A program made the translations under genes and the position numbers. This document shows positions 1 to 32,000 of a stretch of 32,000 bases of DNA, piece after piece. The stretch is from Aquipuribacter hungaricus. Its GTDB lineage: Bacteria > Actinomycetota > Actinomycetes > Actinomycetales > JBBAYJ01. Within the stretch, counting starts at the first letter, position 1. The number at the start of each line of letters is the position of its first letter. The notes below the pieces were generated by a model that was given only the letters and a program-made list of their open reading frames with translations, did not search any database and was not told the DNA's origin. The stretch is taken from the NCBI RefSeq assembly GCF_042663885.1, contig NZ_JBHSXV010000001.1. One strand, 5' to 3'.

Positions 1-1060
1 CGGCGACGTGCGCCGGGTCGGTGAGCGCCACGGCGAGCCCCATGGCGGTGGTGCCGGTGAAGAAGTCGCGGCCGGACACCCCGTCCAGGCCCTTGCCGGC
101 GGCGTGCACGGTGTTGACCCGGCCCGCCAGGTCGGCGGCGGTGGCGTCGAGGGAGGCCATGACGCCGGGCCAGGTGGACCGCAGGGCGACCAGCGTCGCG
201 CCGATCTTCCCGCCGGGGACGTCGATGCCCGTGCCGCCCTCGCCGGTGAGGCCGACGGTGCCGCCGGCCTGGACGCCGGCGACCGTGCCGGCCGACGTCG
301 GGGCGACGCCGAGCGCGGTGGCGCGCTCGCCGCGGACGACGGCGGTGCCGCCGACGAAGACGTCGAGCGTGCCCTGCTCGCCGGTGCGGACGGTGCCGCC
401 GGTGAGCTCGGACAGGCGCTGGACGAGCAGGTCGCGCTGGTCGAGCAGCTCGTTGGGGGCCGCACCGGAGGCGGAGGCGTCGCGGATGGTGCGGTTGAGG
501 TCGGCGACGGCGGCGGCCGTGCCGTTGACCTCCTGGACGAGCAGGTCGAGGCCCGCGCGGGAGTCGGTCCACGCCTGGGCGACGCCGGTGGCGACCTGGC
601 CGAGGGTGTCGGTGACGCCGGCACCGGCCTGGACGACCTGGGTGCGGGCCGCGGTGGACTCCGGGTTGTTGGTGAGGTCCTGGAAGGACTTCCACAGCTT
701 GGACAGCCGGTCGGCGAGGCCGGTGTCGCCGGGCTCGCCGAGGGCGACCTCGAGGCGGGCCCAGGCGGCCTTGTCCACCGACATGAACTCCGCGGTCGAG
801 CGCTCCTGGCGGACCCGGGCGGTGACGAGCTCGTCGGACACGCGCTGGACGTCGGTGGCCTGGACGCCGGTCCCCGGGCCGTCCCAGCGCGAGAACAGCG
901 CGGTGCCGGTCGAGGTCGGGTTGGTGGCCTCCAGGTTGACCCGCTGGCGGGAGTAGCCGGGGGTGTTGGCGTTGGCCACGTTCGCGCCGGTCGTGTCCAG
1001 GCCGTAGCGCTGGGCCACGATCCCGGACAGGGCGGTGGTCAGGCCGGAGAAGGTCGACAT
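1..1060 (-). CDS. flgK: Flagellar hook-associated protein 1 (FlgK), N-terminal about 353 codons; the 3' end lies outside the window
   Basis: Not in the ORF track because it runs off the left edge. Hand translation of the minus strand from ATG 1060 gives MSTFSGLTTALSGIVAQRYGLDTTGANVANANTPGYSRQRVNLEATNP...VSDELVTARVRQERS... This carries the conserved N-terminal ANxxTxGY motif of rod/hook-family proteins and continues like FlgK. GC3 is high in this frame. The ATG shares one base with the flgN stop (TGATG). Confidence 0.85.
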   Translation of the reverse strand, partial: MSTFSGLTTALSGIVAQRYGLDTTGANVANANTPGYSRQRVNLEATNPTSTGTALFSRWDGPGTGVQATDVQRVSDELVTARVRQERSTAEFMSVDKAAWARLEVALGEPGDTGLADRLSKLWKSFQDLTNNPESTAARTQVVQAGAGVTDTLGQVATGVAQAWTDSRAGLDLLVQEVNGTAAAVADLNRTIRDASASGAAPNELLDQRDLLVQRLSELTGGTVRTGEQGTLDVFVGGTAVVRGERATALGVAPTSAGTVAGVQAGGTVGLTGEGGTGIDVPGGKIGATLVALRSTWPGVMASLDATAADLAGRVNTVHAAGKGLDGVSGRDFFTGTTAMGLAVALTDPAHVA

Positions 1061-1545
1061 CAGAGTGCCTCGTCCACGAGTCGGCCGGCGCTCTGCCGGG
1101 GGAGGGATCGGTGGGCGTCGGGACCGTAGGTCGCGACGGGCTCCTCCACGCTGGCCAGGGCCTCGCTGAGCGAGACCATGCCCTCGTGGAGCAGGCGGCG
1201 GTTGGCCTGGGCGAGCTCGGTGATCTCCGCGGTGAGGGTGAGGAACGCCTCCCGGTGGCTCAGCAGCATCTCCGACCACGGCTCGGGGGCCGACCGGGCG
1301 ACCGCGGCCAGCGACGGACCGGGGCCGAGGCCCAGCTCCATGGCGACGACGTCGGTCTCCAGGGTGCGGACGCGCTCGGAGTCGCGGATCTGCTCCAGCA
1401 CGGCCTCGACCTCGCGGGTGGCGTGGGCCAGCCAGCGGGCACGGCCGGAGGACAGCACGAGCTGCTCCTCCTCGAGCTTGAACAGGAGCAGCTCGAGCAG
1501 CTCGCGCTCGCGCCACAGGATGCGGCAGAAGTCGGCGATGGCCAC
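1060..1545 (-). CDS. flgN: Flagellar export chaperone FlgN-family protein (161 aa)
   Basis: Last 161 codons of track ORF 1060..2016(-). I moved the start to GTG 1545, which is preceded by GGAGG (reverse complement of 1553..1557). The sequence VAIADFCRILWRERELLELLLFKLEEEQLVLSSGRARWLAHATREVEAVLEQIR... fits the helical FlgN family pattern. The gene lies directly upstream of flgK, and its stop overlaps the flgK start. Confidence 0.75.
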   Translation of the reverse strand: MAIADFCRILWRERELLELLLFKLEEEQLVLSSGRARWLAHATREVEAVLEQIRDSERVRTLETDVVAMELGLGPGPSLAAVARSAPEPWSEMLLSHREAFLTLTAEITELAQANRRLLHEGMVSLSEALASVEEPVATYGPDAHRSLPRQSAGRLVDEAL

Positions 1546-1618
1546 CGGAACACCTCCTGGGTGCCGGCGGGGGCCGGTCACCGTGCACGACGACGGGCGG
1601 TCCCGGCGTTCTCCCCCA

Positions 1619-1645
1619 CGTTCGGCCGGGGGCCTCCGCACCTGA
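1619..1645 (-). promoter_or_regulatory. Candidate sigma-28-type promoter for flgN-flgK: TCAG-N15-GCCGAACG (read on the minus strand)
   Basis: The reverse complement of 1619..1645 reads TCAG gtgcggaggcccccg GCCGAACG, about 65-75 nt upstream of flgN GTG 1545. It belongs to the 8-member motif family (see findings). Confidence 0.35.
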
Positions 1646-1674
1646 GGGAGCACCGTGCGCGGCGGGGTGCTCCC
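1646..1674. promoter_or_regulatory. Perfect 9-bp inverted repeat GGGAGCACC-N11-GGTGCTCCC in the divergent flgN/fliA control region
   Basis: 1646..1654 is the exact reverse complement of 1666..1674. The repeat abuts the -35 of the candidate flgN promoter and lies 47 nt upstream of the candidate fliA -35. Confidence 0.35.
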
Positions 1675-1720
1675 GGTGAGCGTCACCCGGTCGGAGCAGC
1701 GTCTCGGGGCCCTCCGGACC

Positions 1721-1748
1721 TCAAGGCCCCCCGCAGGCGGGACGAGTA
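1721..1748 (+). promoter_or_regulatory. Candidate sigma-28-like promoter for fliA: TCAA-N16-GACGAGTA
   Basis: ccTCAAggccccccgcaggcggGACGAGTA. It ends 7 nt before GTG 1756. The -10 half deviates from the family (GAC in place of GCC). Confidence 0.25.
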
Positions 1749-1749
1749 G

Positions 1750-2691
1750 GTGGGCGTGCAGAACCTGCTGAGCCCCTTCGCCGCCCGGGACGCCAACCGT
1801 CCCCGCGGCGCCCGTCCCCACGCGGGACGAGCCGACGCCGCCGTCGACGCCCTCGTCCTGGCGAACCTGCCCCTGGTCGGCCACTGCGTGGGCGAGCTGG
1901 TCGGGCGGCTGCCCGGCCACGTCGACCGTGACGACCTGGCCGGCGCCGGCGTCGAGGGCCTGCTGCAGGCCGCCCGCTCGTGGCGCGAGGAGACCGGCGT
2001 CCCGTTCTCCGCCCACGCCCGCACCCGGATCCGCGGCGCCATCGTCGACGAGCTGCGCGGCGCCGACTGGGCCTCGCGCGGGGCCCGTTCACGTGCCCGC
2101 CAGGCCGCCGAGACCACCGAGCGCCTCACCACCGCGCTGGGCCGGGTGCCCAGCACCGACGAGGTGGCCGACGCCATGGGTGTCGCCCCCGACCAGGTGC
2201 ACAAGGTCAGGGCCGAGACGCACCGCACCTACCTCAGCAGCCTGGAGGAGGCGCGCAGCGGGGCCGACGGCACCGGCACCGTCGCGGACTCCGTCCGGGA
2301 CCCGGGCCTGTCGCCGGAGGACCACGTCGTCCTCGCCGAGCACCTCGGCCGGCTGCGCCGGGCCGTGGACCTGCTGCCGGAGCGCGTCCGGGAGGCCGTG
2401 CGCGGCCACTACCTGGAGGAGGAGCCCATGGCCGCCATCGCGGCGCGCCTGGGCGTCACCGAGTCCCGCGTCTCCCAGCTGCGCGCCGAGGGCGTGGCCC
2501 TGCTGCGCGACGTGCTGTCCGAGCCGGACGACGCCGCCGTGCCCGCCCCCCGCCGGCCCAGCCGGCGCGACGCCGCCTACGCCGCCGCGGTCGCCGCGGC
2601 GGCGGACTCCCGCACGTCCATCGGGGTCGGCGCCGCCGTCCTCGGTGGCTTCGCCCGGGGCTCGTACGCCCAGGCTGCTCCGACCGGGTGA
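1750..2691 (+). CDS. fliA: Flagellar sigma factor of the FliA/WhiG (sigma-28) family, with a C-terminal extension of about 55 aa
   Basis: Track ORF. Region 2: LPLVGHCVGEL...DDLAGAGVEGLLQAARSW...FSAHARTRIRGAIVDELRGADWASR. Region 4 helix-turn-helix: MAAIAARLGVTESRVSQLRAEGVALLRDVL. The start is GTG 1750 or GTG 1756; 1756 fits a leaderless model (see findings). Confidence 0.85.
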   Translation: MGVQNLLSPFAARDANRPRGARPHAGRADAAVDALVLANLPLVGHCVGELVGRLPGHVDRDDLAGAGVEGLLQAARSWREETGVPFSAHARTRIRGAIVDELRGADWASRGARSRARQAAETTERLTTALGRVPSTDEVADAMGVAPDQVHKVRAETHRTYLSSLEEARSGADGTGTVADSVRDPGLSPEDHVVLAEHLGRLRRAVDLLPERVREAVRGHYLEEEPMAAIAARLGVTESRVSQLRAEGVALLRDVLSEPDDAAVPAPRRPSRRDAAYAAAVAAAADSRTSIGVGAAVLGGFARGSYAQAAPTG

Positions 2692-2696
2692 CGGGG

Positions 2697-2718
2697 GCGC
2701 CGGGGACCGTCCCGGCGC
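2697..2718 (+). terminator. GC-rich hairpin just after the fliA stop (8-bp stem GCGCCGGG/CCCGGCGC, 6-nt loop)
   Basis: It starts 6 nt after the fliA TGA and ends 1 nt before the -35 of the candidate fliC promoter. There is no U-tract. Confidence 0.35.
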
Positions 2719-2745
2719 TCAGGTCACCCCCCGCACCGCCGATCA
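2719..2745 (+). promoter_or_regulatory. Candidate sigma-28-type promoter for fliC: TCAG-N15-GCCGATCA
   Basis: gcTCAGgtcaccccccgcaccGCCGATCA. The -10 half matches GCCGAT of the canonical GCCGATAA with canonical 15-nt spacing. It lies about 50 nt upstream of the fliC ATG. Confidence 0.55.
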
Positions 2746-2754
2746 CCACCACGG

Positions 2755-2788
2755 CCACGGAAGGCCACACCACAACCCTCACGGAGGA
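2755..2788 (+). promoter_or_regulatory. Two candidate CsrA (GGA) sites in the fliC leader: CCACGGAAGG and TCACGGAGGA, the second overlapping the Shine-Dalgarno sequence
   Basis: CACGGA occurs at 2756..2761 and 2780..2785, 24 nt apart. The second is part of GGAGGA, 9 nt upstream of the ATG. csrA is encoded in the same cluster. Confidence 0.4.
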
Positions 2789-2796
2789 AACAGATC

Positions 2797-3639
2797 ATGG
2801 GTCTTCAGATCAACAACAACATCGCGGCGTTCAACTCCTACCGCAACCTGTCCGTCAACCAGGGCCAGATGGAGAAGTCGCTGGAGAAGCTGTCCAGCGG
2901 GTTCCGCATCAACCGCGCTGCGGACGACGCGGCCGGCCTGGCCATCTCCGAGGGCCTGCGCTCGCAGGTCGGTGGCCTCAAGCAGGCCGTCCGCAACGCC
3001 CAGGACGGCATCTCCGTCGTCCAGACCGCGGAAGGCGCCCTCACCGAGGTCCACGCCATCCTGCAGCGCGTCCGCGACCTGACCGTCCAGGCCAGCAACA
3101 CCGGCTCGGTCAACGAGGAGGCCCGCGGCTACATCGGCACCGAGATCACGCAGCTGAGCGAGGCCCTCACGGACATCGCCAGCCGCACCGAGTTCAACGG
3201 CACCAAGCTGCTCAACACGGCGGCCGCTGCCACCCCGCTGGTCTTCCAGACCGGCTCCAACGAGGGCGAGACCGTGTCGGTCACCCTCACCGACGTGTCC
3301 GCGGTCGCCACCGCGGTCGCCACCGTCGGCACCAACGTCGCCGCTGCCGGGTACGACCCCACCGCGGCGACCGACCTGTCGGCCCTCGACACGCAGATCT
3401 CCACCGTGTCCGAGGCCCGCGCCACCCTCGGTGCCTCGCAGAACCGCTTCGAGTCCACCATCAAGTCGCTCAACGTCGCGGTCGAGAACCTGTCCGCGTC
3501 CGAGAGCCGCATCCGCGACACCGACATGGCCCTCGAGATGGTCAACTTCTCGAAGAACCAGATCCTGTCGCAGGCCGGCACCGCGATGCTCGCGCAGGCC
3601 AAGGACGCCCCCCAGGGTGTCCTGCAGCTCCTCCGCTGA
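2797..3639 (+). CDS. fliC: Flagellin (280 aa)
   Basis: MGLQINNNIAAFNSYRNLSVNQGQMEKSLEKLSSGFRINRAADDAAGLAISEGLRSQ...QNRFESTIKSLNVAVENLSASESRIRDTDMALEMVNFSKNQILSQAGTAMLAQAKDAPQGVLQLLR matches the conserved flagellin N- and C-terminal domains. GGAGGA at 2783..2788 precedes the ATG. Confidence 0.97.
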   Translation: MGLQINNNIAAFNSYRNLSVNQGQMEKSLEKLSSGFRINRAADDAAGLAISEGLRSQVGGLKQAVRNAQDGISVVQTAEGALTEVHAILQRVRDLTVQASNTGSVNEEARGYIGTEITQLSEALTDIASRTEFNGTKLLNTAAAATPLVFQTGSNEGETVSVTLTDVSAVATAVATVGTNVAAAGYDPTAATDLSALDTQISTVSEARATLGASQNRFESTIKSLNVAVENLSASESRIRDTDMALEMVNFSKNQILSQAGTAMLAQAKDAPQGVLQLLR

Positions 3640-3675
3640 TCCCGGTAGACCACCGGTAGCAGCACCTGCACCTCC

Positions 3676-3711
3676 GGCCGCCGGGAACTCGCACCAGGGT
3701 TCCCGGCGGTC
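3676..3711 (+). terminator. Hairpin downstream of fliC (11-bp perfect stem CCGCCGGGAAC/GTTCCCGGCGG, 10-nt loop; extendable by G-U and G-C pairs)
   Basis: 3678..3688 pairs with 3699..3709. It lies 37 nt after the fliC stop. There is no clear U-tract. Confidence 0.5.
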
Positions 3712-3741
3712 GGCGTAGGTGCCCCCGCGCCCCACGGCGCT

Positions 3742-3765
3742 CCCGCACGCCCGCACGCCCGCACG
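3742..3765 (+). repeat. 3 x 8-bp perfect tandem repeat (CCCGCACG) upstream of fliD
   Basis: Copies at 3742..3749, 3750..3757 and 3758..3765, followed by a partial copy (GCACG). Confidence 0.9.
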
Positions 3766-3812
3766 GCACGTCCCAGCCACCCCACCTGCACGTCAGCGAG
3801 AGGAGCCCGACC

Positions 3813-5168
3813 ATGAGCATGTCCAGCGTCGACGGCCTGGTCAGCGGTCTCAAGACGGGCGACGTCATCAAGCAGCTCATGCAGGTGGAGGCGATCCCCA
3901 AGCAGCGGCTGCAGGTCCAGGCCAACCGCCAGGCCGCGGACATCAAGGCCTACCAGTCCGTGGCGACGGCGCTGAAGAAGCTCGACGACGCCGCGAGCGC
4001 CCTGGCCAACCCCACGACGTGGACGGGCGTCACCGCCACCACCTCCGGCACGTCGCTCACCGCGACCGCCCGCGCCGGGGCCCCGCCCGGCACCACCGAC
4101 ATCACCGTCACCTCCCTCGCCAGCGCCGCCCGCTGGTCGGCCACGGCCGTGGGGGGCAGGACCCTCGACGACGCCACGGCGTTCAGCGGCGACCCCGTGA
4201 CCATCACCCGGGCCGACGGGACGTCCACGACCGTGGACCCCGCCTCGGGCTCGATGCGCGACGTCATGGCCGCGATCAACGGCGGCCCCGACCTCGGCGT
4301 CCGGGCCGTCGCCGTCCGCGTGGACGCCGAGCGGTTCGAGCTCCAGCTCGTCGCCTCCGGGACCGGGACGGTCGCCGGCGGCGCGACGGTCACGGGCCTG
4401 GGCGCCCTGACGAAGAAGGACGCCACCGACGCCCGGTGGACCGTCAACGGGGTCAGCGGCAGCTCGAGCACCAACGCCGTCACCGACCTGGTCTCCGGCA
4501 TCGACGTCACGCTCACGCAGGTGGGCGCCTCCTCGGTCACGGTCGCCAAGGACACCGCGGCCCCCGCCAAGTCCGTCGAGGCCCTGGTGACGGCCCTCAA
4601 CGACGCGCTGGCGGAGGTCAAGAAGCAGACGCTGACCGACCCGAACGCCACGACGCGCGGGCCGCTGTCGTCGGACTCGATGGTCCGCAACCTCACCGGG
4701 CGGCTGCTGCGCTCGGTCACCGACCTGGTCGGCAGCGCCGGCGCCGCCGCCCTGGGGATCCAGTCCACCCGCGAGGGCACCATCACCCTCGACACGACCA
4801 AGCTGGCGGCCGGCATCAGCGCCGACCCCGCGGCGGCCCGGGCGGTCTTCGCCCCGCAGCAGCCGACCGCCGCCGAGAAGGCCGCCGGGAAGCCCGAGCC
4901 CGTCCCCGGCATCGCCGACCGCCTCCGCGCGGTCGTGAAGTCGGCCACCGACGGCGGCACCGGCTTCATCACCTCGGCCGTCCAGGGTCGCGAGACCACC
5001 AAGCGTGACCTCGAGACGCAGATCGTGTCCTGGGAGCGGCGGCTCGAGCTGCGCCAGTCGACGCTGCAGAAGCAGTTCTCCGGCCTGGAGGTCGCGCTGT
5101 CGAAGATCCAGGCGCAGGGCGGCTGGCTGTCCGCCCAGCTCGCGCAGATGTCGGGCGGCAACCGGTGA
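3813..5168 (+). CDS. fliD: Flagellar filament cap protein FliD (hook-associated protein 2)
   Basis: The N-terminus MSMSSVDGLVSGLKTGDVIKQLMQVEAIPKQRLQVQANRQAADIKAYQSV and the C-terminus ...LRQSTLQKQFSGLEVALSKIQAQGGWLSAQLAQM are typical of FliD. GAGAGGAG lies upstream. The position after fliC supports the call. Confidence 0.9.
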   Translation: MSMSSVDGLVSGLKTGDVIKQLMQVEAIPKQRLQVQANRQAADIKAYQSVATALKKLDDAASALANPTTWTGVTATTSGTSLTATARAGAPPGTTDITVTSLASAARWSATAVGGRTLDDATAFSGDPVTITRADGTSTTVDPASGSMRDVMAAINGGPDLGVRAVAVRVDAERFELQLVASGTGTVAGGATVTGLGALTKKDATDARWTVNGVSGSSSTNAVTDLVSGIDVTLTQVGASSVTVAKDTAAPAKSVEALVTALNDALAEVKKQTLTDPNATTRGPLSSDSMVRNLTGRLLRSVTDLVGSAGAAALGIQSTREGTITLDTTKLAAGISADPAAARAVFAPQQPTAAEKAAGKPEPVPGIADRLRAVVKSATDGGTGFITSAVQGRETTKRDLETQIVSWERRLELRQSTLQKQFSGLEVALSKIQAQGGWLSAQLAQMSGGNR

Positions 5169-5650
5169 GCGCCGCGACGTTCGGGTTCGCCACCGCGCGG
5201 CCCACCACCTCCGCCGCCCGCAACCGCTTCGCCACGCAGTCGCTGGAGACGGCCACGCCGGCCCAGCTGCTCGTCAGGCTCTACGAGCGGCTCCAGCTGG
5301 ACATCGCCCGCGCCGAGGCTGAGCAGCGCGCCGGCCGGCACACCGCGGCGTCGGAGCAGCTCGTCCACGCCCAGGCCATCGTGTCCGAGCTCATGAGCAT
5401 GCTCGACGTCGACGCCTGGTCCGGTGCCCCGCAGCTGCTGAGCATCTACACGTTCCTGTTCTCCGAGCTCGTCGCGGCGAACCTGTCCCACGACCCGGCG
5501 AAGACCTCCTCGTGCGGGCGCATCGTCGCGCCGCTGGCCGACGCGTGGCGCCAGGCCGCCACCGGGGGGACCACCCCGGTCGCCGCGGCCACGCCGGTCG
5601 GGTCCCTCGGCACCGACGTGCCCGCCCCCCGCGCCTCGTTCGTCGGCTGA
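5165..5650 (+). CDS. fliS: Flagellin-specific chaperone FliS
   Basis: ...TATPAQLLVRLYERLQLDIARAE...EQLVHAQAIVSELMSMLD...LLSIYTFLFSELVAANLSHD fits the FliS four-helix pattern. The GTG start overlaps the fliD stop (GTGA). Confidence 0.85.
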   Translation: MSAATFGFATARPTTSAARNRFATQSLETATPAQLLVRLYERLQLDIARAEAEQRAGRHTAASEQLVHAQAIVSELMSMLDVDAWSGAPQLLSIYTFLFSELVAANLSHDPAKTSSCGRIVAPLADAWRQAATGGTTPVAAATPVGSLGTDVPAPRASFVG

Positions 5651-5664
5651 GCGGGGGTGACGTC

Positions 5665-6078
5665 GTGGGCCTCGTGACCGGGCCGGCCGTGGCCGCGCCG
5701 ACCGTCCCCGCCCAGGGCGGGTCCCGCGACGACTTCTCCGCCGCGTGGGTGCAGGCCCTGGACGAGCTCGAGCTCGAGGTGGACCGCGCCGAGCTCCTGC
5801 TGTCCGCCGAGCACGCCCGCACCTCCGGCACGACGGTCAGGCCGGCGGGCACCGTCGCCGCCGGGCCGGGCACCGCCGCGGGCCCGTGGGTGCCGCCGCA
5901 GCTGCGGACGCCGCTGCCGGACACCCTGCGCGAGCGCGCCGAGCGCCTGCTCGAGCGCCAGCTGCTGGTCACCGGCCGGCTGGCCGCCGCGATGACGAGC
6001 TCGCGCCGGCACATGGACGTCGTCGAGCGGCTGGTCCCCAGCGACCCGCGCCCGATGTACGTCGACCAGGCGCTCTAG
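5665..6078 (+). CDS. Hypothetical protein (137 aa) in the position that fliT occupies in enterobacterial fliDST operons
   Basis: Part of track ORF 5512..6078. I chose the first in-frame GTG after the fliS stop (5665), which is preceded by a GGGGG run. GC3 is high. Helical-looking segments: DDFSAAWVQALDELELEVDRAELLL and LRERAERLLERQLLVTGRLAAAM. I recognise no family signature. Confidence 0.5.
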   Translation: MGLVTGPAVAAPTVPAQGGSRDDFSAAWVQALDELELEVDRAELLLSAEHARTSGTTVRPAGTVAAGPGTAAGPWVPPQLRTPLPDTLRERAERLLERQLLVTGRLAAAMTSSRRHMDVVERLVPSDPRPMYVDQAL

Positions 6079-6101
6079 GACCCGCTGCGCCACGCCGAGA
6101 T
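6074..6101 (+). promoter_or_regulatory. Candidate sigma-28-like promoter for the flgB operon: TCTA-N16-GCCGAGAT
   Basis: gcTCTAggacccgctgcgccacGCCGAGAT. It overlaps the stop codon of the upstream ORF and is followed by GTGAC-cggc-GTCAC (6102..6115). The -35 half deviates from the family (TCTA). Confidence 0.25.
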
Positions 6102-6188
6102 GTGACCGGCGTCACCCGTCCGGCCCATTCACTCCCGGGCCGCCCGGGACGAACAGACCTCCAGAGCACGGACCGCTCGCACCCCAGG

Positions 6189-6195
6189 CCACGGA
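6189..6195 (+). promoter_or_regulatory. CCACGGA copy in the flgB leader
   Basis: ggCCACGGAtcgg, 62 nt upstream of flgB GTG 6257. Confidence 0.2.
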
Positions 6196-6256
6196 TCGGC
6201 CGCCCCTGTACCGCCCCCGCACCGCGGGGACGGCGACCTCAGGAGACCGAACCGTC

Positions 6257-6619
6257 GTGACCGCACACGTGTCCGTGGCAGGAGCCGCCTCCGTCACCGG
6301 GGCCGCACTCCTCAGCGCCGTCTCTGGCCTGGGCGCCCGCAACCGCGCCATCGCCGACAACATCTCGAACATCCAGACCCCGGGCTTCCAGAGCCGGCGC
6401 GTCGCCTTCGAGGACGCGGTCGCCGACGCCGCCGGCAAGGGCCGCCGCGGCCTGACGGAGAGCACCTCGTCGCTGTCCCTGGAGCCCACCCGGCTCGACG
6501 GCAACAACGTCAACCTCGACACCGAGACGCTGCAGTCCATCGACACCGGCCTGCGCTACCAGCTGGCGCTGCGCGCGGTCGACGACCGCTTCGGCATGGT
6601 CCGGGCGGCGATCCGCTGA
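6257..6619 (+). CDS. flgB: Flagellar proximal rod protein FlgB
   Basis: ...LGARNRAIADNISNIQTPGFQSRRVAFED...LDGNNVNLDTETLQSIDTGLRYQLALRAV matches FlgB motifs. CAGGAGA lies upstream of GTG 6257. Confidence 0.9.
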   Translation: MTAHVSVAGAASVTGAALLSAVSGLGARNRAIADNISNIQTPGFQSRRVAFEDAVADAAGKGRRGLTESTSSLSLEPTRLDGNNVNLDTETLQSIDTGLRYQLALRAVDDRFGMVRAAIR

Positions 6620-7026
6620 TGACCACCTTCCCCGTCTTCGGCGTGGCCGGCTCCGGCGTGGCCGTCTACCGCAAGTGGCTCGACGCGGTCAGCGACAACA
6701 TCGCGAACATCAACACCGTCACCAGGACCGACGAGGACGCCTTCCAGGCGCGCTACGTCTCGGCCCGCGCGACGCAGCTCGAGCCGGGCATCGGCGGCGT
6801 CACCGTCGCCGGCATCGAGCTCGGCAGCGCCGAGGGCCGCATGGTCTACCAGCCCGACCACCCCCTCGCCGACGAGGGGGGCTACGTCCGCATGCCTGAC
6901 ATCGACCTCGGGAGCCAGATGGCCCAGCTCATGATGGCCCAGCGCGGCTACCAGGCGAACCTCGCCGTGGTGGACCGTGCCCGCGACGCCTACAGCGCCG
7001 CCATCCAGGTCGGACGCAACCAGTGA
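6619..7026 (+). CDS. flgC: Flagellar proximal rod protein FlgC
   Basis: ...[27 protein letters not shown]...[46 protein letters not shown] is typical of FlgC. The ATG overlaps the flgB stop. Confidence 0.92.
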
Positions 7027-7382
7027 GCGTCCAGCCGGTCGGCGCCGTGGGCGCCGGCACCAGCGGGGTCGCCGGCGTGTCCGCGGTCGCCGGGCTGTCC
7101 CCGTCGCTGCCGCCCGTCGCCCCCGACGCGGCCGCGGGCGCGGAGTTCGCCGGGGCGCTCCAGCAGGCCGGGCTCGGGGGCGCCGTCGGGCGCCTCGAGG
7201 ACCTCCAGCGCCTGCAGTCGACCGCGGACGACCTCGCCGTCAAGGCCGTCACCGGCCAGCTCGCCGACCCGAGCCAGTACACGATCGCGGCCACCGAGGC
7301 CCAGCTCGCCACCCAGATGACGGTGGCGGTCCGCAACAAGGCCGTCGAGGCCTACTCCGAGATCATGAGGATGCAGCTGTGA
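7023..7382 (+). CDS. fliE: Flagellar hook-basal body protein FliE
   Basis: The C-terminal part ...[44 protein letters not shown] matches the FliE signature. The flgB-flgC-fliE-fliF synteny supports the call. Confidence 0.85.
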
Positions 7383-9010
7383 GCCCGCGCACCAAGGACC
7401 CCCGCGCCGCCGCGGGCCAGCAGGCCCGCCGCGCCCAGGCCGCCTGGGGCGAGCTGCCGGGCGCCCAGAAGACCCTCGGCGTCGTCGTCGCCCTCGCCCT
7501 GCTCGTCGGCGCGGTCGCGTTCGTCCAGTGGCAGCGCGCCCCCCAGCTCAGCCCCCTGTTCACCGGCCTGTCCTCCGCCGACGGCGGTGCCGTGGTCGAG
7601 GAGCTGCAGGCCGCGGGCGTCGCCTACGAGCTCACCGACGGCGGTGCGACCGTCCTGGTCCCCGAGGAGCAGGTGTACGACCTGCGCCTGCAGATGTCGG
7701 CGGCCGGGCTGCCCGGCGACGACACGGGCGGCTACTCGCTGCTGGACGAGCAGGGCGTCACCGCCTCGCAGTTCCAGCAGGAGGTCGCCTACCAGCGCGC
7801 GGTCGAGGGCGAGCTCGCCAAGACCATCGGCGCCATCGACGGCGTCGAGGCCGCGGTCGTCCACCTCGCCGTCCCCAAGAAGGACGTCTTCGTCGACGAG
7901 TCCGACGCCCCCACCGCCTCGGTGCTCGTGCAGACCCGCGCCGGCAAGACCCTGGACAAGGGCCAGGTCGCCTCGGTCGTCACGCTGGTCTCCAGCTCCG
8001 TCGAGGGCATGCTGCCCGAGGCCGTGAGCGTGGTCGACGGGACCGGGACGCTGCTGTCGGCCAAGGCCGCCGGGCCCGGCTCGGGCGGCGGCGTCGAGGC
8101 CGCGGACATGACCGCCGACTTCGAGACCCGCGTCGCCGGAGACCTGCAGACCCTGCTGGACACCGTGGTCGGCCCCGGCAACGCCGTCGCCACCGTCACC
8201 GCCGCGCTCGACTTCGACGCCACCGAGGCCACCACCGAGCGCTTCCTCGCCCCCGAGGAGGGCGTGCTGCCGCTGTCGGAGACCACCGAGGGCGAGCAGT
8301 ACACCGGCGCGGGCGGTGCCGGCGAGGCCGGCGTGCTCGGCCCGGACAACATCGTCGTCCCCAACATCACCGTGCAGGGCGAGGCGTCGGACAACGCCTA
8401 CTCCTCCGCCTCCAAGACCGTGAACAACGCGGTCGGCAAGGTCACCGAGCGGGTCGTCTCCGCCCCCGGCACCGTCGAGCGGCTCAGCGTCTCCGTGGTC
8501 GTCGACCGCGACGCCGTCGCCCGCACCGACATGCTCGCCCTGCAGGACACCGTGTCCGCGGCCGTCGGCCTGGACGCCGCCCGCGGCGACGTGGTGTCGG
8601 TGACCCAGATGCCCTTCGACGTCGGCGACGCCGAGGCCGTGGCCGCCGAGCTGGAGGCCGCCGGAGAGGCAGCCGCCGCCGAGGGCCGCCAGGACATGAT
8701 CTGGAACGCCGTCCTCGCCGGGCTGGTCCTGCTCGTCGTCATCATCACCCTGGTGATGGGCGCCCGGCGCAAGAAGCGCAGCGAGCCCGTCGACCTCGGC
8801 CTGTACGCCCCGGCCGACGACGAGCCCGTCGCGGTCCCGGCGATCCCCGCCCCCCGCGCCGAGGCCCTTCCCGCCGCCCCCGACCCCGAGGCCGCCCAGC
8901 TGGCCTCCCTCACCTCCCAGCGTGACGAGGTCATCGACCTCGTGGACCGCGAGCCGGCCGAGGTGGCCGAGCTGCTGCGGGGCTGGCTCGCCGACCGGAG
9001 GTCCTCGTGA
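7379..9010 (+). CDS. fliF: Flagellar MS-ring protein FliF (543 aa)
   Basis: In-frame part of track ORF 6977..9010, starting at GTG 7379, which overlaps the fliE stop. An N-terminal transmembrane segment ([17 protein letters not shown]) is followed by [53 protein letters not shown]...[34 protein letters not shown] and a C-terminal transmembrane segment ([17 protein letters not shown]). Confidence 0.92.
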
Positions 9011-10071
9011 CTGTCGCCACCACCGACGCGCCGCAGGTCACGGCGCCCGCCGCCCCCGCCGCGCCCGACCTCAACGGCCTGCAGAAGGCCGCCGTCCTGC
9101 TCGTCATGCTCGGCAAGGACCGCGCCGCCAGCGTGCTGCGCCACCTCAAGGGCACCGACCTCGACGAGCTCGTCGCCCAGGTGGTCCGGCTGCGCAACGT
9201 CTCCCCGACGGTCGCGGCCGAGGTCCTCGGCCAGTTCCACACCATGGCCGTGCGCCAGGGCGTGGTCGGCGCCGGCGGCGAGGGCTACGCCCGGGACGTC
9301 CTCGAGCGCTCGCTCGGCAAGGCCGACGCCGGCGACGTCATGAAGCGCATCGCCACCGCGACCGCCGAGCGCCCGCTGAAGTTCCTCCAGGACGTCGACC
9401 CCCAGCAGCTCATGTCCATCCTGCGCGGCGAGCACCCGCAGACCATGGCCGCGGTGCTCGTCCACCTGCGCCCCGACCAGGCCTCGGTCGTCATGGCCGG
9501 CCTCGGCGCCGCCGACCAGGTCGCGGTCGCCCGCCGCCTGGCCACGACCGGCCGGTTCCAGCCCCACGCGCTCGTCGTCCTGCAGGACCTGCTCAAGGCC
9601 CGCACCTCCTCGGTGCTGCCGCAGACCTCGTCCGACGCGGTGACCGGCGGCCTGCAGTCCCTCGTCGACGTCATCAACCGCGCCGACGCCGCCACCGAGA
9701 AGGCCATCCTCGAGGGGCTCACCGAGCACGACCCCGCCCTGGCCGAGGAGGTCAAGGCCCGCCTGTTCGTCTTCGCCGACATCGTCGGCCTGGAGGACCG
9801 CGCGGTGCAGATGGTGCTGCGCCAGGTCGACTCCGCGGTCCTCGCCACGGCGCTCAAGAGCGTCGCCCAGGTGGTCCGCGACAAGGTCCTCGGCAACGTG
9901 TCCGAGCGCGCCCGGCAGGACCTCGTCGACGAGATCGAGGTGCTCGGCCAGGTCCGCAAGGCCGCCGTCGAGGAGGCGCAGGCCGCGATCGTGCAGATCA
10001 TCCGCTCGCTGGAGGAGTCCGGCCAGCTCGTCGTGCGCCGCGGCGGGGGTGACGACGATGAGTACGTCTGA
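9007..10071 (+). CDS. fliG: Flagellar motor switch protein FliG
   Basis: LNGLQKAAVLLVMLGKDRAASVLRHL...LKFLQDVDPQQLMSILRGEHPQTMAAVLVHL...EVKARLFVFADIVGLEDRAVQMVLRQVD...MSERARQDLVDEIEVLG matches conserved FliG segments. Confidence 0.93.
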   Translation: MTVATTDAPQVTAPAAPAAPDLNGLQKAAVLLVMLGKDRAASVLRHLKGTDLDELVAQVVRLRNVSPTVAAEVLGQFHTMAVRQGVVGAGGEGYARDVLERSLGKADAGDVMKRIATATAERPLKFLQDVDPQQLMSILRGEHPQTMAAVLVHLRPDQASVVMAGLGAADQVAVARRLATTGRFQPHALVVLQDLLKARTSSVLPQTSSDAVTGGLQSLVDVINRADAATEKAILEGLTEHDPALAEEVKARLFVFADIVGLEDRAVQMVLRQVDSAVLATALKSVAQVVRDKVLGNVSERARQDLVDEIEVLGQVRKAAVEEAQAAIVQIIRSLEESGQLVVRRGGGDDDEYV

Positions 10072-10744
10072 GCTCGAGGTCCGCCCCTTCGTCCCGGGCA
10101 GCCTCACCGGCCCCCGGGAGCGGGGCGTCGCCGACCTCACCGCCGACCCCGCCCGTGACGCCGGCCGCCAGTCCGGCTTCGTCACCGGGTACGCCACCGG
10201 CTACAGCGAGGGGCTGCGCCGCGCGGCGGCCACCGTCGCCGCGCAGGAGGCGGCCCGCGACGCCGCCCTGGCCCGCGAGCTCGACCAGCTCCGCGCCGCC
10301 GCCGGCTCGGCGCTGCTCGCGCTGCGCTCGGCCGCCGTCCAGGTCCAGGAGGACGGCGTGGTCGAGGCCGGCGCCATGGCCGAGGTCGTGGCCCGGTGCG
10401 CGGCCGAGCTCGCCGAGCAGGTCGTGCTGTCCGCGGCCCCGGGCGCCGGTGCCCTCCTGGCCCGGATCCTCCGCGGCATCGACGGCACCCCCGCCGGCAC
10501 CGTCGTCGCCGTCCGCGTCGACCCCGCGGGCGTGCGCGCCCTCGAGCGGGCCGGCGTCCTGCAGGACGGCCTGCCCGACGGGGTCACCGTGGTCGCCGAC
10601 CCCCGCCTGGGCCCCGGCGACGTCGTGGTCCGGACCGGCGCCGCGACCGTCAGCGACCTGCTCCGTCCCGCGGTCGCCGCGGCCGCCGCCGGCTTCGCCC
10701 CGGGCGGGGACGCCTCCTCGCCGTTCGCGGTGGCCGCCCGGTGA
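10058..10744 (+). CDS. fliH: Flagellar export-ATPase regulator FliH
   Basis: Located between fliG and fliI. GFVTGYATGYSEGLRRAAATVAAQEAARDAALAREL... resembles the FliH coiled-coil region, and the C-terminal ...VVADPRLGPGDVVVRTGAATVSDLL fits the FliH C-domain. The start is ATG 10058 (GGGGG upstream) or GTG 10049. Confidence 0.75.
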   Translation: MSTSELEVRPFVPGSLTGPRERGVADLTADPARDAGRQSGFVTGYATGYSEGLRRAAATVAAQEAARDAALARELDQLRAAAGSALLALRSAAVQVQEDGVVEAGAMAEVVARCAAELAEQVVLSAAPGAGALLARILRGIDGTPAGTVVAVRVDPAGVRALERAGVLQDGLPDGVTVVADPRLGPGDVVVRTGAATVSDLLRPAVAAAAAGFAPGGDASSPFAVAAR

Positions 10745-12084
10745 GCACCGCCGCCGCGCGCCGCGTCGAGGCCCTCCTCCGGCCCCGGCTCCGCGTCGCC
10801 GCACTGGCCGCCGCCCCCGCCCGCTCGGGCCGCATCAGCGCCGTCCTCGGCCTGGGCGTCGAGGTCGACGGGGTGCGCGCCGCGGTCGGCGAGACCGTCC
10901 TGCTCGGCGAGGGCGACCTCACCACCGAGGCCGAGGTCGTCGCCGCCTCCGGCACCCGCCTCAGCTGCACCCCGCTGCGGGGCGTGTCCGGCCTGGCCGT
11001 CGGCACCACCGCGCGCGCCGCCGGCACCCGCGCCCGGATCCCCCTCGGCCGCGCCCTGCTCGGCCGGGTCGTCGACCCGACCGGCGCGCCGCTCGACGGC
11101 CTGCCCGCGCCCGCGGTCACCGCCTGGGGCGAGGTCGAGGTCGACGCCCCGTCCCCGCTGGCCCGCGGCCGCATCACCACCCGGCTGCCGCTCGGTGTCC
11201 GGGTCCTCGACGCGTTCACGCCGGTCGGCCGCGGCCAGCGCATGGGCGTCTTCGCCGGCTCCGGCGTCGGCAAGTCCTCCCTGCTGTCCATGATCACGCG
11301 CAACAACGAGGCCGCCGTCACCGTCATCGCCCTGGTCGGCGAGCGCGGCCGCGAGGTCCGGCAGTTCATCGAGGACGACCTCGGCCCCGAGGGCCTGGCC
11401 CGGTCCGTGGTCGTCGTGTCCACCTCCGACGACCCGCCCCTGCTGCGCCTGCGCGCCGCGTTCGCCGCCACCCGGATCGCCGAGGGGTTCGCCGCCGAGG
11501 GCGCCGACGTCGTCCTGCTCATGGACTCCCTCACCCGCGTCGCCCACGCCCAGCGCGAGGTCGCGCTGTCGGCGGGGGAGCCGCCCGCCACCCGCGGCTT
11601 CCCGCCGTCGGTGTTCACCATGCTGCCGCGCCTGCTCGAGCGCGCCGGGCCGCTGTCGACCGGGTCGATCACCGCCGTCTACACCGTCCTCGTCGACGGC
11701 GACGACCACAACGAGCCCGTCGCCGACGCCGTCCGGGGCCTGCTCGACGGCCACCTCGTCCTCGACCGCGCGATCGCCACCTCCGGCCGGTTCCCCAGCG
11801 TCGACGTGCTCGGCTCCGTGTCCCGCCTGGCGCCCCACGTCAGCACCGCCGAGGAGCTGCGCGCCGCCTCCCGCGTGCGCCGGATGCTCGCCGCGCACCG
11901 CGAGGCCAAGGACCTCGTGGAGGTCGGCGCCTACGTGTCCGGGACCAACGCCGACGTCGACGCCGCCCTGCGGCTCCAGCGCCCGGTCGAGGCGTTCCTG
12001 CGCCAGGGCCTCGCCGAGCCGGCGCCGGCGTGGGAGACCAGCCAGGCGCTCCAGGCGCTGGCCCACGCGGCGGGCGACGCATGA
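10741..12084 (+). CDS. fliI: Flagellum-specific type III export ATPase FliI (447 aa)
   Basis: In-frame part of track ORF 10396..12084, from GTG 10741. Walker A is GVFAGSGVGKSSLL and Walker B region is DVVLLMDSLTRVAHAQREVALSAGEPPATRGFPPSVF. This is an F1/T3SS-type ATPase. Confidence 0.95.
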   Translation: MSTAAARRVEALLRPRLRVAALAAAPARSGRISAVLGLGVEVDGVRAAVGETVLLGEGDLTTEAEVVAASGTRLSCTPLRGVSGLAVGTTARAAGTRARIPLGRALLGRVVDPTGAPLDGLPAPAVTAWGEVEVDAPSPLARGRITTRLPLGVRVLDAFTPVGRGQRMGVFAGSGVGKSSLLSMITRNNEAAVTVIALVGERGREVRQFIEDDLGPEGLARSVVVVSTSDDPPLLRLRAAFAATRIAEGFAAEGADVVLLMDSLTRVAHAQREVALSAGEPPATRGFPPSVFTMLPRLLERAGPLSTGSITAVYTVLVDGDDHNEPVADAVRGLLDGHLVLDRAIATSGRFPSVDVLGSVSRLAPHVSTAEELRAASRVRRMLAAHREAKDLVEVGAYVSGTNADVDAALRLQRPVEAFLRQGLAEPAPAWETSQALQALAHAAGDA

Positions 12085-12533
12085 GCCTCGTCGGGCTGCT
12101 CGGCCTGCGGCGCACCGCCCGCACCGCCGCCGAGCGCGACCGGGTCGCCGCCACCGCCGTGCGCGCCCGCACCCAGGAGCTGCGCGACGACGTGGTGGGC
12201 CGGATGCACGGCGACCCCCACCTCACCGACTGCGCCGGCGACGTCCGGCTGCTGCTCGCCCGCCGGGCCGGCCAGCTCGCCGACCTGTCCCGCGCCGACG
12301 ACATGCTCGCCCTCGCCGTGCAGGAGGAGGACCGCCAGCAGGTGCTCGTCGCCCAGGCGCGGCTGCGGCTCAAGGCCGTCGAGCGGCTGCAGGAGCGCCG
12401 CCAGACCGAGGAGCGCCTGCAGCGCGACCGCCGCGCTGCGCTGGAGCTCGAGGACGTCGTCGCCGGTGTCCGCCGCGCCCGGGCCGACGCCGCCCGCGCC
12501 ACCCAGGACGAGCGGGACGGGGACCCGCGGTGA
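12081..12533 (+). CDS. fliJ: Probable FliJ (export-apparatus stalk / chaperone-escort protein)
   Basis: In-frame tail of track ORF 10155..12533, from ATG 12081, which overlaps the fliI stop (ATGA). The 150-aa product is Arg/Glu-rich and looks like a coiled coil (...QARLRLKAVERLQERRQTEERLQRDRRAALELEDVV...). Its position directly after fliI supports the call. Confidence 0.6.
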   Translation: MSLVGLLGLRRTARTAAERDRVAATAVRARTQELRDDVVGRMHGDPHLTDCAGDVRLLLARRAGQLADLSRADDMLALAVQEEDRQQVLVAQARLRLKAVERLQERRQTEERLQRDRRAALELEDVVAGVRRARADAARATQDERDGDPR

Positions 12534-13573
12534 GCGTGATCGAGGTCCAGGCGCGCGTCGCGTCCATCGCCGGCCGGCTCGACACCCTCTCCGCGCGCCG
12601 CGCCACCGTCGACCCGGCTGCCGCCGCGGCCTTCGCGGCCCGGCTCGCGGGCGCGACGTCGGCCACCACGGGCGCCGGCACGCCGGGCGCCGCCGGGACC
12701 ACCGCCGCTGCCGCTGCCGGCGCGACCGGCCCCCGCACCGCGGGCGGGCCCACCGGCGGCGACGTCGTCGACGCCGCCCGCCGCTACCTCGGCGTCCCCT
12801 ACCGGTGGGGCGGCACCGACCCGGCCACCGGCCTGGACTGCTCCGGCTTCGTGCAGCGCGTCTTCGCCGACCTGGGCGTCGACCTGCCCCGCACCGTCGC
12901 CGACCAGCGCCACGCGGGCACCGCGGTGGCCTCCATGGCCGACGCCCGCCCGGGCGACCTGCTCGTCTTCGACAGCGCGGGCTCGCCGAGCGGCCGCCAC
13001 ATCGGCATCTACGTCGGTGACGGCCAGATGATCGCCTCGCCCAAGAAGGGCGAGGACGTGAGCATCATGAAGGTCTGGGACGACGTCGCCGCCATCCGCC
13101 GGGTCGTGCCCGACGGCAGCGCCGCTCCCGCCGCGATTGCCGCGACCGCCGGGGTGCAGGCCGCCGCCCGGCCTGCCTGGGCGGCCCCGAGCACCGACCT
13201 GGCCGGCGTCTTCGCCGACGCCACGGCCCGGTACTCCCTGCCCGAGGGCCTGCTCGCCGCCGTCGCGCAGAAGGAGTCCGGGATGCGCGCCGACGCGGTC
13301 AGCCCGGCCGGCGCGCGCGGTCTCATGCAGCTCATGCCCGGTACCGCCAAGGAGCTCGGGGTCGACCCCATGGTCCCGGCGCAGGCCGTCGACGGCGCCG
13401 CCCGCTACCTGCGGCAGCAGCTGGACGCCTTCGGGTCCGTCGACCTCGCCCTCGCCGCCTACAACGCCGGCCCCGGCGCGGTCCGCCGCCACGGCGGCAT
13501 CCCCCCGTACGCCGAGACCCAGAACTACGTGACGGCCGTCATGGCGGCCATGAAGGACGGACGGACCGCATGA
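12530..13573 (+). CDS. Bifunctional peptidoglycan hydrolase: NlpC/P60 endopeptidase domain plus SLT-type lytic transglycosylase domain (347 aa)
   Basis: NlpC/P60 part: YLGVPYRWGGTDPATGLDCSGFVQRVF...GDLLVF...GRHIGIYVGDGQMIASP (Cys and His present). SLT part: LLAAVAQKESGMRADAVSPAGARGLMQLMPGTA...LALAAYNAGPGAVRRHGGIPPYAETQNYV (catalytic Glu-Ser motif present). There is no hydrophobic Sec-type N-terminus. Confidence 0.85.
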   Translation: MSVIEVQARVASIAGRLDTLSARRATVDPAAAAAFAARLAGATSATTGAGTPGAAGTTAAAAAGATGPRTAGGPTGGDVVDAARRYLGVPYRWGGTDPATGLDCSGFVQRVFADLGVDLPRTVADQRHAGTAVASMADARPGDLLVFDSAGSPSGRHIGIYVGDGQMIASPKKGEDVSIMKVWDDVAAIRRVVPDGSAAPAAIAATAGVQAAARPAWAAPSTDLAGVFADATARYSLPEGLLAAVAQKESGMRADAVSPAGARGLMQLMPGTAKELGVDPMVPAQAVDGAARYLRQQLDAFGSVDLALAAYNAGPGAVRRHGGIPPYAETQNYVTAVMAAMKDGRTA

Positions 13574-15435
13574 GCATCCGCACCCCTGCAGGGACCCCCC
13601 GCGTGGAGGACCTCCTCGCCGCCCGCACCGCCCGCCCCGGGACGACCGGCGGCACGGGCGACGGCGCCGGCGCGTTCGACCGCGTCCTGCGCGACGCCCG
13701 GCGCGCCGACCCCGCCGCCGGCCGCACGCCGCTCCCCGCCGGCCGGGGCCCGCTCCCCGCTGCCGGTGGTGCCCTCGACCGGGTCGCCGACCGGGCGCTC
13801 GACCGTGCCGCCGACCGGGCTGCCGACCGTCGTGCCGACCTGGCCGACCGGGCCGCGGCGCGCGGACGGCTGCCGTGGGCCACCGGGCAGGAACGCCGCC
13901 CCGTCGAGGGCCGCGACGCCGCCCCCGCCGACCGCGCCGGCTCGCGCGACGCCGACCGGGCCGACCGGGCCGACCGGGCCGACCGTGGCCACGCCGCCGA
14001 CCGGACCGCGGACGCCGCGTCGTCCGGGCGTCGCGCGACCTCCACCGACCGGCCGTCCAGCACCGACTCCGATGACCGGACCGGCGCGGCAGAGACCCGC
14101 ACGACGGACCCGGACCAGACCCGCACCGACCGCACCGGCACCGACCAGACCGGCACCGACCAGACCGGCACCGACCAGGCCTGGACGGGGACGGCCGTCA
14201 CCGACCCGGCCGACGCCGGCACGGTGGCGGCCCCGCTCGCCGCCGCGACGACGACCGGCGTTCCCGCCGACGGCGTCACCGCACCCACGACCGGCGCCCC
14301 GGGCGGTCTGGCCGGGAGCGCGGAAGGCGCCACGGCCGAGCCCGCACCTGCCGCCGGCACCGGGACCCTCGCCCAGACCGGCACGCCCGGGGACATCGAC
14401 AGCCCGACCACCGCTGCCACCACCACGGGCAACCCGACCACCCCCGACGCGGGCGCCGGCGCTGCTCCCGCCACCGGCGCCACCACCTCGTCCGCGACCA
14501 GCGGCGCCACGGCAGCCACCGCTGACCAGGCCACCCCGGACGCGACCGGCCAGGCCGTCCCCGCGGGGCAGCCCGACCGGACGGACCGGGCCACCCAGGC
14601 AGACCTGACCGGGCAGCCGAGCACGGCAGCGACCGCCGCCGGTGCCGCGCCGGTCGCGACCGGCACGGCCGCCGCGGGCGCGGACGGCACGGGCAGCACG
14701 AGCAGCACGAGTACCCACGGCGCGACGGGCAGCCCTCTCGCCGGGCTCTCCGGCGCCGCAGGCCTGCCCGGCTCCGGCTCCGGCTCCGGCGCGGCCGACC
14801 CGGGCGCGGGCGACGCCGGCACCGACGACCGCGGCAGCGCCCCCGCCCCGTCCGGCACCACGACGGGCAGCACCACGACGGGCGGCACCACGACGAGCAG
14901 CACCGCGACGAGCACCACCGGCGCCGCGCAGGCCCCGGCCGCCCCGGTCGCCACCGGCGCGCCGACCACCCCGGCCGCACCTCCCGCCGCGTCCATCGGG
15001 CCGTTCACCCTGCAGCAGATGGACGCCGTGGCCGCCGCCACCCGCGCCCGCGTCCTGGCCGCCGGCCTGGGCGAGATCACGCGCCTGGTCGTCCACCTGT
15101 CGCCCGAGGACCTGGGCCCGGTGCGGATCACCGCCGAGCAGACGTCGCAGGGCGTGCAGGTGGAGCTCGCCGGCGGCGACGAGACCGTCCGCGAGGCGCT
15201 CCGGACCTCCCTCGACGACCTGCGCCAGCAGCTCGACGCCGGCTCCGGCGGGCGGCAGGACCCCCGTGACACCGGCCGCTGGGGCGCGGGCGGCGACGCC
15301 GACGGCCGGCGCGCGCCGCGACCGCTGCCGGCCCCCGCGGCCCCGCCCGCCGCCGTCCCGGCGGCCCCCGCGGCCGACCCGGGCCGCCGGACGGTGCCCG
15401 GCGCGGGGCACCGCGGCGTGGACGTCCGCGCCTGA
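13570..15435 (+). CDS. fliK: Hook-length control protein FliK (621 aa), with a long low-complexity central region
   Basis: The C-terminal part ...ITRLVVHLSPEDLGPVRITAEQTSQGVQVELAGGDETVREALRTSLDDLRQQL matches the FliK C-terminal (Flg_hook) domain. Its position before flgD-flgE supports the call. The central T/G/A/P/D-rich region contains tandem repeats. Confidence 0.8.
   Translation: MSIRTPAGTPRVEDLLAARTARPGTTGGTGDGAGAFDRVLRDARRADPAAGRTPLPAGRGPLPAAGGALDRVADRALDRAADRAADRRADLADRAAARGRLPWATGQERRPVEGRDAAPADRAGSRDADRADRADRADRGHAADRTADAASSGRRATSTDRPSSTDSDDRTGAAETRTTDPDQTRTDRTGTDQTGTDQTGTDQAWTGTAVTDPADAGTVAAPLAAATTTGVPADGVTAPTTGAPGGLAGSAEGATAEPAPAAGTGTLAQTGTPGDIDSPTTAATTTGNPTTPDAGAGAAPATGATTSSATSGATAATADQATPDATGQAVPAGQPDRTDRATQADLTGQPSTAATAAGAAPVATGTAAAGADGTGSTSSTSTHGATGSPLAGLSGAAGLPGSGSGSGAADPGAGDAGTDDRGSAPAPSGTTTGSTTTGGTTTSSTATSTTGAAQAPAAPVATGAPTTPAAPPAASIGPFTLQQMDAVAAATRARVLAAGLGEITRLVVHLSPEDLGPVRITAEQTSQGVQVELAGGDETVREALRTSLDDLRQQLDAGSGGRQDPRDTGRWGAGGDADGRRAPRPLPAPAAPPAAVPAAPAADPGRRTVPGAGHRGVDVRA
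13951..13986 (+). repeat. 4 x 9-bp in-frame tandem repeat (GCCGACCGG; last copy GCCGACCGT) inside fliK, encoding (ADR)n
   Basis: Read directly from the sequence; it encodes DADRADRADRADRG. Confidence 0.9.
14134..14178 (+). repeat. 3 x 15-bp perfect in-frame tandem repeat (ACCGGCACCGACCAG) inside fliK, encoding (TGTDQ)3
   Basis: Copies at 14134..14148, 14149..14163 and 14164..14178, preceded by a degenerate copy (DQTRTDR). Confidence 0.95.
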
Positions 15436-15459
15436 CCGGCACGAGTTCGCCCGGACGGC

Positions 15460-15487
15460 TCAGGCCGGGGCCCCCACGCGCCGAGAC
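15460..15487 (+). promoter_or_regulatory. Candidate sigma-28-like promoter for flgD: TCAG-N16-GCCGAGAC
   Basis: gcTCAGgccggggcccccacgcGCCGAGAC, located in the 102-nt fliK-flgD gap. Confidence 0.3.
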
Positions 15488-15537
15488 ACCCACAGCAGCG
15501 CCCACCCGCACGGGCGCACGTCCCAGGAAGGACCTCG

Positions 15538-16092
15538 ATGAGCGTCCCCACCACCGGCACGAACCCGGCGTTCCCCGCCTGGACCCCGCCGAGCACCACC
15601 GCGTCGGCCGCGGGCTCCGAGCTGGGCAAGGACGCCTTCCTCAAGCTCCTCGTCGCGCAGCTGCGCTACCAGGACCCGATGAACCCCGCCGAGGGTGCCG
15701 AGTTCATCGCCCAGACCGCCCAGTTCACCCAGGTCGAGAAGCTGCAGGAGGTCGCCGACTCCACGTCCGCCTCGCTCACGCTGCAGCAGCGCTGGGGTGC
15801 CGGGGCCACCGTCGGCCGCCAGGTCGACTACCTCGGCGCGGACGGGCTGCCCGCCTCGGGCACGGTCACCGCCGCCGTGTTCACCTCCGACGAGCCCGTC
15901 CTGCGGGTGACGACGCCGACCGGTGCCACGGTCCAGGTGCCGTTCGCGGCCGTCCAGGGCATGCGCGACGCCGCCGCCCAGGCGACCGCCCCGCCCGCGG
16001 CCCAGACCGCACCGCCGGCCGCGCCGCCGGCCCAGCCGACCACCCCGCCCGCCGACCCGCCTGCCACCACGCCGCCCGCCGGGACGGCCTGA
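15538..16092 (+). CDS. flgD: Hook capping/assembly protein FlgD
   Basis: LGKDAFLKLLVAQLRYQDPMNPAEGAEFIAQTAQFTQVEKL is the FlgD signature. GGAAGGA lies upstream of the ATG. Confidence 0.92.
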   Translation: MSVPTTGTNPAFPAWTPPSTTASAAGSELGKDAFLKLLVAQLRYQDPMNPAEGAEFIAQTAQFTQVEKLQEVADSTSASLTLQQRWGAGATVGRQVDYLGADGLPASGTVTAAVFTSDEPVLRVTTPTGATVQVPFAAVQGMRDAAAQATAPPAAQTAPPAAPPAQPTTPPADPPATTPPAGTA

Positions 16093-16094
16093 GG

Positions 16095-16122
16095 TCCACC
16101 GGACCTGATCCACCGGACCTGA
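16095..16122 (+). repeat. 2 x 14-bp perfect tandem duplication (TCCACCGGACCTGA) in the flgD-flgE gap
   Basis: 16095..16108 equals 16109..16122. The first copy also lies in a small palindrome, GGTCC-acc-GGACC (16093..16105). Confidence 0.95.
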
Positions 16123-16171
16123 CCCGCCCGACCGACCGTCCCCGCACCGCCCACGACCTCAGGAGGTCACC

Positions 16172-17344
16172 GTGCTCCGTTCCATGTTCTCCTCCATCAG
16201 CGGGCTCCGCTCGCACCAGACGATGATGGACGTCACCGGCAACAACATCGCCAACGTCAACACCGCGGGCTTCAAGTCCAGCCAGACCCTGTTCCAGGAC
16301 ACCCTGAGCCAGCTGCTCCAGGGCGCGGCGTCCCCCACCCCCGACCAGGGCGGCACCAACCCGGCGCAGGTCGGCCTCGGCACCCGGGTCGCGGGCATCA
16401 CGACGAACTTCGGGCAGGGCGCGGCGCAGACCACGGGCCGCAGCACCGACCTCATGATCTCCGGCGACGGCTTCTTCGTCGTCGACAACGGCAACGAGCA
16501 GCTCTACACCCGAGCCGGCTCCTTCAGCTTCGACGCCGGCGGCCGCCTGGTCACCGCGGACGGCTCGCAGGTCCAGGGCTGGGGCGCCACCGACGGCGTC
16601 GTCGACACCAACGGCCCCCTCGGCCCGCTGACCCTGCCGATCGGCGTGCTGCTGCCCCCGGCCGGCACGACGAGCGTGACCATGGGCGGCAACCTGCCCG
16701 CGGACTCCGCGAGCACCCAGCCCGTCACCACCGCCATCGACGTCTTCGACGCCCAGGGCGCGGCCCGCAAGGTCACCGTCCAGTACACCCGCCTGAGCCC
16801 CACCCAGTGGTCGGTCACCGCCGTCGACGGCGGCACCACCGCCGCCGGCACCCTGACCTTCGCCGCCGACGGCTCCACGCCGACCCCGGCGACGCTCGCC
16901 CTGGGCGGGATCACCATCGACATGACCGGGATGACCGGCTACGCCAAGACCAACACCGCGGCAGCCCTCAAGCAGGACGGCTACGCCGTCGGCACGCTGT
17001 CCAGCTTCGGCGTCGGCCCCGACGGCGGGCTCGTCGGCGTGTTCTCCAACGGCCGCCGCGAGGTCCTCGGCCAGCTGGCCATGGCGACGTTCGCCAACCC
17101 GGCCGGCCTGGAGAAGGCGGGCGGGTCGATGTACCGGCCCAGCGTCAACACCGGCGAGCCGCAGGTCGGCGTCCCCGGCGACGGCCGCGGCACCCTGTCC
17201 GGCGGCATGCTCGAGATGAGCAACGTCGACCTGGCGCAGGAGTTCACCAACCTCATCATCGCCCAGCGCGGCTTCCAGGCGAACAGCCGCGTCATCACGG
17301 CCTCCGACGAGATCCTCCAGGACCTCGTCAACATGAAGCGCTGA
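16172..17344 (+). CDS. flgE: Flagellar hook protein FlgE (390 aa)
   Basis: MLRSMFSSISGLRSHQTMMDVTGNNIANVNTAGFKSSQTLFQD...DLMISGDGFFVV...LYTRAGSFSFDAGGRLV...LEMSNVDLAQEFTNLIIAQRGFQANSRVITASDEILQDLVNMKR is typical of FlgE. AGGAGG at 16161..16166 precedes GTG 16172. Confidence 0.96.
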   Translation: MLRSMFSSISGLRSHQTMMDVTGNNIANVNTAGFKSSQTLFQDTLSQLLQGAASPTPDQGGTNPAQVGLGTRVAGITTNFGQGAAQTTGRSTDLMISGDGFFVVDNGNEQLYTRAGSFSFDAGGRLVTADGSQVQGWGATDGVVDTNGPLGPLTLPIGVLLPPAGTTSVTMGGNLPADSASTQPVTTAIDVFDAQGAARKVTVQYTRLSPTQWSVTAVDGGTTAAGTLTFAADGSTPTPATLALGGITIDMTGMTGYAKTNTAAALKQDGYAVGTLSSFGVGPDGGLVGVFSNGRREVLGQLAMATFANPAGLEKAGGSMYRPSVNTGEPQVGVPGDGRGTLSGGMLEMSNVDLAQEFTNLIIAQRGFQANSRVITASDEILQDLVNMKR

Positions 17345-17370
17345 CCCAGGTCCCACCCGACCTGCCCGGG

Positions 17371-17398
17371 GGGCGGGCCGCCCGCGCGCGGCCCGCTC
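17371..17398 (+). terminator. Hairpin downstream of flgE (9-bp stem GCGGGCCGC/GCGGCCCGC, 6-nt loop)
   Basis: 17373..17381 pairs with 17388..17396. It lies 27 nt after the flgE stop and upstream of the candidate flbD promoter. Confidence 0.4.
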
Positions 17399-17428
17399 AC
17401 CCGTCCGGGTGCAGGTACCCCCAGGACC

Positions 17429-17455
17429 TCATCCGTCCGGCGGTGCCGCCGATCC
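17429..17455 (+). promoter_or_regulatory. Candidate sigma-28-type promoter for flbD-motA-motB-fliL: TCAT-N15-GCCGATCC
   Basis: ccTCATccgtccggcggtgccGCCGATCC, located in the 237-nt flgE-flbD gap. Stator genes are sigma-28 dependent in many bacteria. Confidence 0.45.
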
Positions 17456-17463
17456 CTCACCCG

Positions 17464-17508
17464 CACCACCAGCACGAGCACGAGCACCAGCACGAGCACC
17501 ACCAGCAC
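17464..17508 (+). repeat. 45-nt CAC-rich triplet/hexamer repeat (CAC alternating with CAG/GAG) in the flbD leader
   Basis: caccaccagcacgagcacgagcaccagcacgagcaccaccagcac. Confidence 0.9.
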
Positions 17509-17525
17509 CGCGCGCACGGCGCGCA

Positions 17526-17575
17526 CCACGGACCGACGCGCCACGGACGGCGCGGCCACCCCCTCCACGGACGGA
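17526..17575 (+). promoter_or_regulatory. Three CCACGGA copies plus ACGGA in the flbD leader, the last ones next to the start codon
   Basis: CCACGGA is at 17526..17532, 17541..17547 and 17565..17571, and ACGGA is at 17571..17575. The flbD GTG is at 17582. Confidence 0.3.
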
Positions 17576-17581
17576 CCTGAC

Positions 17582-17980
17582 GTGATACGACTGACGAGGC
17601 TCAACGGGAGCGTCTTCTCCCTCAACCCGGACCTGATCCACCGGGCCGAGGAGACGCCGGACACCGTGCTGACCCTCATCGACGGCAGCCGCTACCTCGT
17701 GGTGGAGAGCCTCGAGCAGCTCGTCGACCTGGTTGTCGGCTACCGCGCCAGGGTCGTCGCCCAGGCCGGCCTGCTCGGCGAGGCCGCCCTCGGGGCGCCC
17801 GCCACGACGGCCCACGTCCGTCCCGTCCCCGACGACGACAGCGACGACGACAGCGACCACGACGGCCACGACGACGGCCACGACGGCCAGGACGACGACA
17901 GCCACAGCAGCCACGACAGCAGCCACGACCGCCGCCCGACGGGCGCCTCGGTCGTGCAGCTGCGCGCCAGGAGGGCGTGA
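17582..17980 (+). CDS. flbD: FlbD-family flagellar protein with an Asp/His/Ser-rich C-terminal extension (132 aa)
   Basis: VIRLTRLNGSVFSLNPDLIHRAEETPDTVLTLIDGSRYLVVESLEQLVDLVVGYRARV matches the FlbD family (about 60-70 aa). It is followed by ...PDDDSDDDSDHDGHDDGHDGQDDDSHSSHDSSHD. The gene lies directly upstream of motA. Confidence 0.85.
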   Translation: MIRLTRLNGSVFSLNPDLIHRAEETPDTVLTLIDGSRYLVVESLEQLVDLVVGYRARVVAQAGLLGEAALGAPATTAHVRPVPDDDSDDDSDHDGHDDGHDGQDDDSHSSHDSSHDRRPTGASVVQLRARRA

Positions 17981-18765
17981 TGGACCCGCTCACCCTGATC
18001 GGCATCGTCGCCGGCTTCGCCGCGATCTTCGTCTCGACCACCCTCGAGGGTGGCAACCCGATGGCCATGTTCCTGCTGCCGCCCATGCTGCTCGTGCTCG
18101 GCGGCAGCGTCGCGGTCGGCATGGCCGGCAACACCATGGGCGACGCCGCCCGCTTCGGCAAGGACCTGGTCAAGGCCCTGTCCGGCAAGGCCGCCAAGCC
18201 CGGCGCCTCCGTGGAGACCGTCGTCGCGCTCGCCGAGCAGGCCCGGCGCGAGGGTCTGCTGGGCCTGGAGGACGCCGCCTCGCAGATCGACGACCCCTTC
18301 CTCAAGGAGGCGCTCGAGCTGGCCATCGACGGCACCGACCCGGAGGACCTCCAGGACGTGCTGTTCGGCAAGATCGAGGCCAAGCGCGCCTTCGACAAGG
18401 TCGGCGCCAAGTTCTACGCCGACATGGGGGCCTACGCCCCGACGCTCGGCATCGTCGGCACCGTGCTCGGCCTGGTCCACGTGCTGGAGCAGCTGTCGGA
18501 GCCGGAGAAGCTCGGCCACCTCATCGCGGCGGCGTTCCTGGCGACGCTGTGGGGCGTCATGAGCGCCAACGTCATCTTCCTGCCGGTCGCCGCGCGCCTC
18601 AAGCGCCTGTCCGAGCTGGAGACCGCGAGCATGGAGGTCGTCGTCGAGGGCGTGCTGGCGATCCAGTCCGGCGCCAGCCCCCGCATCGTCGCCCGCAAGC
18701 TCGGCAGCCTGCTGCCCCCGGGCAGCGCCAAGGCCGACAAGGCCGACAAGGCCAAGGCGGCGTGA
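17980..18765 (+). CDS. motA: Flagellar stator protein MotA
   Basis: ...YADMGAYAPTLGIVGTVLGLVHVLEQL...LGHLIAAAFLATLWGVMSANVIFLPVAARLKRL matches the MotA/TolQ/ExbB channel motifs. I prefer ATG 17980 (AGGAGG 5 nt upstream) over GTG 17977. Confidence 0.93.
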   Translation: MDPLTLIGIVAGFAAIFVSTTLEGGNPMAMFLLPPMLLVLGGSVAVGMAGNTMGDAARFGKDLVKALSGKAAKPGASVETVVALAEQARREGLLGLEDAASQIDDPFLKEALELAIDGTDPEDLQDVLFGKIEAKRAFDKVGAKFYADMGAYAPTLGIVGTVLGLVHVLEQLSEPEKLGHLIAAAFLATLWGVMSANVIFLPVAARLKRLSELETASMEVVVEGVLAIQSGASPRIVARKLGSLLPPGSAKADKADKAKAA

Positions 18766-18766
18766 C

Positions 18767-19648
18767 GTGTCCGGGCACAAGGGCCGTCGCGGCGGCGGGC
18801 ACGAGGAGGAGCACGAGAACCACGAGCGCTGGCTGATCTCCTACGCGGACATGATCACGCTGCTCATGGTGCTGTTCGTCGTCATGTTCGCCATCAGCAA
18901 CGTCGACCAGAAGAAGTTCGCCGAGCTCAGCGCCGGCCTGTCCGCAGGCTTCGGGGCGCCCCGGTTCGTCGCCATGGACGGGGCGATCAGCCCGCTGTCC
19001 GGCGCCGGGCCGATGATCGACCCGATCAGCGTGGAGATCCCGCCCGTCGGCCCGCCCGGCGGCGACAGCACCGGCGAGGTGCCGGCGCAGGAGGAGGCCG
19101 AGAAGGCCGCGTCCGACCTGGCCGCCGCGCAGGCCGAGCTCGCCCGCCTCGACGACGTCGAGGCCCAGGCGCAGGCCGCGCTCGCCGCGGTCGGCCTGCA
19201 GGACCGCGCCGGGTTCCGCGTCACCGAGGAGGGGCTGGTCGTCGTCCTGTTCGCCGACGACGTGTTCTTCGCCAACGGCAGCGCCACCATCCAGCCGACG
19301 GGGGAGCGGGTCATCGACACCCTCGGCCCCGTCCTGCTGGGTGCCGGCAGCCCGGTGAGCGCCGAGGGCCACGCCAACCACCTGCCCGTCGGGGCCGGCT
19401 CGATCTACCCGTCCAACTGGGAGCTCTCCGCAGCGCGCGCCGCCGCGGTCGCCCGCCGCCTGGTGGAGGTCGAGGGGCTCCCCGCGAGCACCGTCGACGC
19501 CACCGGCTACGGCGACGCCCGCCCCCTGGTGCCGATCGCGGACCCGGCCTCGCTGACCACCAACCGGCGTGTCGACCTGCTCCTGCGCTCGAACGCCTCG
19601 CCCGAGGTCCGCGCGCTCCTGCCCACCCTCGACGCCACGCGCTCGTGA
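18767..19648 (+). CDS. motB: Flagellar stator protein MotB with an OmpA-like peptidoglycan-binding domain
   Basis: HERWLISYADMITLLMVLFVVMFAISNVD contains the transmembrane segment with the conserved Asp. The C-terminal part NWELSAARAAAVARRLV...GYGDARPL...NRRVDLLL is OmpA-like. Confidence 0.93.
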   Translation: MSGHKGRRGGGHEEEHENHERWLISYADMITLLMVLFVVMFAISNVDQKKFAELSAGLSAGFGAPRFVAMDGAISPLSGAGPMIDPISVEIPPVGPPGGDSTGEVPAQEEAEKAASDLAAAQAELARLDDVEAQAQAALAAVGLQDRAGFRVTEEGLVVVLFADDVFFANGSATIQPTGERVIDTLGPVLLGAGSPVSAEGHANHLPVGAGSIYPSNWELSAARAAAVARRLVEVEGLPASTVDATGYGDARPLVPIADPASLTTNRRVDLLLRSNASPEVRALLPTLDATRS

Positions 19649-19732
19649 GCGTCGTGACCCCCGTGACCGGGCGCACCTTCGGCCCCACCCACCCCCCCAC
19701 CCGTCGCACCACCGCACACCTGGAGGCCTGAG

Positions 19733-20269
19733 ATGGCTGTCACCGACCGCGCCCTGACCGGCAAGCCCCCCGTGCCCGGACAGCGCAAGGGCGACCCCGT
19801 CGGCGGGGCCGACGAGGACGCGCCCGCGAAGGGCGGGAAGAAGAAGAAGATCATCGGCGCGGTGGTGCTGCTCGTCGCGCTCCTCGCGGCCGGCGCCGGC
19901 GCGTACTTCATGTTCATGGGCGGCGGTGGCGAGGAGGCCGCGGCCGAGGAGGCGGCCGCTGAGGTCGAGTACGAGCCGGGCCTCGTCGTCCCCCTGGAGC
20001 CCATCACCATCAACCTCGCCGACGGGCGCTACCTGCAGGTCGGCATCGCCCTGCAGGAGGCGGTCGCCGAGGGCGGCGGCGAGCACGCCGAGACCGACGG
20101 CAGCCAGGCGCTGGACATCCTCATCCACAAGCTGTCGGGCAAGCCGATGGCCGAGCTGGCGTCTGTCGAGCAGCGCGACGCCGTCAAGGCCGAGCTCGTC
20201 GAGGAGATCAAGCACGCCTACCACGACCACGTCTACGACATCTACTTCACGTCCTTCGTCATGCAGTGA
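19733..20269 (+). CDS. fliL: Flagellar basal-body-associated protein FliL
   Basis: KKKKIIGAVVLLVALLAAGAGAYFMF is the transmembrane segment, followed by ...LVVPLEPITINLADGRYLQVGIALQ...LDILIHKLSGKPMAEL...KAELVEEI, which fits the FliL pattern. GGAGG at 19722..19726. Confidence 0.85.
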   Translation: MAVTDRALTGKPPVPGQRKGDPVGGADEDAPAKGGKKKKIIGAVVLLVALLAAGAGAYFMFMGGGGEEAAAEEAAAEVEYEPGLVVPLEPITINLADGRYLQVGIALQEAVAEGGGEHAETDGSQALDILIHKLSGKPMAELASVEQRDAVKAELVEEIKHAYHDHVYDIYFTSFVMQ

Positions 20270-20278
20270 TCCCGGTCC

Positions 20279-20303
20279 CCGGCCCGCGACACGCGCGGGC
20301 CGG
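20279..20303 (+). terminator. Hairpin downstream of fliL (10-bp stem CCGGCCCGCG/CGCGGGCCGG, 5-nt loop)
   Basis: 20279..20288 pairs with 20294..20303. It lies 10 nt after the fliL stop and 10 nt before the -35 of the candidate fliM promoter. Confidence 0.5.
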
Positions 20304-20313
20304 AGACGGGCGC

Positions 20314-20340
20314 TCAAGGTTCCACCCGTTCGGCCGATGA
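20314..20340 (+). promoter_or_regulatory. Candidate sigma-28-type promoter for fliM and downstream genes: TCAA-N15-GCCGATGA
   Basis: gcTCAAggttccacccgttcgGCCGATGA. It ends 7 nt before fliM GTG 20348 and lies directly after a strong hairpin. Confidence 0.45.
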
Positions 20341-20347
20341 CTCCTCC

Positions 20348-21262
20348 GTGCCGACAGACAGCCCGACCAGGACAGCGGCCCGCCGCCGCGGGGCCACCCC
20401 CGCGGCGGAGCTCGAGCCCTATGACTTCCGGCGACCGACCAAGCTCAGCCGCGAGCACGCCCGCGCGCTGCAGGTCGTCGCCGAGACCTTCGCCCGCCAG
20501 TGGGCGACGCAGTTCTCCACCATGCTCCGCGACGGGCAGGTCGAGCCCGGCTCGGTGACGCAGACGACGTACGGCAAGTACGTCGCCTCGCTGCCCGCCC
20601 CCTCCCTGCTCGTCGTCGTCGGCTCCGAGGAGCTGTCGGACTTCGTGCTCCACGTCGAGCACGAGCTGGCCATGGCCGCCGTCGACCGCCTGCTCGGCGG
20701 GCGCGGCGAGGCCGACCAGCCCGCCCGGCCGGCCACCCAGCTGGAGACCGCGCTGCTGCGCAGCCTGCTGGACCGCGTGGTCGCCGAGCTGCCCTACGCC
20801 TTCGCGCCGCTGGGCGCGCTCACGCCGGAGATCACCGGCCTGGAGACCAACCCGCAGTTCGCGCAGGTGGTCGGCCCCGCCGAGGCGCTCGTCGTCATCG
20901 ACTTCGTCCTCACCGTCGGCGACGTCACCGGCGGCGCCACCCTGGCCGTCCCCTACGCCGCGCTGCAGCCGATGCTCAACCCGGACGGGGTCGACGAGCG
21001 CACGGTCGTGCGCACCAACCCCGCCGCCGAGCAGGGCCTGTCCGAGGTCCCCATGACCGTCGGCGCCCGGATGCGCGGCATCACGATGAGCAGCGACGAC
21101 GTGCTCGCCCTCGCCGTGGGCGACGTCGTCCGCCTCGGCCACGCCTCCGACACCCCGCTGCTCATGGTGGCGGGCGACCGCGCCTTTGCCCGCGCCGTGC
21201 CGGCCAACCGCCGCAACAAGCTCGCCTGCCTGATCGTCGACCCCCGGAAGGACCGCTCGTGA
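20348..21262 (+). CDS. fliM: Flagellar motor switch protein FliM
   Basis: EPYDFRRPTKLSREHARALQVVAETFARQWATQFSTMLR...LAMAAVDRLLGGRG...TQLETALLRSLLDRVVAEL...GDVVRLGH is typical of FliM. There is no Shine-Dalgarno sequence before GTG 20348 (see findings). Confidence 0.9.
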   Translation: MPTDSPTRTAARRRGATPAAELEPYDFRRPTKLSREHARALQVVAETFARQWATQFSTMLRDGQVEPGSVTQTTYGKYVASLPAPSLLVVVGSEELSDFVLHVEHELAMAAVDRLLGGRGEADQPARPATQLETALLRSLLDRVVAELPYAFAPLGALTPEITGLETNPQFAQVVGPAEALVVIDFVLTVGDVTGGATLAVPYAALQPMLNPDGVDERTVVRTNPAAEQGLSEVPMTVGARMRGITMSSDDVLALAVGDVVRLGHASDTPLLMVAGDRAFARAVPANRRNKLACLIVDPRKDRS

Positions 21263-22068
21263 CCAGCTCCCCGACCGCCCGCACGACCGACAGCACCACT
21301 GCCCCGGCCCTCGCCGCAGCCTCCGCGGCGGCGGCGGTGCTGCCCCTGGGCGGCCCGGTCGCCCCGGTCACGGCCCCGCTGTCCGAGCTGGACGGCCTGG
21401 ACAGCCACGTCGCGGTCACCGCCCGGTTCTCCGGCGCGGTCGACGGCACCGTCGCGGTCGTCCTGTCCGCCGGCGACCTGCTCGCCCTGTCCGGCGGCGA
21501 GACCGTCGACCCCGAGTGCTGCCGCCCGGCCCTGGAGGCCGCGTCGACCGCCCTCGGCCCGTGCGTGCTGTCCGCCCTGGACACCGTGTCCGCCCCCACG
21601 CTGCTGCAGACGCTGCGCGAGGCGGGGGAGCGGGCGCACCTGGCCCGCCTCGGCGACGACCCGGCCGACGCCGTCCACGTGGTCGTCGTCGTCGCCGACG
21701 CGCCCGCCCCGCCGGCCGAGGTCCCCACACCCCGGCGCAGCCCCGCCGACGGCGGCACGGGCAGCGGCACCACCGTCACCCCGCCCGCCGGCGGGCGCGG
21801 CGTGAGCGCCGGCGACATCGCCCGCGGCATGGGCATGCTCCGCGGCGTCCACATGGAGGTCACCGCCGAGATCGGCCGCACCCGGATGACCGTCCAGGAG
21901 CTGCTCGAGCTCGCCGCCGGCTCCGTGGTCGAGCTCGACCGCCCCGTCGGCAGCCCCGCCGACCTGCTCGTCAACGGCCGGCTCTTCGCCCGCGGCGAGG
22001 TCGTCGTCGTCGACGAGGACTTCGCCCTGCGCATCACCGAGATCGTCGAGCCGGACGACGCCGGCTGA
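21259..22068 (+). CDS. fliN: Flagellar switch protein of the FliN/FliY family (269 aa) with an extended N-terminal region
   Basis: In-frame part of track ORF 20500..22068, from GTG 21259, which overlaps the fliM stop. The C-terminal part LRGVHMEVTAEIGRTRMTVQELLELAAGSVVELDRPVGSPADLLVNGRLFARGEVVVVDEDFALRITEIV is a SpoA/FliN domain. Confidence 0.88.
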   Translation: MTSSPTARTTDSTTAPALAAASAAAAVLPLGGPVAPVTAPLSELDGLDSHVAVTARFSGAVDGTVAVVLSAGDLLALSGGETVDPECCRPALEAASTALGPCVLSALDTVSAPTLLQTLREAGERAHLARLGDDPADAVHVVVVVADAPAPPAEVPTPRRSPADGGTGSGTTVTPPAGGRGVSAGDIARGMGMLRGVHMEVTAEIGRTRMTVQELLELAAGSVVELDRPVGSPADLLVNGRLFARGEVVVVDEDFALRITEIVEPDDAG

Positions 22069-22544
22069 TGGAGACCGCCCAGATGCTGCTGCGCGCCGGC
22101 GGCGGCCTGCTCGCGGTGCTGGGGACCGTGTGGGTCCTCACCCGCGTGGTCGCCGCCCGCACCGGCACGGCGGGGTCCCCGCAGGCCGCCCGGCTGCGCG
22201 TCGTGGCCCGGGCGTCGCTCGGCCGCCACACCAGCGTGGTCAGCGTCGACGCCGGGGACCGCGTCCTCGTCCTCGGCGTCGGGGAGCACGGGGTCCGGCT
22301 GCTCGCCGAGCAGCCCGCGCTGCCCGAGCCGGAGCCCGTCGCCGAGGAGCGCGTCGAGGTGCTCGACCTGGCGCTGCCCACCGGCGCCGGCACCGGCGCC
22401 GGCACGGCCGCGCAGACGACCGGTCCGGCTGCCCCCGCGGCGGCCGTCCCCGGCCCCCGCAGCCCGGTGGCCGGCTCGCTCGTCGACCCCGCCACCTGGC
22501 GCGCGGTCGTGTCCGTCGCCCGCGAGAGGACCGTCCGGAGGTGA
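22068..22544 (+). CDS. fliO: Probable FliO (export-gate assembly factor)
   Basis: In-frame part of track ORF 21516..22544, from ATG 22068. It has one N-terminal transmembrane segment (LLRAGGGLLAVLGTVWVLTRVV), followed by RLRVVARASLGRHTSVVSVDAGDRVLVLGVGEHGVRLLAE, which resembles the FliO core. The position before fliP supports the call. Confidence 0.7.
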   Translation: METAQMLLRAGGGLLAVLGTVWVLTRVVAARTGTAGSPQAARLRVVARASLGRHTSVVSVDAGDRVLVLGVGEHGVRLLAEQPALPEPEPVAEERVEVLDLALPTGAGTGAGTAAQTTGPAAPAAAVPGPRSPVAGSLVDPATWRAVVSVARERTVRR

Positions 22545-23449
22545 CCGCCACCGCACCCGCCGCCGCCCGCACCGCGCCGAGCACCACGTCCCGCACCAGC
22601 CACCTCCCCGCCGTCGCCCGCCGGGTGCTGCTGACCGTCCTCGCCGCGCTCGCGGTCCTCGCCCTGCTGCTCGTCCTGCTCCCGGCCGCCGGCGCCGAGG
22701 CCGCCGTCCCGCCCGTCGACCCGGCGGCCCCCGCCGCACCGGCCGCGCCCGCCCCGCCGTCGGAGCCCGCCGTCACCGCCCCCGGCGGCCAGGTGAGCAT
22801 CGACGTCAACGGCCCCGACGGCACCCCCGCCTCGGCGCTGGTCCTCATCCTCGTCATCACCGGGCTGTCGGTCGCCCCGGGCCTGCTGCTCATGACGACC
22901 GCGTTCACCAAGATCGCCGTGGTCCTCGCGCTCACCCGCAACGCCATCGGCCTGCAGATGACCCCGCCCAACCAGGTGCTCATCGGGCTGTCGCTGTTCC
23001 TCACGCTGTTCGTCATGACCCCGACGCTCACCGAGGTCAACGACATCGCCGTGCAGCCCTACCTCGCCGGCAGCATGACGATCAGCGACGCCTTCACCAC
23101 CGGGCTGGGGCCGATGCGGGAGTTCATGCTCTCGAGCACGCGGCCCGAGGAGCTCGCGCTCATCACCCGGGCCGCCGACCTCGACCTGCCCGGCAAGGCC
23201 GCCGACGTGCCCATCACCACGCTCGTGCCCGCCTTCGTCCTGTCGGAGCTGAGGTCGGCGTTCATCATCGGCTTCGTCATCTTCGTGCCGTTCCTGGTCA
23301 TCGACCTGGTGGTCTCCAGCGCGCTCATGAGCGTCGGCATGATGATGCTGCCGCCGGTCATCATCTCGCTGCCTTTCAAGATCCTCCTGTTCGTCCTCGT
23401 CGACGGCTGGGGCCTGGTCATCCGAGCCCTCGTCGGAAGCTACGGCTGA
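22541..23449 (+). CDS. fliP: Flagellar export-gate protein FliP
   Basis: In-frame part of track ORF 22130..23449, from GTG 22541. ...LLMTTAFTKIAVVLALTRNAIGLQMTPPNQVLIGLSLFLTLFVMTP...LVPAFVLSELRSAFIIGFVIFVPFLVIDLVVSSALMSVGMMMLPP is the FliP signature. Confidence 0.95.
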   Translation: MTATAPAAARTAPSTTSRTSHLPAVARRVLLTVLAALAVLALLLVLLPAAGAEAAVPPVDPAAPAAPAAPAPPSEPAVTAPGGQVSIDVNGPDGTPASALVLILVITGLSVAPGLLLMTTAFTKIAVVLALTRNAIGLQMTPPNQVLIGLSLFLTLFVMTPTLTEVNDIAVQPYLAGSMTISDAFTTGLGPMREFMLSSTRPEELALITRAADLDLPGKAADVPITTLVPAFVLSELRSAFIIGFVIFVPFLVIDLVVSSALMSVGMMMLPPVIISLPFKILLFVLVDGWGLVIRALVGSYG

Positions 23450-23454
23450 GCGCC

Positions 23455-23730
23455 ATGACCGATGCCGTCGTCGTCGAGATCGGCCTGGCCGCCCTCCTGC
23501 TCGGGGCCAAGCTGTCCGCCCCCATGCTCCTGTCCGCCCTGGTCGTCGGGTTCGTCGTCTCGCTGCTGCAGTCGGTGACGCAGATGCAGGACCCCGCCCT
23601 GGCCTTCGTCCCCAAGCTCGTCGCGGTGGGCCTGTGCCTGCTGCTGTTCGGCAGCTGGATGATCGCCGAGATCACGGTCTTCACGACCGACCTGTACGGG
23701 CGCATCCCGGACCTCGTCCGGGGCGGCTGA
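23455..23730 (+). CDS. fliQ: Flagellar export-gate protein FliQ
   Basis: ...APMLLSALVVGFVVSLLQSVTQMQDPALAFVPKLVAVGLCLLLFGSWM is the FliQ signature. The product is 91 aa. Confidence 0.93.
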   Translation: MTDAVVVEIGLAALLLGAKLSAPMLLSALVVGFVVSLLQSVTQMQDPALAFVPKLVAVGLCLLLFGSWMIAEITVFTTDLYGRIPDLVRGG

Positions 23731-23732
23731 GC

Positions 23733-24494
23733 ATGGCGGTCGACGTGCCCGGCGACGCCCTGGCGGCGCTGCTCCTGGGCTCCCTGCGCGTGGTCGGCTG
23801 GCTGCTCGTGGCCCCGCCGTTCTCCGGCCGCGCCGTCCCCGCGCCGGCCAAGGCGCTGCTGTCGGTGGCGCTCGCGCTGCCGCTGCTGCCCACGCTGCGC
23901 GAGGACCTGCCCCCCATGGAGCTCGGCCCCTTCCTCGGGGCCGCGGTCGTCCAGCTGCTCGTCGGGCTCTCGCTCGGCTTCCTCTGCTTCCTGCTGTTCG
24001 CGGCCTTCCGGACCGCCGGCGACATCATCGACACCGTCGGCGGCTTCGCGCTGGCCTCGGCGTTCGACCCGCTCAACCAGTCGCAGGCCGCCGTCATCGG
24101 CCGCCTGCAGGGGCTGCTCGCCTCCACCCTGCTGCTGGTCAGCGACGGCTGGCTCGTCGTGTGGCACGGCTTCTTCCGCAGCTACGAGGTGCTGCCGCTG
24201 GGCGCGCCGTTCGACACCGCCGTCGTCGCCTCCGCGGTCACCGACGCGATCGCGACGATGATGCTGTCCGCCGTGCAGATCGCGGCGCCCATGATCGCCG
24301 TGCTGTTCGTCGCCGACGTCGGCCTGGGCCTGGCCACCCGCGTGGCGCCCGCCCTCAACGCCTTCGCCCTGGCGTTCCCGCTGAAGATCCTGCTCACGCT
24401 CACCCTGGTCGGGTACACGTTCGTCGCGCTGCCCGACCTCGTCGCCGGCAGCGCCGAGCGGATCGGCGCCACGCTGGTCCAGGTGGCCGGCTGA
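23733..24494 (+). CDS. fliR: Flagellar export-gate protein FliR
   Basis: In-frame part of track ORF 23634..24494, from ATG 23733. The polytopic sequence ...LLGSLRVVGWLLVAPPFSGRAVPAPAKALLSVALAL...AGDIIDTVGGFALASAFDP...LAFPLKILLTL resembles FliR. Confidence 0.9.
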   Translation: MAVDVPGDALAALLLGSLRVVGWLLVAPPFSGRAVPAPAKALLSVALALPLLPTLREDLPPMELGPFLGAAVVQLLVGLSLGFLCFLLFAAFRTAGDIIDTVGGFALASAFDPLNQSQAAVIGRLQGLLASTLLLVSDGWLVVWHGFFRSYEVLPLGAPFDTAVVASAVTDAIATMMLSAVQIAAPMIAVLFVADVGLGLATRVAPALNAFALAFPLKILLTLTLVGYTFVALPDLVAGSAERIGATLVQVAG

Positions 24495-25684
24495 TGTCGG
24501 GCGGAGGTGACGCGGGGGAGAAGACCGAGGCCCCGAGCGCGCGCAAGCTCAAGGAGGCCAAGGACCAGGGCCAGATCCCGCACACGCAGGACCTGTCCAG
24601 CTGGGCGGCGATCGCCGCGATGGCCGTGACCGCCCCGGCAGTCGTCCACGCCGGCCACGAGCGCCTCGTCGGCTCCCTGCTGCGCATCGACCAGGTCGTC
24701 GCCGACCCCGAGCCCGCCGTGGCCATCGACGTCCTCGTCGACTCCGTCGCCGCGAGCATGCTCGTCCTGGTCCCCATGGTCGCCGCCGCGCTGCTGGCCT
24801 CCGTCGCGGCGTTCGCCGTGCAGGGCGGCATCCACTTCGCCTGGCCCAAGCTCAAGCCGGACCCCAAGCGGCTCAACCCGTACTCGGGGCTCAAGCGGAT
24901 CCTCGGCCCCATGACGTGGTGGGAGGCGGCGAAGACCACCATCAAGGCCGCCGCTCTCGTCCTGGTCACCTGGTTCGCCGTGAGCGCGATGATGCCCTCG
25001 CTCATGGGCGCCGGGGCGATGACGCTGGGCTCGACGGTCGACACCATGCAGGGCGCGCTGCGGACGCTGGTGCAGACCGCCGTCCTGGTCGGCGTCGTCA
25101 TGGCCGCTGCGGACTTCGTCGTGCAGAAGCGCAAGTCGCTCAAGGACCTCCGGATGACCAAGGAGGAGGTCAAGCAGGAGAACAAGAGCACCGAGGGCAA
25201 CCCGCTCATCAAGCAGGCCGTGCGCTCCAAGCAGATGCAGGTCAGCCGCAACCGCATGATGTCCGCGGTCGCCCAGGCCGACGTCGTCGTCGTCAACCCG
25301 ACCCACTACGCCGTCGCGCTGCGCTACGAGCCCGGCGCCGGCCCGCCCCAGGTGCTGGCCAGCGGCGTGGACGGCGTCGCCGCCCGGATCCGCGAGCGAG
25401 CCGCCGAGCACCGCGTCCCGATGGTCGAGGACGTCCCCCTGGCCCGCGCCCTCCACGCGGCGTGCGAGGTCGGCGACGAGATCCCCGGCGAGCTGTTCGA
25501 GGCCGTCGCGCACGTCCTGGCCTTCGTCATGTCGCTGCGCGCCAAGGGCAGCGCCGCCGGCGTCCACAGCGACGCCCGCCGCCGCGGCGCCACCCCCGAC
25601 GGGGCGGAGCTACGGAGGCAGCGGACGAAGCGCCGCCGTCGCCGGCCCGCCGCGGCCGCCCCCGGGGCGCCGACCCCGGCCTGA
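24494..25684 (+). CDS. flhB: Flagellar export switch protein FlhB (396 aa) with a basic C-terminal tail
   Basis: In-frame part of track ORF 24161..25684, from ATG 24494. GEKTEAPSARKLKEAKDQGQIPHTQDL matches the N-terminus. ...KMTKEEVKQENKSTEGNPLIKQAVRSKQ...ADVVVVNPTHYAVALRY contains the NPTH autocleavage site. The tail is RRQRTKRRRRRP. Confidence 0.95.
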   Translation: MSGGGDAGEKTEAPSARKLKEAKDQGQIPHTQDLSSWAAIAAMAVTAPAVVHAGHERLVGSLLRIDQVVADPEPAVAIDVLVDSVAASMLVLVPMVAAALLASVAAFAVQGGIHFAWPKLKPDPKRLNPYSGLKRILGPMTWWEAAKTTIKAAALVLVTWFAVSAMMPSLMGAGAMTLGSTVDTMQGALRTLVQTAVLVGVVMAAADFVVQKRKSLKDLRMTKEEVKQENKSTEGNPLIKQAVRSKQMQVSRNRMMSAVAQADVVVVNPTHYAVALRYEPGAGPPQVLASGVDGVAARIRERAAEHRVPMVEDVPLARALHAACEVGDEIPGELFEAVAHVLAFVMSLRAKGSAAGVHSDARRRGATPDGAELRRQRTKRRRRRPAAAAPGAPTPA

Positions 25685-25686
25685 CC

Positions 25687-25729
25687 GGTCCCGGCCGGGC
25701 CGGACCCCTGAGCGGGTCGCGCCGGGACC
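25687..25729 (+). terminator. Two-tier stem-loop downstream of flhB (outer 9-bp GGTCCCGGC/GCCGGGACC; inner GACCC/GGGTC)
   Basis: 25687..25695 pairs with 25721..25729, and 25703..25707 pairs with 25714..25718. It starts 3 nt after the flhB stop. Confidence 0.3.
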
Positions 25730-25757
25730 ACCCGGACGGCCCATCCGGCGCGGGCGC

Positions 25758-25785
25758 TCAACCTTTCGGGCGGACCTGCCGAGAG
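25758..25785 (+). promoter_or_regulatory. Candidate sigma-28-like promoter for flhA and downstream genes: TCAA-N16-GCCGAGAG
   Basis: gcTCAAcctttcgggcggacctGCCGAGAG, located in the 174-nt flhB-flhA gap. Confidence 0.3.
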
Positions 25786-25813
25786 AGCAGGAGCCAGGAC
25801 GGCGACAGCACGG

Positions 25814-25820
25814 CCACGGA
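25814..25820 (+). promoter_or_regulatory. CCACGGA copy in the flhA leader
   Basis: cggCCACGGAccgg. The 10-mer cggccacgga is identical to the fliC leader at 2752..2761. Confidence 0.2.
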
Positions 25821-25858
25821 CCGGCCGGTACGGGAACCACCCCTCGGAAGAGAGTCGT

Positions 25859-27901
25859 GTGAAGTCGTCGGAGATCGGTCGCTACGCGGTGCCCCTGGGC
25901 GTCGTCGGCATCGTCATGCTGCTCGTCGTCCCGCTGCCCGCGGTGATGCTCGACGGCCTCATCGTCCTCAACATCGCGCTGAGCCTGCTCGTCCTGCTCA
26001 CCGCCATGTACGTGGCCCGCCCGCTGGACTTCTCCATCTTCCCGGCGCTGCTGCTGGTCCTCACCCTGTACCGGCTCGGGCTCAACGTGGCCTCGACCCG
26101 CCTCGTGCTGCTGGACGGCTACGCCGGCGAGGTCATCCACGCCTTCGGCGAGTTCGTCATCGGCGGCTCGCTCATCGTCGGCCTCGTCATCTTCCTGCTG
26201 CTCGTCGTCATCCAGTTCGCCGTCATCACCAGCGGCGCGACCCGCGTCGCCGAGGTCGGCGCCCGGTTCACCCTGGACGCGATGCCCGGCAAGCAGATGG
26301 CCATCGACGCCGACCTCAACTCCGGCCTCATCGACGAGGACACCGCCCGCCAGCGCCGCGCCGACGTCGCCGCCGAGGCCGACTTCTACGGCGCGATGGA
26401 CGGGGCGTCGAAGTTCGTCAAGGGCGACGCGGTCGCGGCGATCATCATCACCGTCATCAACCTCGTCGGCGGGTTCGGCATCGGCGTCGCGCAGCGCGGC
26501 CTGCCCTGGTCGGAGGCTCTGGAGACCTACTCCCTGCTGACGATCGGCGACGGCCTGGTCTCGCAGATCCCCGCCCTGCTCATGTCGGTCGCGACCGGCC
26601 TCATCGTCACCCGCTCGACCACCGACGGGGACCTGGGCCAGGACGCGGCCGTCCAGCTGTTCCGCAACACCCGCGCGCTGGCGATCGGCGGCGGCGCGAT
26701 GATCGCGATCGCGATCGTGCCGGGCATGCCCAAGCTGCCCTTCGTCGTCGTGGGCGTCGTGCTCCTCGTGCTCGCCAGCCGTGCCCGCGGGGCCGGTTCC
26801 GGCACCGACGAGGTCGACGCGGACGCGCCGGCGCTGCCCGCCTCCGACCCCACCGAGATGCTCGTGCAGGAGATGTCCGTCGACCCGCTCGAGGTCGTCC
26901 TCGCCACCGACCTCGTCGACCTCGTCGACACCGGCGCCGGCGGCGACCTGCTCGACCGGGTCCGCGCCCTGCGCCGCAAGGTCGCCCTCGAGGTCGGCCT
27001 CGTGCTGCCGCCCGTGCGCACGCGCGACTCGCTCGAGCTCGGGCCGGGCCAGTACCAGGTGCTCGTGTCCGGCGTGGAGGTCGGCCGCGGCCAGGCCCCC
27101 GCCGGCAAGGTGCTCGCCCTCGGCGACCACCTGGAGACCCTGCCCGGCGCCACCACCGTCGAGCCCGTCTTCGGCCTGCAGGGCAAGTGGCTGCCGGTCG
27201 AGATGCGCCACCAGGCCGAGATGACCGGCGCGACCGTCGTCGACCGCGGCTCGGTGCTCATCACCCACCTCGGCGAGGTCGTCCGCGCCCACGCCTCCCG
27301 GCTGCTGTCCCGCGAGGACGTCAAGGCGCTCGTGGAGTCGGTGCGCCGGGTCCACCCCGTCGTCGTGGAGGAGCTCGTGCCCTCGCAGCTGTCGCTCGGG
27401 GAGGTGCAGCGCGTCCTGCGCGGCCTGCTCGACGAGCGGGTGCCGGTCCGCGACCTGGTCCGCATCTTCGAGGCGCTGAGCCTGCGGGCCCGGACCTCGA
27501 CCGACGTCGACGGCCTCGTCGAGGCGGCCCGCGCCGGCCTCGGCCCCGCGGTCGCCGACGCCTTCTCCCGCGACGGCGTGCTCCGCGTGGTCACCCTCGA
27601 CCCGCTCATGGAGCACGAGATGGCCGAGCACGTCCGCCCCACCGAGGACGGCCCGACCGTCCAGCTCGACCCCGGCCGCACCGAGGCCTTCCTCGACGCG
27701 CTCGCCGGCTGCATGACCCGGGCGGACGCCCTCGGCGTGGACTACGTGCTCGTCTGCGCGCCGGGCCTCCGCTCTGCACTCCACCGCCTGGTCGGCGCCG
27801 CCGCGCCCGCCCTCGCGGTGCTCTCGTACACCGAGGCCGGCCAGGCGCCCCGGGTGGAAGCGATCGGGACGGTGAGCCATGCCTCGGCAGTTGCATCTTG
27901 A
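25859..27901 (+). CDS. flhA: Flagellar export-gate protein FlhA (680 aa)
   Basis: ...FPALLLVLTLYRLGLNVASTRLVLL...FGEFVIGGSLIVGLVIFLLLVVIQFAVITSGATRVAEVGARFTLDAMPGKQMAIDADLNSGLIDE...FYGAMDGASKFVKGDAVAAIIIT... is the FlhA signature. GGAAGAGAG lies upstream of GTG 25859. Confidence 0.96.
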   Translation: MKSSEIGRYAVPLGVVGIVMLLVVPLPAVMLDGLIVLNIALSLLVLLTAMYVARPLDFSIFPALLLVLTLYRLGLNVASTRLVLLDGYAGEVIHAFGEFVIGGSLIVGLVIFLLLVVIQFAVITSGATRVAEVGARFTLDAMPGKQMAIDADLNSGLIDEDTARQRRADVAAEADFYGAMDGASKFVKGDAVAAIIITVINLVGGFGIGVAQRGLPWSEALETYSLLTIGDGLVSQIPALLMSVATGLIVTRSTTDGDLGQDAAVQLFRNTRALAIGGGAMIAIAIVPGMPKLPFVVVGVVLLVLASRARGAGSGTDEVDADAPALPASDPTEMLVQEMSVDPLEVVLATDLVDLVDTGAGGDLLDRVRALRRKVALEVGLVLPPVRTRDSLELGPGQYQVLVSGVEVGRGQAPAGKVLALGDHLETLPGATTVEPVFGLQGKWLPVEMRHQAEMTGATVVDRGSVLITHLGEVVRAHASRLLSREDVKALVESVRRVHPVVVEELVPSQLSLGEVQRVLRGLLDERVPVRDLVRIFEALSLRARTSTDVDGLVEAARAGLGPAVADAFSRDGVLRVVTLDPLMEHEMAEHVRPTEDGPTVQLDPGRTEAFLDALAGCMTRADALGVDYVLVCAPGLRSALHRLVGAAAPALAVLSYTEAGQAPRVEAIGTVSHASAVAS

Positions 27902-29966
27902 GGGTCGGGCCCTGGAGCCCCTGCTGGAGCAGGCCAGGGCCGACCACGGCAGCGACGTCCGCGTCGTCGCCGCCCACCGCGTCCGCCGCGGCGGCATCGC
28001 CGGGTTCTTCGCCCGCGAGCACTACGAGGTGACCGTCGAGGTGGCCGACCCGACCGAGGCGCTCGCCCCGGCCGTCGGTGACGTGCCCGCGGTCCGTGCC
28101 GTCGCTGCGGTCGCGGCCCCGGCTGCTGCGCCTGTCGCACCCGTCGCGTCCGGCGTGGCGCCGGCTCCTGCCGGTCCGCAGACGCTCGAGGAGCTGCTGG
28201 CCGCGGCCGACCTGGCCGACGGCGTGGCGTCCGCGCCCGTCCTGGCGCCCGTCCTGGCGCCCGTCCTGGCGGTCGCCGGCCGGGCCCCAGCCCCGGTCGC
28301 TGCCCCGGCGGCCAGCGCTACGGCTGGTGCCTCGGCGTCGCGTGCCCCGCGGCCCGCTCCCGCCGGCCCGTCCGCTCCCGTCCCCGCTGCGGCCGCCCCT
28401 GCTGCTGCGGCCCGTACCGCTCCGGCGGCTCCCGCTGCTGCGGCCGCTCCTGCTGCTGCGTCCGCCGGCCGGTCCGCGGGCGGACCTGGCGCTCCCGGCC
28501 CCCGCGCCAAGGGCCGCCCGGTGTCCACGGAGACCCGCGGGTTCGAGGAGGTCCTCGCCGCGCTGCGGGCCGACCTGCTCGGCCCCGGCTCCGGGGACGC
28601 CCCCGACACCCGCCCCGCGCCGCAGGACGAGCGGCCCGCGGTCGTCGACCTGTCCGGCCTCCTCGAGGTCGTCGACGGGGTCGACCTGGCCGAGGTGGGC
28701 CTGCGCGCCGACGCGGCCCGCCTCGCCGACAGCGTCGCCGCGGTCCCGCGCGCCGCCCGGGTCGTCGCCCGCACCGCGTCGGTCCCGGCTGCCCGCGCCT
28801 GGCGTCCTGCCACCGTCCTGCCCGACCCCGAGCCGGCCCCCGCGGCGGCCCCGTCCGACGGGCCGGAGGCTGTCGACGAGCTCGCGGTCGCTGAGGCGGT
28901 GCTCGTCGAGCAGGCCGAGGTGCTGTCCGCCCACGGGGCCACCACCGCGCTGCCGGTCGAGGCCCTCTCCGTCGACGACCCGTCCGTCGAGACCATGTCC
29001 GTCGACGGCCTGTCCGTCGAGGGGCTGTCGGTCGACGCACCCGTCGGCACCCCCGCCGAGGCACCCGCAGCGGCACCGGTCGCCCCGCCCGGCACCCAGC
29101 CGGCAGCCGCCCCCGGCCTCGACGTCGTCGAGCTGGTCGGCCTCGCGCGGGCCGTCGGCGCCGACCGTGCCCGGGCGACCGCCGCGGCGGCCGAGGTCCT
29201 CGCCTCCGGCGTCACCACGCTGCGCCACGGCCTGCCCGTGCTGGCCGACGCCCTCACCGCCACCCTGACCGGCAGCACCGGGACCGGCCCCGGCCCCGCG
29301 ACGGGCCCCGCCGACCCTGCCGGCACCACCGACCCGGCCGACCCGGCCGACCCGGCCGACCCGGCCGACCCGGCCGACCCGGTCACCGCAGCGGAGACCT
29401 CGGCCGTGCCGGCGCTGCTGTCTGCCCGGGCCGGCGACGTCGTCGTCGTCCTCGGGGCGCCCCACCGCGCCCGCCCTTGCGCCGCCGACGTGGCCGCCGC
29501 CCTCGGCACCACGTGGCTGGCCGGCTGGAGCGACGAGCCCGGCCCGCTGGACGACATGACCGTCCGCGACCCCCGCGCGCTCCCTGGCCTCACCGCCCGG
29601 GCCCGCGCGGCCGGCCAGCCCGTCGTCCTCGCCCTGCCCGACCCGAGCCTCGCCGACGGGGTCGCCGCCGGCCAGGCCGGCGCCGGACGGACGTCCCTGC
29701 TCCGCTCGCTCGACCCCGACCTCGTCGTCCTCGTGGTGGACGCCGACGCCTCCCCGCGCCGCCAGCACGACGTCACCGCCCGGGTCGACCAGGTGGTCCG
29801 GGGCGTCCAGCGCTCGCTCGTCCTCGCGCTGGTCGGCTGCGACCAGGCCGCCGCGCCCGCGGCCCACACCGCCTGGCCCGTCGCCATGCTCGACGGCCGC
29901 CCCGCGACGGCCGGCACGTGGACCGGCGTCCTGCTCGACGCGCTGCGCGCCGAGGCGTCCCGGTGA
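27879..29966 (+). CDS. FlhF-position protein (695 aa): FlhF-like N-terminus, a long Ala/Pro-rich repeat-bearing linker, and a C-terminal domain colinear with an SRP-type GTPase but lacking the G1/G3/G4 motifs
   Basis: The ATG overlaps the flhA end by 23 nt. The N-terminus MPRQLHLEGRALEPLLEQARADHGSDVRVVAAHRVRRGGIAGFFAREHYEVTVEV resembles the FlhF B-domain start. In the C-terminal domain, GDVVVVLGAPHRARPCAADVAAAL stands where FlhF has the GPTGVGKTT region, PVVLALPDPS where it has the LIDTAGR region, and LVLALVGCDQAA where it has the ILTKLDE region. GC3 is near saturation in this frame. Confidence 0.6.
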   Translation: MPRQLHLEGRALEPLLEQARADHGSDVRVVAAHRVRRGGIAGFFAREHYEVTVEVADPTEALAPAVGDVPAVRAVAAVAAPAAAPVAPVASGVAPAPAGPQTLEELLAAADLADGVASAPVLAPVLAPVLAVAGRAPAPVAAPAASATAGASASRAPRPAPAGPSAPVPAAAAPAAAARTAPAAPAAAAAPAAASAGRSAGGPGAPGPRAKGRPVSTETRGFEEVLAALRADLLGPGSGDAPDTRPAPQDERPAVVDLSGLLEVVDGVDLAEVGLRADAARLADSVAAVPRAARVVARTASVPAARAWRPATVLPDPEPAPAAAPSDGPEAVDELAVAEAVLVEQAEVLSAHGATTALPVEALSVDDPSVETMSVDGLSVEGLSVDAPVGTPAEAPAAAPVAPPGTQPAAAPGLDVVELVGLARAVGADRARATAAAAEVLASGVTTLRHGLPVLADALTATLTGSTGTGPGPATGPADPAGTTDPADPADPADPADPADPVTAAETSAVPALLSARAGDVVVVLGAPHRARPCAADVAAALGTTWLAGWSDEPGPLDDMTVRDPRALPGLTARARAAGQPVVLALPDPSLADGVAAGQAGAGRTSLLRSLDPDLVVLVVDADASPRRQHDVTARVDQVVRGVQRSLVLALVGCDQAAAPAAHTAWPVAMLDGRPATAGTWTGVLLDALRAEASR
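28233..28268 (+). repeat. 3 x 12-bp perfect in-frame tandem repeat (GCGCCCGTCCTG) encoding (APVL)3 in the FlhF-like gene
   Basis: Copies at 28233..28244, 28245..28256 and 28257..28268. Confidence 0.95.
28965..29039 (+). repeat. 5 x 15-bp degenerate in-frame tandem repeat encoding x-S-V-(D/E)-x pentapeptides (LSVDD PSVET MSVDG LSVEG LSVDA)
   Basis: The core TCCGTCGA recurs at 28968, 28983, 28998 and 29013, and as TCGGTCGA at 29028, so the period is exactly 15 nt. Confidence 0.85.
29331..29384 (+). repeat. 5 perfect copies plus 1 variant of a 9-bp in-frame tandem repeat (GACCCGGCC) encoding (DPA)n in the FlhF-like gene
   Basis: Copies start at 29331, 29340, 29349, 29358 and 29367; the variant GACCCGGTC is at 29376. 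Confidence 0.95.
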
Positions 29967-30688
29967 GCGCCCGCACCGTCGGCGCGGCCGTCACGCTGCC
30001 CCGGCTCAACACCCCCGTCCTGGTCTCCGTCCCCGGCCTCGGGCACGACCTGCCCAGCCGCGTGGAAGACCTGCGCGGTGGCTACGTCCTCGTCTCCGCG
30101 GTCACCCCCGGCCGCACGGCCCGGGTCGCTGACGGCGAGCTGCTCACGCTGGCCTGGGCGGCGCCGCCGCGCGGCCTGCTGGCGGTCTCCTGCGTGCTCG
30201 AGCAGCAGCAGGGCGGGGCCGTGCCGCTGTGGGTGCTGCGCCCGGTCGGCGTGCTCCGCCGGCTCCAGCGCCGCCGCTTCGCCCGCGCCGACGTCTCCGC
30301 CCGGGTCGGGCTCTCCGGCACCGGCGGCCCCGCCGGCACACCAGGCACCGGCACACCAGGCACACCAGGCCCGGCTGACCAGGCCTCGCCGGCCGGCGGC
30401 TGGTCCGCGTCCGGCGTCCTCGCCGACCTCGGCGAGGGCGGCGCCCGCGTGCTGCTCGACGACGGGCACCGCCTGCCGGTGGGACCGGGGTCGTCGCTGG
30501 TGGTCGACCTGCGCATCGCCGGGGAGCCGCTGGTCACCCTGGCCACCGTCGTCCACGTCGACCCGCCCGGCCCCGGCCGCCAGCAGGTCCGGCTCGAGTT
30601 CGACCTGACGGAGCGCGACGCCGACCGCGTCCGCAGGGCCGTCATGCAGCGCCAGGTCGAGGCGCGCACCGGGGAGGAGAGGTCATGA
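29963..30688 (+). CDS. PilZ-domain protein of the YcgR type (putative c-di-GMP receptor / flagellar brake), 241 aa
   Basis: In-frame part of track ORF 29477..30688, from GTG 29963 (GTGA overlap with the upstream stop). The RxxxR motif lies in LQRRRFAR (30269..30286). A (D/N)xSxxG-like motif, DLGEGG, is at 30425..30442, followed by ARVLLDDGHRLPVGSSLVVDLRI..., which fits a PilZ beta-barrel. The N-terminal roughly 90 aa looks like the YcgR N-domain. Confidence 0.7.
   Translation: MSARTVGAAVTLPRLNTPVLVSVPGLGHDLPSRVEDLRGGYVLVSAVTPGRTARVADGELLTLAWAAPPRGLLAVSCVLEQQQGGAVPLWVLRPVGVLRRLQRRRFARADVSARVGLSGTGGPAGTPGTGTPGTPGPADQASPAGGWSASGVLADLGEGGARVLLDDGHRLPVGPGSSLVVDLRIAGEPLVTLATVVHVDPPGPGRQQVRLEFDLTERDADRVRRAVMQRQVEARTGEERS
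30336..30368 (+). repeat. Three copies of the 9-bp unit GCACACCAG (two of them adjacent) encoding GTPGTGTPGTPG inside the PilZ gene
   Basis: Copies at 30336..30344, 30351..30359 and 30360..30368. Confidence 0.85.
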
Positions 30689-30906
30689 GGTTCGTACCGG
30701 TCATGGGGCTGCTGATGGCCTCGCCCGTCGTCCTGCAGGCGGTCCAGGGCCAGCGGGACGTCCGCGACGCCCTGCTCGTCTGGCTCGTCGCGATGGTCCT
30801 GGCCGTGGGCGGAGTCGTCCTCTACCGGGCGGCCACCGCCACGTCACCGGGCCGCCCGCCGGCGGCTCCCCCCACGCCCCGGCGCCGCGCCGAGGACCGC
30901 AGCTGA
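30685..30906 (+). CDS. Small hypothetical membrane protein (73 aa, two hydrophobic segments, Pro/Arg-rich tail)
   Basis: Track ORF. The ATG overlaps the PilZ stop (ATGA). Hydrophobic segments: FVPVMGLLMASPVVLQAV and ALLVWLVAMVLAVGGVVLY. GC3 is high. I recognise no family. Confidence 0.45.
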   Translation: MRFVPVMGLLMASPVVLQAVQGQRDVRDALLVWLVAMVLAVGGVVLYRAATATSPGRPPAAPPTPRRRAEDRS

Positions 30907-30929
30907 CCCCGGCCCCCTAGGCTGGGGCG

Positions 30930-31211
30930 ATGCTGGTCCTGAGCCGACGTACCGGGGAGAGCGTGGTCATCGGTGACGACGTCGTCGTCACGGTGCTCGA
31001 GGTCAAGGGGGACGGCGGCGTCCGGCTCGGCATCGACGCCCCGCGCACCGTCCGGGTGCACCGCGCCGAGGTCTACGCCGCGGTCAAGGCCGCCAACGCC
31101 GACGCCAGCCGCGCCGCCTCCGCCCCCTCGGGCGCGGCCGTGGAGCAGCTGCTCGAGCTGGCGTCCCGCAGGGCGGCTCGACCGGACGAGCAGGCACCGC
31201 CCGCCGACTAG
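30930..31211 (+). CDS. csrA: Translational regulator CsrA (93 aa, long C-terminal extension)
   Basis: [49 protein letters not shown] is the CsrA/RsmA signature over the whole core fold. Confidence 0.92.
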
Positions 31212-31220
31212 GCTCGCCCC

Positions 31221-31901
31221 GTGCGAGTCGGAGTCGTCACCTTCCCCGGATCACTCGACGACGGGGACGCCGCCCGCGCGGTCCGCCTCGCTGGTGCGGA
31301 GCCGGTGAGGCTCTGGCACGCCGACCCCGACCTGCACGGCGTCGACGCGGTCGTCCTGCCGGGCGGGTTCTCCTACGGCGACTACCTGCGCTGCGGCGCC
31401 ATCGCCCGGTTCGCCCCGGTGATGACCTCGGTGGTCGAGGCCGCCGGGCGCGGCACCCCCGTGCTCGGGATCTGCAACGGCTTCCAGGTGCTGTGCGAGT
31501 CGCACCTGCTGCCGGGCGCCCTGGTGCGCAACGAGGCCCAGCGCTTCGTCTGCCGCGACCAGCGGCTGCGCGTGGAGACCACCGCGACGCCGTGGACCGC
31601 CGGGTTCGAGCAGGGGCAGGAGATCGTCGTGCCGCTGAAGAACGGCGAGGGCGGCTACGTCGCCGACGAGGACACCCTCGACCGGCTCGAGGGCGAGGGC
31701 CGCGTGGTGTTCCGCTACGTCGGGCCCAACCCCAACGGCTCCCGCCGCGAGATCGCCGGGGTGTCCGACGCCTCCGGCCGGGTCGTCGGCCTCATGCCGC
31801 ACCCGGAGCACGCCGTCGAGCGCGGCTACGGCCCCGGCACCGACGGCCTCACCGTCTTCACCTCGCTCGTCGCCGGCGCCCTGCAGGGCGTGCTCGCGTG
31901 A
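31221..31901 (+). CDS. purQ: Phosphoribosylformylglycinamidine synthase, glutaminase subunit PurQ
   Basis: [21 protein letters not shown]...[19 protein letters not shown]...[19 protein letters not shown]...[11 protein letters not shown] matches a class I glutamine amidotransferase of the PurQ type (Cys and His present). Confidence 0.93.
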
Positions 31902-32000
31902 GCGCGCAGCCGCAGGCGCGCGTGGCCGTGGACTCCGTCCCGGTCGCCGCCCGCACGCCGGACGTCGAGCAGCCGTGGGCCGAGCTCGGCCTGCGCGCCG
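31898..32000 (+). CDS. purL: Phosphoribosylformylglycinamidine synthase subunit PurL, first 34 codons only
   Basis: Hand translation from GTG 31898 (GTGA overlap with the purQ stop) gives [34 protein letters not shown]. The ...TPDxEQPWxELGL... stretch is typical of PurL N-termini, and the gene follows purQ. Confidence 0.7.

Follow-up and report, generated by a model that had tools for sequence, protein, structure and literature searches.

Control by CsrA probably extends beyond flagellin to most of the flagellar genes in the 32,000-nt stretch of DNA analysed here (the window), because several flagellar operon transcripts carry CsrA-type GGA hairpins at their start. The hairpins that lie close to the 5′ ends of the transcripts of fliC, the flgB operon, flbD-motAB and flhA are probably sites for CsrA dimers, as predicted from sequence comparison. 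An earlier note on this DNA had suggested a multi-operon CsrA regulon, and the comparative tests (hairpins, conservation, covariation, second sites, and the csrA and fliW genes flanking the cluster) lend support to that reading. The predicted regulon falls short of every operon, because no hairpin is present in the leader of flgN-flgK-flgL-fliW, or in those of flgD, fliL and fliM in the window.

From a recurrent heptamer to a conserved hairpin

The recurrence of the heptamer CCACGGA in flagellar leaders is real. The six + strand leader copies lie exactly where the earlier note had placed them (2755, 6189, 17526, 17541, 17565 and 25814), and a lone + strand coding copy also exists, at 28525 and not at 28517 as given before. 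Six of the seven + strand copies in the window therefore fall in sense-strand intergenic leaders, which make up 1,233 nt (3.9% of the window), at a density of 4.87 per kb vs 0.03 per kb for the remaining + strand. In dinucleotide-shuffled leaders 0.60 copies are expected, with at least six in 0/1000 shuffles, and the window leaders hold no antisense copies. The claimed leader enrichment thus stands by strand and location (6 leader copies vs 0.60 expected), but not when both strands of the entire window are counted (13 observed vs 9.4 expected); six − strand copies, all within coding regions, had been overlooked. The number of independent copies is about five, because those at 17526 and 17541 share a 15-nt tandem array and the first is absent from close relatives.

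As a functional unit the heptamer is replaced by a hairpin whose loop reads ACGGA(N), CCACGGA being the loop and its 5′ flank. The stem of this unit is 4–6 bp long and varies in sequence; its loop, A(C>U>A>G)GGA(U/C), is conserved and has a C-G closing pair. Across 144 hairpins the loops read ACGGAU, ACGGAC, ACGGAUC and similar, and the closing pair is C-G in 129, in agreement with the high-affinity CsrA/RsmE hairpin site. A hairpin scan of the window places 5/6 + strand matches in leaders, compared with 0–2 leader matches for each of 30 permuted loops. The earlier note had asked whether the GGA lies in hairpin loops: in five window leader hairpins it stands in an A(N)GGA context within a short, C-G-closed loop. 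fliC, flbD, flgB and flhA each have two sites close enough (~10–60 nt) for a single dimer, and only in the first two does one of them overlap the Shine-Dalgarno sequence. When whole leaders are folded, their minimum-free-energy structures do not exceed shuffles in stability, and for the second hairpins of flgB and of flhA other pairings are sometimes favoured. An Rfam scan of both strands of the whole window returned no family at E≤1, and no RsmXYZ/CsrB-type sRNA family.

Upstream regions from 62 actinobacterial flagellar loci were scored for hairpins in sense vs antisense. Sense hairpins are far commoner than antisense ones at fliC (34/42 vs 0/42 loci), flgB (50/58 vs 3/58) and flbD (22/30 vs 0/30). 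Among the 14 other gene starts surveyed, 13 (sig, fliD, fliS, flgC, fliF, fliG, fliI, pgh, flgD, flgE, motA, motB and fliM) carry a hairpin in 0–20% of loci with similar antisense counts, and fliL (0/5 loci) is too thin a sample to count. The hairpins lie on the sense strand, 3′ of sigma-28-like −10 elements, with transcription starts inferred from promoter-like motifs; they keep a fixed spacing from the start codon, while their spacing from the −10 element ranges from ~8 to ~75 nt.

Leader elements and the proteins predicted to read them

The elements of the window discussed below are as follows.

1750..2691, + strand: FliA/WhiG-family sigma factor gene (Pfam sigma-70 regions r2, r3 and r4)
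2718..2746, + strand: fliC sigma-28-like promoter from a pattern search, CTCA...GCCGATCA; transcription start inferred
2753..2766, + strand: fliC hairpin GGCC-ACGGAA-GGCC, near the inferred transcript 5′ end; loop 41 nt 5′ of the ATG
2779..2789, + strand: second fliC site UCACGGAGGAA, on the Shine-Dalgarno sequence; 24 nt from the hairpin GGA to the GGA of this site; ATG at 2797
6164..6178, + strand: flgB hairpin 1, GAGC-ACGGACC-GCUC, predicted by RNAalifold
6187..6201, + strand: flgB hairpin 2, GGCC-ACGGAUC-GGCC, 23 nt downstream of hairpin 1 and ~56 nt 5′ of the annotated GTG at 6257
17428..17455, + strand: flbD-motAB sigma-28-like promoter, CTCATCC...GCCGATCC, kept in loci L001 and L081–L083
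17526..17532, + strand: extra flbD CCACGGA within the 15-nt tandem array (17516–17559)
17537..17554, + strand: flbD hairpin CGCGCC-ACGGAC-GGCGCG; loop 40 nt 5′ of the GTG
17565..17575, + strand: second flbD site CCACGGACGGA, covering the ribosome-binding region; GTG at 17582
25757..25785, + strand: flhA sigma-28-like promoter, CTCAACC...GCCGAGAG, kept in loci L081–L087
25793..25803, + strand: flhA hairpin 1, GCC-AGGAC-GGC; GCCAGGA(C/A)GGC invariant in 8 lineages
25811..25827, + strand: flhA hairpin 2, CGGCC-ACGGACC-GGCCG, ~20 nt after hairpin 1 and ~43 nt 5′ of the start codon
30930..31211, + strand: csrA, 93 aa (Pfam PF02599, 1.7e-23)

The fliC hairpin sits 39–69 nt upstream of the gene, mostly at 41–47 nt (34/42 loci), and its commonest loop across loci is C-ACGGAU-G. 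Its stem covaries (26 double-sided changes vs 7.6 in shuffles, 0/500; 89.7% paired) and the helix is recovered independently by RNAalifold. A CCGAT element 5′ of the hairpin and the second-site consensus TCA(A/C)GGAGGAA are both kept in the fliC-leader alignment. The Shine-Dalgarno-covering site reported before (TCACGGAGGA at 2779–2788) is present as described, and the cggccacgga common to the leaders of fliC and flhA extends to the 12-mer cacggccacgga.

At flbD, stem covariation is likewise above background (28 double-sided changes vs 10 in shuffles, 0/500; 89.1% paired), and downstream of the hairpin the ribosome-binding site carries CCANGGACGGA, with CCA(N)GGA(C/U)GG at this second site kept in 26 loci. 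The ACGGA noted just before the GTG is there (17571–17575), at a spacing of 6 nt rather than 7. Of the three flbD copies, the one at 17526 is a lineage-specific duplication.

The flgB leader usually carries two hairpins 22–23 nt apart (loop-to-loop spacing 20–25 nt, mode 22–23). GAGC/GCUC and ACGGA of hairpin 1 are almost invariant across 41 loci, and the outer pair of hairpin 2 covaries (GC 22, CG 8, UG 3, AU 1), in an alignment built from loci pre-selected for two hairpins. RNAalifold on this alignment does not call hairpin 2, and the 4-bp stems are conserved in sequence, with slight covariation, and thermodynamically marginal.

Tandem flhA GGA hairpins occur in eight lineages where flhA has its own promoter and are missing where flhB abuts flhA without one. 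The eight leaders are those of the window and of loci L081–L087, comprising Aquipuribacter-like relatives, Pseudokineococcus, Quadrisphaera, Angustibacter and Kineococcus; the A(C/A)GGA of hairpin 2 is kept in 8/8 once aligned, with a strict hairpin scan scoring 6/8. In the flgE leader, the duplication seen earlier is present as a 14-nt tandem of TCCACCGGACCTGA (2.8 copies), but its CCACCGGA variant was rejected as a CsrA-type site: the GGA falls in a stem and is not conserved.

The sigma factor gene has TIGR02479 (FliA_WhiG, 2.1e-46) as its best NCBIfam match, under the curated cut-off, and its product probably reads the CTCA-N14-18-GCCGA(T) promoters of the hairpin-bearing leaders. Judged by its sequence, the csrA product is a genuine CsrA; it has a C-terminal extension and belongs to the FliW-partnered type. 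It scores 82.7 bits against PF02599 (cut-off 27) and exceeds the cut-offs of the NCBIfam equivalogs NF002469 (86 vs 73) and TIGR00202 (78.4 vs 70.1). The RNA-binding residues are present, both in the N-terminal MLxLxRRxGE strand and in VxVHRxE(I/V)Y with its critical Arg, which reads VRVHRAEVY, and these segments align gap-free to CsrA of E. coli (1Y00) and Geobacillus (5DMB). The best match among solved structures is chain D of 5DMB, CsrA from a FliW complex, with 77 residues aligned, to residue 78. As stated before, csrA is the last gene of the flagellar cluster, with a purQ-like gene next; it holds this end position in 9/10 FlhA-centred loci. fliW (PF02623) lies directly left of the window, after flgL (locus L091, 6582–7007), and is found in 13 further loci; csrA and fliW stand at opposite cluster ends and are not adjacent.

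Proposed mechanism and alternative explanations

We propose that the hairpins would be transcribed just 3′ of sigma-28 (FliA/WhiG)-type promoters. At fliC and flbD, one CsrA dimer could bridge the hairpin and an ANGGA on the Shine-Dalgarno sequence 20–25 nt downstream, and would then keep the ribosome from binding, as on the hag leader of B. subtilis. At flgB and flhA, where no conserved site lies on the Shine-Dalgarno sequence, a single dimer may instead clamp the tandem hairpins, 20–23 nt apart and near the inferred 5′ end. Because the sites there miss the Shine-Dalgarno sequence, hag-type occlusion is not simply transferable to these two leaders, for which the outcome could be distant repression, mRNA stabilisation (cf. 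E. coli flhDC) or CsrA titration. FliW would antagonise CsrA, and unexported flagellin would hold FliW, in a presumed partner switch.

The hairpins might instead be 5′-terminal stabilising stem-loops, or the target of another RNA-binding protein or RNase, independent of CsrA, with ACGGA read by another factor or favoured as a stable loop. The hairpins do start ~8–15 nt past a −10-like element, near the inferred 5′ end, 5′ stem-loops are a known protection of Gram-positive mRNAs, and the flgB and flhA sites lie off the Shine-Dalgarno sequence. We nevertheless judge this explanation unlikely: the loop consensus is exactly the CsrA/RsmE site, the loop is conserved over variable stems and so points to sequence-specific recognition of the loop, and the ANGGA second sites on Shine-Dalgarno sequences, their 20–25 nt pairing distance and the csrA gene in the cluster all fit CsrA. 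A stabilising role and CsrA binding may also coexist. Similar compatibility applies to the idea that the leaders act mainly as CsrA sponges tuning flagellin translation, like the C. jejuni flaA leader (PMC4894983), while the downstream operons themselves are unregulated. The tandem hairpins of flgB and flhA, of high-affinity type and clear of the Shine-Dalgarno sequence, would suit a sponge, as would the extra copy that the window flbD leader gained by duplication. The conserved Shine-Dalgarno-overlapping flbD site, however, implies direct control, and sponge and target roles can be combined; we hold a pure sponge to be distinctly improbable.

Least credible, and disfavoured, is that the elements belong to DNA, as an operator or promoter part, or are a by-product of composition, duplication or a small ORF. 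The sites are inverted repeats beside promoters, the flgB stems are conserved in sequence, and the three flbD copies, partly from the 15-nt tandem array, share one frame in a putative His-rich small ORF (GTG 17443 to TGA 17580), in which they read CAC-GGA. Against this stand the strict strand asymmetry (antisense 0/42 and 0/30), arms that vary around a conserved centre, the reverse of a protein operator, and a distance that is fixed to the start codon while varying to the −10 element. The ORF and its C/A-rich spacer are not kept even in relatives with FlhA or FliG 82–91% identical, and composition is excluded as the cause because shuffled leaders give far fewer CCACGGA.

Relation to known CsrA systems

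In B. subtilis, CsrA represses hag via two sites, one on the Shine-Dalgarno sequence (summarised in PMC2587704). The fliC leader here has the same layout, with a sigma-28-type promoter, a 5′ A(N)GGA-loop hairpin and a Shine-Dalgarno site ~24 nt downstream, and the flbD leader shares the two-site arrangement. With respect to the B. subtilis FliW-CsrA-Hag switch, the CsrA here is of the FliW-partnered type by its relation to 5DMB, and fliW is in the cluster. The window differs from B. subtilis in that the module also stands 5′ of flbD-motAB, and tandem hairpins 5′ of the flgB operon and flhA. To our knowledge, hag is the only established flagellar CsrA target in Bacillus (see also PMC2587704).

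CsrA activates E. coli flhDC via two 5′-end sites, shielding the transcript from RNase E. Here too, in the leaders of flgB and flhA, two GGA sites lie near the inferred 5′ end and off the Shine-Dalgarno sequence, but these leaders have no sequence homology with flhDC, and we know of no FlhDC in Actinobacteria. The commonest fliC loop is identical to the core CACGGAUG of the RsmE target hcnA (UUCACGGAUGAA), with GGA in a hexaloop; the CsrA SELEX consensus is RUACARGGAUGU. These targets are gammaproteobacterial and antagonised by sRNAs (RsmXYZ, CsrB), whereas the Rfam scan of the window found none.

In C. jejuni the mRNAs bound by CsrA are mainly flagellar, with ANGGA as the binding motif and FliW as antagonist; the flagellin leader is the main target and can titrate CsrA (Dugar et al. 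2016, PMC4894983). This network already establishes a flagellar CsrA regulon with multiple targets, and control beyond flagellin, put forward earlier as broader than the classical model, is new relative to Bacillus but not to Campylobacter. ANGGA sites in multiple flagellar leaders are common to both, those here being predicted from sequence; phylum-wide hairpin modules at fixed positions 5′ of flgB, flbD and flhA are not described for C. jejuni (PMC4894983). The Campylobacter transcriptional hierarchy has sigma-54 and sigma-28 classes with FlgM, whereas the later actinobacterial classes apparently have one sigma-28-type promoter class and no FlgM (PMC10746217). A 2008 genome note on Kineococcus radiotolerans had already reported that actinobacterial motility islands contain csrA and that a BS2-like match lies on the Shine-Dalgarno sequence of flagellin; among leader sites it covers that one only, without hairpins, the flgB, flbD or flhA leaders, or comparative evidence (PMC2587704).

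Flagellin control by CsrA is thus already known, and the conserved flgB, flbD and flhA elements of Actinobacteria are apparently undescribed in Rfam and the searchable literature. Under the proposed mechanism, the translation of several flagellar operons, and not of flagellin alone, would follow the assembly state.

ACGGA hairpins in the flagellar leaders

Every conserved copy of the heptamer CCACGGA in the leaders is part of a short hairpin whose loop starts with ACGGA. An earlier note had placed the heptamer at six positions in the fliC, flgB, flbD and flhA leaders as suspected CsrA sites, and all six, with their associated details, were right on re-check. The enrichment that it proposed stands by strand and location: the + strand has seven copies, and six of them are in the sense-strand intergenic leaders, which total 1,233 nt (0.60 copies in dinucleotide-shuffled leaders; 0/1000 shuffles reach six), and the antisense strand of the leaders has none. 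It fails as a whole-window count, both strands together giving 13 copies versus 9.4 expected. The single coding copy noted earlier is correct for the + strand (28525), but all six − strand copies, which had been missed, also lie inside coding sequence. The copies are not all independent, because two of the three in the flbD leader lie within a 15-nt tandem array and the first is absent from close relatives.

Hairpins with an ACGGA loop in the window
2753–2766, + strand: fliC hairpin, GGCC-ACGGAA-GGCC
6164–6178, + strand: flgB hairpin 1, GAGC-ACGGACC-GCUC
6187–6201, + strand: flgB hairpin 2, GGCC-ACGGAUC-GGCC
17537–17554, + strand: flbD hairpin, CGCGCC-ACGGAC-GGCGCG
25811–25827, + strand: flhA hairpin 2, CGGCC-ACGGACC-GGCCG

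A scan of the window for N0-1 ACGGA N0-2 loops on stems of 4 bp or more returned six + strand matches, five of them in leaders, while 30 permuted ACGGA loops gave 0–2 leader matches apiece. The first of the tandem flgB hairpins had escaped the earlier note because its flank reads GCACGGA, not CCACGGA; also overlooked was that the flhA leader has an additional hairpin, GCC-AGGAC-GGC. Single-sequence folding recovered the fliC, flgB-1 and flbD hairpins with the ACGGA loop. Both flgB hairpins are short and of marginal stability, and in the single-sequence fold other pairings win over flgB hairpin 2 and flhA hairpin 2. Minimum-free-energy folding of whole leaders recovered local hairpins only and gave no signal of global stability (Z-scores −0.4 to +1.4), and an Rfam scan of the window at E ≤ 1 gave no match.

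In the flgB minimum-free-energy fold, the loop and 3′ stem of hairpin 2 (ACGGAUCGG, 6191–6200) pair with CCGAACCGU at the annotated start (6247–6257), a modelled alternative structure that could couple CsrA binding to start-site access. With that start (GTG 6257), the FlgB N-terminus exceeds by about 10 residues that of most Actinobacteria, in which the protein begins M-F-D and aligns from query residue 12–13 (window 6257–6300). The true FlgB start in this lineage is uncertain, and therefore so is the length of the flgB leader.

The gene cluster, its promoters and its other leaders

The window (75% G+C) holds an almost complete flagellar gene cluster, with nearly all genes on the + strand. The nearest named relatives are Aquipuribacter species, at 81–83% identity for FliG and FlhA.

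Genes of the window (Pfam, apart from the 695-aa and 73-aa ORFs)
1 to about 1560, − strand: flgK, flgN
1750–2691, + strand: FliA/WhiG-like sigma factor
2797–3639, + strand: fliC, then fliD, fliS
from 6257, + strand: flgB, then flgC, fliE, fliF, fliG, fliH, fliI, fliJ
12530–13573, + strand: NlpC/P60-SLT hydrolase, then fliK
from 15538, + strand: flgD
16172–17344, + strand: flgE
from 17582, + strand: flbD, then motA, motB
between motB and flhA, + strand: fliL, fliM, fliN, fliO, fliP, fliQ, fliR, flhB
25859–27901, + strand: flhA
between flhA and csrA, + strand: 695-aa ORF, PilZ protein, 73-aa ORF
30930–31211, + strand: csrA, then a purQ-like gene

The position of csrA as the last cluster gene, read earlier from the sequence, was borne out by the purQ-like gene that follows, and csrA holds this end position in nine of ten loci centred on FlhA. 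Its 93-aa product clears the curated Pfam cut-off and those of two CsrA equivalogs in NCBIfam, and retains the RNA-binding segments; the best solved-structure match is Geobacillus CsrA crystallised with FliW (5DMB), with 77 residues aligned including the C-terminal extension. The FliW gene occupies the opposite cluster end in this genome and the left edge of 13 other loci; in genome record GCA_037860755.1, flgN-flgK-flgL-fliW lie on the − strand directly left of the window.

Some features of the cluster lie apart from the hairpins. The genes purS and purQ are usually neighbours, and since the fliW-to-csrA cluster (about 34 kb) sits between purS, followed by a SIS-domain gene (5194–6524 of L091, the stretch joining the left end of the window), and the purQ-like gene (window 31221–31901), it looks inserted in a purS-purQ-purL locus; purQ and purL directly follow csrA in three relatives (L081–L083) too. 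The 695-aa ORF (27879–29966) overlaps the flhA end and has no Pfam domain. The gene flhF often follows flhA, and a faint N-terminal FlhF match of this ORF (E 2.8e-4) is far under cut-off; most FlhA-centred loci carry here a gene of unknown family and variable length (377–789 aa). Directly 5′ of csrA, 29963–30906 encodes a PilZ-domain (YcgR-like) protein and a 73-aa hydrophobic ORF of unknown family, an order kept in L082, L083 and L087. Between fliJ and fliK, a single gene fuses an NlpC/P60 endopeptidase to an SLT lytic transglycosylase; found in the same place across actinobacterial loci, it is likely a FlgJ-like rod-insertion hydrolase. Just past the fliC stop, a 15-nt inverted repeat (3674–3713; CCGGCCGCCGGGAAC / GTTCCCGGCGGTCGG, 93% complementary, 10-nt loop) is terminator-like but has no T-run, and the fliD leader after it contains CGCACGCC repeats and no GGA hairpin.

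The motif CTCA-N14-18-GCCGA occurs eight times in the window (3.05 expected), six of them in leaders and in the right orientation (flgN on the − strand, fliC, flgD, flbD, fliM and flhA). It resembles the sigma-28 (FliA/WhiG) consensus, TAAA-N15-GCCGATAA, and the transcription starts assumed here are predicted from such motifs. Across alignments a CCGAT element is conserved 8–20 nt 5′ of the hairpins; in the flbD leader of the window, the −10 element and the hairpin are about 75 nt apart, with a C/A-rich spacer between them. This spacer, which differs in length and sequence in every close relative, contains simple repeats (17461–17520; CACGAG with period 6, 5.5 copies, plus 9-, 15- and 18-nt periods). 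A small His-rich ORF in the same leader (GTG 17443 to TGA 17580) was rejected as unconserved, because the spacer varies in this way in L001 and L081–L083.

The hairpin module is missing in the window from the flgN-fliW, flgD, fliL and fliM operons. The divergent flgN-flgK-flgL-fliW leader has a promoter-like motif and no GGA hairpin that we could find, and the 23-nt spacer upstream of csrA itself has no GGA. Sigma-28-like motifs without an ACGGA hairpin likewise mark the flgD (15459–15537) and fliM (20313–20347) leaders; the flgD ribosome-binding site, CCAGGAAGGAC, contains two GGA, and the GC-rich hairpin 5′ of it (GCGCCC-N8-GGGCGC) has a loop without GGA. The flgE leader opens with a tandem array of TCCACCGGACCTGA (2.8 copies, 16095–16133). 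Its CCACCGGA variant, which the earlier note had listed with the CsrA sites, was discarded: the fold GGUCC-ACC-GGACC buries the GGA in a stem, and there is no conserved counterpart. A canonical ACGGA hairpin does occur 5′ of flgE in some other species (L005, L008, L085, L086).

Conservation across Actinobacteria

For comparison we fetched 80 loci of ±10 kb from species-representative genomes via FliG alignment. Of these, 62 are actinobacterial clusters of high G+C with the same gene order, and we searched 150 nt of sequence upstream of every gene for hairpins that have A-N-GGA in the loop.

Loci with an upstream A-N-GGA-loop hairpin
fliC: sense 34/42, antisense 0/42
flgB: sense 50/58, antisense 3/58
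flbD: sense 22/30, antisense 0/30

At 13 other gene starts (sig, fliD, fliS, flgC, fliF, fliG, fliI, hydrolase, flgD, flgE, motA, motB and fliM) the hairpin is found in 0–20% of loci, with similar antisense counts; fliL adds little, because only five loci were sampled, with no matches. These strict counts are underestimates, as the same hairpins, with an AGGA(N) loop or a stem mismatch, are present in several loci that the scan passed over (e.g., Kineococcus L003, and L002). Upstream of flgB in Firmicute loci, the same scan found no comparable module, with a match in one locus only.

Position and loop sequence are stereotyped. The loop lies 39–69 nt (mostly 41–47) 5′ of the fliC ATG and usually 35–49 nt 5′ of the flbD start codon, and the two flgB hairpins are 20–25 nt apart from loop to loop (mode 22–23). 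Among 144 hairpins, ACGGAU, ACGGAC, ACGGAUC and close variants make up the loops, and 129 have C-G as the closing pair. The fliC stem is paired in 89.7% of cells, falling to 22–54% when the 3′ partner is shifted by one to three columns, with 26 double-sided changes against 7.6 in shuffles (0/500); the flbD stem is 89.1% paired, with 28 against 10 (0/500). RNAalifold independently predicted the fliC helix and flgB hairpin 1. In flgB, whose alignment is of loci pre-chosen for having two hairpins, the core stems (GAGC/GCUC and GCC/GGC) are conserved in sequence, with little covariation outside the outer pair of hairpin 2 (GC 22, CG 8, UG 3, AU 1). The strict sense-strand bias, together with conserved loops on variable, covarying stems, points to RNA over an operator in DNA.

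Ten FlhA-centred loci were compared for flhA. Close relatives, Pseudokineococcus, Quadrisphaera, Angustibacter and Kineococcus have a promoter-like element of their own 5′ of the gene, and these leaders carry an invariant GCC-AGGA(C/A)-GGC followed about 20 nt on by a hairpin of the GGCC-A(C/A)GGA(N1-2)-GGCC type. Demequina and Cellulomonas, in which flhB runs up to or into flhA, showed neither promoter nor hairpin there, so the module travels with the promoter.

The position of the sites defines two architectures. The fliC and flbD leaders combine the hairpin with a second A-N-GGA that overlaps the Shine-Dalgarno sequence 20–25 nt 3′ of the hairpin GGA; in the alignments these ribosome-binding regions are conserved as UCA(A/C)GGAGGAA in fliC and CCA(N)GGA(C/U)GG, 5–9 nt 5′ of the start codon, in flbD. 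The flgB and flhA leaders have tandem hairpins distal to the Shine-Dalgarno sequence. Just 5′ of the flgB start other species show varied G-rich stretches and no conserved A-N-GGA, and the flhA hairpins lie about 35–80 nt 5′ of the start, hairpin 2 at about 43 nt in the window and 34–43 nt in three of the five relatives in which the scan scored it.

Predicted CsrA control of multiple flagellar operons

Judged from these sequence features, CsrA quite probably binds the fliC, flgB, flbD and flhA leaders. Like known CsrA targets, they present GGA in a hairpin loop and in an A-N-GGA context, and their paired sites are spaced so that one dimer could bridge them. The C-ACGGAU-G core is identical to the RsmE-hcnA site. 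The fliC leader has one site on the Shine-Dalgarno sequence, just as B. subtilis hag does (summarised in PMC2587704). At fliC and flbD, bound CsrA would occlude the ribosome-binding site. E. coli CsrA is known to protect the 5′ end of flhDC mRNA. At flgB and flhA the outcome might be repression at a distance, such 5′-end protection, or titration of CsrA of the kind demonstrated with the flaA leader of C. jejuni (PMC4894983). By analogy with the B. subtilis and C. jejuni systems, FliW would couple CsrA activity to flagellin export.

Most flagellar operons in class Actinomycetes appear to be driven from one sigma-28-type promoter class. A bolder proposal, which we consider speculative and rather unlikely as it stands, is that the CsrA-FliW pair is the main assembly checkpoint for the whole flagellar regulon in this class, the two architectures giving opposite or differential outputs. 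Free CsrA would then stabilise or just mildly damp the early-operon mRNAs with tandem 5′-terminal hairpins (flgB to fliK, flhA) until the hook-basal body is complete, and would block translation of the late operons with a hairpin and Shine-Dalgarno site (fliC, flbD-motAB) until FliW is freed by flagellin export. Post-transcriptional control would thus stand in place of a transcriptional class 2/class 3 hierarchy.

Control of flagellin by CsrA-FliW is established in Bacillus, and in Gram-positive bacteria CsrA is regarded as a dedicated flagellin regulator. In C. jejuni its regulon consists mostly of flagellar mRNAs (PMC4894983), and the 2008 Kineococcus genome paper reported that motility islands of Actinobacteria contain csrA and that there is a BS2-like match where the flagellin Shine-Dalgarno sequence lies (PMC2587704). 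We found no description in the literature of CsrA sites at flgB, flbD or flhA in Actinobacteria, and no Rfam family covering these leader elements. The multi-operon module would be a variation on established CsrA control, well supported computationally. A multi-operon checkpoint is of more interest because FlgM is absent from later actinobacterial classes, including class Actinomycetes, according to a 2023 survey (PMC10746217).

Many actinobacterial genera thus carry a stereotyped CsrA-type hairpin module at the rod/MS-ring/C-ring/ATPase operon, the stator operon and an export-gate gene, besides flagellin. Candidate new cis-regulatory RNA motifs are the tandem hairpins of flgB and of flhA and, at flbD, the hairpin together with the ribosome-binding-site element. 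The module offers a testable model for the ordering of flagellar assembly in a phylum that lacks FlgM and, seemingly, any transcriptional hierarchy, and the late-type operons, with Shine-Dalgarno-overlapping sites, and the early-type operons, with distal ones, may provide a natural system in which one RNA-binding protein gives different outputs.

Follow-up and report, generated by a model that had tools for sequence, protein, structure and literature searches.

The gene directly downstream of flhA in the window (the whole 32,000-nucleotide stretch of Aquipuribacter hungaricus DNA analysed) is probably a functional flhF descendant. Its product is read as a FliG-interacting domain (FID) joined to an SRP-type NG fold by a long, probably disordered linker, and would most likely link FliG to the assembly site as an adaptor that needs no GTP. 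FlhF and its partner FlhG are regarded as a conserved GTP/ATP switch for flagellar place and number. Translation puts the peptides that the first-pass annotation had read as replaced G1, G3 and G4 motifs, together with the N terminus that it had called FlhF-like, at the positions listed in Table 1. The codon-position GC content of the open reading frame (0.87/0.64/0.92, in a genome of 75% GC) follows the pattern of a real gene.

Table 1. Features of the flhF-derived gene, its neighbors and its putative partner in the window
Feature	Position	Strand	Residues	Basis or remark
fliG	9007..10071	+		Pfam FliG_N, FliG_M, FliG_C; putative partner of the FID-like domain
flhA	25859..27901	+		Pfam FHIPEP, E 1.6e-243; shares 23 nt with the next gene
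Predicted FlhF-derived pseudo-GTPase gene, whole	27879..29966	+	695 aa	ATG start; homologues; conserved place after flhA
FID-like domain, β-α-β-β	27879..28043	+	1–55	TIGR03499, 9EN1, hhalign, AF2
Ala/Pro/Val-rich, repeat-bearing linker	28044..29090	+	56–404	Composition, tandem repeats
Conserved linker motif 1, QTLEELLAAADLADG	28179..28223	+		L and A columns nearly invariant; mini-HMM matches 12/154 homologues
Conserved linker motif 2, RPVSTETRGFEEVLAALRADLLG	28515..28586	+		Mini-HMM matches 25/154 homologues, Micromonosporales among them
Three helices, predicted equivalent of the SRP N domain	29124..29267	+	416–463	AF2 helices 12–21, 26–38 and 44–59 (model numbering); pLDDT 90–95
Low-confidence Gly/Thr/Pro and PAD-repeat insertion at the junction of N-like helices and G-like domain	29268..29438	+		pLDDT 53–63
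Degenerate G domain	29439..29963	+	521–695	Alternating β/α as in P-loop NTPases; AF2 pLDDT mostly 85–95
G1 (P-loop) equivalent, GAPHRARP vs GPTGVGKT	29454..29477	+		Translation, hhalign register
G3 equivalent, PVVLALPDPS vs lIfVDTIGKS	29619..29648	+		Translation, hhalign
G4 equivalent, LVLALVGCDQ vs VVlTKLDET	29817..29846	+		Translation, hhalign
PilZ-domain gene	29963..30688	+		Pfam PilZ, E 2.8e-8; GTGA overlap with the preceding stop codon

A gene of this family lies directly after flhA in ∼80 actinobacterial loci, and the 23-nt overlap with flhA noted earlier is present in the window and recurs at 63 of the 81 related loci that have flhA upstream, and in Pilimelia too. In the canonical control locus L028, flhF is likewise located directly downstream of flhA. 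The coupling to a PilZ gene, which had been proposed alongside it, holds within the window but is specific to its lineage: only L098 and Planobispora (L111) share a downstream PilZ gene, and csrA or other genes follow the family member at the remaining related loci.

Residues 1–55 are, judged from their sequence, homologous to the FID of FlhF. The TIGR03499 (FlhF) profile is matched by 27 of 28 family N termini, with an E value of 8e-5 for the window protein and 6.5e-11 for the best family member, and the best PDB sequence match of the N terminus is the FlhF FID structure 9EN1 (E 2.3e-3). Profile-profile comparison (hhalign) with canonical FlhFs gave a probability of 97.9% (E 5e-13), the comparators being true FlhFs that match 2PX0 and 8R9R, carry GPTGVGKT and have a MinD-type gene following them. 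The AF2 model of the N terminus (pLDDT 83) comprises strands at residues 3–9, 27–37 and 46–55 and a helix at 12–23, with 9EN1 giving its best TM-scores (0.60–0.65 by query and 0.74–0.82 by target, r.m.s. deviation 2.6–2.9 Å); the Foldseek E values of this 61-residue model are non-significant (0.2–1), and 9EN1 is placed above dodecins by the TM-score and r.m.s. deviation ranking only. The FlhF-like start seen in the first-pass annotation is thus borne out by profile, alignment and best-fitting structure, and the domain has a dN/dS of 0.31 against L098. In Shewanella, binding of FliG by FlhF requires the initial 60 residues of the B-domain, which also suffice for it; the binding site on FliG lies in its M and C domains, and FliG in complex with FlhF binds FliF, through the cytoplasmic domain of the latter, but not FliM/FliN (PMC11236974). 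By analogy, the FliG encoded in the window would be the binding partner of the FID-like domain.

The middle 447 residues consist of 29% Ala, 14% Pro and 11% Val and are encoded with tandem repeats of 12 nt (3.2 copies), 15/30 nt (5.5 copies) and 9 nt (8.6 copies). The linker is probably disordered and corresponds to the B-domain linker of FlhF; it cannot be aligned across the family and has a dN/dS of ∼0.68 against L098, with two short motifs conserved within it (Table 1). The description of the protein as greatly expanded is correct as to its long Ala/Pro-rich middle with repeats but overstated, as linker length varies widely across the family: the 154 retrieved homologues, many of them fragments, range from 184 to 796 residues (median ∼430), and open reading frames at the genomic loci reach ∼1200 residues.

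The AF2 model of residues ∼405–695 (pLDDT 84, pTM 0.77) supports an SRP-type NG fold for the C-terminal region, as had been suggested from the letters alone. A Foldseek search of the PDB with the whole of this model, of which the G domain is the C-terminal part, revealed SRP-type NG domains (FtsY, SRP54 and SRα) as all of the best 16 matches, with E values of 2.6e-5 to 1e-3, a probability of 1.0 and more than 300 aligned columns. Because the alignments extend over so many columns, the three N-like helices (dN/dS 0.30) fall inside them; the insertion that follows these helices carries the 9-nt repeat (8.6 copies at 29306–29382) and is missing in L098 and most homologues. The TM-scores are ∼0.5 with large r.m.s. 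deviations, no FlhF crystal structure is found among the top 50 matches, and KaiC, GPN-loop GTPases and ParF also occur, at E values of 2e-3 to 2e-2.

Pfam gave no match for the full protein or for nine family members, NCBIfam matched the N terminus only, and the family profile found no true match for the C-terminal domain among PDB sequences, a halogenase match in that search being a chance one. The TIGR03499 score of 21 bits, against a cut-off of 174, comes entirely from the N terminus, and Pfam SRP54 (PF00448) is unmatched. Local-mode hhalign alignment of the C-terminal domain with FlhF is weak (probability 7–21%, E 1e-3 to 5e-3) and covers ∼150 columns, over which G1–G5 are in register and the FlhF-type ATxKxxD is retained. 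Because the sequence-profile similarity to FlhF is weak, the assignment of an SRP-type fold rests on the predicted structure; the colinearity with the SRP G motifs is not due to chance, given the hhalign register and the agreeing fold search.

In the printed hhalign alignments, from which the motif correspondences were taken, GAPHRAR is found opposite GPTGVGK, LALPD opposite IFVDT and LVGCDQ opposite TKLDET, so that G1, G3 and G4 are replaced in the very register that had been proposed. Across the family, the columns past the conserved G1 glycine read E/D/P, L/R, x, x, A, L, and the G3 equivalent has the consensus VVVDAP, in which the aspartate alone is kept. This aspartate (VVDAP) and a G5-like DG are retained by most members, and the subclade of the window deviates from the consensus at the best-conserved family motifs. 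In the AF2 model, β1 (117–122) continues straight into a helix (124–138) with no loop between them. No Walker A motif (GK[ST]) was found in the 154 homologues examined or at the ∼80 genomic loci, and six-frame translation of the window shows a single Walker A, which belongs to FliI (11254). The degeneracy is consequently family-wide, and neither sequence error nor a strain-specific pseudogene can any longer be invoked against it. With a strand-to-helix junction in place of the P-loop, and without G3 and G4, the protein is very unlikely to bind or hydrolyse GTP in the canonical way.

An exhaustive profile search returned 1422 cluster representatives of the family, and the motif tally was made on the 154 homologous proteins and ∼80 loci, which come from many genera. 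The related loci were found with a degenerate DNA pattern for VRxGGxxGFFA, which gave 120 matches; about one-third of these, outside flagellar loci and with neither flhA upstream nor the N-terminal domain, were chance matches and were set aside. Database names were looked up for eight homologues, five of which have one from their source, in each case "hypothetical" or "uncharacterized"; one of the five also has a UniRef record as FlhF. The degenerate G domain has a dN/dS of ∼0.23 (Nei-Gojobori, for the one pair with L098), and the gene is maintained by purifying selection.

The absence of a following flhG, also remarked on in the earlier reading, applies both to the window, which contains no MinD-type motif and no KGGxGK[ST] open reading frame over its 32 kb, and to the actinobacterial relatives, where no adjacent MinD-type flhG was found in fetched stretches of 1–8 kb that extend at most ∼7 kb downstream and, in some, include no downstream sequence. 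In this the actinobacterial loci differ from the spirochaete controls, where a MinD-type flhG does follow FlhF (a KGGxGK[ST] open reading frame after FlhF in L009, L028 and L068).

Taken together, these data suggest a route by which the protein could act. Two of its steps are supported here: the conserved 23-nt overlap would couple its translation to that of FlhA, and it is a flagellar-operon protein kept by purifying selection. Its FID may bind the M and C domains of FliG in the manner of Shewanella FlhF, with the consequence that a FliG-FliF complex could be escorted to, or held at, the nascent assembly site. The nucleotide-free NG-like domain might then provide constitutive localization, oligomerization or partner binding in place of a GTP-gated dimer, possibly through a surface formed by the family-invariant VVDATRKxxD and TxDPAxVLxLGxPVxxLDGxPAT. 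Without a GTP cycle FlhG would be unneeded, and none is encoded adjacent to the gene. A GTP-independent adaptor role between FliG and the assembly site is thus proposed by analogy with FlhF.

Of the other explanations considered, the least unlikely is that this flhF descendant does not set flagellar place or number but has a different job, as an assembly chaperone or regulator linked to the export gate that, for example, keeps FliG off FliM/FliN or acts with FlhA. The overlap with flhA at 63/81 loci would fit such a role, as would the inability of FlhF-bound Shewanella FliG to bind FliM/FliN and the gammaproteobacterial nature of the HubP/FimV landmark system (PMC11236974), but the sequence holds no pointer to FlhA binding. 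Moreover, because canonical flhF (L028) is also found directly after flhA, gene position alone cannot separate placement from chaperone function. A persisting nucleotide switch, in which the degenerate pocket takes GTP, or another nucleotide such as c-di-GMP or (p)ppGpp, non-canonically, appears improbable. The family does retain a G3-like aspartate (VVDAP), a G5-like DG and, near the former pocket, a strongly conserved basic/acidic motif, TRKxxD; the window protein has an arginine opposite the Walker lysine, and a PilZ gene is co-translated in its lineage; against this, GK[ST] occurs in 0/154 homologues and 0/∼80 loci, the residue opposite the Walker lysine is mostly leucine across the family, the model joins β1 to α1 directly without a phosphate-binding loop, the specificity motif TKxD is gone and no activator of the FlhG type is adjacent.

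The two remaining explanations deny the descent of the domain or the function of the gene. That an FlhF head was fused to an unrelated α/β domain resembling a P-loop NTPase would agree with the lack of any Pfam, NCBIfam or PDB sequence match for the C-terminal domain, with hhalign probabilities below 25% and with the presence of KaiC, GPN-loop GTPases and ParF among the Foldseek matches. It is nevertheless very improbable, as NG domains of the SRP type make up all of the best 16 structural matches, with alignments of >300 columns in which the N-domain helices are included, hhalign places the five G-motif positions and an ATxKxxD of the FlhF type in register over ∼150 columns, and the protein agrees with FlhF in the order of its domains and the position of its gene. 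That an ordinary flhF is decaying here as a pseudogene, or was garbled by sequencing, as the loss of all G motifs and the low-complexity middle might suggest, is hardly credible and was rejected: the frame is intact with a gene-like codon GC pattern, the same degeneracy is seen in 154 homologues and ∼80 loci of many genera, and the degenerate domain has a dN/dS of 0.23.

A descendant of flhF acting without GTP would have consequences beyond this genome. Relatives occur among the flagellated members of three actinobacterial classes, the later ones in which FlhF was scored as absent by a phylum-wide survey published in mBio in 2023 (PMC10746217). If the present reading is correct, the flhF slot of these "FlhF-less" classes holds an FlhF relative with its FliG-binding head intact and its GTPase site erased, and the published inventory would be corrected. 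Somewhat more doubtfully, we suggest that the flagellated Actinomycetes, Acidimicrobiia and Nitriliruptoria converted FlhF to a nucleotide-free scaffold and discarded FlhG, rather than losing FlhF, and that site selection or assembly initiation there proceeds through FID-FliG binding and a re-purposed pocket (VVDATRKxxD/DPAxVLxLGxPVxxLDGxPAT) with no GTP/ATP switch; as far as could be found, no natural pseudo-GTPase of the SRP/FlhF branch has been reported before. No paper pairing FlhF with "pseudoGTPase" was found in the literature, and Actinobacteria are unmentioned in a recent review of the FlhF/FlhG switch (PMC12826062); a paper on Actinoplanes flagellation (TrxA/PtxA) proved unrelated to this gene. 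The protein may be viewed as a natural separation-of-function allele that would show GTP-independent activities of FlhF, and as a handle on flagellar initiation and placement in monoderm bacteria without FlhG, for instance the flagellated zoospores of Actinoplanes, for which genetics are available. The family itself, large and unannotated, could now be given a name.

Compared with FlhF (Bacillus subtilis 2PX0 and 3SYN; Shewanella putrefaciens NG 8R9R and FID 9EN1), the protein shares an FID-like head, a disordered linker followed by a predicted NG fold and a place after flhA, and its family retains the ATxKxxD and DG motifs. Unlike FlhF, it lacks the P-loop, the DTAG glycine and TKxD, its I-box region is shortened (hhalign gaps), it falls far below the TIGR03499 cut-off and outside Pfam SRP54, it adjoins no FlhG and its linker is Ala/Pro-rich and up to several hundred residues long. 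The closest structures to the model are the NG domains of SRP54/Ffh and FtsY/SRα (1rj9_A, 1j8y, 5l3s, 6y32 and 2q9a, E 2.6e-5 to 1e-3), from which it differs in having no PF00448 match, in its flagellar operon, in the loss of all nucleotide motifs and in an identity of 10–13%.

Pseudo-GTPases, which are GTPase folds that have lost G motifs, have been described mainly in eukaryotes, examples being CENP-M and the pG domains of p190RhoGAP. The present protein resembles them in that a GTPase fold with missing G motifs, as modelled, is under purifying selection (dN/dS 0.23) and would be used as an interaction module, but it is bacterial and belongs to the SRP/SIMIBI branch. GTPase-defective point mutants of FlhF in Pseudomonas, Vibrio and Campylobacter indicate that part of FlhF function is independent of GTP hydrolysis; these are laboratory mutants of active enzymes in which nucleotide is still bound. 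One study states that the B and N domains of FlhF are required for flagellar assembly while the G domain keeps FlhF polar, and that in Pseudomonas aeruginosa GTP binding regulates the FlhF-FliG interaction (PMC12713375). Unlike the loss of activity in the GTPase-defective mutants, the loss of motifs in the family described here is natural, complete and ancient.

The flagellar cluster of the window (75% GC) runs from a sigma factor gene through fliC, fliD, fliS, fliF, fliG, fliI, an NlpC/SLT hydrolase gene, fliK, flgD and flgE to flbD, motA, motB, fliL, fliM, fliO, fliP, fliR, flhB, flhA and the FlhF-like ORF, which is followed by a PilZ gene, a small hydrophobic ORF, csrA at the end of the cluster, and a gene read as purQ from sequence. 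The codon-position GC of the FlhF-like ORF (0.87/0.64/0.92) identifies the forward frame as coding, despite long spurious ORFs on the opposite strand. The NlpC/P60-SLT ORF may stand in for FlgJ, reported absent from the later actinobacterial classes in the accessible part of a phylum-wide flagellar survey (PMC10746217).

Features of the FlhF-like gene and its surroundings (window coordinates)
Feature	Position	Strand	Details
NlpC/P60-SLT ORF	12530-13573		NlpC/P60 domain and SLT lytic transglycosylase domain; within the flagellar operon
FlhF-like ORF	27879-29966	+	695 aa; ATG start
flhA stop/FlhF-like start overlap	27879-27901		23 nt
Linker motif 1	28179-28223		QTLEELLAAADLADG
Linker motif 2	28515-28586		RPVSTETRGFEEVLAALRADLLG
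PilZ-domain gene	29963-30688	+	Pfam E 2.8e-8; translationally coupled to the FlhF-like ORF by a GTGA overlap; internal Gly/Thr/Pro repeat
Hydrophobic ORF	30685-30906		73 aa; overlaps the PilZ stop codon (ATGA)
csrA	30930-31211		Pfam E 1.7e-23; 40-residue Ala-rich tail

The FlhF-like start proposed in the first-pass annotation, whose quoted peptides all lie where it had placed them, was borne out. Of 28 family N-termini, 27 matched the opening ~55 positions of TIGR03499, the NCBIfam model for FlhF (best E 6.5e-11; 8e-5 for the window's protein), and aligning the profile of the family N-terminus to that of canonical FlhFs gave a probability of 97.9% (E 5e-13, 38% identity, 48 columns). The best match of the family profile among PDB sequences was 9en1, an FlhF chain of 53 residues (E 2.3e-3) labeled "FliG interacting domain of SpFlhF (FID)" in Foldseek. 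The AF2 model of residues 1-61 (pLDDT 83) is arranged β-α-β-β, as Dornes et al. reported for the FID (PMC11236974). Its highest TM-scores were with chains of 9en1 (0.60-0.65 relative to the query and 0.74-0.82 relative to the target; rmsd 2.6-2.9 Å); at this domain size the Foldseek E-values are not significant. A scan of DNA for the pattern VRxGGxxGFFA retrieved spirochaete loci as well, identified as canonical flhF-flhG because there GPTGVGKT and a MinD-type gene come after the same N-terminus; these spirochaete proteins and 120 relatives are annotated as FlhF, contain PF00448 and match two solved structures of FlhF, 2PX0 and 8R9R.

The central 447 residues are, as had been described, Ala/Pro-rich (29% Ala, 14% Pro, 11% Val) with several tandem repeats. 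Two short motifs are conserved inside this otherwise fast-evolving linker. A mini-HMM picked up the second, in the form (L/V)STxxxxFAEVLAGL, in 25 of 154 homologues, from Micromonosporales and others; both may be partner-binding linear motifs.

The AF2 model of residues 405-695, built from a 39-sequence alignment (pLDDT 84, pTM 0.77), comprises three helices, a low-confidence insertion containing PAD repeats, and an alternating β/α domain. The best 16 Foldseek matches in the PDB were all SRP-type NG domains (probability 1.0, >300 aligned columns), led by FtsY (1rj9_A, E 2.6e-5) and followed by the SRP54/FtsY/SRα structures 1j8y, 5l3s, 6y32, 1qzx, 7epk, 2q9a and 5l3r. In register with canonical FlhF (hhalign), GPTGVGK of G1 is replaced by GAPHRAR in the window, IFVDTIGKSP of G3 by LALPD (family VVVDAP) and TKLDET of G4 by LVGCDQ, whereas the FlhF-type SATTKxxD after β4 aligns with family VVDATRKxxD, and PIsyiTDGQ of the G5 region with family PVxxLDG. 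Strand 117-122 of the model passes straight into helix 124-138, so that the phosphate-binding loop is gone, and the family columns past the conserved Gly read E/D/P, L/R, x, x, A, L. Together, the hhalign register, this strand-to-helix junction and the family columns indicate that the motifs had been correctly assigned. Loss of every nucleotide motif holds for the window itself; across the family, the aspartate of G3 and a DG resembling that of G5 are retained in most members.

A word-indexed search yielded 10 homologues (Aquipuribacter, "Streptomyces sp. NP160", Puerhibacterium, Pilimelia and metagenomes), alike only over the first ~57 and last ~180 residues; the window's exact protein was not found in the collection searched. 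Exhaustive search of 1.84 billion cluster representatives with the C-terminal-domain profile gave 1422 proteins at a cut-off of E<=1e-3, of which 1108 also passed E<=1e-10, with the N-terminal domain present in 91 of 154 family sequences. The C-terminal consensus is pG.VlaVvGel..Al.vA...PtvVvVDAP...VWaVVDATRK.eD...vDALAV.g...T.dPAaVL.LGiPValLDGrPAT, from which the subclade of the window, the homologous protein P0037, locus L098 and Aquipuribacter departs in the most conserved motifs. Walker A, even relaxed to [AG]xxxxGK[ST], was found in none of the 154 sequences, the degeneracy being family-wide.

The scan retrieved 120 loci, of which ~80 are actinobacterial flagellar loci (including Actinoplanes, Pseudosporangium, Krasilnikovia, Dactylosporangium, Blastococcus, Quadrisphaera, Kineosporia, Pseudokineococcus, Cellulomonas, Demequina, Sanguibacter, Flavimobilis, Xylanimonas, Oryzihumus, Pengzhenrongella, Planomonospora, Planobispora, Spirillospora, Nanopelagicales, several Acidimicrobiia and Euzebya). 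At every one of the ~80 the FlhF-like gene follows flhA, and at none does it encode Walker A. The overlap noted in the window is exactly 23 nt in 63 of 81 loci with flhA upstream, a count that includes three spirochaete controls, and also in Pilimelia; its length is constant from Micromonosporales to Cellulomonas. In the canonical spirochaete locus L028, by contrast, flhA and flhF do not overlap. A MinD-type ORF was present in all three spirochaete controls and in none of the fetched actinobacterial stretches, and the window's only Walker A is that of FliI; the absence of an adjacent FlhG, as first proposed, is well supported for the window and these stretches. Among related loci, PilZ lies downstream only in L098, an Actinomycetota MAG, and Planobispora L111, the others having csrA or unrelated genes. 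The hydrophobic ORF has a homologue at the same position in L098, and csrA is the commonest downstream gene in Cellulomonas-type loci.

Were the target a pseudogene, its degenerate motifs would simply reflect decay. A rough Nei-Gojobori estimate from one pair, the target and its closest locus, L098 (which shares the PilZ, small-ORF and csrA neighbors), gave dN/dS of 0.31 for the FID, 0.68 for the linker, 0.30 for the N-like helices and 0.23 for the degenerate G domain, the opposite of decay; a real flagellar-operon gene under selection is well supported. An unlikely alternative is that the C-terminal domain does not derive from an SRP-type GTPase. Its hhalign similarity to FlhF is weak (E 1e-3 to 5e-3, probability 7-21%) but consistent with the fold, ~150 columns aligning with every motif in register. 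KaiC, GPN-loop GTPases and ParF rank below the SRP-type matches, with weaker E-values and half the length. For the predicted model Foldseek TM is ~0.5, and the FlhF structures 2PX0, 3SYN and 8R9R are absent from the best 50 matches, which FtsY/SRP54 dominate. The predicted SRP-type fold is well supported, as is the modeled architecture of FlhF head, linker and NG domain.

The protein might still bind nucleotide in a non-canonical manner, and the aspartate and DG retained by most relatives could be read in this way; absence of the canonical elements from the target is itself well supported. Alternatively, it could be a chaperone or regulator coupled to the export gate, a reading to be set beside both the overlap with flhA and the FID-like head. 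The data support the family as a probable FlhF-derived pseudo-GTPase, widespread and largely unannotated. Six Ilumatobacter, Acidimicrobiaceae and Actinomycetes MAG loci (L001, L095, L017, L114, L051, L061) carry an FID-like N-terminus downstream of flhA (of flhB in L061, where the stretch is short), with no Walker A and no match to the family profile in their C-termini. A faint VGPLxxAxxVA...VVVDxP pattern survives in L051 and L061, the C-termini of L001 and L095 look unrelated, and all six may be further stages of divergence.

The loci fall in Actinomycetes, Acidimicrobiia and Euzebya (Nitriliruptoria), classes which we take to be the three later ones of the survey. That survey queried with FlhF and FlhG and scored the later classes as lacking FlhF (PMC10746217), a statement to which this family runs counter. 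A review from 2025 on the FlhF-FlhG switch (PMC12826062) does not mention Actinobacteria; a literature search did not find FlhF together with "pseudoGTPase", and the 15 top-ranked results of a genus-name search contained no mention of FlhF. Source names were available for five of eight homologues looked up, all "hypothetical" or "uncharacterized", one of these five, from Aquipuribacter, having an additional UniRef record called FlhF.

In Shewanella, the first 60 residues of the FlhF B-domain are necessary and sufficient for binding FliG, at FliG-MC; FlhF-bound FliG retains binding to FliF-C and not to FliM/N, and the NG domain binds the landmark HubP (PMC11236974). By analogy with this and with the accessible part of the P. 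aeruginosa domain work (PMC12713375), the FID-like head would bind FliG, and the nucleotide-free NG-like domain may provide constitutive localization, oligomerization or binding of a partner by way of an invariant surface of its own, requiring neither a GTP cycle nor FlhG.
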